Assembly (NCBI GenBank): GCA_947085205.1
Contig: CAMTVO010000001.1
Coordinates: 27,142-91,141 of the forward strand
Reading direction: 5' to 3'
DNA from: an uncultured Nitrospiraceae bacterium
Lineage (GTDB): Bacteria; Nitrospirota; Thermodesulfovibrionia; Thermodesulfovibrionales; Dissulfurispiraceae
Length of the DNA stretch: 64,000 nucleotides
The notes under the pieces were generated by a model. That model was not told where the DNA came from. It worked only from the letters and a program-made list of their open reading frames with translations, and did no database searches. This document shows, piece after piece, positions 1-64,000 of this stretch (the first letter of the stretch is position 1; every line of letters begins with the position of its first letter). Both the position numbers and the translations under genes were made by a program.

Positions 1-1
1 A

Positions 2-505
2 AAGACAGAGGTAGGTAAAATATTGTCCCTGAAGCTCGGTTATGCTCTTGTTGATGCCGACACAGAAATAGAGAAAGAGCAGAAGATGACGATAACCGAG
101 ATTTTCAAGCAATACGGCGAACCGAAATTCAGGGATATAGAGGCGGATGTCATAAGGCGGCTTTCGATGATGGAAAATGCAATAATATCAACAGGAGGCG
201 GAGCAGTATTGAGGCAGGAGAACATGGATAATCTGAGGAAGAACGGTGTGATTGTCTGTCTTGCCGCATCTCCAGAAACTATCCTGAGAAGGACAGGCAA
301 TAACAACGACAGGCCGCTCCTTCAGGTCGAAAATCCCCTCCAGAAAATAAAGGAACTCCTCGAATTCAGAAAGCCGTATTACGAAAAGGCTGATATAATG
401 ATAGAGACAGAGGGAAAAAGCCCATTTGAAGTGGCAGAGGAGATAATAAAGGCAGTAGATGCGACAGTTAATAGAGCGACAGAGCAACATCAGTGCTACA
501 GTTAA
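2..505 (+). CDS. aroK: Shikimate kinase, 5'-truncated by the window edge; last ~15 codons derive from an octamer repeat array
   Basis: Frame is open from base 2 (KTEVGKILS, end of Walker A); motifs FRDIE, STGGGAV and RPLL; directly upstream of aroB. Confidence 0.95.
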   Translation, partial: KTEVGKILSLKLGYALVDADTEIEKEQKMTITEIFKQYGEPKFRDIEADVIRRLSMMENAIISTGGGAVLRQENMDNLRKNGVIVCLAASPETILRRTGNNNDRPLLQVENPLQKIKELLEFRKPYYEKADIMIETEGKSPFEVAEEIIKAVDATVNRATEQHQCYS

Positions 506-595
506 TAGAGCGACAGAACGACAGTTTTTTATAAGGAATAAATTTTTCCATAATTTAACTGTCGCACTGCCGAACTGTCGCACTAATTAACTAAT
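461..595. repeat. Inverted pair of degenerate octamer arrays (AGAGCGAC ... GTCGCACT) around a conserved core
   Basis: 533-565 is identical to 37703-37735 (33 bp); 546-568 is identical to 45980-46002. Confidence 0.9.
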
Positions 596-600
596 TAAAA

Positions 601-1680
601 ATGGAAAAAGTAAGAGTCGAACTCGGCGAAAGAAGCTACTATGTTGCGATTGACAGCGGAATACTCGCAGACATCGGAGAGCGCCTTAAAGAATTCAATT
701 TCAGCCCAAAGGTCGCTGTAATAAGCAATCCTACAGTTTTTAATCTTTACGGAGATGTAGTTATAAATTCGCTGAAAAACGCAGGATTTGAGCCTCTTCA
801 TGTCATTATTCCTGATGGCGAGGAGTATAAAAATTACGACCAGACCTACCAAATACTGACCGAGCTCTTAAAAAATAAACTCGACAGGAAATCATCTCTT
901 ATCGCTCTCGGAGGCGGTGTAATCGGCGATATAACAGGTTTTGTCGCATCAATATACATGCGGGGTATCGATTTCATTCAGGTTCCGACAACACTCCTTT
1001 CACAGGTTGACAGTTCAGTCGGCGGGAAAACAGGCGTGAATCATGAACTTGGGAAAAACATGATAGGCACATTCTATCAGCCGAGACTCGTATGGATAGA
1101 TATAGATACGCTTAAGACTTTGCCGAAAAGAGAAATTTTGTGCGGCATTGCAGAGATAATAAAATACGGCATAATCTGGGATGAGGAACTGTTTAATTTT
1201 ATGGAAAACAAAAGGGATGATATTTTAAATCTAAATATGGATGCCCTGAAATTTATCATAAGGCGTTCATGCGAGATAAAAGCAGAGGTCGTTTCAAAGG
1301 ATGAAAGGGAATCCGGATTGAGGGCTGTTCTGAATTACGGGCATACCATCGGTCACGCCATAGAGACAGAAACAGGATATTCAGAGTTCCTTCATGGCGA
1401 GGCTGTTGCAATAGGGATGCATCTTGAAGCAGTGCTTTCAGAACTGTTGGGATTGATAGACAATACGCAGGTTATGAGAATTAAAAACATTATAGACTCT
1501 TACGTCCTGCCGTCGGAACTGCCTTTGGATTTGAATGCCGACAAGCTTGTTTCGCTTATGAGACTGGATAAAAAAGTCGAGGCAGGGGAGATGAAGTTTA
1601 TTCTTCCTGAAAAAATCGGGAAGGTAAAAATTCAGAAGGGCATTAATATCGAAGATATAAAGAAGGTAATGAGTCGGTGA
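601..1680 (+). CDS. aroB: 3-dehydroquinate synthase
   Basis: Motifs LGGGVIGD, PTTLLSQVDSSVGGKTGVN, LNYGHTIGHAIE and LHGEAV. Confidence 0.98.
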   Translation: MEKVRVELGERSYYVAIDSGILADIGERLKEFNFSPKVAVISNPTVFNLYGDVVINSLKNAGFEPLHVIIPDGEEYKNYDQTYQILTELLKNKLDRKSSLIALGGGVIGDITGFVASIYMRGIDFIQVPTTLLSQVDSSVGGKTGVNHELGKNMIGTFYQPRLVWIDIDTLKTLPKREILCGIAEIIKYGIIWDEELFNFMENKRDDILNLNMDALKFIIRRSCEIKAEVVSKDERESGLRAVLNYGHTIGHAIETETGYSEFLHGEAVAIGMHLEAVLSELLGLIDNTQVMRIKNIIDSYVLPSELPLDLNADKLVSLMRLDKKVEAGEMKFILPEKIGKVKIQKGINIEDIKKVMSR

Positions 1681-2396
1681 AGAAAATCCTTGTCATAGAC
1701 GATGAGACAGACATTGTCGAATTAATCTCTTATAACCTCAAGAAAGAAGGCTTTTCTGTAGATTTCGCCTATGACGGAGAAACTGCCATCAAAATGATAA
1801 AGGACAATAAATACGACCTTATTATCCTTGACCTTATGCTTCCCGGAATTCAGGGGCTTGAACTGTGCAGGATTATAAGGAGCGCTCCTGAAATATCCGG
1901 TTTGCCTATTATTATGCTGACTGCAAAGGGAGAAGAGGTTGATAAGGTGCTCGGACTCGAGATGGGAGCGGATGATTACATAACAAAACCATTCAGCATA
2001 AGAGAACTTGTTGCTCGGGCAAAGGCAATCCTGAGAAGGGCGGAGAAGCCGACAGCCCATGAAGCGCCTGCATTAGAAGCTATCGCAGGGTCCGGTAATA
2101 TATTAAAGATAAAGGAAATGTTTATTGACAAAGAGAAATACATAGTTGCGGTTGACAAGCGGCGGATAAAGCTGAGCGCAACAGAATTTAAACTTCTTTT
2201 GTATCTTGCAGAGAGGCCGAATAAAATTTACAGCAGGGACCACCTTTTAGATGCGGTGTGGGGAAATGATGTTTATGTAGAGCCGAGGACAGTTGATGTC
2301 CATATAAGAAGGCTCAGGACTAAGATAGAGACAGACCCCAATAATCCCAGATATATAAAGACAATGCGAGGCATCGGATATTTTGTCGAGGCATAA
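1677..2396 (+). CDS. phoB: OmpR/PhoB-family response regulator
   Basis: Receiver domain (LDLMLP, GADDYITKPF) plus winged helix (RTVDVHIRRLR); paired with a PhoR-like kinase. Confidence 0.85.
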   Translation: MKKILVIDDETDIVELISYNLKKEGFSVDFAYDGETAIKMIKDNKYDLIILDLMLPGIQGLELCRIIRSAPEISGLPIIMLTAKGEEVDKVLGLEMGADDYITKPFSIRELVARAKAILRRAEKPTAHEAPALEAIAGSGNILKIKEMFIDKEKYIVAVDKRRIKLSATEFKLLLYLAERPNKIYSRDHLLDAVWGNDVYVEPRTVDVHIRRLRTKIETDPNNPRYIKTMRGIGYFVEA

Positions 2397-2398
2397 CT

Positions 2399-2472
2399 AT
2401 AGCTGATAGCTTGTAGCTGATAGCTCGTAGTATTGATTCCCTCTGTGAGCTATGAGCTATGAACCATGAGCT
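2399..2472. repeat. Inverted pair of heptamer arrays (TAGCTNR ... TGAGCTA) at the phoB/phoR junction
   Basis: tagctga tagcttg tagctga tagctcg, spacer, then tgagcta tgagcta tgaacca tgagct. Confidence 0.9.
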
Positions 2473-3721
2473 GTTTATCATAATAATTCTCTCCATAGCA
2501 TTACTTTTCCTCGCCGTTCGTTTAATCCGCGTTTCTGCATTCATAAAAGATATAAGCGGATTTTTAAAAGAGCTTTCATCAGGAAATTTAAATGCAAGAC
2601 TCTTGCCGATGGGAAAGGGAGAACCGGTCGGTATTATACGGGACATCGTCTCTATAATGGATAAGACAAAGACAAGGCTCGATTTTGCAGAGGCCGAGAT
2701 GCAGAGGATGGAGGCGATACTAAGGGGCATGTCCGATGGCGTGCTTATTACCGATGTTCGGGGAGTGATAATTTTAGCAAACCCGACATTTAGAAATCTT
2801 CTGTCTGTGAATGAAGATATAGAGGGAAAGCAGATTATGGAGGTTTTGAGGAATGCAGAACTCATAGGTATTTTCAGGAAGGCTGTTGAATCAGGGAATA
2901 TCATCTCGGAAGAGATGGGCATATCGAGGCCCCATAAAGATATGCATCTGATTGCGACTGCAGTGCCTGTATGTTCCGGAGATTACGTAACCGGCGCTGT
3001 GCTTACACTGCATGATATTACGAGGCTGAAACAGCTTGAAGAGATGAGAAAGGACTTTGTTGCGAATGTGTCACACGAGATAAAAACCCCAATAACTGCG
3101 ATAAAAGGATTTGCAGAGACGCTTCTCGACGGCGCTATAGATGACAAGGACAATGCGGTAAGGTTTCTGGGAATGATAAAAAGCCACAGCGAAAGGCTTA
3201 ATACGCTTGTGGATGACTTGCTGGCGCTGTCGAGGATAGAGCTTGGCGATGCGCCTATCAATAAAACAGAGGTCAATATCGAGCAGGTTATAGATACGGT
3301 CTTTATGACCCTGAAAGATAAGGCAGACAAAAGGGGTCTTTATCTAAAAAAGGCAATACCGTCAGGCGCACAGATTATTTATGCGGATAAGGACAGGCTT
3401 ATCCAGATAATACTGAATCTCGTTGATAACGGAATTAAGTTTACAGAAAAGGGAGGGGTTACTGTCGGAATTGACGAGGCCGGAGGAAGACTTACGCTGT
3501 ATGTTCAGGACACCGGCGCCGGAATTCCGCAAAATCACCTATCAAGGCTCGGCGAGAGGTTTTACCGCGTTGACAGGGCAAGGTCGAGGGAGCTTGGAGG
3601 GACAGGCCTCGGGCTTGCGATTGTTAAACATCTGGTCAGCGCCCATAAGTGGAACATGTGCATAGAGAGCGAACAGGGGCGCGGCACGAAGGTCAATATA
3701 ATAATCGACAGGTATCTGTAA
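2459..3721 (+). CDS. phoR: PhoR-like PAS sensor histidine kinase
   Basis: DFVANVSHEIKTP H-box; ERFYRVDRARSRELGGTGLGL; PAS-like segment. Confidence 0.85.
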   Translation: MNHELFIIIILSIALLFLAVRLIRVSAFIKDISGFLKELSSGNLNARLLPMGKGEPVGIIRDIVSIMDKTKTRLDFAEAEMQRMEAILRGMSDGVLITDVRGVIILANPTFRNLLSVNEDIEGKQIMEVLRNAELIGIFRKAVESGNIISEEMGISRPHKDMHLIATAVPVCSGDYVTGAVLTLHDITRLKQLEEMRKDFVANVSHEIKTPITAIKGFAETLLDGAIDDKDNAVRFLGMIKSHSERLNTLVDDLLALSRIELGDAPINKTEVNIEQVIDTVFMTLKDKADKRGLYLKKAIPSGAQIIYADKDRLIQIILNLVDNGIKFTEKGGVTVGIDEAGGRLTLYVQDTGAGIPQNHLSRLGERFYRVDRARSRELGGTGLGLAIVKHLVSAHKWNMCIESEQGRGTKVNIIIDRYL

Positions 3722-3773
3722 GCAGGTTCGACATCTTTCACAGAATTGCTCAAAAAATATTTTATTTTTAAAG

Positions 3774-3816
3774 TATGACGCAAATCATAGACGTTTCATT
3801 TGACATCTATTAAAAT
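3774..3816 (+). promoter_or_regulatory. CRP/FNR-family (HcpR-like) operator plus -10 element upstream of hcp
   Basis: Perfect palindrome TATGA-N6-TCATA at 3774-3789 and TAAAAT at 3811-3816; spacing fits a class II activator site near -41.5. Confidence 0.65.
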
Positions 3817-3855
3817 TTAACTCAAATTACTTTTTGCAATGAAGAGGAGGTAGGT

Positions 3856-5496
3856 ATGGAGCAAAAGATGTTTTGTTATCAGTGCGAGCAAACAGCAAAA
3901 GGGGGCTGTAAGGTTATTGGAGTCTGCGGGAAATCTCCTGATGTGGCAGCGCTTCAGGACATTCTTGTGCATACCCTGAAAGGTTTGTCTCTTTATGCGG
4001 TTGAGGGAAGGAAGGCAGGAGTGAATGACCGCGATGTCAATGTATTTACCGTTAAGGCCCTATTTTCAACACTTACCAATGTGGATTTTGATCCCGACAG
4101 GTTTGCAGCGCTTATCAATAGGTGCGTGGAACTCAGGGAGAAACTCAAAGGAAATATTAAGGGCAAGGGCGGAAGGGTTGATTTTCAGGAGGCGTGCGCT
4201 GCATTTAAACCGGAAGCAACTCTTGAAGGGCTGGTAAAACAGGGAGAGGCGGTAATGGAAAAGGTGTCTGCTCCAGGTATGGACCCAGATATACAATCCC
4301 TGCAGGATATACTTTTATTCGGACTCAGAGGCGTTGCAGCATATGCCGACCACGCACAGATTTTAGGGCATGAAGACGATGCTATCTATGCTTTTATCCA
4401 TGAGGCATTAGCGGCTATGACGAGAAAAGATTTGTCTCTCAATGATTGGCTTGGGCTTGTACTGAAATGCGGAGAGATAAATCTGAAGACAATGGAGCTG
4501 CTTGATGCGGCAAATACAGGCGCTTACGGCCATCCGGTTCCTATAAAAGTGCCTTCAGGTCATAAAAAAGGCAAGGCTATTCTTGTTTCCGGACATGACC
4601 TTAAGGATCTGGAAGACATACTCAAACAGAGCGAAGGCAAGGAAATTTATGTTTATACGCATGGAGAGATGCTGCCATGTCACGGCTATCCTGCGCTTAA
4701 AAAATATCCCCACTTCTACGGGCATTACGGAACAGCATGGCAGAACCAGCAGAAGGAATTTGCCGAATTTCCCGGTGCAATAGTTATGACCACCAATTGT
4801 CTCCAGAAACCGAAAGATGCTTACAAGGACAACATCTTTACATGCGGCCTTGTCGGATGGCCTGACGTAAAGCATATATCCGGCGGAAACTTTAAGCCGG
4901 TAATAGACAGGGCGCTTGAACTGCCGGGATTTACAGAAGATTACGAAGGTAAATATGTAATGACAGGCTTTGCCAGAAATGCGGTTCTGGGAGTTGCTGA
5001 TAAGGTTATAGAAGCGGTAAAGAATAAAAACATACGCCACTTCTTTTTAGTCGGAGGCTGCGACGGGGCAACGCCCGGAAGGAGCTATTACACCGAATTT
5101 GTCGAGAAGGTTCCAAAGGATTGCATTGTGCTGACGCTTGCCTGCGGCAAGTTCAGATTTTTTGATAAAGACCTCGGCGACATCGGCGGCATTCCGAGAC
5201 TCCTTGATATAGGGCAGTGCAACGACGCATACTCGGCTATTCAGATAGCAGTAGCGCTTTCCAAGGCATTTAATGTCGGCGTGAATGACCTGCCCCTTTC
5301 TCTGGTGCTTTCATGGTATGAGCAGAAGGCAGTGGCTATACTGCTGACGCTCTTATACCTCGGGATTAAGGGCATAAGGCTTGGCCCTTCGCTTCCTGCA
5401 TTCATAACGCCTAATGTGCTGGATGTGCTGGTGAAAAACTTCAATATTAAGCCTATAACAACGCCTGACGAAGACCTGAAGACCATTCTCGGCTGA
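3856..5496 (+). CDS. hcp: Hybrid cluster protein (hydroxylamine/NO reductase)
   Basis: Motifs MFCYQCEQT..GC..GVCGK, YTHGEMLP, GGCDG, GQCNDAYSA and SWYEQKA. Confidence 0.98.
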   Translation: MEQKMFCYQCEQTAKGGCKVIGVCGKSPDVAALQDILVHTLKGLSLYAVEGRKAGVNDRDVNVFTVKALFSTLTNVDFDPDRFAALINRCVELREKLKGNIKGKGGRVDFQEACAAFKPEATLEGLVKQGEAVMEKVSAPGMDPDIQSLQDILLFGLRGVAAYADHAQILGHEDDAIYAFIHEALAAMTRKDLSLNDWLGLVLKCGEINLKTMELLDAANTGAYGHPVPIKVPSGHKKGKAILVSGHDLKDLEDILKQSEGKEIYVYTHGEMLPCHGYPALKKYPHFYGHYGTAWQNQQKEFAEFPGAIVMTTNCLQKPKDAYKDNIFTCGLVGWPDVKHISGGNFKPVIDRALELPGFTEDYEGKYVMTGFARNAVLGVADKVIEAVKNKNIRHFFLVGGCDGATPGRSYYTEFVEKVPKDCIVLTLACGKFRFFDKDLGDIGGIPRLLDIGQCNDAYSAIQIAVALSKAFNVGVNDLPLSLVLSWYEQKAVAILLTLLYLGIKGIRLGPSLPAFITPNVLDVLVKNFNIKPITTPDEDLKTILG

Positions 5497-5577
5497 TACA
5501 TAGGGAGAGGTGTGCACAGTATACCTCTCCCTTATTATTTTTTGCCCTTCCGCTTGTTTTTCAGTATAATTACATTT

Positions 5578-6621
5578 ATGGAAAGACAGCAGATTTACGA
5601 CATTATAATAGACACCCTTCCTGTTGGTTTTTCGATAGTGGATAAAGACGGAATCATCATTGACTTCAACAATACCGCAGAGAAAATAACAAGCTATACA
5701 AAAAAGGATGTAATCGGCAAGTCCCACCTTAAAATGCTCCACGGCACGGATGATAAAGATGCATGCCCTTTATTCAAGCATGCACTCCAGAAGCATGAGC
5801 AATTGATTGCAACAGAGGCCACTATAATGAAGAAGAACGGCGACTTTATTGCAGTATCTGTTACGACATCTCCTCTTTTTGACAGCAATGGCAATTTTAT
5901 CGGAGGCATAGAGCTTTTCAGGGATATTACTGAATTAAAACGGCTAGAGAGGGAACGGAAAAATATCCTCTCGATGTTTGCCCATGACATGAAAAATCCG
6001 GTTATTACTGCAGAGGGTTTTATATCGAGGCTGCTTTCTGGAAAGGCGGGACCTCTGTCTGAAACTCAAAAAAATTATCTTGAATTGGTAAAGGAAGAGC
6101 TGGATGGACTGCAGGGATTGATCACAGATTTTCTTGAGTTTTCAAGGTTTGAAGCAACAGAGTGCAAACCTGTACTGGGACCATTCAACATAGAAGCTTC
6201 CATGCGAAAACATATAGAGGCAGCAAAGGTAGAAGCAGAGAAAAAAAATATTACAATTATTTTTGAGCCTCGCGAAGTAGGGGCGGTGACCAATGCCGAT
6301 GCAATGTTAATCGGCAGGGTTATTACCAATCTGCTGGATAATGCAATAAAATACACAAATCCCGGAGGAGTTGTGACAATAAGCCTGATTGATAGCAACA
6401 GCAATATAATTGTTCGGATCAAAGATACAGGTATAGGTATTCCTGAAAACCATCTTCCGTATATATTCGATGCCTTTTATAGAGGTAAAAGGGATATGAA
6501 AGGTTCAGGACTTGGCTTATCAATTGCAAAAACAATAGTAGAGGCACACGGCGGTAGAATCTTGGTTGAAAGTACGCCGGGAAGGGGAAGCACCTTCAGT
6601 TTTACACTGCCTAAGAGATAG
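5578..6621 (+). CDS. PAS-domain sensor histidine kinase
   Basis: N-terminal PAS, FAHDMKNP H-box, NLLDNAIKYT, GSGLGLSI; ATG at 5578 preferred as start. Confidence 0.9.
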   Translation: MERQQIYDIIIDTLPVGFSIVDKDGIIIDFNNTAEKITSYTKKDVIGKSHLKMLHGTDDKDACPLFKHALQKHEQLIATEATIMKKNGDFIAVSVTTSPLFDSNGNFIGGIELFRDITELKRLERERKNILSMFAHDMKNPVITAEGFISRLLSGKAGPLSETQKNYLELVKEELDGLQGLITDFLEFSRFEATECKPVLGPFNIEASMRKHIEAAKVEAEKKNITIIFEPREVGAVTNADAMLIGRVITNLLDNAIKYTNPGGVVTISLIDSNSNIIVRIKDTGIGIPENHLPYIFDAFYRGKRDMKGSGLGLSIAKTIVEAHGGRILVESTPGRGSTFSFTLPKR

Positions 6622-6695
6622 ACAAAGAGAGCTTGCATTAATCTACGAATAGCGATATGATTTGTTAAAAATACTTATTATGAGGAGGGGACAAG

Positions 6696-6917
6696 ATGAA
6701 TCTGCACGACGAAATAGCAAAGGTGGCACATGATCTCTATGAAAAGAGCGGAAGGATCGAGGGCAGGGACCTCGGCAACTGGCTTGAGGCAGAAAGGATT
6801 GTAATGGCAAGGCACAAAAGTGAGAAAAAAACATCCTCGAAAACAGGTGCTAAAAAGTCAGAGACAAAAAAGGCTGCAGTCCCTAAAGCAACCGGAAGAA
6901 CAAAAAAGACAAAATAG
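6696..6917 (+). CDS. DUF2934-like small protein with Lys-rich tail
   Basis: IAKVAHDLYEKSGRIEGRDLGNWLEAE pattern; RBS GAGGAGG. Confidence 0.8.
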   Translation: MNLHDEIAKVAHDLYEKSGRIEGRDLGNWLEAERIVMARHKSEKKTSSKTGAKKSETKKAAVPKATGRTKKTK

Positions 6918-7927
6918 TGAAAGAAGCGATGCTCTATGAAAAGATTGCCGATGGCAAAGTGAAGTGCCATCTGTGCAATCATTACTGCACTATTTCACCC
7001 GGCAAGCGGGGGATATGTGCGGTCAGGGAAAACAGGGACGGCACACTTTATATCCTCGTCTACGGCAAGGTCATAGCAAGGCATATAGACCCGATAGAAA
7101 AAAAGCCTTTATTCCATTTTTATCCGGGCTCGAGGTCCTATTCCATCGCTACAGTCGGCTGCAACTTCAGATGCCTGCACTGCCAGAACTATGAAATCTC
7201 CCAGTATCCAAAGGAATATCCTGACATCCCCGGAGAGGAAATGACACCGGAACAGGTTGTTAGAGATGCAGAACTCACAGGATGCAAGAGCATATCCTAC
7301 ACATACACAGAGCCCACCATATTCTTTGAGTTCGCATACGATTGTGCAAGGCTTGCACACGAAAAAGGGATTAAAAATGTATTTGTGAGCAATGGATATA
7401 CGAGTCCAGAGGCAACGAGGCTCATTGCACCATATCTTGATGGAAATAATATTGATTTAAAGGGAGATGATAATTTTTATAAGAAGATTGCAGGCGCAAA
7501 ACTACAAGCTGTTCTGGACACAATTAAACTTATGAAAGAGCTCGGCGTCTGGGTTGAGGTAACCACGCTTATTATACCGACCTATAATGACTCGGAAGAG
7601 TTCTTAAAATGGACGGCCGAATTTATAAGGTCTGTTGACAATGCGGTGCCGTGGCATGTGACCCAGTTCTATCCTACTTATAAATTAACAGATCAGCCGA
7701 GGACACCCGTAAAGACCCTGAGGATGGCGAGGGATATAGGATTAAAGGCAGGCCTGAAATATGTTTATGAAGGGAATGTTCCGGGTGAGGGCGGTGAGAA
7801 CACATATTGTCCTTCGTGCGGGGAACTGCTTATAGAGAGATTCGGATTTTCTCTGACCACTATTAAAATGAAAAATTCAAAATGTTCAAAATGCGGGGCG
7901 CAGATTGACGGTATCGGAATGCCTTGA
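6917..7927 (+). CDS. amrS: AmmeMemoRadiSam-system radical SAM enzyme (PFL-activase-like)
   Basis: Motifs DPIEKKPLFHFYPG, GCNFRCLHCQN (CxxxCxxC), YTYTEPTIF and ENTYCPSC. Confidence 0.9.
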   Translation: MKEAMLYEKIADGKVKCHLCNHYCTISPGKRGICAVRENRDGTLYILVYGKVIARHIDPIEKKPLFHFYPGSRSYSIATVGCNFRCLHCQNYEISQYPKEYPDIPGEEMTPEQVVRDAELTGCKSISYTYTEPTIFFEFAYDCARLAHEKGIKNVFVSNGYTSPEATRLIAPYLDGNNIDLKGDDNFYKKIAGAKLQAVLDTIKLMKELGVWVEVTTLIIPTYNDSEEFLKWTAEFIRSVDNAVPWHVTQFYPTYKLTDQPRTPVKTLRMARDIGLKAGLKYVYEGNVPGEGGENTYCPSCGELLIERFGFSLTTIKMKNSKCSKCGAQIDGIGMP

Positions 7928-7939
7928 TATAATTAGGAA

Positions 7940-9331
7940 ATGGCAAGGCAGATAGCGATTAGTTTTGAAGATGATATAGTCAGAGTAGTATATGCGTCTA
8001 TAAAAGGGACAAAGTTAACAGTCAAAAAGACCCTTGTCCTAAAAGATGAAGAGCTTGACGACTTTCTAAAAAAGGAAAAGACCCGCCATTTCAGAGTAGT
8101 ATGCAATTTTAAATCATTCTATCAGGATATTCTGCTTCTGCCTCCTGTAAAGGAAAAGTTCTTGAGAAACATTGTCGAAGCGGAGATAAGAAAGAGGTCT
8201 CCGGAGATGAAGGAGTTTTCATTTTTTCATGTCTCTCTCGGCGAGAGGATGCACGAAGGAAGAAAAATGAACGAGACCTTTGTGTTTGCCGCAAACAATT
8301 ATGACCTCTCCAATGTTATCGAGAGGTTCGGCAGATGCGGCAAGGTAGTGAAAGGCATATATCCGGCAGCCTTTACTATATCGCGTCTGGTAAACTTATC
8401 TTACGGCATTGCCGCCGACCCTTTGCTCTGCGTTGCGGAGTCCGAGGCAGGGAAAATCCTCCTTCTGATGAAAGACGGCAAACTCTATTTCATAAGGGCT
8501 GCGCAGTCGTTTGAGAGCGGTATACACGACATAGATGTCCAGAACATCAACATGACCGTAAACTACTGCCGACAGACATTGAGATTAAATCCTTTGCAGG
8601 TAATATTATTGGGAACTGCGTGTTCTCATTATGAGACGACTATGGATTTGACGCTGCCGGCTGTCTGCATGGAACCGACTTCTGCTATTATTGCCTCAAG
8701 AGAGACTTTTATGGAATTTATTATTCCCCTGTCGGCTGTCGTAGACGTTAAAAAGTCTGAAGCAGGGAATCTTCTTCCGCAGAGTTACAGGAGTTTTTAC
8801 AGGCAGAAGGAGATACTTACGTATTACACAGCGTTTTTTGTAATTTTTTTCATTATAGGGCTCGGCTATCTCAAGATAAAGCAGACAGAGATGGAAGACG
8901 TTAGAAAAAAGATTAATTCGCTCAGGTCCGAGATGCAGGCAATGGAGCCTGCAATTGCCGATTACGAGAATAAGAAAAAGGAGTTGGATAAGCGCATGCC
9001 TTTAATAAATTTTATTAATTCGATGAATTCTTCGCCGGACATGCAGATGGCTCTCGTTGCCCTGTCTTCTTTAAAAGAGGCGCGCGAGAAGGGAGTAAAT
9101 ATTGATGCAATCGATATGTCTCCGGAAGGGAATGCTGTCCGCATAAAGATTAAAGGCGGTATTACAGCTAAGAGTTTTACGGAAATGCAGCAGTTGTATC
9201 AGGGCATTACCGAGTCCATAAAAAAGACAGGCGGAATGCATCTCCTTTCAGATAAAATAGACTTAAGTGGTAAGGTCTTCCATATTGAGATAAAATATTC
9301 CGGGGTGGCTGATGCGGCAAGCCGACGTTGA
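7940..9331 (+). CDS. PilM/PilN-like (MshI-like) inner-membrane pilus assembly protein
   Basis: Cytoplasmic domain, one TM, coiled coil and PilN-like C-terminus; first gene of a secretin/ATPase operon. Confidence 0.6.
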   Translation: MARQIAISFEDDIVRVVYASIKGTKLTVKKTLVLKDEELDDFLKKEKTRHFRVVCNFKSFYQDILLLPPVKEKFLRNIVEAEIRKRSPEMKEFSFFHVSLGERMHEGRKMNETFVFAANNYDLSNVIERFGRCGKVVKGIYPAAFTISRLVNLSYGIAADPLLCVAESEAGKILLLMKDGKLYFIRAAQSFESGIHDIDVQNINMTVNYCRQTLRLNPLQVILLGTACSHYETTMDLTLPAVCMEPTSAIIASRETFMEFIIPLSAVVDVKKSEAGNLLPQSYRSFYRQKEILTYYTAFFVIFFIIGLGYLKIKQTEMEDVRKKINSLRSEMQAMEPAIADYENKKKELDKRMPLINFINSMNSSPDMQMALVALSSLKEAREKGVNIDAIDMSPEGNAVRIKIKGGITAKSFTEMQQLYQGITESIKKTGGMHLLSDKIDLSGKVFHIEIKYSGVADAASRR

Positions 9332-9866
9332 TTCAGGATTGAAAAAACTGCTTTTTTTATATGCTGTTTCAGGGGTATTGTTCTTGATTGCTCTTGGAGG
9401 CGTTATTGTCCTTAAAAAATACGGGGACTCCCTTTCGAATACCATGAACAGGCTGCAAACAGCCAAACAGAATCTGATAAGGATAAAGGAAGCGCATAAG
9501 GATATTGCCGAAACAATAGCGGAAATGAAATCGATTGTTCCGGAAGACGCAGCAGTGAGGGGTCCCGAGGAGCGTATCTTTATAGGCATTGATGAATTAA
9601 AATCGCGCCTGAAAAATGCGGAGGTCTCGATAACAAATATCGAATACAAAGGAGACGAAGTCAGCCTGCCTGTCGGCATAAAGGCTTCAGCGGCAGGAAA
9701 AGATTACGCTGCATTTGTGAATGCCGTCGGGTATCTGCAGTCGATGAGCTTTCCGTTCTTTTCGATAGGCAGCATATCCATTTCGGCATCTCAGGATAAA
9801 ACAGCGGTCTTATACGAAATAAAGGGAACATTGAAGACATTTAAAACAGCGGAAGGCGGGCGATGA
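9312..9866 (+). CDS. PilO/MshJ-like membrane protein
   Basis: N-terminal TM plus coiled coil; operon position. Confidence 0.55.
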   Translation: MRQADVDSGLKKLLFLYAVSGVLFLIALGGVIVLKKYGDSLSNTMNRLQTAKQNLIRIKEAHKDIAETIAEMKSIVPEDAAVRGPEERIFIGIDELKSRLKNAEVSITNIEYKGDEVSLPVGIKASAAGKDYAAFVNAVGYLQSMSFPFFSIGSISISASQDKTAVLYEIKGTLKTFKTAEGGR

Positions 9867-9867
9867 G

Positions 9868-10323
9868 ATGGAGGGCGTGAATAATAAACAGATAATACTT
9901 CTAACGTTACCGTTTGTTGCGGTATCCCTTGCGGTATTCGCCTTGTCGTATGTCAAATTCAAGCCGGCGCTGCTTCCTATGGAGCAGAAGCTTTCCGGTC
10001 TTGCCTACGAAAAGGTCAAAATAATAAGGCGTCAGCCTCTTGTGGTTACTGCGGCGGACAGTCCTATTGCCTTAGAGAAACAGGCTTCTTTGAGACGTGA
10101 TTATCCGCAGGCGCCTCTTTCGACCGTAGCGCCTCCCGCGGCTGCGGAGGAGATGAAAGTGTCATTCATTCTTATAAATGGCGGGAGAAGGATGGCAATA
10201 ATAAACGGAGTGGTTGTAAATGAAGGTGATACGGTCAATCAGAAAAAGGTTGCAAAAATAGAAAAAAACAGGGTATTAATAAAAGATGAAAGGGGGGAAA
10301 GATGGATAAGGGTGGATTCGTAA
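9868..10323 (+). CDS. MshK/PilP-like protein
   Basis: VSFILING..RMAIING..V.EGD beta domain; lies immediately before the secretin. Confidence 0.55.
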   Translation: MEGVNNKQIILLTLPFVAVSLAVFALSYVKFKPALLPMEQKLSGLAYEKVKIIRRQPLVVTAADSPIALEKQASLRRDYPQAPLSTVAPPAAAEEMKVSFILINGGRRMAIINGVVVNEGDTVNQKKVAKIEKNRVLIKDERGERWIRVDS

Positions 10324-11837
10324 TTTATTCTGTTCTCTGTCTTCTGGTTTTCTCATGTTCTTCCACCGACATAAAAAGGGAAATCCAAATTCCCGAGGAG
10401 TTCAGGGAAGTAAAGACAGAAAGGCATGCCCCGTCTGAGCCGAAAATCCCTGAGTTTATTCCTGTCACCGAAGACATCTCTCCTGTAAAAACGAGGATTG
10501 TTGACATAGCGGCGAGGAATACTCCTTTAAGGGATGTGCTTCATGTAATTGCAGAAGCAACAGGCCTGAATCTCGTCATCGAAAGGGGAGTTGCGCCTGA
10601 GACCCCTGTAACGCTCACTCTTAAGAATATAAGCGCCGAAGATGCACTGAATACAATTTTCACATCCGTGGATTATTTTTACACAATTAAAGACAATATG
10701 TTCATTGTAAAGGCCGTTGATACTAAGATATTCGAGCTCGGACATCCTGCCATAATCCAGACTTACAGCGTGGATGTCGGAGGAGATATACTCGGTGGCG
10801 CAACAGGGGCATTGACCGCAGGCGGAACGGCTATAGGAACTCCAAATATAAAGGGAAACGTAACCCAGACGGTGAAAACCGATGCTACGGCATTTAATTT
10901 TTGGGATGCAATAGAAAAATCCATTGGAAGCATTCTTGGGCCAACCGCCCCAGCAACTGCAGGCGGGATGCAGCAGGGTTTTACTGTGAACAGGATGACA
11001 GGCACTATAGCAGTGACGGCCTCGAAAAGGAATATCGAGAGGGTCGAACAGTATATAAGCGCTATCAAGAAGGTAATCAACAGGCAGGTTTTGGTCGAGG
11101 CAAAGATTATAGAGGTTCAGTTGTCCGAAGGCCTGAAGTACGGAGTTGACTGGAGTTTCGTAAACCGGACATTGGGTAGCGGACAGCTTAACATTGCTTC
11201 GACGGGATTTTCCGGAGCCGTGCCTTTGGCGGGCCCTGCCGTCAGTATGGGCGTTACAAGGGGAGCAAGCTTCAGCTCGCTTTTAAAGGCTATTCAGCAG
11301 CAGGGGGAGGTGAGGACCCTATCGAATCCGAGAGTGAATATCATGAACGGTCAGACCGCTCTTTTAAGTGTCGGCAGGAACGTCAGTTTTATTTCAAAGG
11401 TCGAGACAACAACCACCACTGCGGCAGGCACTGCGCCGGTAACTACATTTACGGTGCAGACGAGCAACATACTTTCCGGAATTATTATCGGAATAGTGCC
11501 TTACATAAACGAAAACGGCGACATATCGCTGACAATAACTCCGATAATATCGGACCTCATCAGGCTTGAAGACAGGACTATCGGAAGCGGGACCAATCAG
11601 GCGCAGATTTCCCTTCCGACAGTAGACCTGAAAGAGCTCAGCACTACGGTGAAGGTAAGGGACGGTCAAATGGTGATAATCGGCGGTTTGATATCAAAGA
11701 AAGAAGGCCTTCAGGACTATAAGGTTCCGGGACTGGGAGCTGTGCCTGTAGTAGGAGAATTGTTTAAGAGCCGGGACAGGACAGAAACAAGGTCAGAGCT
11801 GGTTGTTGTCTTGCAGCCGGTGCTGGTCTCAAGATAG
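10302..11837 (+). CDS. mshL: MshL-type lipoprotein secretin
   Basis: Lipobox FSC; QVLVEAKIIEVQL, LSNPRVNIMNGQTA and KVPGLGAVPVVGELF. Confidence 0.85.
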   Translation: MDKGGFVIYSVLCLLVFSCSSTDIKREIQIPEEFREVKTERHAPSEPKIPEFIPVTEDISPVKTRIVDIAARNTPLRDVLHVIAEATGLNLVIERGVAPETPVTLTLKNISAEDALNTIFTSVDYFYTIKDNMFIVKAVDTKIFELGHPAIIQTYSVDVGGDILGGATGALTAGGTAIGTPNIKGNVTQTVKTDATAFNFWDAIEKSIGSILGPTAPATAGGMQQGFTVNRMTGTIAVTASKRNIERVEQYISAIKKVINRQVLVEAKIIEVQLSEGLKYGVDWSFVNRTLGSGQLNIASTGFSGAVPLAGPAVSMGVTRGASFSSLLKAIQQQGEVRTLSNPRVNIMNGQTALLSVGRNVSFISKVETTTTTAAGTAPVTTFTVQTSNILSGIIIGIVPYINENGDISLTITPIISDLIRLEDRTIGSGTNQAQISLPTVDLKELSTTVKVRDGQMVIIGGLISKKEGLQDYKVPGLGAVPVVGELFKSRDRTETRSELVVVLQPVLVSR

Positions 11838-11840
11838 TTC

Positions 11841-13487
11841 ATGGCGACAATAAGGATCGGCGATTTACTAAAGGCAAGAGGGCTTATTAACGACAGACAA
11901 CTGCATGTCGCCTTAGTCCAGCAGCAAGTAACGGGAGACCTTTTAGGCGATACGCTTGTAAAGCTGGGGTTCGTATCGTCAAAGGAGCTCGGACAGATAC
12001 TTGCAAAGCAGTCGGGCATAAAATATATAGACCTTGCCGAGCATGTCATTTCCGAGGATGCGCTGAGGGTTGTGCCTAAGGATATTGCGGAAAAGACCGG
12101 ATTCATCCCCATAGAAATGGAAGACGGCAGGCTGAGCATAGGAATAACAAACCCGAGCAATATATTAGCCGTCGATACTGCTTCAAGGATTACCAAAAGC
12201 CAGCCTAATGTTTATATGGTCGATGCGGACAGTTTCAGAGACGCTGTTGAGAAGGCGTATTTCTTTTTAGAAAATCCCATACAACACCGGATTGAAGAAA
12301 TAATAAGAGAGATAAAGGCAACTGAGACGACCACAGGCGCTGTCGTAACAAATCTCACGAACCTGATTATTATGGATGGTATCAGAAGGAATGCCACAGA
12401 CATTCATATCAATCCCACGGCGGATATTGTCAATATTTTTTACAGGATAGACGGAGTGCTTCAGCACGGGCACGGCCTTCCAAAGGCAGCGCACAACGGC
12501 ATTGTGTCAAGGATTAAGATATTATCCCAGCTCGATATAGCTGAGCAAAGGCTGCCGCAGGACGGTTCATTTACATTCACATTTCTCAATAAGGCTTACG
12601 ACATCCGCGTATCTGCAGTCCCCACAATATACGGAGAAAATATCGTGATGAGGGTGCTTGTCGGCGCTGGTCAGCTTTTGAGAATCGAAAGACTCGGATT
12701 CGATGAAGAGAACACAAAAAAAATAAAGACATTGTTCCATAAGCCTTTCGGCATAATCCTGATTACAGGCCCTACCGGAAGCGGTAAGACTACTACGCTA
12801 TATGCGGCATTAAGGGAGATAGACCTCCTCGAAAGGAATGTCCTTACTGTCGAAGACCCTGTTGAATACAAGCTGAGCCTGATAAAACAGACTCAGGTCA
12901 ATGAAAAGGTCGGCTACGACTTTGCGCTTGCAGGAAGGAATTTTATGAGGCAGGACCCCGATGTGATGCTCCTTGGAGAGATAAGGGATGAGGAGACGGC
13001 AAAGATAGCCATCAGGGCATCCATAACAGGACACCTCGTCCTTTCGACCCTCCATACAAATGATGCAGTAACTGCAATACCAAGGCTTATAGACCTGAAA
13101 GTGGACAGGTTTCTCATGTCATCATCGCTTCTTGCCATAATGGCGCAGAGGCTTGTAAGGAAGATATGCGGCTATTGCAAGGCAGAGTATGCTCTCGATG
13201 ACTATGAAGTCGCTGTGTTTAAGGAGCATGGATTCTCCTTGAACAGTGCATACAAAGGCAAAGGCTGCCCCAAGTGCAGCGGCACAGGATATTCGGGAAG
13301 GACGGTTATAGGAGAGATAATGATTGTCGACGACGAGATAAGGGAACTGATATATTCCGGCGCCTCTGTTACAACGCTAAAGGCTGCTGCTGTCAAAAAA
13401 GGAATGGTTCTTTTAAAACAGGATGCGGTCGGCAAGGCCGCTGAAGGAATAACAACGCTGAATGAAGTCTTAAGAGTGGCAGGATGA
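11841..13487 (+). CDS. mshE: GspE/PilB/MshE extension ATPase with MshEN domain
   Basis: GPTGSGKTTT, RQDPDVMLLGEIRD, TGHLVLSTLHTN, tetra-Cys Zn site; N-terminal RIGDLL..RGLI....L..AL..Q. Confidence 0.9.
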   Translation: MATIRIGDLLKARGLINDRQLHVALVQQQVTGDLLGDTLVKLGFVSSKELGQILAKQSGIKYIDLAEHVISEDALRVVPKDIAEKTGFIPIEMEDGRLSIGITNPSNILAVDTASRITKSQPNVYMVDADSFRDAVEKAYFFLENPIQHRIEEIIREIKATETTTGAVVTNLTNLIIMDGIRRNATDIHINPTADIVNIFYRIDGVLQHGHGLPKAAHNGIVSRIKILSQLDIAEQRLPQDGSFTFTFLNKAYDIRVSAVPTIYGENIVMRVLVGAGQLLRIERLGFDEENTKKIKTLFHKPFGIILITGPTGSGKTTTLYAALREIDLLERNVLTVEDPVEYKLSLIKQTQVNEKVGYDFALAGRNFMRQDPDVMLLGEIRDEETAKIAIRASITGHLVLSTLHTNDAVTAIPRLIDLKVDRFLMSSSLLAIMAQRLVRKICGYCKAEYALDDYEVAVFKEHGFSLNSAYKGKGCPKCSGTGYSGRTVIGEIMIVDDEIRELIYSGASVTTLKAAAVKKGMVLLKQDAVGKAAEGITTLNEVLRVAG

Positions 13488-14704
13488 ACTATTACTCCTA
13501 TAAGGCTATAGACACAGAAGGCATAATGGTAAAAGGCATTGAAGAGGGAGAGGATATATCCTCTGTCTACGGAGACCTCTCATCAAAAGGGCTTTATATA
13601 CTGAGCGTAAGAAAGGCAAACACCGCTATTGCAAACCTTAAAAAGGGATTTATGGCGCGTAAAATAAAAAGGATGGATGTCATAGAGTTTGCCAATAGCC
13701 TTTCTGTCATGCTCAGGGCCGGCGTTCCGCTTCTCACTGCACTTGGAGATATAACTATTACAGCAGAGAATAAATACCTTAAAACCATTATAGCTGATAT
13801 AAAGCGCCGGACAGAGATGGGGAGAAGGTTTTCGGATGCAGTTGATTTTTATAGAGACATCTTCCCCGATGTCTTCGTAAGGCTGGTAAAGGTCGGAGAA
13901 GAGACAGGCGGCCTCGAAAAGAGCCTGTCGGATGTAGCCGCCCATCTGCAAAAAATGGAGGACCTCGCTTCTGCAATAAAACGGGCTCTTATCTATCCTG
14001 CCTTTGCCATTGTTACAACAATGGGCGCCATGATTTTCTGGCTTGCATATGTCCTGCCCAAGATTATGGTCACATTAAAGGAGATGGGAGTAAAACTCCC
14101 GCTTATAACGAGGATACTCCTGCATGTCAGCGATTTTACACAGTCATACTGGTACTTAATCCCCCTTCTGCCTGTGGCCGGTTTTTTGGTTGTGCAGGCA
14201 TTAAAACAGAAGGAGATTACAAGATATTATGTGGACATCCTGAAGATTAAGCTTCCCATAATGAAGCTTGTTGTTTATAACAAGCTCCTTGCCCTTTTTT
14301 CCGAGCAATTGAGGATATTGATAGTGGCCGGACTCACTATAGACAGGTCATTCGATATAATTGCGGATGTGATGGACAACGAGGTCTTCAAGAGGGCGAT
14401 TATTGCATCAAAAGAAAGCATATCGTCGGGAAGCAGGATATCGGACGCATTAAGAGAACACAAGGTATTCCCTCCGCTGGTCGTAAGAATGGTGGATATA
14501 GGAGAGACGAGCGGCAATTTAGACGAGCAGTTCGCCTTTCTGTCGGAACATTATCTGAAAAAATTAGACGACATATCCGAGAAGATGGGAAAGATGATAG
14601 AGCCTATAGTTATTGCGGTCGTAGGAGTCCTTTTTGCGGTGATTATTATAGGTCTTATGTTCCCGCTTTACGACCTTATTTCACAGTTCGGGAAGGCGAG
14701 ATGA
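13484..14704 (+). CDS. GspF/PilC/MshG platform protein
   Basis: Two GspF repeats (VGEETGGLE, IGETSGNLD) and three TMs. Confidence 0.93.
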   Translation: MNYYSYKAIDTEGIMVKGIEEGEDISSVYGDLSSKGLYILSVRKANTAIANLKKGFMARKIKRMDVIEFANSLSVMLRAGVPLLTALGDITITAENKYLKTIIADIKRRTEMGRRFSDAVDFYRDIFPDVFVRLVKVGEETGGLEKSLSDVAAHLQKMEDLASAIKRALIYPAFAIVTTMGAMIFWLAYVLPKIMVTLKEMGVKLPLITRILLHVSDFTQSYWYLIPLLPVAGFLVVQALKQKEITRYYVDILKIKLPIMKLVVYNKLLALFSEQLRILIVAGLTIDRSFDIIADVMDNEVFKRAIIASKESISSGSRISDALREHKVFPPLVVRMVDIGETSGNLDEQFAFLSEHYLKKLDDISEKMGKMIEPIVIAVVGVLFAVIIIGLMFPLYDLISQFGKAR

Positions 14705-15993
14705 TGGATTACCTGGAATTTTTCGATTTAAAAGACGACCCCTTCAGACTGACGCCCGACCCGTATTATTTTTATCCGTCGGAGAGTCATAACGAGGCAT
14801 TGTCGTCTTTTAATTATATCGTTGAGCAGAAAGAGGGTTTTTTCCTCTGCATCGGAGAGCCGGGCACAGGCAAGACCACGTTGCTGAACACATTTCTTAA
14901 TACAGAAAAATGGAAGGACAGGGCAGGCATGGCGCTTGTGCTGACGCCGAGACTTTCGCCGGAAGAATTCCTGCTTACTGTGCTCGAAGACCTGAATGTA
15001 AAGGTTAAGAACACGAATAAGAACGAGATTATCAAGGCATTCAGGGATTTCCTTATAGAAAACTCGATGTTAGGAAGAAGGATTATTATTATCGTCGACG
15101 AAGCGCAGAATCTGCCAGACGAGACCATCGAGGAATTGAGACTTTTGTCGAATCTCGAGACAGAAAAGGAAAAACTGCTCCAGATAGTCCTGATAGGACA
15201 GCCTGAATTAAGGAAGAGGCTGCTTTCGGAGAATTTAAAGCAGTTGAACCAGAGGGTAACAGTAAGGGCTACATTGAGGCCTTTAACCGAGTATGAGACA
15301 TCGGACTATATCAATTTCAGACTGGTAAAGGCGGGAAAGGGCAATGTCATGTTCGATGAAAAGACAAAGAAGCTTATATACAAGCTCTCGAGAGGCATTC
15401 CGAGACTTATTAATCTTGTATCCTCAAGGGCGATGATGGCTGCATATCTTGACCTGAGCAGGAGCGTCAAAAAAAGGCATGTAATGTACGCTGTAAAACA
15501 TATTTCGGACAGCCTGATAAAAACAACAAGGCGCTTAATGACATTTTCCCGCGCAGCGATCTATTTTATGCTTATTGCTGTCGTTGTTGCAGCGCTTACC
15601 ATAACAAAAGACATTTTTGTGAAGACAATTTACGCTCCGGAGCATAAGAATCAGACTTCCCGAATTCCTGTAATCATAAATAAGGAAAGCCAAAATGCCG
15701 CTGTTGTCCGGCCCGAAAGCATAGCCCCTGAAAGCATAGCAATAGAACAGAAAAGTCCCAAGCAGGATACAAGGAGGACGGTAACGGTTATTGCAGGCGT
15801 TGTTAATTTGAGGGCAAAGCCTTCTTTGGACGCCGAGACTGTCGGAAAGGCGCAAAAAGATGCAGTCCTTGAAATAATCGACGAGTTTACCGATACAGCA
15901 GGCAGAAAGTGGTATAAGGTAAAGACATCAGGCGGAAGGGAATGCTGGGTTGCAGGAAAGGTGGTAAGGGTTAATAATGGAGTAATGGAGTGA
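14701..15993 (+). CDS. ExeA/MshM-family AAA ATPase with C-terminal SH3b-like domain
   Basis: Motifs PFRLTPDP, GEPGTGKT, IIVDEAQNL, GIPRLIN; C-terminal VNLRAKPS...WYKV...WV. Confidence 0.88.
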   Translation: MMDYLEFFDLKDDPFRLTPDPYYFYPSESHNEALSSFNYIVEQKEGFFLCIGEPGTGKTTLLNTFLNTEKWKDRAGMALVLTPRLSPEEFLLTVLEDLNVKVKNTNKNEIIKAFRDFLIENSMLGRRIIIIVDEAQNLPDETIEELRLLSNLETEKEKLLQIVLIGQPELRKRLLSENLKQLNQRVTVRATLRPLTEYETSDYINFRLVKAGKGNVMFDEKTKKLIYKLSRGIPRLINLVSSRAMMAAYLDLSRSVKKRHVMYAVKHISDSLIKTTRRLMTFSRAAIYFMLIAVVVAALTITKDIFVKTIYAPEHKNQTSRIPVIINKESQNAAVVRPESIAPESIAIEQKSPKQDTRRTVTVIAGVVNLRAKPSLDAETVGKAQKDAVLEIIDEFTDTAGRKWYKVKTSGGRECWVAGKVVRVNNGVME

Positions 15994-16005
15994 TGGAACG
16001 TTGGG

Positions 16006-17205
16006 TTAGTGTCCTAACTGCAGCAGCCTGTCGTTTGCAAGCTTTTTGATCTTGGGGTCGATGTTATTCATTGATAATATCTCTTTATAAATCCTCGCCG
16101 CATCGGAAATCATGCCCTGCTTTTCCCATATTCTTGCAATACCGAGATAGCCTTGAATATTACCAATTTCCGAGAGCTTGTAAAAATAGCCGTAAGCCCT
16201 TTCATTGTCGCCCCGCTTTTCATATAAAATGCCGATATTTAAGAGGGCATAGCTGTTCGAAGGCTCAAGCGACAGAGCCTTTGAGAGATGCATCTCTCCT
16301 TCTGTTGGATTGTTGAGCCGTATATGCGCTATTCCTAAATTAATAAGGGAAGGCGTATAATCCTTTCTTGTGTTCAGCGCGCTTCCGGCATATTTTATAG
16401 CCTCTTCCATAGAGCCGAGATGGATAAGCACGCTCGCTATGTTGTTCATTATGATGAAGTTATCGGGCTCTATCTCCAATGCCTTTTTATAATTAAGAAG
16501 CGCCTGATGATAATCCTTTCTGGACTCGTATGTCCTTGCAGTGTAGAGATACACGTCCTTTTGCGGACTGTGTGTTTTCGGTCCCGGCTTTTGTTCTGCA
16601 ACTGCCGGTTTCTGAATTTCCTTTGGGTCATCTTTAGTTTTGGCTTTAGGCATGGCTTCAGCCTTGCCTGTCAGTTTTTGTTTTTCCGAAGTCTTCTTTT
16701 CCTCAATAGTCTCCTCTTTAGCCTCATTTTGCGGCTCCATCTTTTTAGCAAGCTTGGGTTTAACGGCCTTCGGTTTTAGAACAGCATCGGTTTTGGCATC
16801 TGCCCCGGTTTTGGGCTTTGGAGGTTCAGACGTTTCTGAACTCTGAACTCTCGACTCTTGCCTCTCGGCCGTTATCTCCTGATCAACTGCTAACTGCTGA
16901 ATATTTTTATCTGTTTTCTGTTCTCTGTCTTCTGTTTTTTGACTGTCATCCTGAGCTTGTCGAAGGGCTGTTTTTATTGCAGACGGCTTTATGGAGAGTT
17001 CTATAAGATAAACGCCTCCGATTCCGGATATGATTGCAAAGAGGATTAAGACTGAGAATATGATAATCCTTTTTTTGACCGCTTCCTTTTCTGCGGAGTT
17101 GGATACGACCCTTTTTAAATCAGGGGGGACGTCTGTTTTGTGCCCTTCCATGCCTGATGCGGATTTATACTTTACCTTCGATAATAAATCCGCAAGGAGA
17201 CTCAC
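16006..17205 (-). CDS. TPR-repeat membrane protein (MshN-like)
   Basis: MSLLADLLSK start, one TM, low-complexity linker, C-terminal TPR repeats. Confidence 0.8.
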   Translation of the reverse strand: MSLLADLLSKVKYKSASGMEGHKTDVPPDLKRVVSNSAEKEAVKKRIIIFSVLILFAIISGIGGVYLIELSIKPSAIKTALRQAQDDSQKTEDREQKTDKNIQQLAVDQEITAERQESRVQSSETSEPPKPKTGADAKTDAVLKPKAVKPKLAKKMEPQNEAKEETIEEKKTSEKQKLTGKAEAMPKAKTKDDPKEIQKPAVAEQKPGPKTHSPQKDVYLYTARTYESRKDYHQALLNYKKALEIEPDNFIIMNNIASVLIHLGSMEEAIKYAGSALNTRKDYTPSLINLGIAHIRLNNPTEGEMHLSKALSLEPSNSYALLNIGILYEKRGDNERAYGYFYKLSEIGNIQGYLGIARIWEKQGMISDAARIYKEILSMNNIDPKIKKLANDRLLQLGH

Positions 17206-17819
17206 TGCGCCTCCATCTTTAGCTCAAGGGACTGTCCCAGAATTACGGGCGGAGCCGTAGATTCGGGACTGTCCCTCTCACTTGTTGAGTTCACTTGTTT
17301 TTCTCTCACGCTGAAATAAAGTTCGGAGTTAGGAGTTTTGAGTTCGGAGTTTTGAGTTGGTATGCCGCTCTGTTTTTTGTCCTCTGACTTCAGCCTATTG
17401 AATATCTTCCACGAGTACCTTACCTTTTTGGGTTCGCTTACTGCATTGTAGCAGCCCACCGCCTCCCATGTATATCCATATCGGTCAATGCACTGTTTTA
17501 ATATCTTTGCCCCAATCATTGTGTTATAGCATGGATTTGAGATAAGTTTTTCGGCGTCCAATTTAAGGGGTTTCAGCCAGAATGAATTTATCTGCATAAG
17601 TCCGATGTCTATAGAGCCATTTTGGTTCTTATTCATAGCCTTTGGATTGAGGCTTGACTCGATCTGGGCAATGCTCTTGAGAAGGGATGGATTTATACCG
17701 TAGGTTTTGCCTGCCTCTTCAAAGCAGAAGGCATTCGCATCAGTAAGCAGTAAGCAGTAAGCAGTAAGCAGAATGAAACAAACAAGCTGAAAGCCTTTCT
17801 TTGAACTTTGAACTTCCAT
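17202..17819 (-). CDS. Lytic transglycosylase (SLT/IagB-like)
   Basis: CFEEAG..YGINP.LL.SIAQIES, DIGLMQINS, AVGCYN; start uncertain (17819 or 17849). Confidence 0.9.
   Translation of the reverse strand: MEVQSSKKGFQLVCFILLTAYCLLLTDANAFCFEEAGKTYGINPSLLKSIAQIESSLNPKAMNKNQNGSIDIGLMQINSFWLKPLKLDAEKLISNPCYNTMIGAKILKQCIDRYGYTWEAVGCYNAVSEPKKVRYSWKIFNRLKSEDKKQSGIPTQNSELKTPNSELYFSVREKQVNSTSERDSPESTAPPVILGQSLELKMEAQ
17228..17275. repeat. REP-like element with two GGGACTGTCCC palindromes, in-frame in the transglycosylase 3' end
   Basis: gggactgtccc-agaattacgggcggagccgtagattc-gggactgtccc. Confidence 0.75.
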
Positions 17820-17842
17820 GCATAAGTATAATGATAAAATTG

Positions 17843-17871
17843 TTGACAAATCAAGAAATAGTGGTTAATAT
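17843..17871 (+). promoter_or_regulatory. Putative sigma70 promoter for the Uma2 gene
   Basis: TTGACA-N17-TAATAT. Confidence 0.5.
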
Positions 17872-17907
17872 TTAAAAGCTTTAATAAGCTTTTCAGGAGA
17901 GACATCA

Positions 17908-18438
17908 ATGCCTATGCTGTTGGACAAAAGGATATTTACATACGAAGACATAGATTCCCTGCCGGAAGGCAACTACGAAATCATAGACGGCGAGAGGCGT
18001 GATATGACACCAACAATGTTTAGACATGGCAAGTTTGAAGGAATTTTTTACGAACTGTTACGAAAACATTTAAAAGATAAGGGCTATATTGCAGTTGGAG
18101 AAGTGGGCATTGTAATCTCCAGAAATCCTTTCAGGCTCAGGGCAGCGGATGTTGTTTATATCAGCAGAGAGGCATCTCCGGTTGAGCCTGTCGGCATGCT
18201 TGAAATCCCGCCTGATTTAATAATAGAGATAATCTCAGAGGACAATACAGCGAACTACATAAATGATAAAGTTAAAGATTACCTGTCAATAGGTGTAAAA
18301 AGGACTGTACTCATTGACCCTTATACAGAGACTATTACCGTTTTTAAGCATGGCAAGAAAGAAGCAGGTTATTACAACTTTGATGAAGAGTTTGAGCTGA
18401 TAGATGGGGTTTTGGTAAAACTGAAAGAAATCTTATGA
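17908..18438 (+). CDS. Uma2-family putative endonuclease
   Basis: Motifs YEIIDGE, RAADVVYIS, PPDLIIEIIS and KVKDYLSIGV. Confidence 0.9.
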   Translation: MPMLLDKRIFTYEDIDSLPEGNYEIIDGERRDMTPTMFRHGKFEGIFYELLRKHLKDKGYIAVGEVGIVISRNPFRLRAADVVYISREASPVEPVGMLEIPPDLIIEIISEDNTANYINDKVKDYLSIGVKRTVLIDPYTETITVFKHGKKEAGYYNFDEEFELIDGVLVKLKEIL

Positions 18439-18611
18439 CAAAGGCCAGTCAGGAACTTGCCACAAAGTATGACATTGAGCTTGTGAGAAAAGAGATAGAC
18501 CTTGTGAGAAAGGACATGAAGATAATGACTATAATTTTAATAGCTGTTATAATATTGTTAAACCAGAGCGCCCTTGAATTCATAGCAAGGATTCTGGGAT
18601 TATTGAAATAG
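18435..18611 (+). CDS. Small DUF1640/CCDC90-like coiled-coil membrane protein (58 aa, possibly a fragment); absent from the ORF track
   Basis: MTKASQELATKYDIELVRKEIDLVRKDMKIMTIILIAVIILLNQSALEFIARILGLLK; ATGA overlap with the Uma2 stop. Confidence 0.65.
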   Translation: MTKASQELATKYDIELVRKEIDLVRKDMKIMTIILIAVIILLNQSALEFIARILGLLK

Positions 18612-18641
18612 GAGGTGATACCAAGGGGAACTAAGGTTTAA

Positions 18642-18720
18642 AAAGGGAAGCGTTAAACCATAATCTGCCTATATGGGCGCCATGGTGGTTATGGTGATGC
18701 TGAGTGGCGCAACCGGCCTC
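18642..18720 (+). ncRNA. Probable c-di-GMP-II riboswitch in the pilin leader
   Basis: GGAAGC...TGGGCGCCA...GCTGAGTGGCGCAACCGGCC; GCGCCA/TGGCGC pseudoknot; ACCATAATC/GGTTATGGT stem. Confidence 0.75.
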
Positions 18721-18746
18721 TAAAAATTAAAATCTGGAGGTCAAAG

Positions 18747-19376
18747 ATGAAAGAAGTAAGCAGTAAAATCAAAAACCTATTCACGCATCACGCATCACGG
18801 TTCACGGATTCAAAGGGTTTCACTCTCATTGAAATTGCGATAGTGCTGGTTATTATCGGTATCATCATCGGCGCTGTATTGAAAGGTCAGGACATGATTG
18901 AGAATGCAAGACATAAGAAGTTCACTACCAATGTGAAACAGTTTGAGACACTCGCATGGGGATTTTTGGACAGGAAGGGATATTTCCCTGGAGATACTAA
19001 TAAGGATGGAAAAATTGAGGATGACCCAAAGACTGATATAACAACTAAAGGAAGATTTCTTGACCCTCCTACGAGCAACTCAATCACCCTCGGCTCATAT
19101 ACATTTTATATATGGCTTGGCAATGATGGAACAAAAAATATTATAGCAGTAACCAATCACGATACTACTCCCGCTGGATTTTCCGACCCAGAGCTTGGTC
19201 ATATGGAGGCATTTGATACCTCTATTGACGGAACAGCGGATGGGAATGCGGGCAGAGTAAAGGCTGCAACAGCTCTTACTGTTAACAGCGCTAAATGGCT
19301 TGGAACAGGGCCTACTATTACAGGCGACTGGACATCTGCAACAAAAGCATTGATTTATTATTTTGACAAAAAGTGA
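18747..19376 (+). CDS. Type IV pilin (paralogue 1)
   Basis: Class III signal KG|FTLIEIAIVLVIIGIIIG; RBS GGAGG. Confidence 0.92.
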   Translation: MKEVSSKIKNLFTHHASRFTDSKGFTLIEIAIVLVIIGIIIGAVLKGQDMIENARHKKFTTNVKQFETLAWGFLDRKGYFPGDTNKDGKIEDDPKTDITTKGRFLDPPTSNSITLGSYTFYIWLGNDGTKNIIAVTNHDTTPAGFSDPELGHMEAFDTSIDGTADGNAGRVKAATALTVNSAKWLGTGPTITGDWTSATKALIYYFDKK

Positions 19377-19443
19377 TTAGGGAAAACAGTGAGTTCGATA
19401 AACCATAAGAAATAGAAAAACCTAACAACGAAGGAGGTCTAAG

Positions 19444-20073
19444 ATGAAAAACGCACAGACCAGAAAAGATTCATGGTTCAGGGGGCAAGCCGGTTTTACC
19501 CTCATCGAACTGGCAATAGTGCTTGTGATAATCGGAATCATCATCGGGGCAGTGCTTAAGGGGCAGGATTTGGTCGAGAACGCAAGGCACAAGAGGCTTG
19601 CTTCGGAGATTAAACAGTGGGAAACCCTCATATGGACATATTTAGACAGGGAAAAGAGGTTTCCGGGAGACGGTGATAGAGATGGAACCATTGGAAATGG
19701 AGTCACTGAAAACCCCAAAGCTGACTTCGCAGCCGCAGATTTTGCTACCATACCTTCTAGCGATCCCATTATTATGGGTTCTTTAACCTTTTATATCTAC
19801 TTCGGCAATGCCGGCTCAAAGAAAAATGCAATTATCGTTTGCCGTGATGCAAATTGTACCACCGGATTTGTAGATGTTGAAGAACTTAATTATGCAAAAT
19901 CCTTTGACGGTGTGATTGATGAGGTTGTGAGCGGAACAGCCGGCAGGGTTCAGGGATTTCTCGGCGCAACTGCAGATTCAGCCAAATGGAAGGCAACATT
20001 AACGGCTGCCAGCACTACGGCTTATACATCTGCTATGAAGGCTTTCGCTTACTTCTTTGACAGAAAGCTATAG
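19444..20073 (+). CDS. Type IV pilin (paralogue 2)
   Basis: AG|FTLIELAIVLVIIGIIIG; same length and shared termini with paralogue 1. Confidence 0.92.
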   Translation: MKNAQTRKDSWFRGQAGFTLIELAIVLVIIGIIIGAVLKGQDLVENARHKRLASEIKQWETLIWTYLDREKRFPGDGDRDGTIGNGVTENPKADFAAADFATIPSSDPIIMGSLTFYIYFGNAGSKKNAIIVCRDANCTTGFVDVEELNYAKSFDGVIDEVVSGTAGRVQGFLGATADSAKWKATLTAASTTAYTSAMKAFAYFFDRKL

Positions 20074-20118
20074 CAATCAAGTGAGCAGTAAGCAGTGAGC
20101 AGTGAACAGAGAGCAGAG

Positions 20119-20145
20119 AAGGGAGGCAGCCGCCTCCCTTTTTTT
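20119..20145 (+). terminator. Rho-independent terminator after the pilin pair
   Basis: GGGAGGC-AGCC-GCCTCCC followed by T7. Confidence 0.85.
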
Positions 20146-20149
20146 GTTT

Positions 20150-20178
20150 TTGACAAGCCCTTCTGGTTTTGATATGCT
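20150..20178 (+). promoter_or_regulatory. Putative sigma70 promoter
   Basis: TTGACA-N17-TATGCT. Confidence 0.55.
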
Positions 20179-20211
20179 ATTAACATGCAGCGCTTATTTT
20201 GGAGGGCAGGG

Positions 20212-20604
20212 ATGAAGAGATTGTCTTTTATTATTGCTTTTGTTCTTCTGGTTAGCATTGCCAATTTCTCTTTTGCAAAAGAAGTCTCATTCACTCAGGA
20301 CGACAGGGACAGACTCATAAGGCTTGAGACGAAACTTGAGGCTTTTGAAAAAAGTGTTGACAAGCGTCTTGAATTCATGCAGAACCTTATGATAGGCATG
20401 CTTGCAGTGTTTGGCGGTCTTTGCGGTGTGTTTGTGGGACTTCTTCTCTGGGACAGAAAGACATTCAAAGAAAAGGCAAAGGAAGAGGCGATGAGGGAGC
20501 TTGAGAAGAAGTGGAGAATAGGGGACTGGATAGAGGCTTTTAAGGAATATGCAAAGTCCAATAAAGAATTGGCAGAGATATTGAAAAAGTGCCATTTGTT
20601 GTAG
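20212..20604 (+). CDS. Hypothetical coiled-coil membrane protein with signal peptide
   Basis: Signal peptide, DRLIRLETKL coil and one TM; RBS GGAGG before ATG 20212. Confidence 0.7.
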   Translation: MKRLSFIIAFVLLVSIANFSFAKEVSFTQDDRDRLIRLETKLEAFEKSVDKRLEFMQNLMIGMLAVFGGLCGVFVGLLLWDRKTFKEKAKEEAMRELEKKWRIGDWIEAFKEYAKSNKELAEILKKCHLL

Positions 20605-22448
20605 AGGAAGTAGGGACAGGAGAAAATCAGGGTCAGTTAAACCCTAAGCGTTTTTTATTGCCCATCCTATCAATAACCTTTCTTTTTATCATGCACATTT
20701 TTCTTCCGAATGTCGGAGGGGCGATTGCACACCAAAGGGAATACATAATATGGATTGCGATAGGCACAATAGTATTCCTTGGAATATTGAATGTCGTTAT
20801 GAAAAGGCAATTGGCGGAATCTCCCCTCAGGATGTACTTCCTCTTGTTTGTTGTATTGCTTTTTTTAAGCAGCATATTCAATCCCATCAAAAACATGGAT
20901 CTTTTCATTACAAACTCTGCCCGGCTTGTTGCCGGAATCCTCCTATGGCTTGCCCTCCTTCAATTCGATTTAACCCGCAGAGAAAAAATCTCCATTCTGT
21001 TCCTGATATTCATTTCTGCGGTTATAGAATCGGTTATAGGCATTATGCAGTTCTTCGGACTTTATCAATATATTCCCATCACTCCTGCGCCTGATGTTGG
21101 AATGGTCGGCGGGGTGTTTCAGCAGAAGAACCTCTTTGCTTCGTGGATAGCAACAGGATTGATTATCAGCCTTTACCTTATAACTACCGATAGGTTTGAA
21201 TCTTACAAAAGAAAAAAGAGAATGCTCTTTCTTGCAAGTATAGGCATCCTGTCTTTAAGTCTTATTATCGCCGGCTCAAGGACAGGGCTTTTGGGCGCTG
21301 CGCTCGCAATGGCAGTAATCCTGACAATGATGTGGAAACAATACTCTGCAGCAAAGAGGCATTTGATTGTCTGGCTTCTGGTCTTTTTTATCGGCACGGC
21401 AGGGGGCTTTTATTTATTGAGTATAAAAGATAAGCTGGGCATAAAAAAACTCGCGACAAGACAAATAGCGTGGTTTTCGGATACCCAGCAGGCATCTTAT
21501 ACACACCGCATTTTAATGGCAAAGACATCTTTAGAGATGTTCGGAGAAAAGCCGTTATTCGGTCAGGGATTTTCTAATTTCGGCAGTTTTTACATGTATT
21601 ATCAGGGAAAGATTGCAAAATCTGAGCCAAAATACAAAGAAGTAATTGGTGATTACACTTCACACCCCCATAACGAACTCTTTTTGATAATCTCAGAAAG
21701 CGGCATCGCCGGAGCGGCGGCTATTTTAATCGTAATATATGGATTTTTAAAGGTGGTTATGAGACTCGGCAATGAGCGTGCCGGCTTATACATAGCGCTT
21801 CTAATGCCTCTCGTTGTCCACATGCTCGTGGAATATCCTTTGCAGCTTTCAACCGCGCATTATCTTTTATTTGTGATACTAATTTATATGGCATCATCAC
21901 ATTCTATAAATGCAGCGCAATTGAAACTGTCTCCATTCATGGCTAAATCGGCTGTTATAATATTCTCCGGCATTTACATGGTTTTCCTGGCATATGCGCT
22001 TATGACCTTTAATGCATATAACGGTCTTGTAAGATGGTATATAGATTATACGGAAACAGGCAGGGCCAAGGACAAAGATATACTGCCTTCGACTAAAAAT
22101 CTGTATCTCAGAAACTGGGCAATACCAATGTATATGTTTACAAGGTCTGAAGAAGCTGTAAAGGATGTGGAGAAAAATAAAGATTTTCTGAATGATTTTC
22201 TGAAATGGAGCAATCACGAGAAAAAGCGTCTGCCCGTATTCCCGGTTTTTTACTATGACGCAAATGTCCTGCTTGCTATGGGAATTCACTATAAGCAGCA
22301 CGCATATTTTGACGAGGCCATGAAGACCGTTGAACAAGGGCTTTTGCTGTATCCGAACAATGAAGACCTGAAGAAGCTGAAACCAAGAATAGTCTCTGAG
22401 GCGTTTAAGGCGATTTTTCAGGGAGGACAACAGAAGACCAAATCCTGA
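20589..22448 (+). CDS. O-antigen-ligase-family (Wzy_C) O-oligosaccharyltransferase, probable pilin glycosylation enzyme (PglL-like)
   Basis: Multi-TM; GVFQQKNLFAS, SRTGLLG, KPLFGQG and HPHNE; adjacent to pilins. Confidence 0.85.
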   Translation: MPFVVEEVGTGENQGQLNPKRFLLPILSITFLFIMHIFLPNVGGAIAHQREYIIWIAIGTIVFLGILNVVMKRQLAESPLRMYFLLFVVLLFLSSIFNPIKNMDLFITNSARLVAGILLWLALLQFDLTRREKISILFLIFISAVIESVIGIMQFFGLYQYIPITPAPDVGMVGGVFQQKNLFASWIATGLIISLYLITTDRFESYKRKKRMLFLASIGILSLSLIIAGSRTGLLGAALAMAVILTMMWKQYSAAKRHLIVWLLVFFIGTAGGFYLLSIKDKLGIKKLATRQIAWFSDTQQASYTHRILMAKTSLEMFGEKPLFGQGFSNFGSFYMYYQGKIAKSEPKYKEVIGDYTSHPHNELFLIISESGIAGAAAILIVIYGFLKVVMRLGNERAGLYIALLMPLVVHMLVEYPLQLSTAHYLLFVILIYMASSHSINAAQLKLSPFMAKSAVIIFSGIYMVFLAYALMTFNAYNGLVRWYIDYTETGRAKDKDILPSTKNLYLRNWAIPMYMFTRSEEAVKDVEKNKDFLNDFLKWSNHEKKRLPVFPVFYYDANVLLAMGIHYKQHAYFDEAMKTVEQGLLLYPNNEDLKKLKPRIVSEAFKAIFQGGQQKTKS

Positions 22449-22526
22449 TTAACCGAAAAATAGAGATAGAAAGTTGTCATTCCTCTCAACCCCCTCCCCT
22501 TGCGGGAGGGGGCGAGGGGGAGGGGT
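22449..22526. repeat. MITE-like end followed by a GC-rich REP-like hairpin
   Basis: taaccgaaaaatagagatagaaagttgtcattcc resembles 58705-58771; followed by cccctccccttgcgggaggggg hairpin. Confidence 0.7.
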
Positions 22527-22625
22527 AACCTTCTGTTCACACATAACGCATAACGCATTACGGGAAAAGGCTTTACGTGTTTTAATGCTTATTTTATAGT
22601 ATAATAACCAAAAGACAGGCGAGGG

Positions 22626-22859
22626 GTGAGAATAATGGAAGCATTGGAGATTAAATCGACAAAAGACAGAATGATAATATCTATTGATAAGTCCTCTATT
22701 GACAGCGACTATATCATAGAACTCATGGAACGGTTGAAAGTTGAAACCCTTGCTAAAAAGGTCGATTTCAATAAGGGGATATTGAAGCTCGCCGATGAAA
22801 TAAAAAAGAAGTGGTGGAAAGAAAATAAAGATGAGTTTTTAGAGGTTGCAGCAGGGTGA
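22626..22859 (+). CDS. Putative antitoxin for the downstream PIN protein
   Basis: 77 aa; GTGA overlap with the PIN gene. Confidence 0.6.
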   Translation: MRIMEALEIKSTKDRMIISIDKSSIDSDYIIELMERLKVETLAKKVDFNKGILKLADEIKKKWWKENKDEFLEVAAG

Positions 22860-23257
22860 AAGTTGTTGTTGGTGCGGGTGTAGTTTTTTCATCGCTTTTA
22901 TCCGAGTCAGCAGGACAGAGGAAAATACTTTTTAATAAAGAATATAAATTCTACTCGCCTAATTTTGTATTTCTTGAAATATTCAAGCATAAAGAAAAAA
23001 TCTTAAAACATACAAAGACATCTGAAGCGGAAGTGTACGAATATCTTATTTTTGTTTTGCAAAGGATACACTTTATAAATGAAGAAATCATTTCTGTTGA
23101 GAACCGCAGGGTCGCCTATGAACTGTGTAAAGACATAGATAAAAATGATACGCCTTTTGTCGCGTTAGCTTTAGAACTGGGCGCATGGTTATGGAGCAGC
23201 GATAAAAAGTTGATAAAAGGTTTGCAGAAAAAAGGTTTTGACAGATTTTTTAAATAG
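22856..23257 (+). CDS. PIN-domain (VapC-like) protein lacking the first catalytic Asp
   Basis: KDIDKNDTPFVALAL and LWSSDKKL; N-terminus VVVGAGVVFS instead of VVD(T/A)N(I/V). Confidence 0.8.
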   Translation: MKVVVGAGVVFSSLLSESAGQRKILFNKEYKFYSPNFVFLEIFKHKEKILKHTKTSEAEVYEYLIFVLQRIHFINEEIISVENRRVAYELCKDIDKNDTPFVALALELGAWLWSSDKKLIKGLQKKGFDRFFK

Positions 23258-23317
23258 GCAAATTTCCAAGCGGCATAAATGGATTGTAATGAAAGGTGAG
23301 TTTGAAGGCAATTCAAA

Positions 23318-23415
23318 ATGAAAGAAAAAATCAAAAAACCGCTCACAGCTCACGGCTCACGGATTCAAAGGGCTTTACTCTCATCGAACTGGCGATGGTG
23401 CTGGGGATAGATTAA
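23318..23415 (+). pseudogene. Truncated, frameshifted prepilin N-terminus
   Basis: Reads DSKG|FTLIELAMVLGID* (GFT at 23371); ATG 23318 is out of frame; DNA resembles the starts of the 18747 and 23904 genes. Confidence 0.8.
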
Positions 23416-23437
23416 CAGTTTTAAACTATAAACGGAG

Positions 23438-23695
23438 GTGATAGATATGTTGACAGAATACATACAGAAGGCAATGGAGAATGCCCATTATGAAATCATA
23501 GAGGATGAAGGAACATTCTGGGGCGAGATACCGGGCTTTCAGGGAGTATGGGCTAAAGCAGAAAGTCTTGAACAATGCAGAGAATCTTTGCGCGAGGCAT
23601 TAGAAGAATGGATTGTTTTCAGGCTGAAAAATAATCTTGATTTGCCTGTCATAGAGGAGATAGACTTTAATGTGGTGGAAAAAGTAGCCCGATGA
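23438..23695 (+). CDS. hicB: HicB-family antitoxin
   Basis: LTEYIQKAM..AHYE...GEIPGFQGVWA...LE.C...L.EALEEW. Confidence 0.88.
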   Translation: MIDMLTEYIQKAMENAHYEIIEDEGTFWGEIPGFQGVWAKAESLEQCRESLREALEEWIVFRLKNNLDLPVIEEIDFNVVEKVAR

Positions 23696-23907
23696 AACTG
23701 TCGCCGGTAAGCTGGAGGGACTTTGTATCAAGGATGAGAGAGCTTGGATTTGAAGGCCCGTTTTTTGGAGGAAAACATCCGAAGATGAGAAAAGGTGACT
23801 TAACAATTATAATTCCCAACAAGCATGAGTCTGAAATTAGTATAGGGTTTTTGAAAAGACTTTTAAAACAAGCAGGCATTACGGAAGAAGAATGGCTTTC
23901 AAAATGA
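23692..23907 (+). CDS. hicA: HicA-family toxin
   Basis: LGFEGP..GGKH..M...IIPNKH..EI..G.L.R.LKQAGI. Confidence 0.88.
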   Translation: MKLSPVSWRDFVSRMRELGFEGPFFGGKHPKMRKGDLTIIIPNKHESEISIGFLKRLLKQAGITEEEWLSK

Positions 23908-25925
23908 CGCAAAAAATCAAATTAGTTGATAGGCTCATGGCTCATGGCAGAAACCACAATAAACAATCAGCTATGAACTATGAGCTATCAGCTATGAGCC
24001 AGAGAGGCTTTACCCTTATTGAACTGGCAATGGTGCTGGTGGTGATAGGGCTGCTCATTGGACTTGGTGCAAGCCTTATAGGCCCTTTGACTAAAAGGGC
24101 AAAGCTGATTGAGACGAGAGAGACGGTCAAAGCTGTATATGAATCAATATTAGGATATGCTGCTGCCAATAAAAGATTGCCTGCTGACTTATCTGTTCTC
24201 GGCATAAAGACAATAGACGCCTATACACGCCCTTTGCAATATTTCAGGGCTGACGCACTTGTGACAAATAACCTCTGCACTTCTGCAGCTACATACTTTA
24301 CTGTTAATGACAGCAGCAGTGGGACTCTTCAGACAAAGAGCAATGTCGCGTTCATAGTCTTTGCCGAAGGAGATAACAGAACTAACAACACAGGATCAAC
24401 CTCTCCATTTACTATAAAAGAACAAGGAGTGGACGACTATGATGATATTGTAATGTATGTGGATATCGATAAGCTCAGAAGTCAGATATGCACCTCTTTC
24501 CGTATAACTACGGAGACACTGCCAATAGGGACAGAGGAGATACCGTATCCTCTCTCAACGACATTAGAGGCTACTGATGGCACACCCTCGTACACGTGGG
24601 GTATACAATCGGGTTTATTACCACCTGGGTTAAGTTTGTCATCTGCTGGTATTATTTCAGGCACACCAACAGCAGATGGAAGCTATAATTTTACGGTTCG
24701 TGTGTGTGATAACGATGATACTAATCCACCAAACGATTGTCCTCCCACTACTAATAAAGATAGATTGGCAACAAAGAGCCTGACCATAACAATAAACCCC
24801 AACAAGCCACGGATAACCACAGAGTTTTTGAATTATGGGACGGTAAACCAAAGCTATGCGGCTACACTAAGTGCAACAGGTGGTCTGTCGCCTTATTCGT
24901 GGAATATTCCTTCAGGTCTTCCACCAGGCCTTACATTGAGAGATACGGGAACATGCGGTTCGTTTACCTGTACGGCTTCAACACCATGCATCTGTGGGAC
25001 TCCAACAACAGCAGGTACTTTTACTTTCACTCCGACCGTTACAGATAACCGTTCAAGAACAGCATCAAAAACCTTATCTATTGCTATAAATGCCGCTGCC
25101 GCTGCGGGTTCACCAACATGCAGTCTTTCGGCAAATCCAAGTTCTATGCCAACAGCAGGGACGAGTGTCCTAACATGGTCTATCAATAACGGGCCTGCGA
25201 CAGGAACATGGAGTTCTCCTCCAGGCGGAACGTGTCCATCGCCGGTTCCAAGCGGAAGCGGTGGAAGCTGCACAACCGGAACAATCTCAACAACTACGAC
25301 ATTCACTCTTACCGTTACAAATGCGCAAGGCAGCAGTAGCTGCTCTGCGACTGTTTTTGTCGGCACACCTCCCGGTCCGGCTCCATCCTGCACATTGGAG
25401 GCGAGTCCGAATCCAGTTACAATTGGAAATCCTACAACACTTATATGGACAATAAACAATGGACCTGCAAATGGAACATTTTCACCATCAAGCGGGACAT
25501 GCACAGGCTTTTCAAATTCTTATGGAGGCAACTGTACAACAGGAAACATAAACGCTGACACTACTTTTCAGCTTTCAGTAACTAATTCCAATGGCACTGG
25601 TCTGTGTGCAACAAGGGTATATACAACTTCGCAGGATTTTTGTACAGCATTAACTGTCAGAAATGACCCCACCGGAAGCACTATCTATGTAAAAGGCGGA
25701 CAGTATGGCACAACCTGCACGCGTGTGAGAACTAACAGGACATTCAGGATAAATTACTCGGATACAAGCCCTGTTACTTTATGGCAGAACAGCACTTGCA
25801 CATCAAATCCGCAGGACATTAAGAGTATTACATATAACGATGCGGTGAGCGCTGATGGTAATAAAAACTGTGCAGTGGCGATAAATGATACGGATACAAA
25901 TGATTGGGAACTTGTTGATGAATAA
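23904..25925 (+). CDS. Large pilin-like adhesin with prepilin N-terminus and Ig-like repeats
   Basis: RG|FTLIELAMVLVVIGLLIG; two LPPGL/GTPT Ig-like repeats; two Cys-containing CSLSANP/CTLEASP repeats; start 23892 or 23904. Confidence 0.85.
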   Translation: MTQKIKLVDRLMAHGRNHNKQSAMNYELSAMSQRGFTLIELAMVLVVIGLLIGLGASLIGPLTKRAKLIETRETVKAVYESILGYAAANKRLPADLSVLGIKTIDAYTRPLQYFRADALVTNNLCTSAATYFTVNDSSSGTLQTKSNVAFIVFAEGDNRTNNTGSTSPFTIKEQGVDDYDDIVMYVDIDKLRSQICTSFRITTETLPIGTEEIPYPLSTTLEATDGTPSYTWGIQSGLLPPGLSLSSAGIISGTPTADGSYNFTVRVCDNDDTNPPNDCPPTTNKDRLATKSLTITINPNKPRITTEFLNYGTVNQSYAATLSATGGLSPYSWNIPSGLPPGLTLRDTGTCGSFTCTASTPCICGTPTTAGTFTFTPTVTDNRSRTASKTLSIAINAAAAAGSPTCSLSANPSSMPTAGTSVLTWSINNGPATGTWSSPPGGTCPSPVPSGSGGSCTTGTISTTTTFTLTVTNAQGSSSCSATVFVGTPPGPAPSCTLEASPNPVTIGNPTTLIWTINNGPANGTFSPSSGTCTGFSNSYGGNCTTGNINADTTFQLSVTNSNGTGLCATRVYTTSQDFCTALTVRNDPTGSTIYVKGGQYGTTCTRVRTNRTFRINYSDTSPVTLWQNSTCTSNPQDIKSITYNDAVSADGNKNCAVAINDTDTNDWELVDE

Positions 25926-25958
25926 AAAATTATCTAGATTAACAAAAAAATGGGACGG

Positions 25959-26077
25959 CAGGCTGTCCCAAAATACCAAATTGCCGTTGAGTCACATCAA
26001 TATATTGTAGTTACTCAATTTATTGAGCCTATATATTGTGCCTGATAAATCAGACGACCACATTTTGGGACAGCCTG
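25959..26077. mobile_element. MITE with perfect 16-bp TIRs and 4-bp ACGG target duplication
   Basis: CAGGCTGTCCCAAAAT ... ATTTTGGGACAGCCTG, flanked by acgg on both sides. Confidence 0.8.
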
Positions 26078-26109
26078 ACGGTTCCCTTTATATAAATATC
26101 TCTTTTTTA

Positions 26110-26308
26110 CCCGAAAAATGCAATTGAACGCTAATCATGAGCAGGCATGGGTGGATAAAAGGCTTTACCATCGCCACCTTTGTAAGACATTTATAAAACT
26201 ATCAATAGGCTAAAAATATCCCCGCGTATGTGACAATTCAGATAAACCAAATTGCGATTTGTAAAGACTTTTAGACAACTATACCTGCTCATAAATGCAT
26301 TTTTTGGA
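26110..26308. mobile_element. ~200-bp MITE-like element with long asymmetric inverted arms
   Basis: aaaaatgca/tgcattttt, atgagcagg/cctgctcat and aaaaggctttac/gtaaagactttt pairs; left arm matches 46033-46106 inverted at 70/74. Confidence 0.75.
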
Positions 26309-26356
26309 TTTAGGGCATCTTAAATTACCAGTAGAGAATTCTGGTATAATTAATTC

Positions 26357-26756
26357 ATGAGGAAAATTACTTTGAAATGGTTAAAGCAAGCAGAAGCAGA
26401 TCTTAAGGCTGCAAAGGACAGCCTTGATGACGGGAATTATGAATGGAGCTGCTTCCAATCACAACAAAGCGGCGAAAAGGCATTGAAGGCATACCTTTAT
26501 GAAAAAAGGATACACATCAATTATGACGCACATGTTAAAGGAACTTGTGAAGGAATGCTCAAAACTTGATGAGTCATTTAATGCGGTAATGAAAGATGCA
26601 AGGAATCTTGATATGTTTTACATTCCTACAAGGTATCCCAACGGACTTGGTGGGGACCTTGCTCCAACTGAGTTTTATGAAAAGGAGGATGCTGAAAAAT
26701 GTATAAGCTCTGCCGAATTGATATTGAGCACAGTAAAGAGCTTATTGATAAAATAA
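26357..26756 (+). pseudogene. HEPN-domain protein, frameshifted in an A6 run at 26502-26507
   Basis: N-half WLKQAEADL...CFQSQQSGEKALKA and C-half YIPTRYPN lie in different frames; deleting one A fuses them. Confidence 0.85.
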
Positions 26757-27031
26757 GGAATTTTGTCGGCGAGCTAAAAAGGACACTCCCTGTGAAAGAT
26801 GTTTATCTATATGGTTCTTTTGCTAAAGGCGAGATTCATGAAGGTAGCGATATAGACCTGCTTATTATAGGTGACTTCAAAGAGAGATTTTTTGAGCGTA
26901 TAGGAAAAATCCTCGACCTTACGGACCTCCCTATCGAACCAATCGTATATACTACTGAAGAATTTGAAGAACTTAAGAATTCCCAAACCCCATTTATTAT
27001 AGAAGCGCTTAAAACAGCTATAAGGCTTTAG
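26699..27031 (+). CDS. Minimal nucleotidyltransferase (MNT antitoxin)
   Basis: LYGSFAKG....SDIDLLI; overlaps the HEPN gene. Confidence 0.9.
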   Translation: MYKLCRIDIEHSKELIDKIRNFVGELKRTLPVKDVYLYGSFAKGEIHEGSDIDLLIIGDFKERFFERIGKILDLTDLPIEPIVYTTEEFEELKNSQTPFIIEALKTAIRL

Positions 27032-27107
27032 CTCCCATAACTACCCTCTCCTTCCCAAAACTCTATCTTTCTGATATACTTTTTTATAATCCTCAAGGAG
27101 GTGTGCC

Positions 27108-27890
27108 ATGCTTGTAATCGCTGAAAATCTTAACACAAGAAACAAGGCTTATATGGAGGCTGTTAAGAACCGGGACAAAAAGGCCATAGAATCACTGGCT
27201 AAGACACTTGCTGAAAGGGGTGCGGATTTAATTAATGTCCAGTGCTCCCTTGACGGCATTGGCGATGAGGAAATACTTCCATTGGTGGCAGAGGCCGTAC
27301 AGACGGTGGCAGACCTGCCCATATGTCTTGATTCAAGGAATGCAGAGGCGCTGAAAAAGGCGCTTACAGTATGCAAAGAGACTCCTTTGATAAATTACCT
27401 TTCGGCAGACGAAAAAAGTGCAGATGAAATACTCAGCCTTGTAAACAGATACAAAGCCAATCTCATAATCAGGGCATTGAAAGGGACTGTGCCGACAAGT
27501 CTTGAGGCTAAGCTTCTTATTTTGGAGGATTTAATAGAAAAGGCGAATGCTGCTGATATCCCGAATGAAAGACTTTTTACAGACCCTTCTGTTGTGCATA
27601 TAGGCGGCGGTATGGGGCAGGAACATCTCCTGAATACCCATGAATGCATTATGGCGCTCAATGAGATGGTTGACCCTCCGATAAATACCATTGCATGGAT
27701 TTCGAATGTATCAACAGGTCTGCAGAAGAAGTTAAAATCCCATGTGAATGCAGGATTTCTCTATTATCTTGCCGGAGCAGGACTTGATGCAGCAATGGTG
27801 GATGTGACAGATGAAGAGGTGATGAAAGCAGTATATTTGATCAGGGCATTCAGGGACGAAGTTGTATTTTCTCCGGCGGATATTTCGTAA
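27108..27890 (+). CDS. Pterin-binding methyltransferase (AcsE/DHPS-like fold)
   Basis: Motifs IAENLN, GADLINV, LPICLDS, LINY, DP and SNVS.G. Confidence 0.75.
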   Translation: MLVIAENLNTRNKAYMEAVKNRDKKAIESLAKTLAERGADLINVQCSLDGIGDEEILPLVAEAVQTVADLPICLDSRNAEALKKALTVCKETPLINYLSADEKSADEILSLVNRYKANLIIRALKGTVPTSLEAKLLILEDLIEKANAADIPNERLFTDPSVVHIGGGMGQEHLLNTHECIMALNEMVDPPINTIAWISNVSTGLQKKLKSHVNAGFLYYLAGAGLDAAMVDVTDEEVMKAVYLIRAFRDEVVFSPADIS

Positions 27891-28084
27891 TACAAATAAT
27901 ACATTTATGACAGGTATGCATACGGAAAAAAGCCTTGCAAATGCACAATTTGGTTTTAATAAATATGCAGTTCTTTATCCACTAAAGAACGATTGCTTAA
28001 AAGCGTATAAATGTCTTACAACGGTGGTGCTTGTAAATCTTTTTACCGAACGCATACCTGTCATTCTCAACTGGAGATTAGAAT

Positions 28085-28999
28085 TTGCTTAAACTCCGTG
28101 ACGGTATAATAGAACTGTATAAAAAGGTTGCTACATCCATTCCGAGCGATGTGGAGGAGGCGTTGAAAAACGCTCACTCCGGCGAGACTTCTCCTCTTGC
28201 AAAGGAATTTCTCAATGTTATTCTCCAGAACATCAAGGCCGCAAGGAAAACCGTCCGCCCCATATGTCAGGACACAGGGTTCCCTGTTTTCTTCATGAAG
28301 ATTCCCAAAGGATTGAGCCATCAGCTTGTAAAAGAGGTAATAATTGATGCCACCCGCATTGCCACACAGAAGATACCTTTAAGACCCAATGCCGTTGATG
28401 TTATAACCGAAAAAAACTCCGGCGACAATGTGGGGGAATACTTTCCAATGGTCTATACAGAGGAGACAGAAGAACAGTCCCTTGCAGTTGACCTCATGTT
28501 AAAGGGTGGAGGATGCGAGAATTTGGGAATGACTTATAAACTTCCTGTGACACTTAACTTTCAAGATGTTTTTAACTCCAAACTCCAAACGGTTCGACTG
28601 AGCTCGCCGAAGTCTCCAAACTTCGAAGTGTTAGCTGAGCGTGATTTTGACGGTGTAAGAAAGTGTGTTTTAGATGCTGTCTTTAAGGCTCAGGGCAAGG
28701 GGTGTCCTCCTTACACAATCGGGATTGCAATAGGCGGCGCAAAGGATCAGGTGACATTTCTTTCAAAGAGGCAGTTGATGAGGAGGATTCCTGATACGCA
28801 CCCCAATCCCGAGATTGCTGCGCTCGAAACAAAAATTCTCAGTGACATTAACAGCTTAGGCATAGGCACCGCAGGATTGGGTGGCAAAACAACTGCCGTC
28901 GGTGTAAAGATTGCAGCAGCCCACAGACATCCGGCATCTTATTTTGTCGATATATCTTTTTCGTGCTGGGCCAACAGAAGGGGAAGACTGATATGGTGA
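28085..28999 (+). CDS. Fe-S hydro-lyase (fumarate hydratase class I / tartrate dehydratase) alpha subunit
   Basis: Motifs PICQDTG, LRPNAV, KGGGCEN, GCPP, HRHPAS and CWA.R. Confidence 0.92.
   Translation: MLKLRDGIIELYKKVATSIPSDVEEALKNAHSGETSPLAKEFLNVILQNIKAARKTVRPICQDTGFPVFFMKIPKGLSHQLVKEVIIDATRIATQKIPLRPNAVDVITEKNSGDNVGEYFPMVYTEETEEQSLAVDLMLKGGGCENLGMTYKLPVTLNFQDVFNSKLQTVRLSSPKSPNFEVLAERDFDGVRKCVLDAVFKAQGKGCPPYTIGIAIGGAKDQVTFLSKRQLMRRIPDTHPNPEIAALETKILSDINSLGIGTAGLGGKTTAVGVKIAAAHRHPASYFVDISFSCWANRRGRLIW
28574..28628 (+). repeat. Composite heptamer/hairpin element, in-frame
   Basis: Near-identical to the reverse complement of 54133-54188. Confidence 0.9.
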
Positions 29000-29634
29000 A
29001 TGAGTCAGCAGTAGGCAGTGAGCAGTCAGCAGTCAAAAAAATAAATACGCCCCTGTCAAAAGATGCCGTCCTGAAGCTCAAGGTCGGAGATATGGTTCTT
29101 ATCAGTGGCAGGATTGTTACAGGGCGCGATAAGGTTCATAAATTCCTGTTTCACGACAAGCCTGGCAGGAAACAAATCCCATTCGAACTTGATGGGAGCA
29201 TAATTTACCACTGCGGACCTATAATTACCCCCGCCCTCCCCCTTGAAGGGGGAGGGGTGGGCGGGGGTAAACTAATTGCAGCAGGACCTACAACGAGTAT
29301 GAGAGTTGAGATGTACGAGGCAGAGGTGATAAAGACTTACGGCATAAGAGGCATAATAGGGAAAGGCGGAATGGGCGAGAAGACACTCGATGCAATGAAG
29401 GAATGCGGCTGCGTATATCTTCATACAATAAGCGGCGCTGCCGCATATCTTGCGGACAGGATTAAGAATGTGGTCGACGGATGGAAGATAGAAGAATTCG
29501 GAACGTCCGAGGCGATGTGGCTGCTGGATATTGAGGATTTTCCAGCAATAGTGACTATGGATGCGCATGGAAACAGTCTGCATAAGGATATAGAGAGAGT
29601 TTCGTTAGAAAGATTGAAGGAAATAATAGGATGA
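28993..29634 (+). CDS. Fe-S hydro-lyase beta subunit
   Basis: Motifs TGRD, IYHCGP, AGPTTSMR, IGKGGM and DAHGNSLH. Confidence 0.92.
   Translation: MVNESAVGSEQSAVKKINTPLSKDAVLKLKVGDMVLISGRIVTGRDKVHKFLFHDKPGRKQIPFELDGSIIYHCGPIITPALPLEGGGVGGGKLIAAGPTTSMRVEMYEAEVIKTYGIRGIIGKGGMGEKTLDAMKECGCVYLHTISGAAAYLADRIKNVVDGWKIEEFGTSEAMWLLDIEDFPAIVTMDAHGNSLHKDIERVSLERLKEIIG
29225..29270. repeat. GC-rich REP-like palindrome, in-frame in the hydro-lyase beta subunit
   Basis: ttacccccgccctcccccttgaagggggaggggtgggcgggggtaa; encodes TPALPLEGGGVGGG. Confidence 0.85.
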
Positions 29635-30569
29635 AGTTTTTTATTGCCGGCGGCACGGGGTTTATCGGAAGGCATCTTATAAGCGCCCTGAGTAAAAACG
29701 GCTATAATGTGCGCTGTCTTGTAAGAACAGAAGAAAAGGCGAAGGTCTGCAAGAGCGTAGGCTTTGAGGCAGCCATCGGCGATATTACCGACAGGGAGAG
29801 TCTAAAGGAAAAGCTTGACGGATGCGATGTTGCTGTTCACCTCGTTGGTATCATTGAAGAAAAAGGTGACATAACCTTTGAAAGAGTGCATGTTGAAGGG
29901 ACAGAAAACTTTGTTAATGAAGCAAAAAGGGCAGGAGCAAAGCACATATTTTATCAGAGCGCGCTCGGCGCTTCTTCAACTTCATGGTCAAAGTACTATA
30001 AAACAAAGGCAGAAGCAGAAGAGGTAATAAAGGAAGGTGGTCTCCCTTACACTATCTTCAGACCATCCCTTGTAATAGGGAAAGGAGATGGTTTCACAGA
30101 AAGGTTGAAAGAACTTATACGATTGGGACCGTTTGTGCCTATTCCCGGCGACGGAAATGCAAAGTTTCAGCCGATTTATGTGGGAGACTGGATAAAATGT
30201 TTTCTGAAGATTTTTTCTGATAATCCCCCCTCACCCCCCTTTAGTAAAGGGGGGATGGGGGGGATTTACGAATTTGGCGGGCCTGAACATCTCACATACA
30301 ATGAACTGGTTGTTCAGCTTATGGAGGCTATGGGAATCAACAAACCCCTGATACATCTGCCGATAGATATGATAAAACTTAGCCTGCCTTTCTCCGGAAT
30401 ATTGAGGAAGATAGGCGGGCTGCTGGGTAAAAAAATTCCGACAGTTACCGGCGAACAATTGAGTCTACTGCGGTTGGATAATATATGCGATATCAAATCC
30501 ATCGAAAACAGCTTCGGTTTTAAGCCTCTGACTTACAGGGAGGCGCTGAAGTTGTTTGTCAAGGAATAA
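29631..30569 (+). CDS. NAD(P)-dependent epimerase / NDUFA9-like SDR
   Basis: Motifs GGTGFIG, HLVGII.E, Y..TK..AE, FRPS and FQPIYVGD. Confidence 0.9.
   Translation: MKFFIAGGTGFIGRHLISALSKNGYNVRCLVRTEEKAKVCKSVGFEAAIGDITDRESLKEKLDGCDVAVHLVGIIEEKGDITFERVHVEGTENFVNEAKRAGAKHIFYQSALGASSTSWSKYYKTKAEAEEVIKEGGLPYTIFRPSLVIGKGDGFTERLKELIRLGPFVPIPGDGNAKFQPIYVGDWIKCFLKIFSDNPPSPPFSKGGMGGIYEFGGPEHLTYNELVVQLMEAMGINKPLIHLPIDMIKLSLPFSGILRKIGGLLGKKIPTVTGEQLSLLRLDNICDIKSIENSFGFKPLTYREALKLFVKE
30222..30266. repeat. GC-rich REP-like palindrome, in-frame in the SDR
   Basis: aatcccccctcacccccctttagtaaaggggggatgggggggatt; encodes NPPSPPFSKGGMGGI. Confidence 0.85.
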
Positions 30570-30571
30570 AA

Positions 30572-30991
30572 CTATTTAACCACCAGCACCGGGCATTTTG
30601 AGTAATCGACTACTTTGGATGAAACGCTTCCGAGTAGAAATTTTTTTGTTCCGTGCCTTCCGTGCGAGCCTGTTATAATCAAATCAACCTTCATTTTCTG
30701 TGCTGTTTCGAGTATTTTTTCCGCAGGGTCGCCCTGTCTGATGAGAGTCTTGACCTCTATGGATTTGCCTGACAGCGATTTCCTTATTTTTTCCATCGAC
30801 TCTGATGTTTCACGCGAAAGGGCGTCAAAGATGCGGTTTCTGTCGACATCAGAAAGCTCTGTAAGATAGAGCTCAGGTATTACAGCGAGCACAGTAAGTG
30901 AGGCATTAAAGCTTACAGCCATCTCAACCGCTTTTTTCAATGCCTTGTCCGAAGATTTAGAGCCGTCGTGGGCTACAAGTATTTTCTGCAT
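30572..30991 (-). CDS. Universal stress protein
   Basis: Motifs KILVAHDGS, GSHG, LLGSVS and CPVLVV. Confidence 0.95.
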   Translation of the reverse strand: MQKILVAHDGSKSSDKALKKAVEMAVSFNASLTVLAVIPELYLTELSDVDRNRIFDALSRETSESMEKIRKSLSGKSIEVKTLIRQGDPAEKILETAQKMKVDLIITGSHGRHGTKKFLLGSVSSKVVDYSKCPVLVVK

Positions 30992-31007
30992 AATTTTCCT
31001 CCTTTTG

Positions 31008-32000
31008 CTAATCTTTCAGGTTTCTCACAAAATCTCTATTTTCAATATACCATTTAACAGTTCTCTCGACACCCTCTTCTATGGATATCTTAGGGGACCA
31101 GCCGAGCACTTCCTTTGATGAGTCTATATCCGCCCATGTAGCGGTTATATCAGCCGGATGGAGTGGAAGCCATTGCATCTCGGCCTTTTTCCCGAGTTTA
31201 TCTTCGATTAGATTGATTACATGCATGAGTTTTACAGGACTGTCGCTGCCGAGATTGAATGTATCATAGCCTACCTTTTTAAGCCCTTTTATGGTTCCGT
31301 CGGCAATATCGTCTATATAGGTAAAATCACGCTTTTGTTTTCCATCGCCGAAGACAGGTATGGGTTTCCTCATGTCCATGTTTTTTATAAATCTGAAGAT
31401 GCTCATATCAGGACGGCCTGCCGGACCGTATACTGTGAAATATCTAAGGACTGTTGTATCGATTCCGTACAGATAGTGATAGCTGTAACACATTGCCTCT
31501 GCCCCCTTTTTTGTAGCGGAATAAGGAGCCAGCGGATGGTCTGTATTGTCATAAACGCTGAAAGGCATCTTTTTGTTATCACCGTAAACGCTGGATGTCG
31601 ATGCAAGGACAAATTTCTTTACATTGTGTGTCTTACAGCATTCAAGGAGATTCAGAGTTCCCTTTAGATTGGTATCGAGATATGCCCAAGGGTCTTCTAC
31701 AGATGCCCTTACTCCTGCCCTTGCAGCAAGGTTGATTACTGCATCTATCGTGTAATTGGCAAATACTGTTTTGACCGCATCAAAATCGGCTATATCACAT
31801 TGATGAAAACTGAAGCTAACTCTTAACTCTTCACTCTTAACTCGTAACTGTTTTAGCCGCCACTCTTTCAGTCTCGGATCGTAGTAATCGTTCATATTAT
31901 CGACTCCTGTTACCATATGCCCCTGCCCTAAAAGCAGTTCAGAGACCTTATGGCCTATGAAGCCGCAGCATCCTGTAACTAATATGCGCTCATAGTTCAT
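31008..32000 (-). CDS. NAD-dependent nucleotide-sugar epimerase (UDP-glucuronate 4-epimerase-like)
   Basis: Motifs TGCCGFIG, LAARAGVR, YSATKK and RYFTVYGP.GRPDM. Confidence 0.92.
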   Translation of the reverse strand: MNYERILVTGCCGFIGHKVSELLLGQGHMVTGVDNMNDYYDPRLKEWRLKQLRVKSEELRVSFSFHQCDIADFDAVKTVFANYTIDAVINLAARAGVRASVEDPWAYLDTNLKGTLNLLECCKTHNVKKFVLASTSSVYGDNKKMPFSVYDNTDHPLAPYSATKKGAEAMCYSYHYLYGIDTTVLRYFTVYGPAGRPDMSIFRFIKNMDMRKPIPVFGDGKQKRDFTYIDDIADGTIKGLKKVGYDTFNLGSDSPVKLMHVINLIEDKLGKKAEMQWLPLHPADITATWADIDSSKEVLGWSPKISIEEGVERTVKWYIENRDFVRNLKD

Positions 32001-32053
32001 AGCTCATAGCTCATGGTTTTCACTATGAGCCATCAGCTATCAGCGATGAGCTA
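31987..32053. repeat. Inverted pair of heptamer arrays (TAGCTCA family)
   Basis: gctcata gttcata gctcata gctcatg, spacer, then atgagcc atcagct atcagcg atgagct. Confidence 0.9.
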
Positions 32054-32070
32054 AGGTATTTTACCATATT

Positions 32071-33405
32071 TCATCGGGACTTAACATGAATCCTTATGGG
32101 CGTGCCTTTGAATGAGTAGGCTTCACGTAAAGACTTCTCTATATACCTGAGGTGATGGTCTTTGACGCCTGAGGGGTAATTTACAAATATTGTAAACGCA
32201 GGCGGCTTTACCCCGACCTGTGTGATATAGAAGAACTTCAGCTCTTTTCCCCTGTATGAAGGGAACGGCTTTTCAGAGAGAATTCCCGACAGAAACTTGT
32301 TTAGTTCTGCCGTCGGTATCCTTTTCTCCCTCTCTGAGATAATTTCGTCTATAATCGGGAATATCTTTGTTATCCTTTTTTTTCCGAGGCCGGATATGGT
32401 TATGCAAGGCGCATAGTCTATGAACCACATTTTATTTTTCAGTTCCTGCATAATTTTCTTGTACTCTGCATCAGGCTCTTTTACCAAATCCCATTTGTTC
32501 AGCAGAAAGATTCCGCCCTTTCCGTACTCTTTGACCAAGCCTGCTATTTTTTTATCCTGCTCGACTAGGCCTTCTGATGCATCGAATATTACTATGACAA
32601 CATCGGCCTTTTCTATGCTCCTGATTGCCCTGACAACAGAGAATCTTTCTATGGAGTATATCTTGCCCCTTCTCCGTATTCCTGCAGGGTCGATGAACAG
32701 GTATTTTTTCCCGTAGTAACTGCAGACAGAGTCTATGGAATCTCTTGTCGTTCCGGGCACGGGGCTGACTATAAGTCTCTTTTTTCCCAAAAGCGAGTTT
32801 ATCAGTGTGGATTTCCCTACATTCGGTCTTCCTACCACAGCAATCTTAGGCATATCTTCTCCGGCAGGAGGCATATCTTCTCCGGTAGTGACACCAGAAA
32901 CAATCTTATCCATAAATTCATCGAAACCATAGCCTGTTTCGGCAGATACCGGTATAATCTCAGCAGCGCCGATTCTGTAAAATTCGAACAGCCTGTCTTC
33001 TTTTGAAGGGGTGTCTATTTTGTTTGCGACCCAGAAGATTTTTTTCCCCGATTCCCTGAGGATATTTGCCATCTCTGCATCAGAGGGATTGAGTCCCTCT
33101 TTTCCATCGAGCAGATGGATTATTATATCAGCCTCTTCAATTGCGAACAGCGCCTGTTCCCTGACCTGCCGGACCATCTCTTTGTCCTCATGAGGCATCC
33201 CTTCTGCATAAAACCCGCCGGTATCGACAACCATGAACCTCTTGCCGTTCCATTCGGTCTCCGCATAGTTTCTGTCCCTTGTAACTCCTGGGATACTCTC
33301 GGTGATAGCGGTGGATTTTGTGCGGTCCGCACCCATCCGTATCATGCGGTTAAAGAGGGTCGATTTCCCTACATTAGCCCTTCCTACAATAGCAATTATG
33401 TTCAT
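32071..33405 (-). CDS. der: Ribosome biogenesis GTPase Der (EngA)
   Basis: Two G domains (GRANVGKS, GRPNVGKS; DTGG, NKID, NKWD) and KH-like C-terminus. Confidence 0.97.
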   Translation of the reverse strand: MNIIAIVGRANVGKSTLFNRMIRMGADRTKSTAITESIPGVTRDRNYAETEWNGKRFMVVDTGGFYAEGMPHEDKEMVRQVREQALFAIEEADIIIHLLDGKEGLNPSDAEMANILRESGKKIFWVANKIDTPSKEDRLFEFYRIGAAEIIPVSAETGYGFDEFMDKIVSGVTTGEDMPPAGEDMPKIAVVGRPNVGKSTLINSLLGKKRLIVSPVPGTTRDSIDSVCSYYGKKYLFIDPAGIRRRGKIYSIERFSVVRAIRSIEKADVVIVIFDASEGLVEQDKKIAGLVKEYGKGGIFLLNKWDLVKEPDAEYKKIMQELKNKMWFIDYAPCITISGLGKKRITKIFPIIDEIISEREKRIPTAELNKFLSGILSEKPFPSYRGKELKFFYITQVGVKPPAFTIFVNYPSGVKDHHLRYIEKSLREAYSFKGTPIRIHVKSR

Positions 33406-33448
33406 AGGTTTTCCATTGTTCCAATACTCCATCACTCCAATTCTTTTT

Positions 33449-33661
33449 ACCTAAATTGAGCGATTCTAATCATAGAAATATGAGTCAGGTGCTGCGAAAA
33501 GACTTTAAACCACGCACTTGTAAATTCATCGTCTTGTATTCGTCATCCGCGTCGGTGGTCTCTTGTTTAGTGATACTTTTATAATCTCTCATATACACTG
33601 AAATCAACACTTTTTAAAGTCTTTGAGCAGTGCCTGACTCATAAAATCGCTTAACTTAGGT
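33449..33661. mobile_element. 213-bp MITE-like element with long asymmetric inverted arms
   Basis: acctaaattgagcgatt/aatcgcttaacttaggt; tatgagtcagg...aaagactttaaa/tttaaagtcttt...cctgactcata. Confidence 0.8.
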
Positions 33662-33662
33662 T

Positions 33663-35030
33663 TTAGTTTTTCGGTTCCGCAATATCGTATGCCTTAATTT
33701 TTTTGTGGAGATTGCTTCTCTCTACATCGATAGCCGCTGCTGTCCTGGACACATTCCAGTTGTTTTCCTGAAGCTTTATTTTTATGAAGCACTTCTCGAA
33801 TGAATCGCGTGCGTCTTTGAGCGTCGTGTAAGAGAAATAATCGTATTCCTTCGATTCCGGTTGGCCGAACATTCCTAATATATCCACATCGCCTTTTGTG
33901 ATTATATTGGACGGCGCCATTATCATTAGCCGTTCGACGGCATTTTTCAGCTCCCTTATATTACCCGGCCAGTCGTAATCCTGAAACAGCTTCACCACTT
34001 CCGGAGTGATCTCTTTAGGTTTCGCGCCGTTTTCTGATGAAAATGTCCCGATAAGATATTGTATTAACTGCGGTATATCCTCGCGCCTTTCCTTCAAAGG
34101 CGGGATTGTTATCGGGATAACATTCAGCCTGAAATAAAGGTCTTCCCTGAAGTTTCCGTTTCTTGCCTCCTCCTGAAGGTTTTTGTTCGTGGCTGCAATA
34201 ATCCTTACGTCGACCTTTATATTCTTGCTGCCTCCGACCCTCTGAAATACCTGCGTCTCTATTACCCTCAGCACCTTTGCCTGCGTCTGCAAAGTCATAT
34301 CGCCTATCTCATCTAAAAAGAGCGTTCCTTTATCGGCAAGCTCGAACTTGCCGCTCTTTCTCTCTGCAGCACCTGTAAAGGCTCCTTTTTCGTGGCCGAA
34401 CAGTTCGCTCTCGATTAACTCCTGCGGTATCGCTGCACAATTCACCTCGATAAACGGTCCATCGGAACGTTGACTCTTTTCATGCAGCAGCCTTGCCACA
34501 AGCTCTTTTCCTGTTCCACTTTCGCCGAGTATTAGCACCCTGCTGCTGCTCTGAGCAGCCATCTCTATCTGCTGCTTTAAGAGCCGCATCTTTTCCGAGT
34601 CGCCTATTAATCTGTATTTCTTGATCAGGTTCTCTTTTAAAGAGCGGTTTTCTTCCTCGAGGCTTTTGCGCTCAAGCGCACGCTTGGCGGCTATCAGCAC
34701 TTTTTCAAGAGACAGAGGCTTTTCTAAGAAGTCATATGCGCCGAGCCTTGTGGCCTTAACTGCAATCTCGATATTGCCGTGCCCGGAGATCATAATTACA
34801 GGTATTCCGACGTCTGTTTCCTTTAATTTAGACAATGTTTCGATGCCGTCCATTTCAGGAAGCCAGACATCGAGGAATACGATGTCCGGCATGTGGTCCC
34901 TTGCTGCTGCCAATGCCTCTTCGCCTGACGAGGCGGTCAGCACGTCATAGCCTTCGTCTTCCAGTATGCCTGAGAGGCTTTCCCTTATGCCTTCCTCGTC
35001 GTCTACTATCAAGACTGATTTCTTGGACAT
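33663..35030 (-). CDS. ntrX: NtrX-like sigma54-dependent response regulator
   Basis: Receiver plus AAA (GESGTGKE, ESELFGHEKGAFTGA, WPGNIREL) plus HTH. Confidence 0.85.
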   Translation of the reverse strand: MSKKSVLIVDDEEGIRESLSGILEDEGYDVLTASSGEEALAAARDHMPDIVFLDVWLPEMDGIETLSKLKETDVGIPVIMISGHGNIEIAVKATRLGAYDFLEKPLSLEKVLIAAKRALERKSLEEENRSLKENLIKKYRLIGDSEKMRLLKQQIEMAAQSSSRVLILGESGTGKELVARLLHEKSQRSDGPFIEVNCAAIPQELIESELFGHEKGAFTGAAERKSGKFELADKGTLFLDEIGDMTLQTQAKVLRVIETQVFQRVGGSKNIKVDVRIIAATNKNLQEEARNGNFREDLYFRLNVIPITIPPLKERREDIPQLIQYLIGTFSSENGAKPKEITPEVVKLFQDYDWPGNIRELKNAVERLMIMAPSNIITKGDVDILGMFGQPESKEYDYFSYTTLKDARDSFEKCFIKIKLQENNWNVSRTAAAIDVERSNLHKKIKAYDIAEPKN

Positions 35031-35042
35031 TATCAACTCCTT

Positions 35043-35128
35043 ATACGTTATAGCGTTCAGCGTCAAGCGTTATAGCGTAAAATATTATCTATAACTCTAT
35101 AACTCTACTCTATAACTCACTACGCTAT
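35043..35128. repeat. Inverted pair of octamer arrays (TATAGCGT ... CTATAACT) at the ntrY/ntrX junction
   Basis: Same unit family as 43069-43160. Confidence 0.8.
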
Positions 35129-37144
35129 AGGTATTTCCACGGTAAAGATACTTCCTTTTGGATTATTGTCTCTAATCAGAATTCTTCCTCCGTGGTCAGT
35201 CACTATCTTGTTCGCTATGGCAAGGCCGAGACCAGTGCCATCCTTCCTCTTGGAGAAGTAAGGAATAAAGAGTTTTTCCTTTTCTTCATCGCTAATCCCC
35301 GGCCCTGTATCCGCAATATCGATTACTACACTATTTTCGTTCATTTTCACGGAAATATCAATGACTCCTCTGCCGCTCATTGCATTTATGGCATTATCTA
35401 TAATATTTATCAGCGCCCTTTTGAACTGCTCAACATCGATATTGACGGACGGAATCCCTTCCTGCATCGCAATATCTATCTCCAGATACCTGAATCCTCT
35501 GTACAAAGACACCGCATCGTCTATCAACTCAATTAGATTCGCAGGAGCCTTGTTTACTTCAGGCATTCTGCCGTACCTTGAAAAGACATCGACGAGTCTT
35601 TTCAGGCTCTCGACCTCTGTAATAATTGTCTTCGTCGATTTTTCGAATACTGCATTGAAGTCCTCATCCTTTTGCTGCCACTTTTTTATAAGACGTTCTG
35701 TTGAAAGCTTGATCGGCGTGAGGGGATTTTTAATCTCGTGCGCGATTCTCCTTGCTACTTCCTGCCAAGTTATTGCCTTCTGCGCCTTAATGATGTCGGT
35801 CAGGTCGTCAAAGACAACTAACATGCCGAGAGAGCCGGACGTATAGGATTCCCTTATCCCGGATATGTAAACTATCAGTGTGAGCATCTTGCCTTCGATG
35901 TTTACCTTCACCTCTTTCTTTATCTCCCTTATCTTTTTGCCTTCCATATCTTTAACCATCTGTGTTAGATCTTCTGAATTTAGTCCTGCAATGAAATCCT
36001 TGTAGTCCTTGTCTATTATATCTTCCTGTCTTGCATTCAGTATGGAACAGGCTGCCTTGTTGAAGGTCAAAATCTTTCCGGTATTGTCGAGGAATATTAC
36101 TCCTGAGTTGATGTTTTCGAGGATGTTTTCGAGATAGAGTCTTCTTTTGTCCGATTCCGTATAAGCCTTTTCAAGCGAATCCTTGCTGTCCTTTAATTGC
36201 TTCACCATCTGGTTGAATGAATTGATCAAAAGACCGACCTCATCCTCACTTTTTACATCGACCTGCACATCCAGATCGCCTGATGCAACCCTTTCTGTCG
36301 CCATTGCAAGGCTCTGAATAGGGATTGTGATGCCCCTCGATATCTTTAGCGAAACCCATAATCCGGTAAAGACCATCATAAGGGTCAAAAAGCCTAAAAT
36401 AAGTATGTAGTTAAGTCTCAGAGGCTCTTTTAGGGATTCGAGTTTTAAGTAGTCCTCGTAGAGGTTTTGTATTCTTTCCGTCTTTTCCGAAAAGGCCTTT
36501 GGAAGGATAAAATCAACTACTATTACTCCGCCCTTTGAACGGTCAGGCACAGCAGCCCTTATGATGTCGCCTGTGTCTTTTGAAATGACCTCTGTGCCTT
36601 CGTTTCCGTGCAACGCGTCCTTAATTATATCTGTAGCATTTGGCGGAAGACCGGCATAGCGGTGAACCGACATGTCCGGCGGAAGCGGCTGTTTGCCGGC
36701 AGCGGCGAATCTTGCCGCTTTCAGCACCCGTTCTCTTTCGAGGTCGTAAAACTCCCTTGCAAGCTCGACCGACTTCTGGAAAGGCTCTTTCATCTGTGGA
36801 GAAAAGATGCGGCTGATATAATTGGTTGCAAGGCCGCTCGCAGCAACAAACAGGAAGGCCGACGGTATAAGTGTGAGAATAACAAAGATGGTCATGAGCT
36901 TTGTCCTGAATTTATAGCCCAATACCTTGTTCTGTCTTTCGATATACAGCCTGAAGATGTTTTTTCCGACAAAGAACATGAGGGTGAGGAGGGCAAGGAT
37001 GTTGATGGTGAGAAGCCCTATGAGTAAAATCCTTGTTGTTATGTCAACCGACGGCAGTTTGATAAAGTAAAGCTCTACGGCTGTAATGACAGAAACCAAG
37101 AGGAGCAGTCCGAATACTATTATCAGGGGTTTGAATATTCTCAT
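35120..37144 (-). CDS. ntrY: NtrY-like HAMP/PAS sensor kinase
   Basis: WQEVARRIAHEIKNPLTPIKLSTERL; HAMP and PAS domains. Confidence 0.9.
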   Translation of the reverse strand: MRIFKPLIIVFGLLLLVSVITAVELYFIKLPSVDITTRILLIGLLTINILALLTLMFFVGKNIFRLYIERQNKVLGYKFRTKLMTIFVILTLIPSAFLFVAASGLATNYISRIFSPQMKEPFQKSVELAREFYDLERERVLKAARFAAAGKQPLPPDMSVHRYAGLPPNATDIIKDALHGNEGTEVISKDTGDIIRAAVPDRSKGGVIVVDFILPKAFSEKTERIQNLYEDYLKLESLKEPLRLNYILILGFLTLMMVFTGLWVSLKISRGITIPIQSLAMATERVASGDLDVQVDVKSEDEVGLLINSFNQMVKQLKDSKDSLEKAYTESDKRRLYLENILENINSGVIFLDNTGKILTFNKAACSILNARQEDIIDKDYKDFIAGLNSEDLTQMVKDMEGKKIREIKKEVKVNIEGKMLTLIVYISGIRESYTSGSLGMLVVFDDLTDIIKAQKAITWQEVARRIAHEIKNPLTPIKLSTERLIKKWQQKDEDFNAVFEKSTKTIITEVESLKRLVDVFSRYGRMPEVNKAPANLIELIDDAVSLYRGFRYLEIDIAMQEGIPSVNIDVEQFKRALINIIDNAINAMSGRGVIDISVKMNENSVVIDIADTGPGISDEEKEKLFIPYFSKRKDGTGLGLAIANKIVTDHGGRILIRDNNPKGSIFTVEIPIA

Positions 37145-37788
37145 TTTCTGTTTATCCGGAACCTTTGCGAATCTTTCGAAATACTGAATTCCTTCTCAGG
37201 AACAAAGAAGAGGAGATAGCCTATTACAGGGGGCAGTTTCCTTATTCTGGAATCAACGGTTATTTTAACGAAATATTCGCCCGGCTCCAATTCCCTTATG
37301 TTTGTCAATTTCATTTCTGCGATGCTCATAGACCATTCGACCATCATCTCTAACTCTTTAAATCTCTTTTCTAACTGGATGCTGCCGTCGAGGCTCGATG
37401 CAACATATTCGCGTTTTATAGGATTGCTTTTAATTATCCTCACAATCTTTCTGCCGGTAACGAACTCATCAGGCAATATGTCCCAAACCCTGAAAAGGTC
37501 TATGTAGAATACAAGCTCTTTTGACAGTCCGCTGCTCAAGTCGTTCATGAACTTTGTGTCAGGCTTTACAGAGGTTGTGACGTATATGTCATTGTTATGT
37601 ATTTTTACATCGACGACAGATATCTCGGCAGCAAAGCCTGGAGCCGCGAGCATGAGAACACAGAGCACCAGAGCAGCAGAGCAGTAGAGCAGCAGTCTTT
37701 TAAAGGAATAAATTTTTCCATAATTTAACTGTCGCTCTGTTGCACTATTAACTATCGCACTATGTCGCTCTGTCGCACTATTTTTCAT
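37141..37788 (-). CDS. DUF4390-like exported protein; N-terminus repeat-derived, true start uncertain
   Basis: Usual position upstream of ntrY; signal-peptide-like stretch; KLPPVIGYLLFF. Confidence 0.7.
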   Translation of the reverse strand: MKNSATERHSAIVNSATERQLNYGKIYSFKRLLLYCSAALVLCVLMLAAPGFAAEISVVDVKIHNNDIYVTTSVKPDTKFMNDLSSGLSKELVFYIDLFRVWDILPDEFVTGRKIVRIIKSNPIKREYVASSLDGSIQLEKRFKELEMMVEWSMSIAEMKLTNIRELEPGEYFVKITVDSRIRKLPPVIGYLLFFVPEKEFSISKDSQRFRINRK

Positions 37789-37876
37789 CTTGACATATTA
37801 CTAAAAATTTATTTTCATTATAACATAGACATTAGATGAGTTAAGGAGCTAATGAGTTAGGAGTTGAGAGTTAACG

Positions 37877-38089
37877 CTATTAAATATTCTGAATCCAATC
37901 AAGAACTGTCCTGAAGTCTGCAGTATTTATTGTGCTACGGCAAATCCCTTAGAGGTTCTTGTTGCCTCAGCAGAGCAGGGAAATGGTATTATAGGCGTTA
38001 TTGACGGCTTTCCGCCAAAGGGGGTGGAGGGCGAAGAAGACAAAAAGCACAGGAAAGAGTTTTTAAGGAAGATAGGGTAAAGGAAGTGA
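37877..38089 (+). pseudogene. 3' remnant of an adenosine-specific kinase family gene (absent from the ORF track)
   Basis: [28 protein letters not shown]...[15 protein letters not shown]...[11 protein letters not shown]; no start codon. Confidence 0.8.
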
Positions 38090-38125
38090 TGAACAAGTGA
38101 AATGGACGGTTTATAGGTTTATGGG

Positions 38126-38383
38126 ATGAATAACAAGGAAATTCAAGATTTTGGTTTTCAGCCGGGTGAAGTAGAAATACCCAAGCAGGAAGAGTTTTAT
38201 AAGCTTCCCCGCAGGTTTGGGAGTGTGCCTGTGGATGAGGCGCCGCATCATCCTGATTTATTCCCTAAAGGCGCAAACAGGCTTTTCTTTGGCGACAACC
38301 TTCATGTGATGAGGCAGTTGCCTTCAAACTCTATTGATTTAATCTATATTGACCCGCCGTTTTTCTCTAACGGTAAAAATTAA
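38126..38383 (+). pseudogene. Truncated amino-DNA methyltransferase (N-terminal part only)
   Basis: NRLFFGDNL..MRQLPSNSIDLIYIDPPFFS, then stop; no SAM-binding motif. Confidence 0.85.
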
Positions 38384-38386
38384 CTA

Positions 38387-38614
38387 ATGAAACAGCGAGA
38401 CCAGTTATTTAATAACAAACCAATACATACATCTATCGTCAATGAAGTATTTGGAAAAGACTTGTTATTGCTTACCTCAGTGAATGAACTTTTCGAGCTT
38501 GAACTTGCATTGATAGAATCTCGTTCCTTGTCTCGACAAGAATTATTATTAGGAATTGATTCTATTGGTATTGATGTTAGCCCGTTTTGCCGACTATTGG
38601 CGAGGGTTGTTTAA
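38387..38614 (+). pseudogene. Probable deleted remnant of another methyltransferase-like gene
   Basis: LLGIDSIGIDVSPFC resembles the segment after MTase motif I; only 75 aa. Confidence 0.45.
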
Positions 38615-38663
38615 TATTGACAAGTAAAGCTGTTATAATCTGATAACAGGTATTAGAAAAGAC

Positions 38664-40043
38664 ATGCTGACAAAAGAATATATTAATGAATTAAAAATAG
38701 CGGGTAACGGCGCATTTTCCGAAGCTATTAGGAATTTAAAAGATAACGGCAGCATATCGTTTTTACTTCAAAAATTAGGTCATTTGCCCAAAGATTTTGA
38801 CGGACATTTGTTAATTCCTTTATTAAACAGTGAAAGCTCGCAAGTCAGGTTGTGGGCAGTAAAAAATCTTGGGAAACTTGAGGATGTAGCATTTCTTAAA
38901 ATACTATCAAAAGTTGCTACGGAAGACGATGATTCAATGGTCAGGAGAGAAGCAGTATCCTCTATTGGAAGAATGCGAAATCCTCAGAATAAATCAATAC
39001 TGATTAAACTTTTAATCGATTCAGACCCAAAAGTTATTTTGCAGGCTATTCGTGGATTGTTGGTTTTTAAAAATGATGAAACCGTAGATAATAGTTTGAA
39101 ACAGTTAATCAAGCACCCGAATGAGATGATTCAAACTGTTATCCACAAAGAATACTTTGCAAAAGATACAAACAAAATTGAACAACCGCATCCAGAAACC
39201 TATAATTTTTTAAAGAATGTTGTTGTAAATGGTGATGTGAGAGATATTTTAAAACTTGTTCCTGACGAATCAATTCACCTAACGTTTACCTCTCCTCCTT
39301 ATTATAATGCACGGGATTATTCTATTTATCAAAGCTATAAAGACTATTTGGAATTTTTAGCAGAGGTCTTTAGAGAAGTTCATAGGGTTACTAAGGAAGG
39401 ACGCTTTTTTATCTTAAACACCTCACCAATTATTATTCCAAGAGTAAGCCGACAACATTCCAGCAAAAGATATCCCATTCCTTTTGATATTCATCACCAT
39501 TTAATTGCTATGGGCTGGGAATTTATAGATGATATTATTTGGTTAAAACCTGAATCAAGCGTAAAAAATCGTAATGCTGGTTTTTTACAGCACCGCAAAC
39601 CACTTGGATATAAACCTAACCCCGTAACAGAATACTTAATGGTATATCGTAAAAAAACTGAAAAGCTTTTGGATTGGAATATCCGGCAGTATGATTGGAA
39701 TATTATTAAAGAAAGTAAAGTGCAGGGCAACTATGAAACATCTAATGTATGGAAAATTGACCCAACATTTAGTAAGGTTCATTCCGCAGTGTTTCCTATC
39801 GAGCTATGCAATAGAGTAATTAAATTCTATTCATTCAAAGACGATTTAATTTTTGACCCATTTGGTGGTAGCGGTACTTTAGGGAGAGCAGCAAAAGGTT
39901 TAGAAAGATATTTTTTCCTGACAGAGAAAGACGAAAAATATTTTCAGGAAATTAAAAAGACTTTAGATAATAAACCCTTTTTCACTAATAAAATGCCTCA
40001 ATATCTCACTATAGAGCAGTTTAAACGGATGGTTAAAAAATGA
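38664..40043 (+). CDS. N4C/N6A DNA methyltransferase (beta class) with N-terminal HEAT repeats
   Basis: TSPPYY, HSAVFP and DPFGGSGT; VRLWAVKNLG and VRREAVSSIG HEAT-like units. Confidence 0.9.
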   Translation: MLTKEYINELKIAGNGAFSEAIRNLKDNGSISFLLQKLGHLPKDFDGHLLIPLLNSESSQVRLWAVKNLGKLEDVAFLKILSKVATEDDDSMVRREAVSSIGRMRNPQNKSILIKLLIDSDPKVILQAIRGLLVFKNDETVDNSLKQLIKHPNEMIQTVIHKEYFAKDTNKIEQPHPETYNFLKNVVVNGDVRDILKLVPDESIHLTFTSPPYYNARDYSIYQSYKDYLEFLAEVFREVHRVTKEGRFFILNTSPIIIPRVSRQHSSKRYPIPFDIHHHLIAMGWEFIDDIIWLKPESSVKNRNAGFLQHRKPLGYKPNPVTEYLMVYRKKTEKLLDWNIRQYDWNIIKESKVQGNYETSNVWKIDPTFSKVHSAVFPIELCNRVIKFYSFKDDLIFDPFGGSGTLGRAAKGLERYFFLTEKDEKYFQEIKKTLDNKPFFTNKMPQYLTIEQFKRMVKK

Positions 40044-40954
40044 CACTTACTGAATCAGTTGCTAAAAATATTATTCAAAAACTTATTAAGGGACAAGACT
40101 ATAGGATAGAAATTGTAACCCTGATTAATGCAGAGTTTTTACAGTATGCAATTGACTTTTTCAAAAAACTAATAGACGCAAAACTTAAAAACCAGGATAT
40201 TACCGTTGATTGGTATAAGAAAGAATTTTTGAATCCAAATCTTCCAGCAAAAGACATTGCGATTCATTCGGGGCTAAACAAAAAAACTATACATAACATG
40301 TTCAATTCTTCTACTAAGGAAATCGTTATTGATGCTTCAAATGAAAATTATGACACACTTTTTGAAGCCATTAAAAATTTAGTTGATACTGAACAAGAAT
40401 TAGAATTAACCCTAACCATTAAATTTAAAGGGGTAAGTGTTGATTTAAATGTTAGTGAGAGCTTAATCGTTATCAATACACTGGCTGTTAAACGAGCAGA
40501 ATTAAGAGGCGGCTTATGGAGTACCGCGGGCAAAAGAGTAGAAAAGCCGTTAATGTTAACTTTATGCGAGTTATTTAATGTAGATAACAAAAATTACGCA
40601 ATAAAATATAAGGGTAGATCAAAAAAGAAACCCGAATTTGAAAGAGAAATAGATTTCTATCTGTTAGAAGGCGATAACAGTTACAAGTGTGAGGTTAAAT
40701 TAATGGGCAGAGGAAATCCAGAGAGCGCTGATGCAGTTATAGCAAGAGACAGCAAGGTTTTTGTTGCCGACAAATTATCTGATACTAATAAGAAACAGTT
40801 AGATAGTCTGGGCGTTGAATGGGTAGAACTCAGAAGTGACAATGGATATAAAAGGTTTGCCACCGTACTAAAGCACTTGAATATTCCTTATCGAGATTTT
40901 AGTGAAGACATTGGACCAAGACTATCTCAAATCTTCAAAAAAATACTTATATGA
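40040..40954 (+). CDS. Type II restriction endonuclease, CfrBI-like
   Basis: REIDFYL...CEVKLMGRGNPESADA PD-(D/E)xK core; LRGGLWSTAGKRVEK; ATGA-coupled to the MTase. Confidence 0.8.
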   Translation: MTLTESVAKNIIQKLIKGQDYRIEIVTLINAEFLQYAIDFFKKLIDAKLKNQDITVDWYKKEFLNPNLPAKDIAIHSGLNKKTIHNMFNSSTKEIVIDASNENYDTLFEAIKNLVDTEQELELTLTIKFKGVSVDLNVSESLIVINTLAVKRAELRGGLWSTAGKRVEKPLMLTLCELFNVDNKNYAIKYKGRSKKKPEFEREIDFYLLEGDNSYKCEVKLMGRGNPESADAVIARDSKVFVADKLSDTNKKQLDSLGVEWVELRSDNGYKRFATVLKHLNIPYRDFSEDIGPRLSQIFKKILI

Positions 40955-41030
40955 GGACATAAACAGTTATGGCAGCAAATGCGAGCCAGTGGTGCACTAA
41001 AGAATATTCTGAATACAAAAGGAGTAAATT

Positions 41031-41273
41031 ATGTCTCTAAAAGTCGAACAAATATTAGACAACTTTTTTTTCACAGAGGGAAGTCCCAAAATCTATGCTA
41101 CAGGAGTTTATATAGAACCGGCCAAGATTAAAATTGGGAATAAAGAAAGATTTGTGTGGGTTGTGTCACAATTTGATGGAGATTCATACTTGAATGGCAA
41201 ATTGTGTTCTCCTGAAGTAATGTCAAAGAACTTAAAAGACTTATGCAATATTAACAATCAAAAAGAAGGTTAA
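41031..41273 (+). CDS. Hypothetical protein
   Basis: 80-aa ORF with AAGGAG RBS. Confidence 0.5.
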   Translation: MSLKVEQILDNFFFTEGSPKIYATGVYIEPAKIKIGNKERFVWVVSQFDGDSYLNGKLCSPEVMSKNLKDLCNINNQKEG

Positions 41274-41335
41274 TTAATGAGATTGCCATTGAAAGAGGCT
41301 TAACCGCAACACAATGGGTTACTGATTATGACCCC

Positions 41336-41596
41336 ATGAAAAAACAGATATATGACAGAAGTGAAGTTGAGATTACACGGGTTAACCTGAGTGGAATTAA
41401 AGGAGTTGTTCTCGATGAAACGAGGAAATATCGCCCTGATTTTTTGATTGAACGTATTGATGGAACTAAAGAAATCCATGAGATTAAGGGCAGACACTTT
41501 CTTGAAAACCCTGATACATTGAGAAAGCGGGAGGCTGCTGAAAATTGGTGTAAGAGACGGGGGATGAAGTTTATTGTAATATCAAAAGAGAAATAA
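41336..41596 (+). CDS. TnsA-N-like PD-(D/E)xK nuclease fragment
   Basis: [10 protein letters not shown]...I.EIKG...K..AA..WC...G..F.VI. Confidence 0.6.
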
Positions 41597-41612
41597 AACT
41601 TTAGGAGGACAG

Positions 41613-41927
41613 ATGCTGCCTGAACTGAAATATGATGAAAACGGCCTTATACCGGCCATAATACAGGATATTGAAAACGGCGACGTGCTGATGATGGCAT
41701 ATATGAATGAGACATCTCTGAAAATGACTATCGATACAGGGTTTACGCACTTCTGGTCGAGGTCGAGGCAGAAGTACTGGAAAAAGGGTGAGACCTCGGG
41801 CAATCTGCAGGAGGTAAAAGAGATACTTTACGATTGCGATGCAGACACGCTTTTAATAAAAGTCAAGCAGCACGGCGGTATCGCATGCCACACAGGGAAT
41901 AGGACATGTTTTTACAGGAATATTTAA
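41613..41927 (+). CDS. hisI: Phosphoribosyl-AMP cyclohydrolase
   Basis: [22 protein letters not shown] and [10 protein letters not shown]. Confidence 0.97.
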
Positions 41928-41942
41928 AGGTAATAAAAGGTA

Positions 41943-42080
41943 ATAACAAGAAAGGCATCTGCCTTCCGCTTCATTCTCGAATGGCATCCGGCCATTCTCC
42001 GAAGCTACGCCAGCCCGCTTAGCCATCCCTGGCACGCTTGGGCTGCCGAAGTCGCTCCAAGCAAATGCCTTTCTTGTTAT
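41943..42080. mobile_element. 138-bp GC-rich structured element with 20-bp terminal inverted repeats
   Basis: ataacaagaaaggcatctgc ... gcaaatgcctttcttgttat (19/20); internal gaatggc/gccattc hairpin. Confidence 0.7.
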
Positions 42081-42118
42081 AATGGTTTTATTCAAGAACT
42101 TTGCTGTCAGGAGGTTTT

Positions 42119-42463
42119 ATGAGCGATTGTATATTTTGTAAGATTGTTGAAAAAAAGATACCTGCCAAGATAATCTATGAGGATGAATATGCCCTTGCCT
42201 TCGAGGACATAAATCCTCAGGCGCCGGTTCACACCCTTATTATTCCCAAAAAGCATATCCCCACGCTCCTCGATATTAAAGAAGAGGATAATAACCTCGT
42301 CGGACATCTCCTTAAGGTGGCAAATAAGATTGCCAATGACAAGGGCATTGCAGAGAGGGGTTTCAGGATTGTGACAAACTGCAATCCTGAGAGCGGGCAG
42401 ACGGTTTACCACATCCATCTTCACATTCTCGGCGGCCGCCAGATGCACTGGCCTCCGGGATAG
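42119..42463 (+). CDS. HIT-family nucleotide hydrolase (HinT-like)
   Basis: CIFCKI, GQTVYHIHLHILGGR and WPPG. Confidence 0.95.
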   Translation: MSDCIFCKIVEKKIPAKIIYEDEYALAFEDINPQAPVHTLIIPKKHIPTLLDIKEEDNNLVGHLLKVANKIANDKGIAERGFRIVTNCNPESGQTVYHIHLHILGGRQMHWPPG

Positions 42464-42520
42464 AAGAAAATGGAGTGTTGAAGTAATGGAGTGATGATTA
42501 TTTAAAAGAACACTTTTATT

Positions 42521-43078
42521 ATGCAAACAATCGATAAAAAGACAGTCTGGCAGGGGAATTACATCAGGTCGATAATTTTAACCTACAAGGACTATTCGGG
42601 AAATTTAAGGAACTGGGAGGCTGTAGAAAGGGTTAACTGCAACGGCATAGTTGCCGTTGTCCCTGTGACCCCAAACGGAGAACTCCTTCTGATACGGCAG
42701 TTCAGGCCTGTTGTGAATAATTTTGTGGTTGAGTTCCCTGCAGGGCTTAATGATAAAGGTGAGAGCCTCATTGATGCAGCAAAGCGGGAGTTGATTGAAG
42801 AGACGGGTTATACTTCTGATGAGTTTATATTCCTTTCCGAAGGGCCTTTGTCATCCGGTCTGTCCACAGAAATATTGAGTGTATTTCTGGCAAAAAATGC
42901 TGTTTCGGCTGCGCCTCAATTAAAACAGCAGTACCCTGCCGAGGAGACAGAAAATATCGAGATAATAAAAACGCCCATGTCTTTGGCTTATGAAACACTC
43001 GGAACCCTTCGGGAGAGGGGAGATTACATAGACTTGAAAATCTATGGGCTTGTGGAGTTAGCAAAGAAGCGTTTATAG
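42521..43078 (+). CDS. NUDIX hydrolase (ADP-ribose pyrophosphatase-like)
   Basis: EFPAGL...GE....AAKRELIEETG. Confidence 0.92.
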   Translation: MQTIDKKTVWQGNYIRSIILTYKDYSGNLRNWEAVERVNCNGIVAVVPVTPNGELLLIRQFRPVVNNFVVEFPAGLNDKGESLIDAAKRELIEETGYTSDEFIFLSEGPLSSGLSTEILSVFLAKNAVSAAPQLKQQYPAEETENIEIIKTPMSLAYETLGTLRERGDYIDLKIYGLVELAKKRL

Positions 43079-43160
43079 CGTTATAGTGTGGAGCGTTATG
43101 GTGTTAAAAAATAAGTTCCATAGACGCAACAAGCGCTATAACGTTCAACGCTATAACGCA
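43069..43160. repeat. Inverted pair of octamer arrays between the convergent NUDIX and ferredoxin genes
   Basis: tatagcgt tatagtgt ggagcgt tatggtgt ... gcgctata acgttca acgctata acgc. Confidence 0.85.
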
Positions 43161-43343
43161 TTACTCAAACTTTATCGCCTCAGTAGGGCAGATGTTTGCC
43201 GCCTCCTCACAGTCGCATGTATTGCACTTGCCGGGGCCTATTACCCATGCTTTGTCATCCCTGAGTTCAAAAACCTCCGGGCATACTTCGATGCATGAGC
43301 CGCAGCCAATGCAAAGGTCCATATCAACTACCGGTGCTGCCAT
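43161..43343 (-). CDS. Single-cluster ferredoxin
   Basis: CIGCGSC...CPEVF...CPTEAI; RBS AGGAGG. Confidence 0.93.
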   Translation of the reverse strand: MAAPVVDMDLCIGCGSCIEVCPEVFELRDDKAWVIGPGKCNTCDCEEAANICPTEAIKFE

Positions 43344-43470
43344 AGAAAACCTCCTAAAAAGTTTAATTTTTGGTTATTATAACAAAATACCCCCACAAAT
43401 ATTCTATGATAAAAAGCAGATTCCTGAAAATTTTATTGATTTTGGTCCCTGTTTTAAGGATAATTTAATA

Positions 43471-43541
43471 GTTCATGACTGATAGCTCATAGCTGGCAAC
43501 TGATAGTGAAACAAACTATGAGCCATAAGCTATGAACGATG
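43471..43541. repeat. Inverted pair of heptamer arrays (TAGCTCA family) upstream of proA
   Basis: gactgat agctcat agctggc aactgat ... ctatgag ccataag ctatgaa cgatg. Confidence 0.8.
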
Positions 43542-43561
43542 TACTAAAGATGGAGGTTTTA

Positions 43562-44818
43562 ATGGATATAAAGCAGTTTGTTGTCAATAAGGCTAAAGAG
43601 GCCAAAGAAGGCGCAAGGAGTCTTGCAAAGGCATCGTCAGGACAGAAGAATTCAGCCCTTGTAAAAATGGCGGAGGCCCTCAGAAGCAGGGCAGGATATC
43701 TGATTTCGGAAAACAAAAAAGATGTAGAGTATGCAGAAAAGAAAGGCCTCTCAAACGCCCTTATCGACAGATTGACCCTGAATGAAAAGCGCATTAACGA
43801 GATGGCGCAGGGACTTGTGGAGGTTGCACAATTGCCTAACCCTGTTGGTGAGATAACGAGGATGTGGCAGAGACCGAATGGCATGACTGTCGGCAGGATG
43901 AGGGTGCCTATAGGTGTTATAGGAATAATTTATGAGGCCCGTCCCAATGTTACAGCAGATGCAACGAGCCTGTGCCTGAAGGCAGGCAATGCGGTTATAT
44001 TGAGGGGAGGGTCTGAAGCTATAAATTCAAATAGGGCTATAGTTAATATCCTGAGAGATATTGCAAGGGCAGAGAGGATTCACGAAGGAGCCATTACATT
44101 TATAGATATCCCTGAAAGGGAAGCCATAATGGAGATGTTAAAGCTCGAGGGGATTATTGACCTTATAATTCCCCGCGGAGGAGAAGGGCTAATCAGGACA
44201 GTTACTGAAAACTCGAGAATTCCTGTACTTAAGCACTACAAGGGAGTCTGCCATGTCTTTGTGGACAGGGATGCTGATTTGATAATGGCAGAAGAGATAT
44301 GCTTTAACGCAAAGGTCCAGAGACCGGGAACCTGCAATGCAATGGAGACAATGCTCATTGATGAGGCCATTGCGGAAGGATTTTTACCTAAGATGCTTAA
44401 GAGATTTGAAGAGGCAGGGGTTGAACTGAGGGGCTGCCCGAAGACCATATCCATTTACCCTGATATAAACGAAGTTAAAGAGGAAGACTTCTATAACGAA
44501 TACCTCGACCTGATTTTAAATGTCAAGGTTGTCAAAGACATGGACGATGCAATGGAGCACATTGCAAGATACAGTTCTTCACATTCCGATTCGATAGTTA
44601 CAATGAATTATGACAGGGCAATGAGATTTTTACGGGAAGTTGATTCATCTGCGGTGTTTGTTAATGCATCTACAAGGTTGAACGATGGGTATCAGTTCGG
44701 ACTCGGTGCAGAAATAGGGATATCAACAGACAAGATCCATGCAAGGGGGCCTATGGGGCTTGAAGAGTTGACATGCACAAAGTTTATCGTGTTTGGAAGC
44801 GGCCAAATCAGAGAGTAA
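43562..44818 (+). CDS. proA: Gamma-glutamyl phosphate reductase
   Basis: IYEARPNVT, LRGGSEA, CNAMET and EIGISTDKIHARGPMGL. Confidence 0.98.
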   Translation: MDIKQFVVNKAKEAKEGARSLAKASSGQKNSALVKMAEALRSRAGYLISENKKDVEYAEKKGLSNALIDRLTLNEKRINEMAQGLVEVAQLPNPVGEITRMWQRPNGMTVGRMRVPIGVIGIIYEARPNVTADATSLCLKAGNAVILRGGSEAINSNRAIVNILRDIARAERIHEGAITFIDIPEREAIMEMLKLEGIIDLIIPRGGEGLIRTVTENSRIPVLKHYKGVCHVFVDRDADLIMAEEICFNAKVQRPGTCNAMETMLIDEAIAEGFLPKMLKRFEEAGVELRGCPKTISIYPDINEVKEEDFYNEYLDLILNVKVVKDMDDAMEHIARYSSSHSDSIVTMNYDRAMRFLREVDSSAVFVNASTRLNDGYQFGLGAEIGISTDKIHARGPMGLEELTCTKFIVFGSGQIRE

Positions 44819-44839
44819 ATAAGTAGAGGAGGGATTGTT

Positions 44840-45118
44840 ATGTCAGAGAAGTTAAGCTTTGAGGAGTTTGTAAAAAAGGCGATAGTCAGCCTAAGAAAAG
44901 AAGGGTACAAAGGCATACATACGGTGTATTCAGGTTTTAATGATGCATTCAAAAAATATTTCAACGGAGAAGACCCCATAAAGACAACGAATCAGCTTGC
45001 ATCGGAGGGCAAGCTCGTGATAATGCCTGTTAAGGGTGGTGTAATGCTTTACCTGCCTGAAGATGCCCCTGCATCGAGGACGCGGGGAGAAGATGCCCTT
45101 GAAAAGATGGGGTTGTAG
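44840..45118 (+). CDS. Conserved hypothetical protein
   Basis: 92-aa ORF with strong RBS, in the operon between proA and nadD. Confidence 0.8.
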   Translation: MSEKLSFEEFVKKAIVSLRKEGYKGIHTVYSGFNDAFKKYFNGEDPIKTTNQLASEGKLVIMPVKGGVMLYLPEDAPASRTRGEDALEKMGL

Positions 45119-45120
45119 AT

Positions 45121-45816
45121 GTGCGTTTGGGAATTCTTGGAGGTACATTTAATCCGGTGCATTTCGGCCATTTGAGGGCTGCAGAAGAGGCAAGGTATAA
45201 GGTTAGTCTCGATAAGGTTATCTTTATGCCTTCCGGCAATCCGCCTCTTAAGGCAGTCGATTTGATAGACGCATTTCACAGATATACCATGACAAGGCTT
45301 GCGACTGTTTCGAATGTGAATTTTGTCGTCTCTGATATAGAAATAAGGCAAACAGAGAAATCGTATACAGTCAACACGCTCCAAAGGCTTCGAGAAATCT
45401 ATCCTGATGACGAGCTCTTTTTTATTCTCGGCATAGATGCCTTCTTGGATATGCCCAACTGGTGGCAGCCTGATGCGCTTGTAAGCATGGTTGACCTTAT
45501 ATTGGTAACAAGGCCGGGTTTTGATTTTAAGGATATTATGAAGTCGCCGTACATTAAAGACAGTAACAAGTTACAAGTAATGAGTAACGAGTTGAAAGAA
45601 AAAAAAGACACTAACAGGTTACAAGTTGCAGGTTACAAATTAGAAGACTCTGAACTAAAATTAAAAAGTGGAAGAAGGGTCATTCCCCTTAAAATGACAC
45701 CGTTAGGCATATCGTCTACAGAGATAAGGAGGTTCTTAAAGGAGGGTAAGAGCATAAAATACCTTTTGCCTGAACCAGTGGAAGAGTACATATATAAGCA
45801 TAAACTATATCAATAA
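45121..45816 (+). CDS. nadD: Nicotinate-nucleotide adenylyltransferase with a repeat-derived insertion
   Basis: GGTFNPVHFGH, SYTVNTL, FILGID and ISSTEIR. Confidence 0.96.
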   Translation: MRLGILGGTFNPVHFGHLRAAEEARYKVSLDKVIFMPSGNPPLKAVDLIDAFHRYTMTRLATVSNVNFVVSDIEIRQTEKSYTVNTLQRLREIYPDDELFFILGIDAFLDMPNWWQPDALVSMVDLILVTRPGFDFKDIMKSPYIKDSNKLQVMSNELKEKKDTNRLQVAGYKLEDSELKLKSGRRVIPLKMTPLGISSTEIRRFLKEGKSIKYLLPEPVEEYIYKHKLYQ

Positions 45817-45819
45817 ATG

Positions 45820-46185
45820 GAAAATTCCAATAACCAAGTGCCAATTTCCAAATAAACTCCAATAATCAAGTATAAAATTCCCAAAACTTTTGCGTCATTC
45901 CCCGACCCCCTTGTCATTCCCCGATTTAATCGGGGAATCCAGAGGGCAAGCTTAATCAGGGGGTAAGAAAAGTGATTTATTCCATAATTTAACTGTCGCA
46001 CTATAGTTAATTAACTAATGTCGCTTTGTCGCACAAAGGTGGCGATGGTAAAGCCTTTTATCCGCCCATGCCTACTCATGATTAACGTTCAATTGCATTT
46101 TTTGGGATAACTATTTGAGGTTGTTTGCTTTTCCATGTTATATTACTTTACCCCGTTAGAAGGTCGGGGCATTCTAACGGGGTGT
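45820..46185. repeat. Intergenic stack of at least five different miniature repeats
   Basis: Heptamers 45823-45880; gtcattcccc...ggggaatccag hairpin 45913-45941; core repeat 45980-46019; MITE arm 46033-46106; accccgttagaa/ttctaacggggt hairpin 46150-46184. Confidence 0.85.
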
Positions 46186-46227
46186 ACATTTAATTTTTAC
46201 AATGGACATAAAGGAGGTTCTTGATTA

Positions 46228-47460
46228 ATGCTTATTGTTCAGAAATACGGCGGCACTTCTGTTGCGAATGTGGAAAGGATAAAGGCTGTTGCCGAGCGTG
46301 TTTCGAGGGCTGCAAAGCAAGGCAATAAAGTCGTTGTTGTAGTCTCTGCAATGGCAGGAGAGACCGATAAAATGATAAACCTTGCCTATCAATTATCATC
46401 CAACCCCAGCGAGAGGGAGATGGACCTTCTCCTTTCATCAGGAGAGCGCGTAACCAGCGCCCTGACCGCTATGGCAATCGAGGAACTCGGACATAAGGCG
46501 AAGGCATTTACAGGAAGGCAGATGGGGATAATAACCGACGCTGTCCATACAAAGGCAAAGATAGAGAAGATAACAGCAGAAAGGGCGAAGAGGGCGCTGA
46601 ATGAAGGTTATGTGATTGTCGTTGCAGGTTTTCAGGGCATAACAGAAAACGAGGACGTAACAACCCTCGGAAGGGGAGGCTCTGACCTCTCCGCAGTAGC
46701 AATAGCATCGGCGCTTGATGCAGATTTGTGCGAGATTTATACCGACGTCGACGGCGTTTATACGGCAGACCCGCGTATAGTTCCCGAGGCAAAGAAGATG
46801 GACAAAATATCGTATGAAGAGATGCTTGAACTTGCAAGCCTGGGCTCGAAGGTTTTGCAGACGAGGTCTGTGGAGTTTGCTATGAAATACAATGTGCCTG
46901 TTGTCGTCAGGTCAAGCTTTAACGATAATCCAGGGACACTTGTTACCAAGGAGGATGAGGATATGGAGAAGGTTGTAGTATCTGGAGTTGCACATGATAA
47001 AAACCAGGCAAAGATTACCGTGCTTGGAGTGCCTGATAAACCTGGAATTGCCGCAAAGCTCTTTAAGGGCATTGCAGATGCAAATATAGTCGTTGACATG
47101 ATTGTCCAGAATATAAGCAGCGCCAAAGATAAAGATGAAATGGCTACAGATATATCATTCACTGTTCCAAAAACAGACAGCGGGAAGGCATTAAAGCTCA
47201 CTGAAGATATAGCAAAGGAGCTTGAGGCAAAGGGTGTTGACCTGAGGGAAGACATTGCAAAGATATCTGTGGTGGGCGTCGGCATGAGGACTCATTCAGG
47301 AGTAGCAGCCCAGATGTTCGATACTCTTGCAAAGCACGGGATAAACATTATGGCTATCAGCACATCTGAGATTAAGGTGTCATGTCTGATAGATGCAAAG
47401 TATACGGAGCTTGCAGTAAGGGTGCTGCATGATGCATTCGGATTAACTGGCGGCAAATAA
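46228..47460 (+). CDS. lysC: Aspartate kinase
   Basis: [18 protein letters not shown] and [12 protein letters not shown]; two ACT domains. Confidence 0.97.
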
Positions 47461-47474
47461 GCGGGATAAGAGAT

Positions 47475-49043
47475 ATGAGACATATTGAGATATATGATAC
47501 AACTTTAAGGGACGGCTCGCAGGCAGAGGACATCGCCTTCTCTGTCGAGGACAAGCTGCGTATTACGGAAAAGCTTGATGAATTAGGTGTGCATTACATC
47601 GAGGGCGGCTGGCCCGGCTCCAATCCAAAGGATGCGGAGTATTTTAAAAAGGTTAGAAAGCTGCCGCTCCAAAACTCCGTGGTTGTTGCCTTTGGGAGTA
47701 CCCACAGGCCAAAGCATCGTGTTGAAGATGACCATAATATAAAGACCCTCGTTGAATCAAAGGCAATGATTGTCACAATATACGGAAAGACATGGGATTT
47801 CCATGTAAAAGAGGCATTGAAGATTTCCCTTGCGGCAAACCTTGACATCATCTATGACTCCATTGCATACCTTAAAAAACATGTTGAAAAGGTATTCTTC
47901 GATGCAGAGCATTTTTTTGACGGCTATAAGGACAATCCCGAATTCGCCATAAAATGCCTGCTTGCGGCTCAGGACGCAGGCGCAGACCGCATAATACCAT
48001 GCGATACAAACGGCGGCACTCTCCCGAATAACATAAAAAAGGTAATGCAGGATGTAGCAAAAAAAATAAAAAAGCCTCTGGGCATTCATGCCCACAATGA
48101 CTCTGAATGCGCAGTGGCAAACTCAATAATTGCTGTTGAAACAGGCGCTGTTCAAGTTCAGGGAACTATCAATGGGATTGGGGAAAGGTGCGGTAATGCC
48201 AATCTTGTCTCTATTATTCCAAATCTGCAAATAAAGCTTGGATACAAATGTCTGATTGATGAAAATCTCAAAAAATTAAGGGATGCGTCGAGGTTTGTAA
48301 ATGAGATATCCAACCTCAGGCATTTTAAGCGCCAGCCGTTTGTCGGTGACAGCGCCTTTGCACATAAGGGCGGAATTCATGTAAGCGCAGTAAGAAAGAG
48401 GCCGGAGACATACGAGCATATCAGGCCGGAACTTGTAGGCAATTCAACAAGAGTACTGATATCAGACCTTGCCGGTAAGAGCAATATCCTTAGAAAGGCC
48501 GAGGAGTTCAATATCCACCTTGAGGCAGACTCTCCTGAGATTCAGAGCGTTCTTGATACATTAAAAGATTTGGAGCATCAGGGCTTTCAGTTCGAGGGAG
48601 CAGAGGCATCATTTGAACTTATTATGAAGAAGGCGCTGGGACTTCATAGAAGGTTCTTTGACCTTATAGGATTCAGGGTTATTGATGAAAAGAGAAAGGA
48701 AAAGGAGGAGCCGTACAGCGAAGCGACCATTATGGTGAGGGTCGGTAAAAACGTAGAGCATACTGCCGCTATAGGCAACGGTCCTGTGAATGCCCTTGAT
48801 AATGCTTTGAGAAAGGCGCTTGAAAAATTTTATCCTGAACTCAAAAGCGTAAAGCTTCATGATTATAAAGTCCGTGTCCTCACGGCAGGGAAAGGAACTT
48901 TAGCCAGGGTGCGCGTCTTGATTGAATCAGGCGATAATGAGAGCAAGTGGGGAACTGTCGGCGTTTCAGAAAACATAATCGAGGCTTCATGGCAAGCGCT
49001 GGTTGACAGCATTGAATATAAGCTTTTGAAAGAAAAGGAGTGA
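47475..49043 (+). CDS. cimA: Citramalate synthase
   Basis: [31 protein letters not shown] and FAHKGGIH. Confidence 0.93.
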
Positions 49044-49044
49044 A

Positions 49045-49476
49045 GTGGAAGAAACCGGAGTGGTAAAAGAGGTTATCGGACCGAAGGCTATCGTAACTGT
49101 TCAGAGACAGAGCGGATGCGACTCATGCCCCGGCGGCTCTGTTTGTAAGATGATGGGAAATGAGGCTGAAATCGAGGCCGTAAACGAGGCAAAGGCAGGG
49201 GTCGGTGATACTGTCAGACTCGCATTCAAATCATACACCTATCTAAAAGGCACTGTTTTTATTTACGGCATACCGTCCATAATGCTCATAATCGGCGCTG
49301 TTATCGGAAAGGAATACTTAAGTAAGCTTTTGCCTAATATGGACCCTGACATTGTATCGGCCATGGGAGGTTTCGGCCTGTTTGCGCTGAGCTTCCTTTT
49401 TATGAAATTCTGGACGAAAAGGTATGAAGGCAAAAAGGAATACATGCCGGTAATAATAAAAGTGCTCAGTGGTTAG
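49045..49476 (+). CDS. RseC/MucC-family protein
   Basis: EETGVV, RQSGCDSC....C and two C-terminal TMs. Confidence 0.85.
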   Translation: MEETGVVKEVIGPKAIVTVQRQSGCDSCPGGSVCKMMGNEAEIEAVNEAKAGVGDTVRLAFKSYTYLKGTVFIYGIPSIMLIIGAVIGKEYLSKLLPNMDPDIVSAMGGFGLFALSFLFMKFWTKRYEGKKEYMPVIIKVLSG

Positions 49477-49558
49477 TAATCAGTGGCCAGTAGTGCCTAT
49501 AGTCAGGAGATTACTATTTTCTAACTACTGACCACTGTTCACTAATCACTATTCACTA
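49466..49558. repeat. Inverted pair of heptamer arrays at the rseC/fusA junction
   Basis: tcagtgg ttagtaa tcagtgg ccagtag ... ctactga ccactgt tcactaa tcactat tcactaa. Confidence 0.85.
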
Positions 49559-49574
49559 AAAAGAGGGGGTAAAT

Positions 49575-51665
49575 ATGGCACGGGTAGATGTCGAAAAGAT
49601 CAGAAACATCGCTGTAATCGCGCACAGCGGCGCGGGCAAGACTTCGCTTACAGAGGCAGTTATCTTTAACGCAGGCGCTATCGACAGGATGGGAAACACT
49701 GAGGCCGGAAATATGACCACCGACTACGAGCCTGAGGAGATTGCAAGGAAGATAAGCGTTACATCAGCCATTGCTTATTGCACATGGAAGGGAAACAGGA
49801 TAAATCTCATAGATACACCCGGCTTTATTAACTTTATAGAAGATACAAGAGGCTGTTTGAGGGTTTCTGACGGCGCGGTAGTAATTGTCAGCGCCATATC
49901 TGGTGTTAAGGCAGAGACAGAAAAGGTATGGAAATACGCCTGCGAATTCGAAGTGCCGAGGATAGTATTCATAAACAAGATGGACAAGGAATCCGCAAAT
50001 TTCTATAGAGCGCTCGGTGAACTCGAAAAATCCTTTGAGTCTGAGGCCATACCCTTGCATATACCTATCGGAGAAGGCGAAAACTTTAAAGGCATAATTG
50101 ACCTTATATCCATGAAGGCATATATGTCTGAGAATGGAAAGAGTGTCGAGACCGAAATCCCTTCGGATATAAAAGGTAATGCCGATGAATACAGGAAAAA
50201 GCTTGTAGAAAAGATTGCAGAGTCGGACGATTCCCTTCTGGAGAAATATCTCGAAGGCGGAGAATTGACTGCTGAAGAAATTATGAAAGGAGTAAAGGAA
50301 GGCTCTCTTACAAGAAGGTTTATTCCTGTGGCGTGCGGCGCTGCTACCATCAATGCAGGAATAGCACAGTTTATAGACGCAATGCTCCTCTGTCTGCCGT
50401 CTCCTGTTGAGATGAGCAGGATTTCTCCTGTAAGGGGAAAGCATCCCAAAGAGGGCAAGGAAATGGAAAGAAAGCCTGCCGAGACAGACCCGCTAACTGC
50501 ATATGTCTTTAAGACCGTTGCAGACCCTTATGCAGGCAAGCTTTCCATATTCAGAGTATATTCCGGTGTATTGAAGGCAGATTCGACAGTATTAAATGCG
50601 AATACGGGAACAAAAGAGAGAGTAGGGCAGGTTTTCTATCTTTTAGGCAAAAAACATATTCCTGCACAATCCATTGGCCCGGGTGAAATCGCAGCGGTTG
50701 TAAAACTTAAAGATACTAATGTCGGCGATACATTGTGCGAAGAACATAATCCTTTAATTTTAGAAAAGGTAAAATTTGCAGATCCCATAATATCATATGC
50801 CATTGCGCCAAAGAGCAAGGGTGATGAAGAAAAGGTAAGCTCAGGCCTCCACAGGATTTTGGAGGAAGACCCGACACTTCATTTTACGAGGGACGAGGAA
50901 TCGAAGGAGATGATACTCTCAGGAATGGGACAGGTTCATCTCGAAGTGGCATTAGAGAGGTTAAAGAGAAAATTCGGCGTTGAAGTCGTAATGAAGACTC
51001 CGAAGATCCCTTACAGGGAGACAATAAGGATTTCTGCAAAGGCGCAGGGCAGATACAAGAAGCAGTCTGGAGGCCGCGGCCAGTACGGAGACTGCTGGAT
51101 AGAGATAGAGCCTTTAGCAAGGGGCGGAGGATACGAGTTTTTCGATAAGATTGTCGGCGGCGTAATACCACAGCAGTACAGGCCTGCTGTTGAAAAGGGG
51201 ATAATTGAGACAATGAAAGAAGGAATACTCGCAGGTTATCAGGTGGTTGATATGAAGGCAACATTATATGACGGCTCTTATCATTCGGTTGATTCTTCTG
51301 AAATGGCATTTAAGATAGCAGGCTCGATGGCTTTAAAGAAGGCTTTTCAGGATGCAAAGCCTGTTCTTCTTGAGCCAATAATGAAGGTTGAGGTGATAGT
51401 TCCTGATGATACGCTCGGCTCTGTGATAGGAGATTTGAATTCGAGGCGCGGAAAGGTTCAGGGGGTTGAGCCGCAGGCAGGCTCAAACCAGAAGATACTG
51501 GCCCTTGTGCCTATGGCAGAGATGCTTACATATGCAAACCAGCTTCAGAGCATAACATCAGGCAGGGGGTTGTATTCCATGGAGGCGTCGCACTATGAAG
51601 AAGTACCTGCTCATATCGCGCAAAAGATCATAGCGGAGAGGCAAAAGCAGAAGGAAGAAGAATAG
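49575..51665 (+). CDS. fusA: Elongation factor G paralogue (EF-G2-like)
   Basis: [23 protein letters not shown] and [15 protein letters not shown] and DTPGFINF deviate from canonical EF-G; not in an str operon. Confidence 0.9.
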
Positions 51666-51669
51666 ACAT

Positions 51670-53043
51670 ATGAAAAAACCGTGGGCAGGAAGGTTTAAGG
51701 AAAAAACAGACGGTATTGTGGAGAAATACACAGAGTCTATTTCCTTTGACAAAAGGTTATGGAAATACGATATTGAAGGAAGCATAGCCCACGCTAAGAT
51801 GCTTGCAAAACAGGACATCATTCTCAAAAAAGATGCTGATAAAATTATCAAAAGTTTGAAGGAAATATACAGAGAGATAGAAGAGGGCAGATTTGTGTTT
51901 AAGGAAGAACTTGAAGACATCCATATGAATATAGAGTCTGCCCTTATCGAGAATATCGGTGATGTCGGCGGCAGGCTCCATACCGCGCGTTCAAGGAATG
52001 ATCAGGTTGCTCTGGACATCAGACTTTATTTGAGGGCAGAGGTCAAAGTGATAATCTCGCTTCTGGAAACCCTTGAAACAGTGCTTGCAGATATGGCAGA
52101 GAAGAATCTCGATGTCATCATGCCCGGATATACGCATATGCAGAGGGCTCAACCTGTGCTTTTGTCCCATCACCTGATGGCATATGCACAGATGTTTGAA
52201 AGGGATAAGACGAGATTTGAGGATGCATTAAAGCGTATCAATATTCTGCCGCTTGGCTCATGCGCCCTTGCAGGCACAACGCTTCCAACAGACAGGCATT
52301 ATGTGGCCGAACTTTTGGGATTTGATTCTATCTCAGAAAACAGTATGGATTCTGTTTCTGATAGGGATTTTTCCATTGAGTTTCTCTCCTGCTCTTCCAT
52401 ATTCATGATGCATGCATCAAGGGTGGCAGAAGAATTAATCCTCTGGTCTTCTGAAGAATTCTCTTTTATCGAATTGCCGGATGCCTTTACCACAGGCTCA
52501 AGCATAATGCCGCAGAAGAAGAATCCTGATGTGGCTGAATTGATGCGTGGAAAGACAGGCAGGGTTTACGGTAGTCTTGTAAGCCTTCTTACAACAATGA
52601 AAGGCCTGCCTCTAACTTACAATAGAGACATGCAGGAGGACAAAGAGCCTGTCTTTGATACAGTTGATACAGTGAAATTGACATTGAATGCCCTTATCCA
52701 GATGCTTCCCAAAATAAAATTCAATGAGAAACGAATGAAGGATACAGCAGATGCAGCCTTTTCCACTGCAACTGATATTGCCGAATATCTTGTTAGAAAA
52801 GGTATACCTTTTAGAACTGCCCATGAAATAACAGGCAGGGTAGTCAGGCACTGCATTGATAAAGGCAAGGGGCTTTCTGATTTAAGCATCGCGGAATATA
52901 AATCATTCTCGAATGTTATAGGCAGTGACATTTATAAGTTCATCGGCATATCAGAATCTGTGAATGCAAAAAAATCATACGGCGGCACATCGCCTTCAAT
53001 GGTGAAGGAACAAATAAAGAGGTTTAAGAAAAGGTTGAAATGA
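51670..53043 (+). CDS. argH: Argininosuccinate lyase
   Basis: [21 protein letters not shown] and [13 protein letters not shown]. Confidence 0.98.
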
Positions 53044-54014
53044 AATTGAGAAGACCATTTCAGATTAGTACAATTGTTTTATGCATGTTACTTTTTGCCT
53101 CCTGCGGGAAAAAAGGCGACCCAACTCTCAAGACCTTTGAAAAACCAATGCCTGTCAAGGAAATAAGGGCAGTTCATCGCGATGATGAACTTATAATCTC
53201 GTGGTCGTATCCTGCATCTGAAAGAAAAAAAATTAAGGGTTTCTATATAGAGAAGGCAGAAATAAAAAGTCAGGAATCAGGAGTCAGGAGTCCGGAGTTT
53301 AAAAATCTTGGTTTTATAAAGAATGATGCATCACAATTCATTGACAAGGACTTCAAGGTAGGAAATCTTTATTTCTATAAAATTCGCGTATACAGCCTAA
53401 GGGACATCATAAGCGACGACTCTCCGATTATAAAGGTAAAGCCTTCGGTTCTTCCTGAAAAGCCTGCGGGATTATCTTATTCTGTAACAAGCGATTCCAT
53501 AAAAATAAAGTGGGATCGGGTCCGCAATGAGTTTAAATACAATATCTATAAGAGCTATGAGAAAGGTAAATATTCATCACCGCCTTTAAACACCACACCT
53601 CTAACCGAAACCTCCTTTAGCGACAAGGTGGAAAAAGATAGGCTTGTCTATTATAGTGTCAGAGCGCTTCTTGATACAGACATCAAAGATGAAGGCTATC
53701 CGTCGGAAGAACTTGAGATTAACCCCGGGTCCTTTGTTCCTTCAAAACCGAATAAAGTCAAATATGTTCCCTCCAGTCAAAAGGTCTATCTCATATGGGA
53801 TGAAAATAAAGAAACATGGGTTAAGGGATACAGGGTTTACAGAAAAAAAGCATCGGAGACGGAATTCAAATTAATAGGGGAGTCGATTTTACCCGCCTTT
53901 ACGGATAACGATCCTCTTTCTTCAAAGAGGTCGTATTACATAACCGCCGTCGGACCCAAGAGAGAAAGCATATTCTCTGAGATTATAGAGGTTCATCCTC
54001 TCGTAGAAAGATAG
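53040..54014 (+). CDS. Lipoprotein with fibronectin type III repeats
   Basis: Lipobox [10 protein letters not shown]; three FN3-like W/Y-patterned domains. Confidence 0.8.
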
Positions 54015-54015
54015 A

Positions 54016-55071
54016 ATGGAAAAAATACTTTTAGGACACGGCGGCGGCGGCATATTGATGTACCGGTTGATTAAGGAATATTTTGTTCCTGAATTTGGTT
54101 TGAAGGAACTCAGCGACTCAGCGGTAATTAAAAGTTCGGAGTTCGGAGACTTCGGCGAGCTCAGTCGAGCCGTTCGGAGTTCGGAGTTTAGGTTTGCTTT
54201 TACCACAGATTCCTATGTGGTTTCTCCTATCTTTTTCCCGGGCGGAAATATCGGCGGGCTTGCAGTAAACGGCACTGTAAATGACCTCTCAATGGTTGGT
54301 GCAAGGCCGCTTTATCTTTCTGTAGGCTTTATTATCGAAGAAGGTTTTCCGATGCATGACCTTAAAGCTATCCTTTCCTCCATGTCAGAGGCTGCAAAAA
54401 AAGCCGATGTGAAAATAGTTGCAGGGGATACAAAGGTCGTTGATAAGGGCAAAGGGGACGGCATATTTATAAATACAAGCGGTTTTGGAATAATTCCGGA
54501 TGGGATAGAGCTTGGCCCGAATAAAATTAAGGCAGGTGATAAAGTAATAGTGAGCGGATTGATAGGGAGCCACGGCATAGCTGTTTTATCAAAGAGGAAC
54601 GGCCTTTCCTTTGACCCGCCTGTTTTGAGCGATACAGCGCCTTTAAACGAATTTGTGGAAGTTATGCTTGATGTATCAAAACAATCCGCAATTAAAATGA
54701 TGAGGGATCCGACAAGGGGAGGAGTTGCAACTACATTGAAGGAGATGGCTGGCGATTCAGGCAGTTGTATTACCATTTATGAGAATCTGTTGCCCATATC
54801 ATCAGGTGTAATTGGCGCCTGCGAACTGCTTGGTTTAGACCCGCTTTATGTTGCGAATGAAGGAATCCTTATCGCAGTTGTCTCGCCGGATAAAGCCGAA
54901 TCACTCGTTGAAGAAATGAGAAAACACTCTTTGGGAAAAAACGCAACAATAATCGGTGAAGTTACGGATAATGACCCCAAAACCAAAGGAATGGTCTTGT
55001 TCAAGACATCAATAGGCGGCACACGGATTGTTGACATGCTCACTGGAGAACAACTGACGAGAATGTGCTAA
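54016..55071 (+). CDS. hypE: Hydrogenase maturation protein HypE with an in-frame repeat insertion
   Basis: HGGGG, FTTDSYVV.P.FFPGG, GDTKVV, RDPTRGG, ANEG and terminal Cys. Confidence 0.95.
   Translation: MEKILLGHGGGGILMYRLIKEYFVPEFGLKELSDSAVIKSSEFGDFGELSRAVRSSEFRFAFTTDSYVVSPIFFPGGNIGGLAVNGTVNDLSMVGARPLYLSVGFIIEEGFPMHDLKAILSSMSEAAKKADVKIVAGDTKVVDKGKGDGIFINTSGFGIIPDGIELGPNKIKAGDKVIVSGLIGSHGIAVLSKRNGLSFDPPVLSDTAPLNEFVEVMLDVSKQSAIKMMRDPTRGGVATTLKEMAGDSGSCITIYENLLPISSGVIGACELLGLDPLYVANEGILIAVVSPDKAESLVEEMRKHSLGKNATIIGEVTDNDPKTKGMVLFKTSIGGTRIVDMLTGEQLTRMC
54133..54188 (-). repeat. Composite heptamer/hairpin element, in-frame (second copy, inverted)
   Basis: agttcggagttcggagacttcggcgagctcagtcgagccgttcggagttcggagtt. 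Confidence 0.9.
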
Positions 55072-55130
55072 AATAGCGCATAGTTTTTTGCCATGAGCCA
55101 TCAGCCATGAGCTAAAATGGAGGTTTGATT

Positions 55131-56078
55131 ATGCTTAGAAAAATATTACTTGGTATCTGCGTCATGCTGCTCGGGTATGCAACAATTGTAAACAGCGCCA
55201 TACTGCTCGATAAGATCATGGCTATAGTGAACAAAGAGGTAATAACATGGAGCGACCTTTACAAGGCGATGGAGTTCGAGGCTACTGATGGGATGAAGAC
55301 AATGAAGGACGAAGATAAACGCAGGTTTTTCAAGGAAAATGAACAGGAATTTCTGGAGAGCCTTATCGATATGAGGCTTCAGCTTCAGGAGGCGGCAAAG
55401 GCAGGCGTCTCTGTAAGCGACGAAGATGTGAGCAGGGCTATAGAAAACATAAAGAAGAAATACTCAATGACGGACGAAGTGTTTAAAGAAGCTATCGGCA
55501 AGGAAGGGTTTACCCTCGCTGAGTATAGAAAGAAACTTTCAGAGCAGATAACAATAAGCCGCGTTGTGGAGCAGGAGGTAAAAAGCAAGATCCTTGTGAC
55601 CGAAGGCGAGGTTGATAAATATCTCTCAGAAAATAAGGATGTGGCAAAGGAAAGCGACGGCTTTAATATAAGCCATATATTTTTCAGAAAGACGGGTGAC
55701 AGAAAGCAGATCGAAGAAAAAGCGGCTGAGATATACAAAAAGATAAAGACAGGAGAAAACTTTTCGGAGGTTGCAAGACAGCACTCCGAAGACGCGAGCG
55801 CAAGTAGCGGTGGGGAGCTTGGTTTTATCAGGAAGTCCGACATGTCAAAGGATTTTCTTGACGTCCTTTCGAAGATGAAGGCAGGCGATGTGAGCGAGCC
55901 TTTCTGGGGCGGCAATGGTATTCATATAATCAGGCTGAACGATAAAAAAGAGATCAAGAGCCTGCAGGAATTGAGAGAGATGGTAAGGCAGAAGCTGTTG
56001 GAGGAGAAGTTCAACAAGGAATACAGGAACTGGATTAAAGGGCTGCGTGAAAGGGCATATGTGGAGATCAAGCTTTAG
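55131..56078 (+). CDS. SurA-like peptidyl-prolyl isomerase/chaperone
   Basis: LDKIMAIVN.EVIT; parvulin F..VA..HSED....GGELG. Confidence 0.9.
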   Translation: MLRKILLGICVMLLGYATIVNSAILLDKIMAIVNKEVITWSDLYKAMEFEATDGMKTMKDEDKRRFFKENEQEFLESLIDMRLQLQEAAKAGVSVSDEDVSRAIENIKKKYSMTDEVFKEAIGKEGFTLAEYRKKLSEQITISRVVEQEVKSKILVTEGEVDKYLSENKDVAKESDGFNISHIFFRKTGDRKQIEEKAAEIYKKIKTGENFSEVARQHSEDASASSGGELGFIRKSDMSKDFLDVLSKMKAGDVSEPFWGGNGIHIIRLNDKKEIKSLQELREMVRQKLLEEKFNKEYRNWIKGLRERAYVEIKL

Positions 56079-56081
56079 GGC

Positions 56082-56786
56082 ATGGAGCAGAGAATTCAAA
56101 AGATCCTTGCCCTGACGGGTATAGCTTCGAGGCGAAAGGCAGAGGAGTTCATAATCGAAGGCAGGGTAACGGTAAATGGAAAGACGGCAGTCCTTGGAAT
56201 GAAGGCAGACCCTGCAAAAGACCATATAAAAGTTGACGGAAAGCTTTTAACAAAGCCGGAACCTAAAATATATCTGATGTTAAATAAGCCCGCAGGCGTT
56301 GTAACGTCCCTTTCCGACCCGGAGGAAAGGCCTACGATAAAAGATTTCTTAAAGAGTATAAAATACAGGGTCTTCCCTGCAGGCAGGCTTGATTATGACT
56401 CTGAAGGACTTCTGCTTATAACCAATGACGGTGATTTTGCACATTCGATAATTCATCCGTCTAAAAAGATACCAAAGACCTATGCGGTTAAGGTAAAAGG
56501 AATCATCGATGAAGGCGGAATGGAGAATTTGAGGAAGGGCGTAAGACTGGAAGACGGCTTAACAGCGCCGGCAAAAGTAAAGAGAATAAGGCAGACGGAA
56601 AGTAACTCATGGGTAGAGATAACTATATATGAGGGCAGGAAAAGGCAGGTAAGGAGGATGCTCGAAAAGGTAGGGCATCCTGTGATCAGGCTGAAAAGGA
56701 TTGCGATTAACGGTATAAAGCTCGGGGATTTAAAGCCGGGAGAGATAAGGCGTCTGGCGCAAGAAGAAATTAAAAAGCTGAAGTGA
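56082..56786 (+). CDS. rluB: RsuA/RluB-family pseudouridine synthase
   Basis: S4 domain (ASRRKAE), GRLDYDSEGLLL and EGRKRQVRRM. Confidence 0.9.
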   Translation: MEQRIQKILALTGIASRRKAEEFIIEGRVTVNGKTAVLGMKADPAKDHIKVDGKLLTKPEPKIYLMLNKPAGVVTSLSDPEERPTIKDFLKSIKYRVFPAGRLDYDSEGLLLITNDGDFAHSIIHPSKKIPKTYAVKVKGIIDEGGMENLRKGVRLEDGLTAPAKVKRIRQTESNSWVEITIYEGRKRQVRRMLEKVGHPVIRLKRIAINGIKLGDLKPGEIRRLAQEEIKKLK

Positions 56787-56798
56787 AGATAAATAATC

Positions 56799-56880
56799 TG
56801 GAGTGCTGGAGTAGTGGAGTATTGGGTAACAAAGTAATTTTAGGCAAGACAGATAATACTCCAACACTCCATTACTCCAA
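56799..56880. repeat. Inverted pair of octamer arrays (GGAGTRNT ... AYACTCCA) at the rluB/aspS junction
   Basis: ggagtgct ggagtagt ggagtatt ... aatactcc aacactcc attactcc; single arms also at 15978, 33411 and 42470. Confidence 0.9.
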
Positions 56881-56900
56881 TTAAATTTGTTGGAGGTTTT

Positions 56901-58700
56901 ATGGTTCGCGATAAATGGTGCGGTGAAATCATGGAGTCTGACATAGGCTCCAACATGAGCCTTGCCGGATGGGTATTCAGAAGAAGAGACCACGGAGGCT
57001 TGATATTTGTGGATTTAAGGGACAGGAGCGGTATCGCTCAGGTTGTCTTCAGTCCCGATGCCTCAAAAGAGGCGCACGAGCTTGCCCATGATTTAAGGGG
57101 CGAGTTTGTTATATCAGTATCAGGAGAGATTAGAAAAAGACCCGAAGGGACAGAGAATCCGAATATCCCCACAGGAATGGTGGAGCTTTATGCAAAAAAA
57201 CTGACTGTTTTAAATGAGTCGTCCCCCTTGCCGTTCCCTATGGAAGAGGCAGCAGAGGCGTCCGAGTCTTTAAGGCTGAAGTACAGATATCTTGACTTAA
57301 GAAGGCCTGAACTCCAGCGTAATTTAATTGTCAGGCACAGGGCCGCAAAGGTTATAAGGGATTATCTTGATGAAAAAGGATTCCTCGAGATAGAGACACC
57401 AATGCTCACAAAATCTACACCTGAAGGTGCAAGGGATTATCTTGTTCCGAGCCGTCTCAATCCCGGCCACTTCTTTGCGCTTCCGCAGTCGCCCCAGCTT
57501 TTTAAGCAGATACTCATGGTATCAGGACTCGAAAGGTATTTCCAGATAGTCAGGTGTTTCAGGGATGAGGATTTGCGGGCAGACAGGCAGCCCGAATTTA
57601 CGCAGGTTGATATGGAGATGTCATTCATTGATAAGGAAAATGTTATTGATGTTATCGAGGGAATGATTAAGAGGCTTTTCAAGGATGTCCTTAATATTGA
57701 GATGACAGTGCCATTTGAAAGGCTCAACTATAAAGAGTCGATGGATAGGTTCGGCAATGACAAGCCAGACATGAGATTCGGACTTGAATTAAAGGATATG
57801 GCTGATTTGGCAGCGAAAGGAACATTTAAGGTCTTCCTTGATGCTATCCATTCTGGCGGCAGGGTAAAGGCCATTAACGGCAAAGGGATGGCAGGACTTT
57901 CCAGAAAAGAGATAGATATGCTTACAGAGGAGGCACAATCCTTCGGCGCAAAGGGACTTGCATGGATAAAGGTCAGGAACGGCTTTGAATCACCCATTGC
58001 AAAATTCTTCCCTGAAGAGATTCTGAGGCAGATGGCTGAGAGGCTCTATGCATCTGAGGGAGATATGATGCTCTTTGTTGCAGACAAGGAGAAGGTTGTC
58101 CATGATGTACTGAGCCGCATGAGGCTTGAGCTCGGCAAGAGGCTGAATCTTATACAAGATGGATTTAAATTTTTGTGGGTAACAGATTATCCGCTTCTGG
58201 AATGGGACGAAGAAGGCGGCAGATTTACAGCCATGCACCATCCATTTACTTCACCTATAGATGAGGATATAGAAAAAATGTTATCTATAGAGATGTCTTC
58301 ACCGGAACTGTTCACTGTTCACCGTTCACTGTTGACTGCTTTAAAGGCAAAGGCATACGATATTGTGTTGAACGGTTATGAAATAGGCGGAGGCAGCATC
58401 CGTATCCACAGGAAGGATGTACAGAAGAAGATGTTCGAGATACTGAAGATATCCGAAGACGAGGCAAAAGTAAAATTCGGTTTTTTGCTTGATGCCCTCG
58501 AATATGGAGCGCCTCCGCACGGCGGAATTGCACTCGGTCTTGACAGGCTGGTGATGCTGATGGTCGGAGCGCACTCCATAAGGGATGTCATCGCATTCCC
58601 CAAAACACAGAAGGCAGTGTGTTTTATGAGCGGCGCGCCTTCGATTGTCGAGCCGAAACAGTTGAGAGAGTTGAATATAAAAGTGGATATACCGCTATAA
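56901..58700 (+). CDS. aspS: Aspartate--tRNA ligase
   Basis: [29 protein letters not shown] and GAPPHGG. Confidence 0.98.
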
Positions 58701-58704
58701 CTTA

Positions 58705-58771
58705 TTCCTAAAAATAGACATAGAAGACTGTCATTCCTTATAATCCCCCTTCCCTCTCTATTTTTCGGTTA
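58705..58771. mobile_element. Small MITE-like element related to 22449-22490
   Basis: ttcctaaaaatagac...tgtcattcc...ctctatttttcggtta; right end is the reverse complement of 22449-22465. Confidence 0.65.
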
Positions 58772-58809
58772 TTGACAATCGTTGTGTTTTCTGTAATTAT
58801 TAACTAAAC

Positions 58810-59862
58810 ATGTTTAAAAAGAAGAATCCTATAGGGCTTGACATTGGTTCGGCTTATATCAAAGCCGTACAGATTAATGACACCAAGACAGGCTATGAGC
58901 TTGCCCTTTTTGATATGATTCCTGTTCAGCCGGGTATTATCGGCGACGGAGTCATTGCTGATAAGAACAAACTCATTATCTCTATAAAGGAGTTGTTAAA
59001 GAAGGCGGGCATAAAAAGGAACGATGCTGTAATTAGCGTTTCAGGCCACTCATCTGTAATTATAAAGAAGATAACGATACCTCTTATGACCGAGGATGAA
59101 CTCGGAGCTTCCATCAAATACGAGGCAGAACAGTATGTGCCGTTTGATATCAAAGATGTGGAGATAGACTTCCAGATACTCGGACCGAAACTTGACGAAG
59201 AAGGGCAAATGGATGTGGTGCTTGTGGCTGTTAAGAAAGTTGTAATAAAGGATTATCAAGAAGTTGTCGCGAAGGCGGGACTTGATCCGGTTATTGTGGA
59301 TGTCGACTCATTTGCCATCAGCAATATGTATGAGATGAATTACGGTATTGCCGAAAGAAAAAATATAGCATTGATTAATGTAGGCGCAAGCGCTACAAAT
59401 ATAAACATACTCCAGAACGGCTTGCCGGTCTTCACAAGGGACAGCGCCATAGGAAGCAATCATCATACAGAGGCGCTCGAGAAAGAACTGGGGGTGTCGA
59501 GAGAGGACGCGGAGAGGCTGAAGATGGGGCGCGCGGTGGAAGGCGTTTTTCCGGCAGATGTGCAGCTTGCCATCAATTCCGCCTCAGAGGAGATATATGC
59601 CGAGCTTTACAGGTCATTCGAATACTTCAGGAGCAGCGTAGGAGAGGAAGAGATAGACAGGGTTATCCTGAGCGGCGGGGCAGCTATTATAAAGGGTTTT
59701 CCGGAGGCGATGGCAGGCAGGCTCGGCATAGAGGTAGAGGTTGCAGACCCGTTCAAAAATATAAGAATCCCTGAAAAGCTTGATGCAGCTTATATAAAAG
59801 AGATTGCTCCTATAGCTGCTGTGGCTGTTGGGCTCGCATTAAGGCGCGTTGGAGATCGGTAA
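58810..59862 (+). CDS. pilM: Type IV pilus assembly protein PilM
   Basis: IGLDIGS, EAEQYVPF, VVLVAVKK and ILSGG. Confidence 0.95.
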   Translation: MFKKKNPIGLDIGSAYIKAVQINDTKTGYELALFDMIPVQPGIIGDGVIADKNKLIISIKELLKKAGIKRNDAVISVSGHSSVIIKKITIPLMTEDELGASIKYEAEQYVPFDIKDVEIDFQILGPKLDEEGQMDVVLVAVKKVVIKDYQEVVAKAGLDPVIVDVDSFAISNMYEMNYGIAERKNIALINVGASATNINILQNGLPVFTRDSAIGSNHHTEALEKELGVSREDAERLKMGRAVEGVFPADVQLAINSASEEIYAELYRSFEYFRSSVGEEEIDRVILSGGAAIIKGFPEAMAGRLGIEVEVADPFKNIRIPEKLDAAYIKEIAPIAAVAVGLALRRVGDR

Positions 59863-60404
59863 TGATAAGGATAAACCTTTTAGCCGAAAAGAAGAAAAAG
59901 AGAAAACTAAGAGGTACTGCAAACTTCCTTGTAACAATTGGCATTGCCAGTGGTGCAGCGCTTCTTGTAATGGGGCTTATTACATTTGTGCTTGCATCCA
60001 TGGCATCTAGTTTGAGGAAGCAAAGCGAATCAAATAAGGCAAAATTGACCGAGCTGACCAGAAAAATAAACGAAGTGAAGAAATACGAAACGCTGAATAA
60101 AGAAATCCAACAGAGAAACACCCTTATAGATACACTTAGAAAGAACCAGGCTGTTCCTGTAAGAATACTTAATGATGTGAGTGCGGCGATACCTGAAGGC
60201 GTCTGGCTGTCTTCGATGACATATAAAGAAAACGGCGTAAGGCTGGAAGGATATGCATTTACGAATATCGATATAGTAACTTATGTTGAAAATTTGAAAA
60301 GGTCGGAAAATTTTATTGATATATATCTGGAAGAATCAAAACAGGTCGAATTTGAGAAGGTTCAGGTTTACAGATTCAATTTAAATTTTAAGGTGAGGGT
60401 GTAG
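59862..60404 (+). CDS. pilN: PilN
   Basis: MIRINLL, one TM and PEGVWL. Confidence 0.93.
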   Translation: MIRINLLAEKKKKRKLRGTANFLVTIGIASGAALLVMGLITFVLASMASSLRKQSESNKAKLTELTRKINEVKKYETLNKEIQQRNTLIDTLRKNQAVPVRILNDVSAAIPEGVWLSSMTYKENGVRLEGYAFTNIDIVTYVENLKRSENFIDIYLEESKQVEFEKVQVYRFNLNFKVRV

Positions 60405-60411
60405 TGCAGCT

Positions 60412-61041
60412 ATGGCGCTAAAAATCGGGTTTGACATCGAGAATCTTTCTCCATCGAAAAAGAAACTGCTGCTTGTACTGCCTGCATTGCTTACAACTGT
60501 TCTCTTTGCGGTCTTCTTTATAATGCCTGCTGTCGAAGAGCGGAGTAAATTGTCTGTAGAAGTCGATAAGCAGAATAAGGAAATTCAAACAGCGCAAAAA
60601 AATGCAGAAAAACTCCCGGCATTAATGGCAGAAAATGAAAGGCTGAAAAGCAAACTTTTCGAGCTTCAGTTGCAACTGCCGGAGGAAAAGGAGGTATCGG
60701 GACTTCTTAGGCAGGTCTCGGAACTCGGCATAAAGTCGGGACTCCAGATTGTCTCATGGAGGCCGAGAGAAAAGTCTGTTCATCCGAGCAAGGAAGTTTA
60801 CGAGATACCTGTTGACATCGAGATGCGCGGTGGTTATCACAGATTCGGGCAGTTTTTCAGCAATATAACGAGACTCGGCAGGGTTGTCAATGTATCTAAT
60901 ATAAATGTGAAGACGATAGAGCAGAAACAGAAGGGCGCGGCATTGAATGTAAGCTTTACTGCCATGACATACTCTTTTATTCCGGAAAAAGAGAGGAAGG
61001 AATTGGAAAAAGCGGCAAAAGAGAAAGAGAAGAAGAAATGA
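60412..61041 (+). CDS. pilO: PilO
   Basis: QLPEEKEV..LL, YEIPV.I and G.YH.FG.F. Confidence 0.93.
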   Translation: MALKIGFDIENLSPSKKKLLLVLPALLTTVLFAVFFIMPAVEERSKLSVEVDKQNKEIQTAQKNAEKLPALMAENERLKSKLFELQLQLPEEKEVSGLLRQVSELGIKSGLQIVSWRPREKSVHPSKEVYEIPVDIEMRGGYHRFGQFFSNITRLGRVVNVSNINVKTIEQKQKGAALNVSFTAMTYSFIPEKERKELEKAAKEKEKKK

Positions 61042-61478
61042 AAACAAGGCTTTTATTAATACTTTCGATTCTATGCATCGCTTCCATCATTGGCGCTATT
61101 GTTGCCTTTGCAGAAGAAACAACAAAGACCTCTACTGCCTATGAATATACTGCCGGTAAAAAGAGAGATCCTTTCATACCGCTTATTTTCAAGGCAGAGG
61201 CTAAGCCGCAGAAAGGGCTTATTCCTATAGAAAGCTATGAAGTTTCTGAATTTAAGCTCATAGCCGTATTATGGGACAAGACCAAATATTATGCGGCAAT
61301 CACACTTCCCGACGGCAAATCATACACCATTAAAGAAGGAGCCAAGCTGGGTTTGCATGGGGGAAAGGTGTATAAAATCACAAAGGATTCTGTTATCATT
61401 AGAGAGAGCGTAAGAGATTATAGAGGAGTCCTTAGTCCTAAGGACTTCATCTTAAAACTCCGCAGGGAGGAGGAATGA
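61038..61478 (+). CDS. pilP: PilP
   Basis: KRDPF, P.ESY....FKL and G..LG..GG.V. Confidence 0.88.
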   Translation: MKTRLLLILSILCIASIIGAIVAFAEETTKTSTAYEYTAGKKRDPFIPLIFKAEAKPQKGLIPIESYEVSEFKLIAVLWDKTKYYAAITLPDGKSYTIKEGAKLGLHGGKVYKITKDSVIIRESVRDYRGVLSPKDFILKLRREEE

Positions 61479-63508
61479 TGAGAATATTTGTTTTCTTGCT
61501 TACTGCTTACTGCTTACTGCTTACTGCTAATTCATATGCAAGTAATTATCAAATCACAAACATTGAGGCGCTTGACAACGTTGTCGCAATCAAAATCAGC
61601 GGGCCTATAAAATACAAGATATACAACCCTGCGGACCCATTCAGGGTTATTGTAGATATGGAAGGTGTGGGCCTTGGAAAATTTAAGGAAAAGATTTTTT
61701 TTCAGAAGGCAGGCATAACCGAAATAACACCTTCTCAGATTGAAATGCCTGTGATTACTTCACGGCTGGATATTCTTCTGCAGTCTCCTTCCGGCATTAA
61801 GCCGGAGATAAAAGGTGATACGCTTATGCTTTACATAGAGACGCAAGCCGATAAGACAAGGCATGACCGCAGAGTTGAAGCCAAGTCTGAGACAGGCAGC
61901 GCCGCAAAAGAGATAGCGGCTGTTTTATTTGATAAGACTGATGAAGGTATTGAGTTTGTTATAAAAGGCGATGGAATAATGCCGGAGCCTGCTGTATTTG
62001 AGCTTGACGGAAAGATTATTATAGACATCCCTGATGTGGTGATGAAGGCATCCCTGCCGTCCAGCATACCGTCTCCTGTTAAAGACCTTAAATATAAGGC
62101 TGAAAAAGGGATAGTGAGATTTATACTGGACATCGAAGGAAAGGCTGATACCGAAATAGTTGCGATGGAGGATGAAATAATAGTTGATATTGCTTTTAAA
62201 GATAGGAAAATTGATTTGGCAAAAAGGGATGATATTCAGAAAGCCCCAAACTCCAAACTCCAAACTCCAAACTCTAACTTAGTTTCCCTGGATTTTCAGG
62301 ATGCCGATATAGTTCCTATTCTGAGGCTTTTGGGCGATGTCAGCGGATATAATATTGTCGTTCATCCCGATGTAAAGGGAAAGATAACAATGAAGCTCAT
62401 GAATGTGCCTTGGGAGCAGGCGTTGGATGTGATATTAAAGACTTTTAATCTCGAAAAAGTGGTTGAAAAGAATGTCATCAGGGTTGCGACAATAAAGGCA
62501 TTTCAAGATGAAAGAAAGGCTGTTGTCGAAACAAAAGAGGTCTTTGGTAAGGCGGAGGATGTAGAGACAAAAGTATTTGTTGTGAACTACGCCAATGTCG
62601 ATAAAGTTAAAGACTCCATAGATAAGGCAAAAGTGCTTTCTCCAAGGGGCAGCATAAGTACTGATACGAGGACACGCTCCTTGATTGTTAAGGATATAAC
62701 ATCGGGTCTTAATGAAATCAAGAAACTTATAGAGACTCTTGATAAGGCTACCCCGCAGGTGCTTATTGAGTCGAGAATTATCGAGGTGAGCACCAACTTT
62801 TCAAAGAGCCTTGGTGTTGAGTGGGGTTTAAGGTGGACACCTAAAATGGGAGACCAGAATACTAACATCGTGGGTTCCGCTCCAAACTTACCGACAGTTG
62901 GAAGATCGCCAGGCCTGATAAACCTGCCTGCTACTACTACAAAGATTGTCTCTCCTACAAGCGCTATAACGCTCGGCTATTTAAATGCAGCGCAGACCCT
63001 TGGCTTGGATGTAAGGCTGTCTGCAATTGAAGCTATTGGCAAGGCAAAACTGCTTTCAACGCCGAAGATTATGACTCTTGAAAATGAGCAGGCGATTATA
63101 AGACATGGCAAGAGGATACCGATTACTACTCCAGGCGCAACGCAGGGCACTTTTACAACAACTTATATTGATGCAAATTTAAAGATTACCGTGACTCCAC
63201 AGGTAGCGCCTGACGGCACAATTTTCTTGAAGATAGAAGTAAATAAGGATGAACCTGATTATACAAACAAAGATACACTGGGTAATCCGGCCATAGATAC
63301 GAGGTCTGTATCAACTCAGGTGCTTGCAAAAGATGGTGAGACGGTTGTTATAGGCGGAATACTGAAGAGCTCGGAATCGGATAGCGGCTCGGGAGTGCCT
63401 GGAATTTCCAAGGTTCCTATACTTGGATGGCTTTTTAAAAGGGAGACCAAGGAGACAAGCTCCGAAGAGCTACTTATCTTCATAACCCCGAGGATTGTAA
63501 GGCAGTAA
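61475..63508 (+). CDS. pilQ: Type IV pilus secretin PilQ
   Basis: AMIN-like N-terminus, VSLDFQDADI, VPWEQALD, QVLIESRIIE and VPILGWLFK. Confidence 0.96.
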   Translation: MMRIFVFLLTAYCLLLTANSYASNYQITNIEALDNVVAIKISGPIKYKIYNPADPFRVIVDMEGVGLGKFKEKIFFQKAGITEITPSQIEMPVITSRLDILLQSPSGIKPEIKGDTLMLYIETQADKTRHDRRVEAKSETGSAAKEIAAVLFDKTDEGIEFVIKGDGIMPEPAVFELDGKIIIDIPDVVMKASLPSSIPSPVKDLKYKAEKGIVRFILDIEGKADTEIVAMEDEIIVDIAFKDRKIDLAKRDDIQKAPNSKLQTPNSNLVSLDFQDADIVPILRLLGDVSGYNIVVHPDVKGKITMKLMNVPWEQALDVILKTFNLEKVVEKNVIRVATIKAFQDERKAVVETKEVFGKAEDVETKVFVVNYANVDKVKDSIDKAKVLSPRGSISTDTRTRSLIVKDITSGLNEIKKLIETLDKATPQVLIESRIIEVSTNFSKSLGVEWGLRWTPKMGDQNTNIVGSAPNLPTVGRSPGLINLPATTTKIVSPTSAITLGYLNAAQTLGLDVRLSAIEAIGKAKLLSTPKIMTLENEQAIIRHGKRIPITTPGATQGTFTTTYIDANLKITVTPQVAPDGTIFLKIEVNKDEPDYTNKDTLGNPAIDTRSVSTQVLAKDGETVVIGGILKSSESDSGSGVPGISKVPILGWLFKRETKETSSEELLIFITPRIVRQ

Positions 63509-63518
63509 ATTGACGGCT

Positions 63519-63758
63519 TTAAGTTTTCCAGATATTGTATTCATCTATTAGTCTGATACCTGTGTAATAACAGCAGAGTTCATTGTTCATGTCATTTATG
63601 AATGAGCGCTCATCACCGTCCTGAAAGGCGATTCTCACAAAGCAGAAACCGCCGGGCAGATCCGAGTGTTTTTCTTCGATGACCTCTCCGGCGCCCCATG
63701 AGAAGTATTTCAGGTGCTTGACCTTATCACCGACTCTTAGAAATAATCTGCAATTCAT
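63519..63758 (-). CDS. DUF3553-like small protein
   Basis: L.VGD.V.H....WG.GEV...VRI.F.DG. Confidence 0.65.
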   Translation of the reverse strand: MNCRLFLRVGDKVKHLKYFSWGAGEVIEEKHSDLPGGFCFVRIAFQDGDERSFINDMNNELCCYYTGIRLIDEYNIWKT

Positions 63759-63763
63759 TTACT

Positions 63764-63940
63764 TAAGAGGCTCTTGCAAAAGTCGTCATTCCCGTACAAA
63801 CGGGAATCCAGACTTGTCCCCGCAAAAGCGGGGAACTATACAAAGGAATTAGGTTCCCGTTTTCACGGGAAACCCTGGATTCCCACTTTCGTGTGAATGA
63901 CAAACTCTTCTCTTTTTATGACTTTTGCAAGAGCCTCTTA
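63764..63940. mobile_element. 177-bp MITE with perfect 21-bp inverted ends enclosing REP/dRS3-like hairpins
   Basis: TAAGAGGCTCTTGCAAAAGTC ... GACTTTTGCAAGAGCCTCTTA; internal gtcattcccgtacaaacgggaatccag and its inverted partner. Confidence 0.88.
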
Positions 63941-64000
63941 TTATAACAAAATTTCTCACTTATCTTATATAAGCCCCGTAAAGGGAATATACAAAATGCC

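Follow-up and report, generated by a model that had tools for sequence, protein, structure and literature searches.

The window analysed here, a 64,000-nucleotide stretch of DNA from an uncultured Nitrospiraceae bacterium, carries along its gene junctions the elements collected in Table 1, which an initial annotation had described as ten two-armed repeats and several single arms. Degenerate tandem 7/8-mers are found by TRF and direct reading at all ten two-armed places, and every one of these lies in a spacer between ORFs or overlaps a stop or start codon. The elements are degenerate arrays of the STRR type with heptamer or octamer units, mostly consisting of an array, a short loop and a reverse-complement array. 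Pfam searches bear out the gene assignments aroK-aroB, response regulator-kinase, RseC-EF-G and RluB-AspS. Eight of the ten places pair arm to arm better than shuffled sequences on the plus strand (z -3.1 to -7.0). The elements fill the intercistronic spacers, and their predicted folds are imperfect hairpins of about 20-35 bp. The description as two-armed holds less well for the remaining two, 35043-35128 and 55073-55113, which fold weakly, and it is unconvincing for the latter, where a single array is present. Only 6/10 window pairs fold better in the sense than in the antisense orientation, so nothing favours selection specifically at the RNA level. Five of the seven listed single arms are called by TRF, those at 42470 and 45823 being visible by eye only.

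Table 1. Array elements in the window, with flanking genes and predicted RNA folding (z against shuffles; folded interval given where it differs from the element)
Position	Strand	Arms or unit	Gene context	Fold	Basis
456..598	.	two-armed, 8/15-16-mer arrays, AGAGCGAC / GTCGCACT; loop 38 nt	spacer aroK (stop 505) / aroB (start 601)	z -5.6 (+), -6.6 (-)	TRF (456-516, 555-592, 582-598), fold
2399..2472	.	two-armed, TAGCTGA / TGAGCTA	OmpR-type response regulator (stop 2396), then histidine kinase; kinase start codon (2459) within right arm	2396-2475: z -5.5 (+)	TRF, fold, Pfam
23932..23999	.	two-armed, GGCTCAT / AGCTATG	hicA-like gene (Pfam HicA_toxin) and pilin-like gene; right arm overlaps likely pilin-like start (MSQRGFTLIEL)	23928-24002: z -4.0 (+)	TRF, sequence, fold
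31988..32053	.	two-armed, GCTCATA / CTATCAG (AGCTCAT family)	der (stop 32071, - strand) and epimerase gene (start 32000, - strand)	31985-32056: z -5.6 (+), -6.5 (-)	TRF, fold
35046..35129	.	adjacent arrays of two families, GCGTTATA + reverse-complement GAGTTATA	kinase gene (stop 35120) and sigma-54 activator gene (- strand)	35043-35128: z -2.1 (+), -1.5 (-)	TRF
43068..43160	.	two-armed, TATAGCGT / ACGCTATA	begins on NUDIX gene stop (43078)	43066-43162: z -7.0 (+), dG -38.2	sequence, fold
43471..43541	.	degenerate two-armed, AGCTCAT / ATGAGCT	right arm overlaps aldehyde-dehydrogenase-family gene start (43532)	43468-43543: z -3.1 (+), -5.8 (-)	sequence, fold; no TRF call
49466..49559	.	two-armed, CAGTGGT/AGTAAT and CACTATT	rseC last codons and stop (49476) come from left arm; EF-G start 49575	49463-49560: z -4.6 (+)	TRF, fold
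55073..55113	.	single GCCATGA array behind small terminator-like hairpin		z -1.4 and -2.1	TRF (55090-55112)
56798..56880	.	two-armed octamer, CTGGAGTA / ACTCCAAC	rluB (stop 56786), aspS (start 56901)	56796-56883: z -4.9 (+)	TRF, fold
15975..15997	+	single arm, TAATGGAG x2.9	overlaps AAA/SH3 gene stop (15993)		TRF, ORFs
20080..20116	+	single arm, AGTGAGC x5.3	directly past stop at 20073		TRF, sequence
29003..29035	+	single arm, AGTCAGC x4.7	fumarate hydratase alpha/beta gene junction		TRF, Pfam
33420..33441	-	single arm, TCCAATAC (+ strand letters)	der start (33435, - strand)		TRF, ORFs
37836..37874	.	single arm, GAGTTAAG-type	upstream of DUF4390 gene (start 37788, - strand)		TRF
42469..42496	+	degenerate GGAGTRNT run	past HIT gene stop (42463)		by eye; below TRF score 30
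45823..45870	+	degenerate TTCCAAT/CTCCAAT run	past nadD-like gene stop (45816)		by eye; below TRF score 30

In a scan of the whole genome, 547 period-7 TRF rows and 792 merged period-7/8-type arrays were obtained, against 40 and 118, respectively, in a control consisting of one crude order-3 Markov simulation, which bears out the assumption that the arrays exceed random expectation. Their units are highly diverse, with 195 distinct canonical heptamers among 528 arrays (AGTGAAT, CGTAATG and GAGTTAA, for instance), and are presumably different from the classical STRR units. A GT.A core is found in 249 of the 528 units (random expectation 19%). When 671 arrays were examined for an inverted partner within 2.5 kb at a score of at least 12, 89 had one, compared with 17 in the null, and in 63 of the 89 the gap was below 60 nt; 74 non-overlapping inverted pairs result. 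The uniform arm polarity noticed in the window extends to the genome, the G-richer arm being the 5' one in 66/72 pairs, and this polarity shows strand symmetry and no dependence on gene direction. The arms lie at median distances of 5 and 10 nt from the flanking genes, 45 of the 56 placeable pairs sit between co-directional genes, and intergenic DNA, 11.7% of the genome, holds 269 of the 792 arrays. The proposal that gene boundaries are targeted gains no support from this, since by our own crude ORF scoring 348 of the 792 arrays (10/41 in the window) are deep inside ORF calls and in-frame arrays are also present within conserved genes; accordingly, the enrichment at junctions may reflect selection rather than targeting.

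Some of these features could be accounted for if the heptamers were iterated sites for an RNA- or DNA-binding regulator of the translation of the downstream cistron, the inversion being secondary. In fact, arrays abut start codons, some units contain an SD-like GGAG or an ATG, base-pairing is possible between the last ACTCCAA unit and the aspS SD, and the common GTNA core suggests sequence-specific recognition; a role of this kind is also proposed for the TAACTGA repeats of Beggiatoaceae (PMC4679880). Nevertheless, the units are too diverse for one binding site, arrays occur inside genes and past stops as well, and the polarity of the pairs is unlinked to gene direction, and we therefore consider this explanation improbable.

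The element at 456-598 belongs to a dispersed, MITE-like family, its loop having 8 further copies in the genome. A partial copy is found at 37703-37781 (TRF row 37730-37781), beside the single arm at 37836-37874, and the loop copy adjoining that arm corresponds to C1:64844-64865. Likewise, the loop of an AATTACG family occurs in 4 copies in all. Together with a single Y1_Tnp gene in the genome and a RAYT-like fragment among REP-like repeats, these families might suggest that all pairs are classical MITEs or REPINs, that is, non-autonomous copies moved in trans by a transposase encoded elsewhere, such as Y1/RAYT. This is very improbable, as 44/53 loops are unique and near-identical copies exist for the 456-598 and AATTACG families only, dozens of unit families are in use, array copy number is degenerate with no fixed element length, and the Y1 gene and REP-like repeats form part of a different repeat family; target-site duplications of a consistent kind and conserved copies of full length are so far absent for most pairs. 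The elements share with REP/REPIN and MITE sequences the character of short palindromic intergenic repeats, and in the 456-598 family conserved loop copies, but differ in their mostly unique loops, variable arm length and the absence of a linked cognate transposase. The mobile element envisaged in the initial annotation is likewise at odds with the unique loops, and no mobilising mechanism was identified for it.

A four-helix-bundle (4HB) gene of the TIGR02436 type had been named in the same annotation as a gene flanked by such arrays. The window contains no TIGR02436 or PF05635 ORF, the profile hits all lying elsewhere in the genome, where three TIGR02436 hits are found on contigs other than that of the window. 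Two of the three lie between an array and its reverse complement, and these filled copies reach 97.8 bits with TIGR02436 and match PDB 2gsc (XCC0516) with an E of 1e-14. The suggested association is real: 4HB genes lie between inverted heptamer arms at 22 of 27 loci from this genome and its relatives (cross-locus null 3.4%) and at 59 of 80 drawn from many phyla (null 4.7%), where neighbouring ORFs reach the score in 5/152 cases only, and 17 of 30 additional loci from relatives score at least 12. The best flank period is 7 in 107 of 160 4HB flanks. At one locus (L001:915-1400) the arms close the ORF in MFE and centroid folds alike, and arms overlap the ends of 4HB ORFs. The similarity of the arms climbs with protein identity, also for non-syntenic pairs, in which an arm score of at least 14 is reached by 38-50% at 65-80% identity and by 1-2% below 55% identity (n=8). 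Thus, arms and 4HB gene form one unit across phyla, and arm sequence follows gene lineage. Moreover, in 21 of 27 filled loci G exceeds C in the upstream arm, and GT.A occurs in 33 of 64 upstream-arm units (random expectation 11%), so that empty pairs and cassette arms share both their polarity, with the G-rich arm 5', and their GTNA-rich units. The genes are armed even in the array-poor genomes G001, G004, G007 and G019 (0-1 arrays per 10 kb in 20-kb samples), and array density correlates weakly with 4HB count (Spearman 0.38, in samples of 20 kb or less from related genomes). In this genome 2 armed 4HB genes stand against the 792 arrays, with no 4HB remnants detectable elsewhere in it.

Four window junctions were compared with those of relatives, and no filled allele was found among 106 junctions, the 4HB gene being present in 0/29 at aroK-aroB, 0/29 at rluB-aspS, 0/29 at rseC-fusA and 0/19 at the response regulator-histidine kinase (RR-HK, phoB-phoR) junction. 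At aroK-aroB the 29 relatives have no array either. At the RR-HK junction (2399-2472 in the window) G018 carries an AGGCAAT pair and G002 and G008 carry arrays. Reading by eye revealed, at rseC-fusA, two-armed elements of other unit families in G021, G001, G024, G005, G002 and G036 and other or degenerate hairpins in G010 and G016; other-family pairs also occur at rluB-aspS in G002 and G005, and the unit families differ between genomes at an intragenic AspS site as well. Filled/empty polymorphism is observed at the HK-RR, gmd-fcl, CarB-pfk, FlgH-FlgI and hisA-hisF junctions, and the cassette is present at ordinary operon junctions. HK-RR is filled in G036 and G021, both with AGTGAAT arms and with proteins 76% identical, has an empty pair in G007, the sister of G021 (SH-aLRT 92), and retains the left arm only in G000, the genome of the window; the filled state is found on non-sister branches of a moderately supported local tree. 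At gmd-fcl G000 and G025 have intact genes, G031 has between the arms a pseudogene that carries stops and a deletion, and G016 has a single C-rich arm. The state of a given junction thus varies from genome to genome, the forms being intact gene, pseudogene, empty pair, single arm and none of these. The gmd-fcl 4HB genes of G000 and G025 are only distantly alike, which argues for repeated arrivals at a site that was permissive or already formed, and not for one ancestral cassette. G021 and G001 have a filled hisA-hisF junction, and G000 reads a clean TAAAATG there.

Of the earlier idea that the window elements are the scars of a cargo-carrying element, the part concerning 4HB genes enclosed by inverted arms, with filled and empty alleles, is upheld by these data, but descent from a filled cassette is seen at HK-RR and gmd-fcl, both outside the window, and at none of the window junctions. 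Of 10 junctions at which a relative is filled, only 3 bear arrays in G000 (baseline 15.4%, P 0.19), and this too gives the idea no support. We may consider an independent origin, in which the arrays arise by ordinary STRR-type slippage and are retained between cistrons as hairpins that stabilise the transcript or couple translation, the 4HB gene is a separate selfish gene which lands or survives preferentially in existing hairpin loops, and the window pairs were never occupied. The lack of filled alleles at the four window junctions, the unique loops, the excess of arrays over armed genes, the unrelated 4HB genes sharing the gmd-fcl junction, the fact that rseC-fusA, rluB-aspS and the intragenic AspS site each bear different unit families from genome to genome, and the gene-less STRR hairpins described in PMC2670836 are all in accordance with this explanation. 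It is a possibility to be taken seriously, although a rather unlikely one, given that the arms track the 4HB lineage even where synteny is lacking and extend into the ORF ends, that armed genes occur in genomes with few other arrays, that hisA-hisF is filled in two relatives and array-free here, and that the filled state at HK-RR is scattered over non-sister branches.

We hypothesize instead, with a probability of roughly 0.55, that the window elements are gene-less members of a widespread hairpin-cassette repeat system whose full form encloses a TIGR02436/S23p gene, which codes for the 23S rRNA intervening-sequence protein (23S_rRNA_IVP). Some window pairs may be what remains after loss of the 4HB gene, while most arrays, including single and in-frame ones, probably maintain themselves and spread in its absence, through slippage, correction between arms and re-seeding of permissive sites, and the 456-598 family would spread as a MITE-like copy. 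By analogy with the Coxiella intervening sequence (IVS), the arms would pair in transcripts and probably be cut, or tolerated, as RNase III substrates, and an insert could then sit between cistrons at little cost; this genome does encode RNase III (rnc).

The closest known counterpart is the 23S rRNA IVS of Coxiella burnetii, in which an S23p ORF is preceded by tandem heptamers and lies in an inverted-repeat stem excised by RNase III, ORF-bearing IVSs being mentioned also for Leptospira, Brucella and Xanthomonas (PMC4990558). The filled copies of this genome resemble the IVSs in encoding the same family (TIGR02436), with the ORF in the loop of the stem, and in both tandem heptamers abut the start codon and heptamer copy number varies between strains. 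In contrast, the window elements have no ORF, lie between protein-coding cistrons rather than in 23S helix 45, and have as arms long degenerate arrays of many unit families, for which RNase III cutting is only presumed; the assembly lacks the 23S gene. Among cyanobacterial STRRs, 7-bp repeats form hairpins of unknown function between hupS and hupL (PMC2670836). These are likewise intergenic tandem repeats capable of hairpin formation between co-transcribed genes, but the present system differs in host lineage and in its many more unit families, uniform arm polarity and in-frame translated arrays; in the STRR literature searched, no link to a 4HB gene was found. The TAACTGA direct repeats of Beggiatoaceae, Cyanobacteria and Bacteroidetes, patchy across phyla, cluster immediately before start codons and in some cases overlap the ends of ORFs (PMC4679880). 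Heptamer arrays near start codons are thus common to both, although in that system one unit dominates and inverted sets are almost absent (1 inverted among 170), as opposed to the dozens of units and 74 inverted pairs found here.

A broader reading, which we regard as unlikely and put forward only tentatively, is that all bacterial STRR-type heptamer arrays are traces of one self-propagating hairpin cassette, whose autonomous form would encode only the S23p/Avd-like 4HB protein; this protein would recognise GTNA-type hairpin arrays and, with no conventional transposase involved, promote their copying, maintenance or homing. If so, 23S IVSs, operon-junction cassettes, gene-less hairpins and in-frame peptide inserts would represent stages of one new class of mobile element.

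Regarding transcription termination, no intrinsic terminator was called on the arm-to-arm stems in the interval scanned (42000-58000), in which the only terminator-like calls are the small local hairpins at 55063-55081 and 56875-56895. Downstream of the single arm at 20080-20116, a G+C hairpin is followed by a T run.

The elements of the window are hairpin-forming inverted arrays located at cistron junctions, and they share their architecture with the cassette in which genes of the TIGR02436/S23p four-helix-bundle (4HB) family are held. The layout of array, spacer and inverted array, which the initial annotation had claimed at ten places, was confirmed at all ten by direct reading of the sequence, and TRF gave 69 rows over the window, mostly with periods of 7, 8 and 14-16. 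In eight of the ten elements the RNA pairing between arms goes well beyond that of dinucleotide shuffles (z -3.1 to -7.0), with fold energies from -20.6 to -39.4 kcal/mol. The element at 35043-35128 comprises two arrays of different families, which pair poorly on both strands upon RNA folding, and that at 55073-55113 is a single array preceded by a small terminator-like hairpin, weak as a two-armed element. Among the seven single arms also proposed, five are called by TRF and two, at 42470 and 45823, were seen by eye only, while the flanking genes named for four junctions are borne out by Pfam (see table). The sense strand folds better than the antisense strand in 6/10 pairs, which is uninformative and gives no sign of RNA-specific selection, and Rfam and tRNA scans over the window returned no matches. 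A reading of the arm stems as intrinsic terminators was rejected, as none of them looks like one. Right arms of the window also provide start codons and N-termini, namely those of a kinase and of a pilin-like protein beginning with MSQRGFTLIEL, and the pairing available to the last unit of the right arm upstream of aspS may have an anti-Shine-Dalgarno effect on this gene.

Features discussed in the text; positions without a contig label are those of the window, and C-numbers are contigs of the same genome (G000)
Feature	Position	Context	Basis
aroK-aroB junction		shikimate kinase and dehydroquinate synthase	Pfam
RR-HK junction		OmpR-type regulator and histidine kinase	Pfam
rseC-fusA junction		RseC and EF-G	Pfam
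rluB-aspS junction		pseudouridine synthase and AspS	Pfam
Right-arm array	2446-2472	kinase start at 2459
Right-arm array	23969-23999	start of pilin-like protein
HicA-type toxin gene (toxin-antitoxin pair)	23692-23907	directly 5' of pair 23932-23999
Last right-arm unit, ACTCCAA	56875-56895	can pair with aspS Shine-Dalgarno region TTGGAGG; small hairpin, then T-rich tail
Array within aspS	58307-58338	translated in frame
Array within carB	C24:19500-19537	in-frame CarB insert
Signal peptides of FlgI and FlgH	C14:48600-48820	both array-encoded
Armed 4HB gene	C65:951-1343	between gmd and fcl	TIGR02436 match
Armed 4HB gene	C23:26273-26585		TIGR02436 match
Third TIGR02436 match, without arms	C14:122175-122750	194-aa ORF	weak (29.7 bits), first 69 positions
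Partial copy of 456-598 element	37703-37781	loop and TGTCGCTC arm, upstream of DUF4390 gene
Further copies of 456-598 family	C1:1142, C1:12926, C43, C59, C15, C17, C58
Y1_Tnp gene	C5:2779-3105
REP-like GGGGACGGTTCTATTTA inverted repeats	C3:18200-19400	around small genes, adjoining RAYT-like fragment
GTCATTCC...GGAATGAC element	C38:17361-17426	cassette junction, outside window
GTCATTCC...GGAATGAC element	C24:18618-18700	cassette junction, outside window
GTCATTCC...GGAATGAC element	C10:26841-26942	cassette junction, outside window
GTCATTCC...GGAATGAC element	C37:38569-38634	cassette junction, outside window
GTCATTCC...GGAATGAC element	C40:4554-4621	cassette junction, outside window

The connection between 4HB genes and flanking arrays, put forward in the initial annotation, proved to be real. 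Two of the three TIGR02436 matches in the genome are flanked by matching inverted arrays; ~200-aa frames resembling the third one are present in three relatives (G025, G019 and G002). The family was found in 26/40 relatives, hence in 27/41 genomes when G000 is included, and an upstream array with its downstream reverse complement was detected at a score of at least 12 in 22/27 loci, as compared with 3.4% of 702 cross-locus pairings. A further 30 loci of the relatives, weak and broken copies included, displayed such arms in 17 cases at the same threshold. Likewise, in a wider scan limited to one genome per species, which returned 80 loci from Bacteroidota, Proteobacteria, Clostridia, Planctomycetota, Acidobacteriota, Cloacimonadota and other phyla, matching arms were present in 59/80 loci against 4.7% of 955 cross-locus pairings; a slightly altered flank definition yielded 54/80 for the 4HB loci and 5/152 for other ORFs of the same loci. 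The best period was 7 in 107/160 flanks. A control search also gave a TIGR02436 match in Bacteroides thetaiotaomicron. At one locus (L001) the entire ORF is enclosed by the paired arms, in the MFE fold as well as in the centroid fold, and the 4HB protein matches PDB 2gsc (XCC0516) with an E of 1e-14.

The arms and the 4HB gene are inherited together. Arm units vary from locus to locus, yet the similarity of the arms climbs with protein identity: arm scores of at least 14 are reached by 38-50% of the non-syntenic pairs with 65-80% protein identity (n=8), compared with 1-2% of those below 55% identity. The arrays extend into the first and last codons of the ORF, and the arms are kept by 4HB genes even where the genome samples (up to 20 kb) hold just 0-1 arrays per 10 kb. 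In samples of this size from 40 relatives array density and 4HB count show a weak correlation, not corrected for phylogeny. A GT.A motif occurs in 33/64 upstream-arm units, where 11% are expected, and its reverse complement in 8/64; in G000 units it is found on either strand in 249/528, against an expected 19%.

Beyond the window, the G000 genome (1.885 Mb in 65 contigs, 89.7% complete) is rich in such arrays, with 547 period-7 TRF rows and 792 merged arrays, as opposed to 40 and 118, respectively, in one order-3 Markov simulation. According to crude ORF-based gene calls, 269/792 arrays are intergenic, intergenic DNA making up 11.7% of the genome, 128 lie no more than 150 nt from the start of a longest ORF, 47 are near a stop and 348 are deep within ORFs. 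For 89/671 arrays an inverted partner scoring at least 12 was found no farther than 2.5 kb away, against 17 under random placement, and the gap to the partner is below 60 nt in 63 of those 89. For the 74 non-overlapping pairs the median distance is 5 nt to the gene on the left and 10 nt to the one on the right, and 45 of the 56 pairs whose location could be assigned sit between co-directional genes, a share equal to that of junctions generally. The uniform polarity of the arms claimed earlier was confirmed, the G-richer arm being on the 5' side in 66/72 pairs, although pairs of the same family are non-independent events. Because a hairpin reads alike on both strands, this polarity is a genuine feature of the element, independent of the direction of the genes. 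Based on the polarity, period and unit-bias data, the gene-less arrays of G000 therefore share all three properties with the arms of the cassette. Across the genome, genes lying between matching arms showed no general excess (16/1717 at a score of at least 12, with 14.3 expected); the small tail at scores of at least 14 (8 against 2.3 expected) is a mixture of IS ends, REP-like repeats and the 4HB gene.

The polymorphism between filled junctions (a 4HB gene between arms) and empty ones, predicted in the initial annotation, does exist at five junctions outside the window. At the HK-RR junction, compared in 18 genomes, G036 and G021 are filled, with AGTGAAT arms in both and proteins 76% identical, G007 holds an empty pair, and G000 holds the left arm only, together with an unrelated MITE-like element; no array or 4HB gene was found in the other 14 genomes, in one of which the contig ends just upstream of the gene. 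As the RR-only tree was unresolved, a concatenated tree of the two flanking genes was used (quick search), and it places, with moderate support, G007 as sister to G021 (SH-aLRT 92) and G036 as sister to an array-free genome (86). The simplest reading of this pattern is loss of the gene with the arms left over. Between gmd and fcl, G000 and G025 carry intact 4HB genes of distant mutual similarity, G031 a pseudogene between arms, with stops and an internal deletion, and G016 a lone C-rich arm; the junction holds nothing in G001 or in the second G016 copy. The hisA-hisF junction is filled in G021 and G001 and reads TAAAATG in G000, CarB-pfk is filled in G002 and an empty pair in G000, and FlgH-FlgI is filled in G007 and holds arms in G000, the right one encoding the FlgI signal peptide. 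The cassette decays in place. Of ten distinct junctions that are filled in at least one relative, three carry heptamer arrays in G000, against a baseline of 259/1687 junctions (P 0.19).

Filled alleles were also sought at four junctions of the window, and no 4HB gene was found at aroK-aroB, rluB-aspS or rseC-fusA in any of 29 relatives, nor at RR-HK in any of 19. No array is present at aroK-aroB in the 29 relatives either, while the other three of these junctions are repeatedly hit by differing unit families: rluB-aspS carries pairs of other families in G002 and G005 and a single array in G013; RR-HK carries an AGGCAAT pair in G018 and arrays in G002 and G008; and at rseC-fusA six relatives (G021, G001, G024, G005, G002 and G036) have, as read by eye, clear two-armed elements that belong to other unit families and in every case begin within the last rseC codons, with other or degenerate hairpins in G010 and G016. 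Recurrence at a site is also seen inside genes. The array within aspS adds 7-14 residues to AspS, an insert that two outgroups lack, and in sister genera the same site bears peptides from other heptamer families; likewise, the CarB insert occurs at one site in two genera. Recurrences of this kind are compatible either with sites that are permissive or with re-seeding where arrays already exist. The observation is thus confirmed and the proposal of a cargo-delivering element partly supported: its link to a cargo gene and the polymorphism of filled and empty junctions proved real, whereas two parts stay conjectural, namely the window pairs as scars and a specific targeting of gene boundaries, which the same-site recurrences, including those within AspS and CarB, do not fit.

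To our knowledge, STRR heptamer repeats and 23S rRNA intervening sequences (IVS) have each gone unexplained for decades, and we know of no role for the S23p/Avd-like four-helix-bundle family beyond diversity-generating retroelements. Mirror-image heptamer arms wrap 4HB genes in most loci sampled across phyla, the operon junctions of G000 are densely occupied by forms that lack the gene, and the two forms together provide one testable framework for STRR, 23S IVS and the S23p/Avd-like family, which would account for the source, in this lineage, of hairpins between cistrons and of new start codons, as well as of signal peptides and of peptides inserted in frame. By analogy with the Coxiella IVS, the arms would pair in transcripts and the stem would be either cut or tolerated; an RNase III gene was found in G000. 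In Coxiella, the S23p ORF is preceded by tandem GACAGAT heptamers whose number varies, and the inverted repeats form a stem inside which RNase III cuts (PMC4990558). The likeness lies in the heptamers next to an S23p ORF and in the inverted-repeat stem, whose cleavage, demonstrated in Coxiella, is presumed for G000. Related published observations are 7-bp STRR hairpins, of function given as unknown, between hupS and hupL of filamentous cyanobacteria (PMC2670836), repeated heptamers ahead of start codons in Beggiatoaceae (PMC4679880), the presence of 23S_rRNA_IVP genes squeezed in among cas genes (PMC3936711) and the likening of Pfam PF05635 to Avd (PMC10053308). Among the papers searched, only the Coxiella paper surfaced for the 4HB/S23p family with heptamers, the general rule of heptamer arms wrapping a 4HB gene was not found in print, and nothing linked STRR to a 4HB gene.

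Regarding mobility, 44/53 loops of at least 16 nt are unique, and the exceptions include an AATTACG family and the element at 456-598, for whose 38-nt loop 8 further copies were counted over both orientations. An RT-driven origin finds no support here, and no RVT_1 (reverse transcriptase) domain was found in the 89.7%-complete genome. A single Y1 transposase gene is present; together with the REP-like GGGGACGGTTCTATTTA repeats and the RAYT-like fragment, from which it is separate, it represents a second repeat system, unrelated to the heptamer arrays. A MITE-like element with the termini GTCATTCC...GGAATGAC has 14 exact copies and 52 with one mismatch per terminus; chance alone would yield roughly half of the 52. 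Elsewhere it is not near heptamer arrays (3/52 within 60 nt), and in G000 it lies at 5/10 junctions where some relative carries a 4HB cassette, a co-occurrence noticed post hoc (P ~6e-6 against a 3% baseline).
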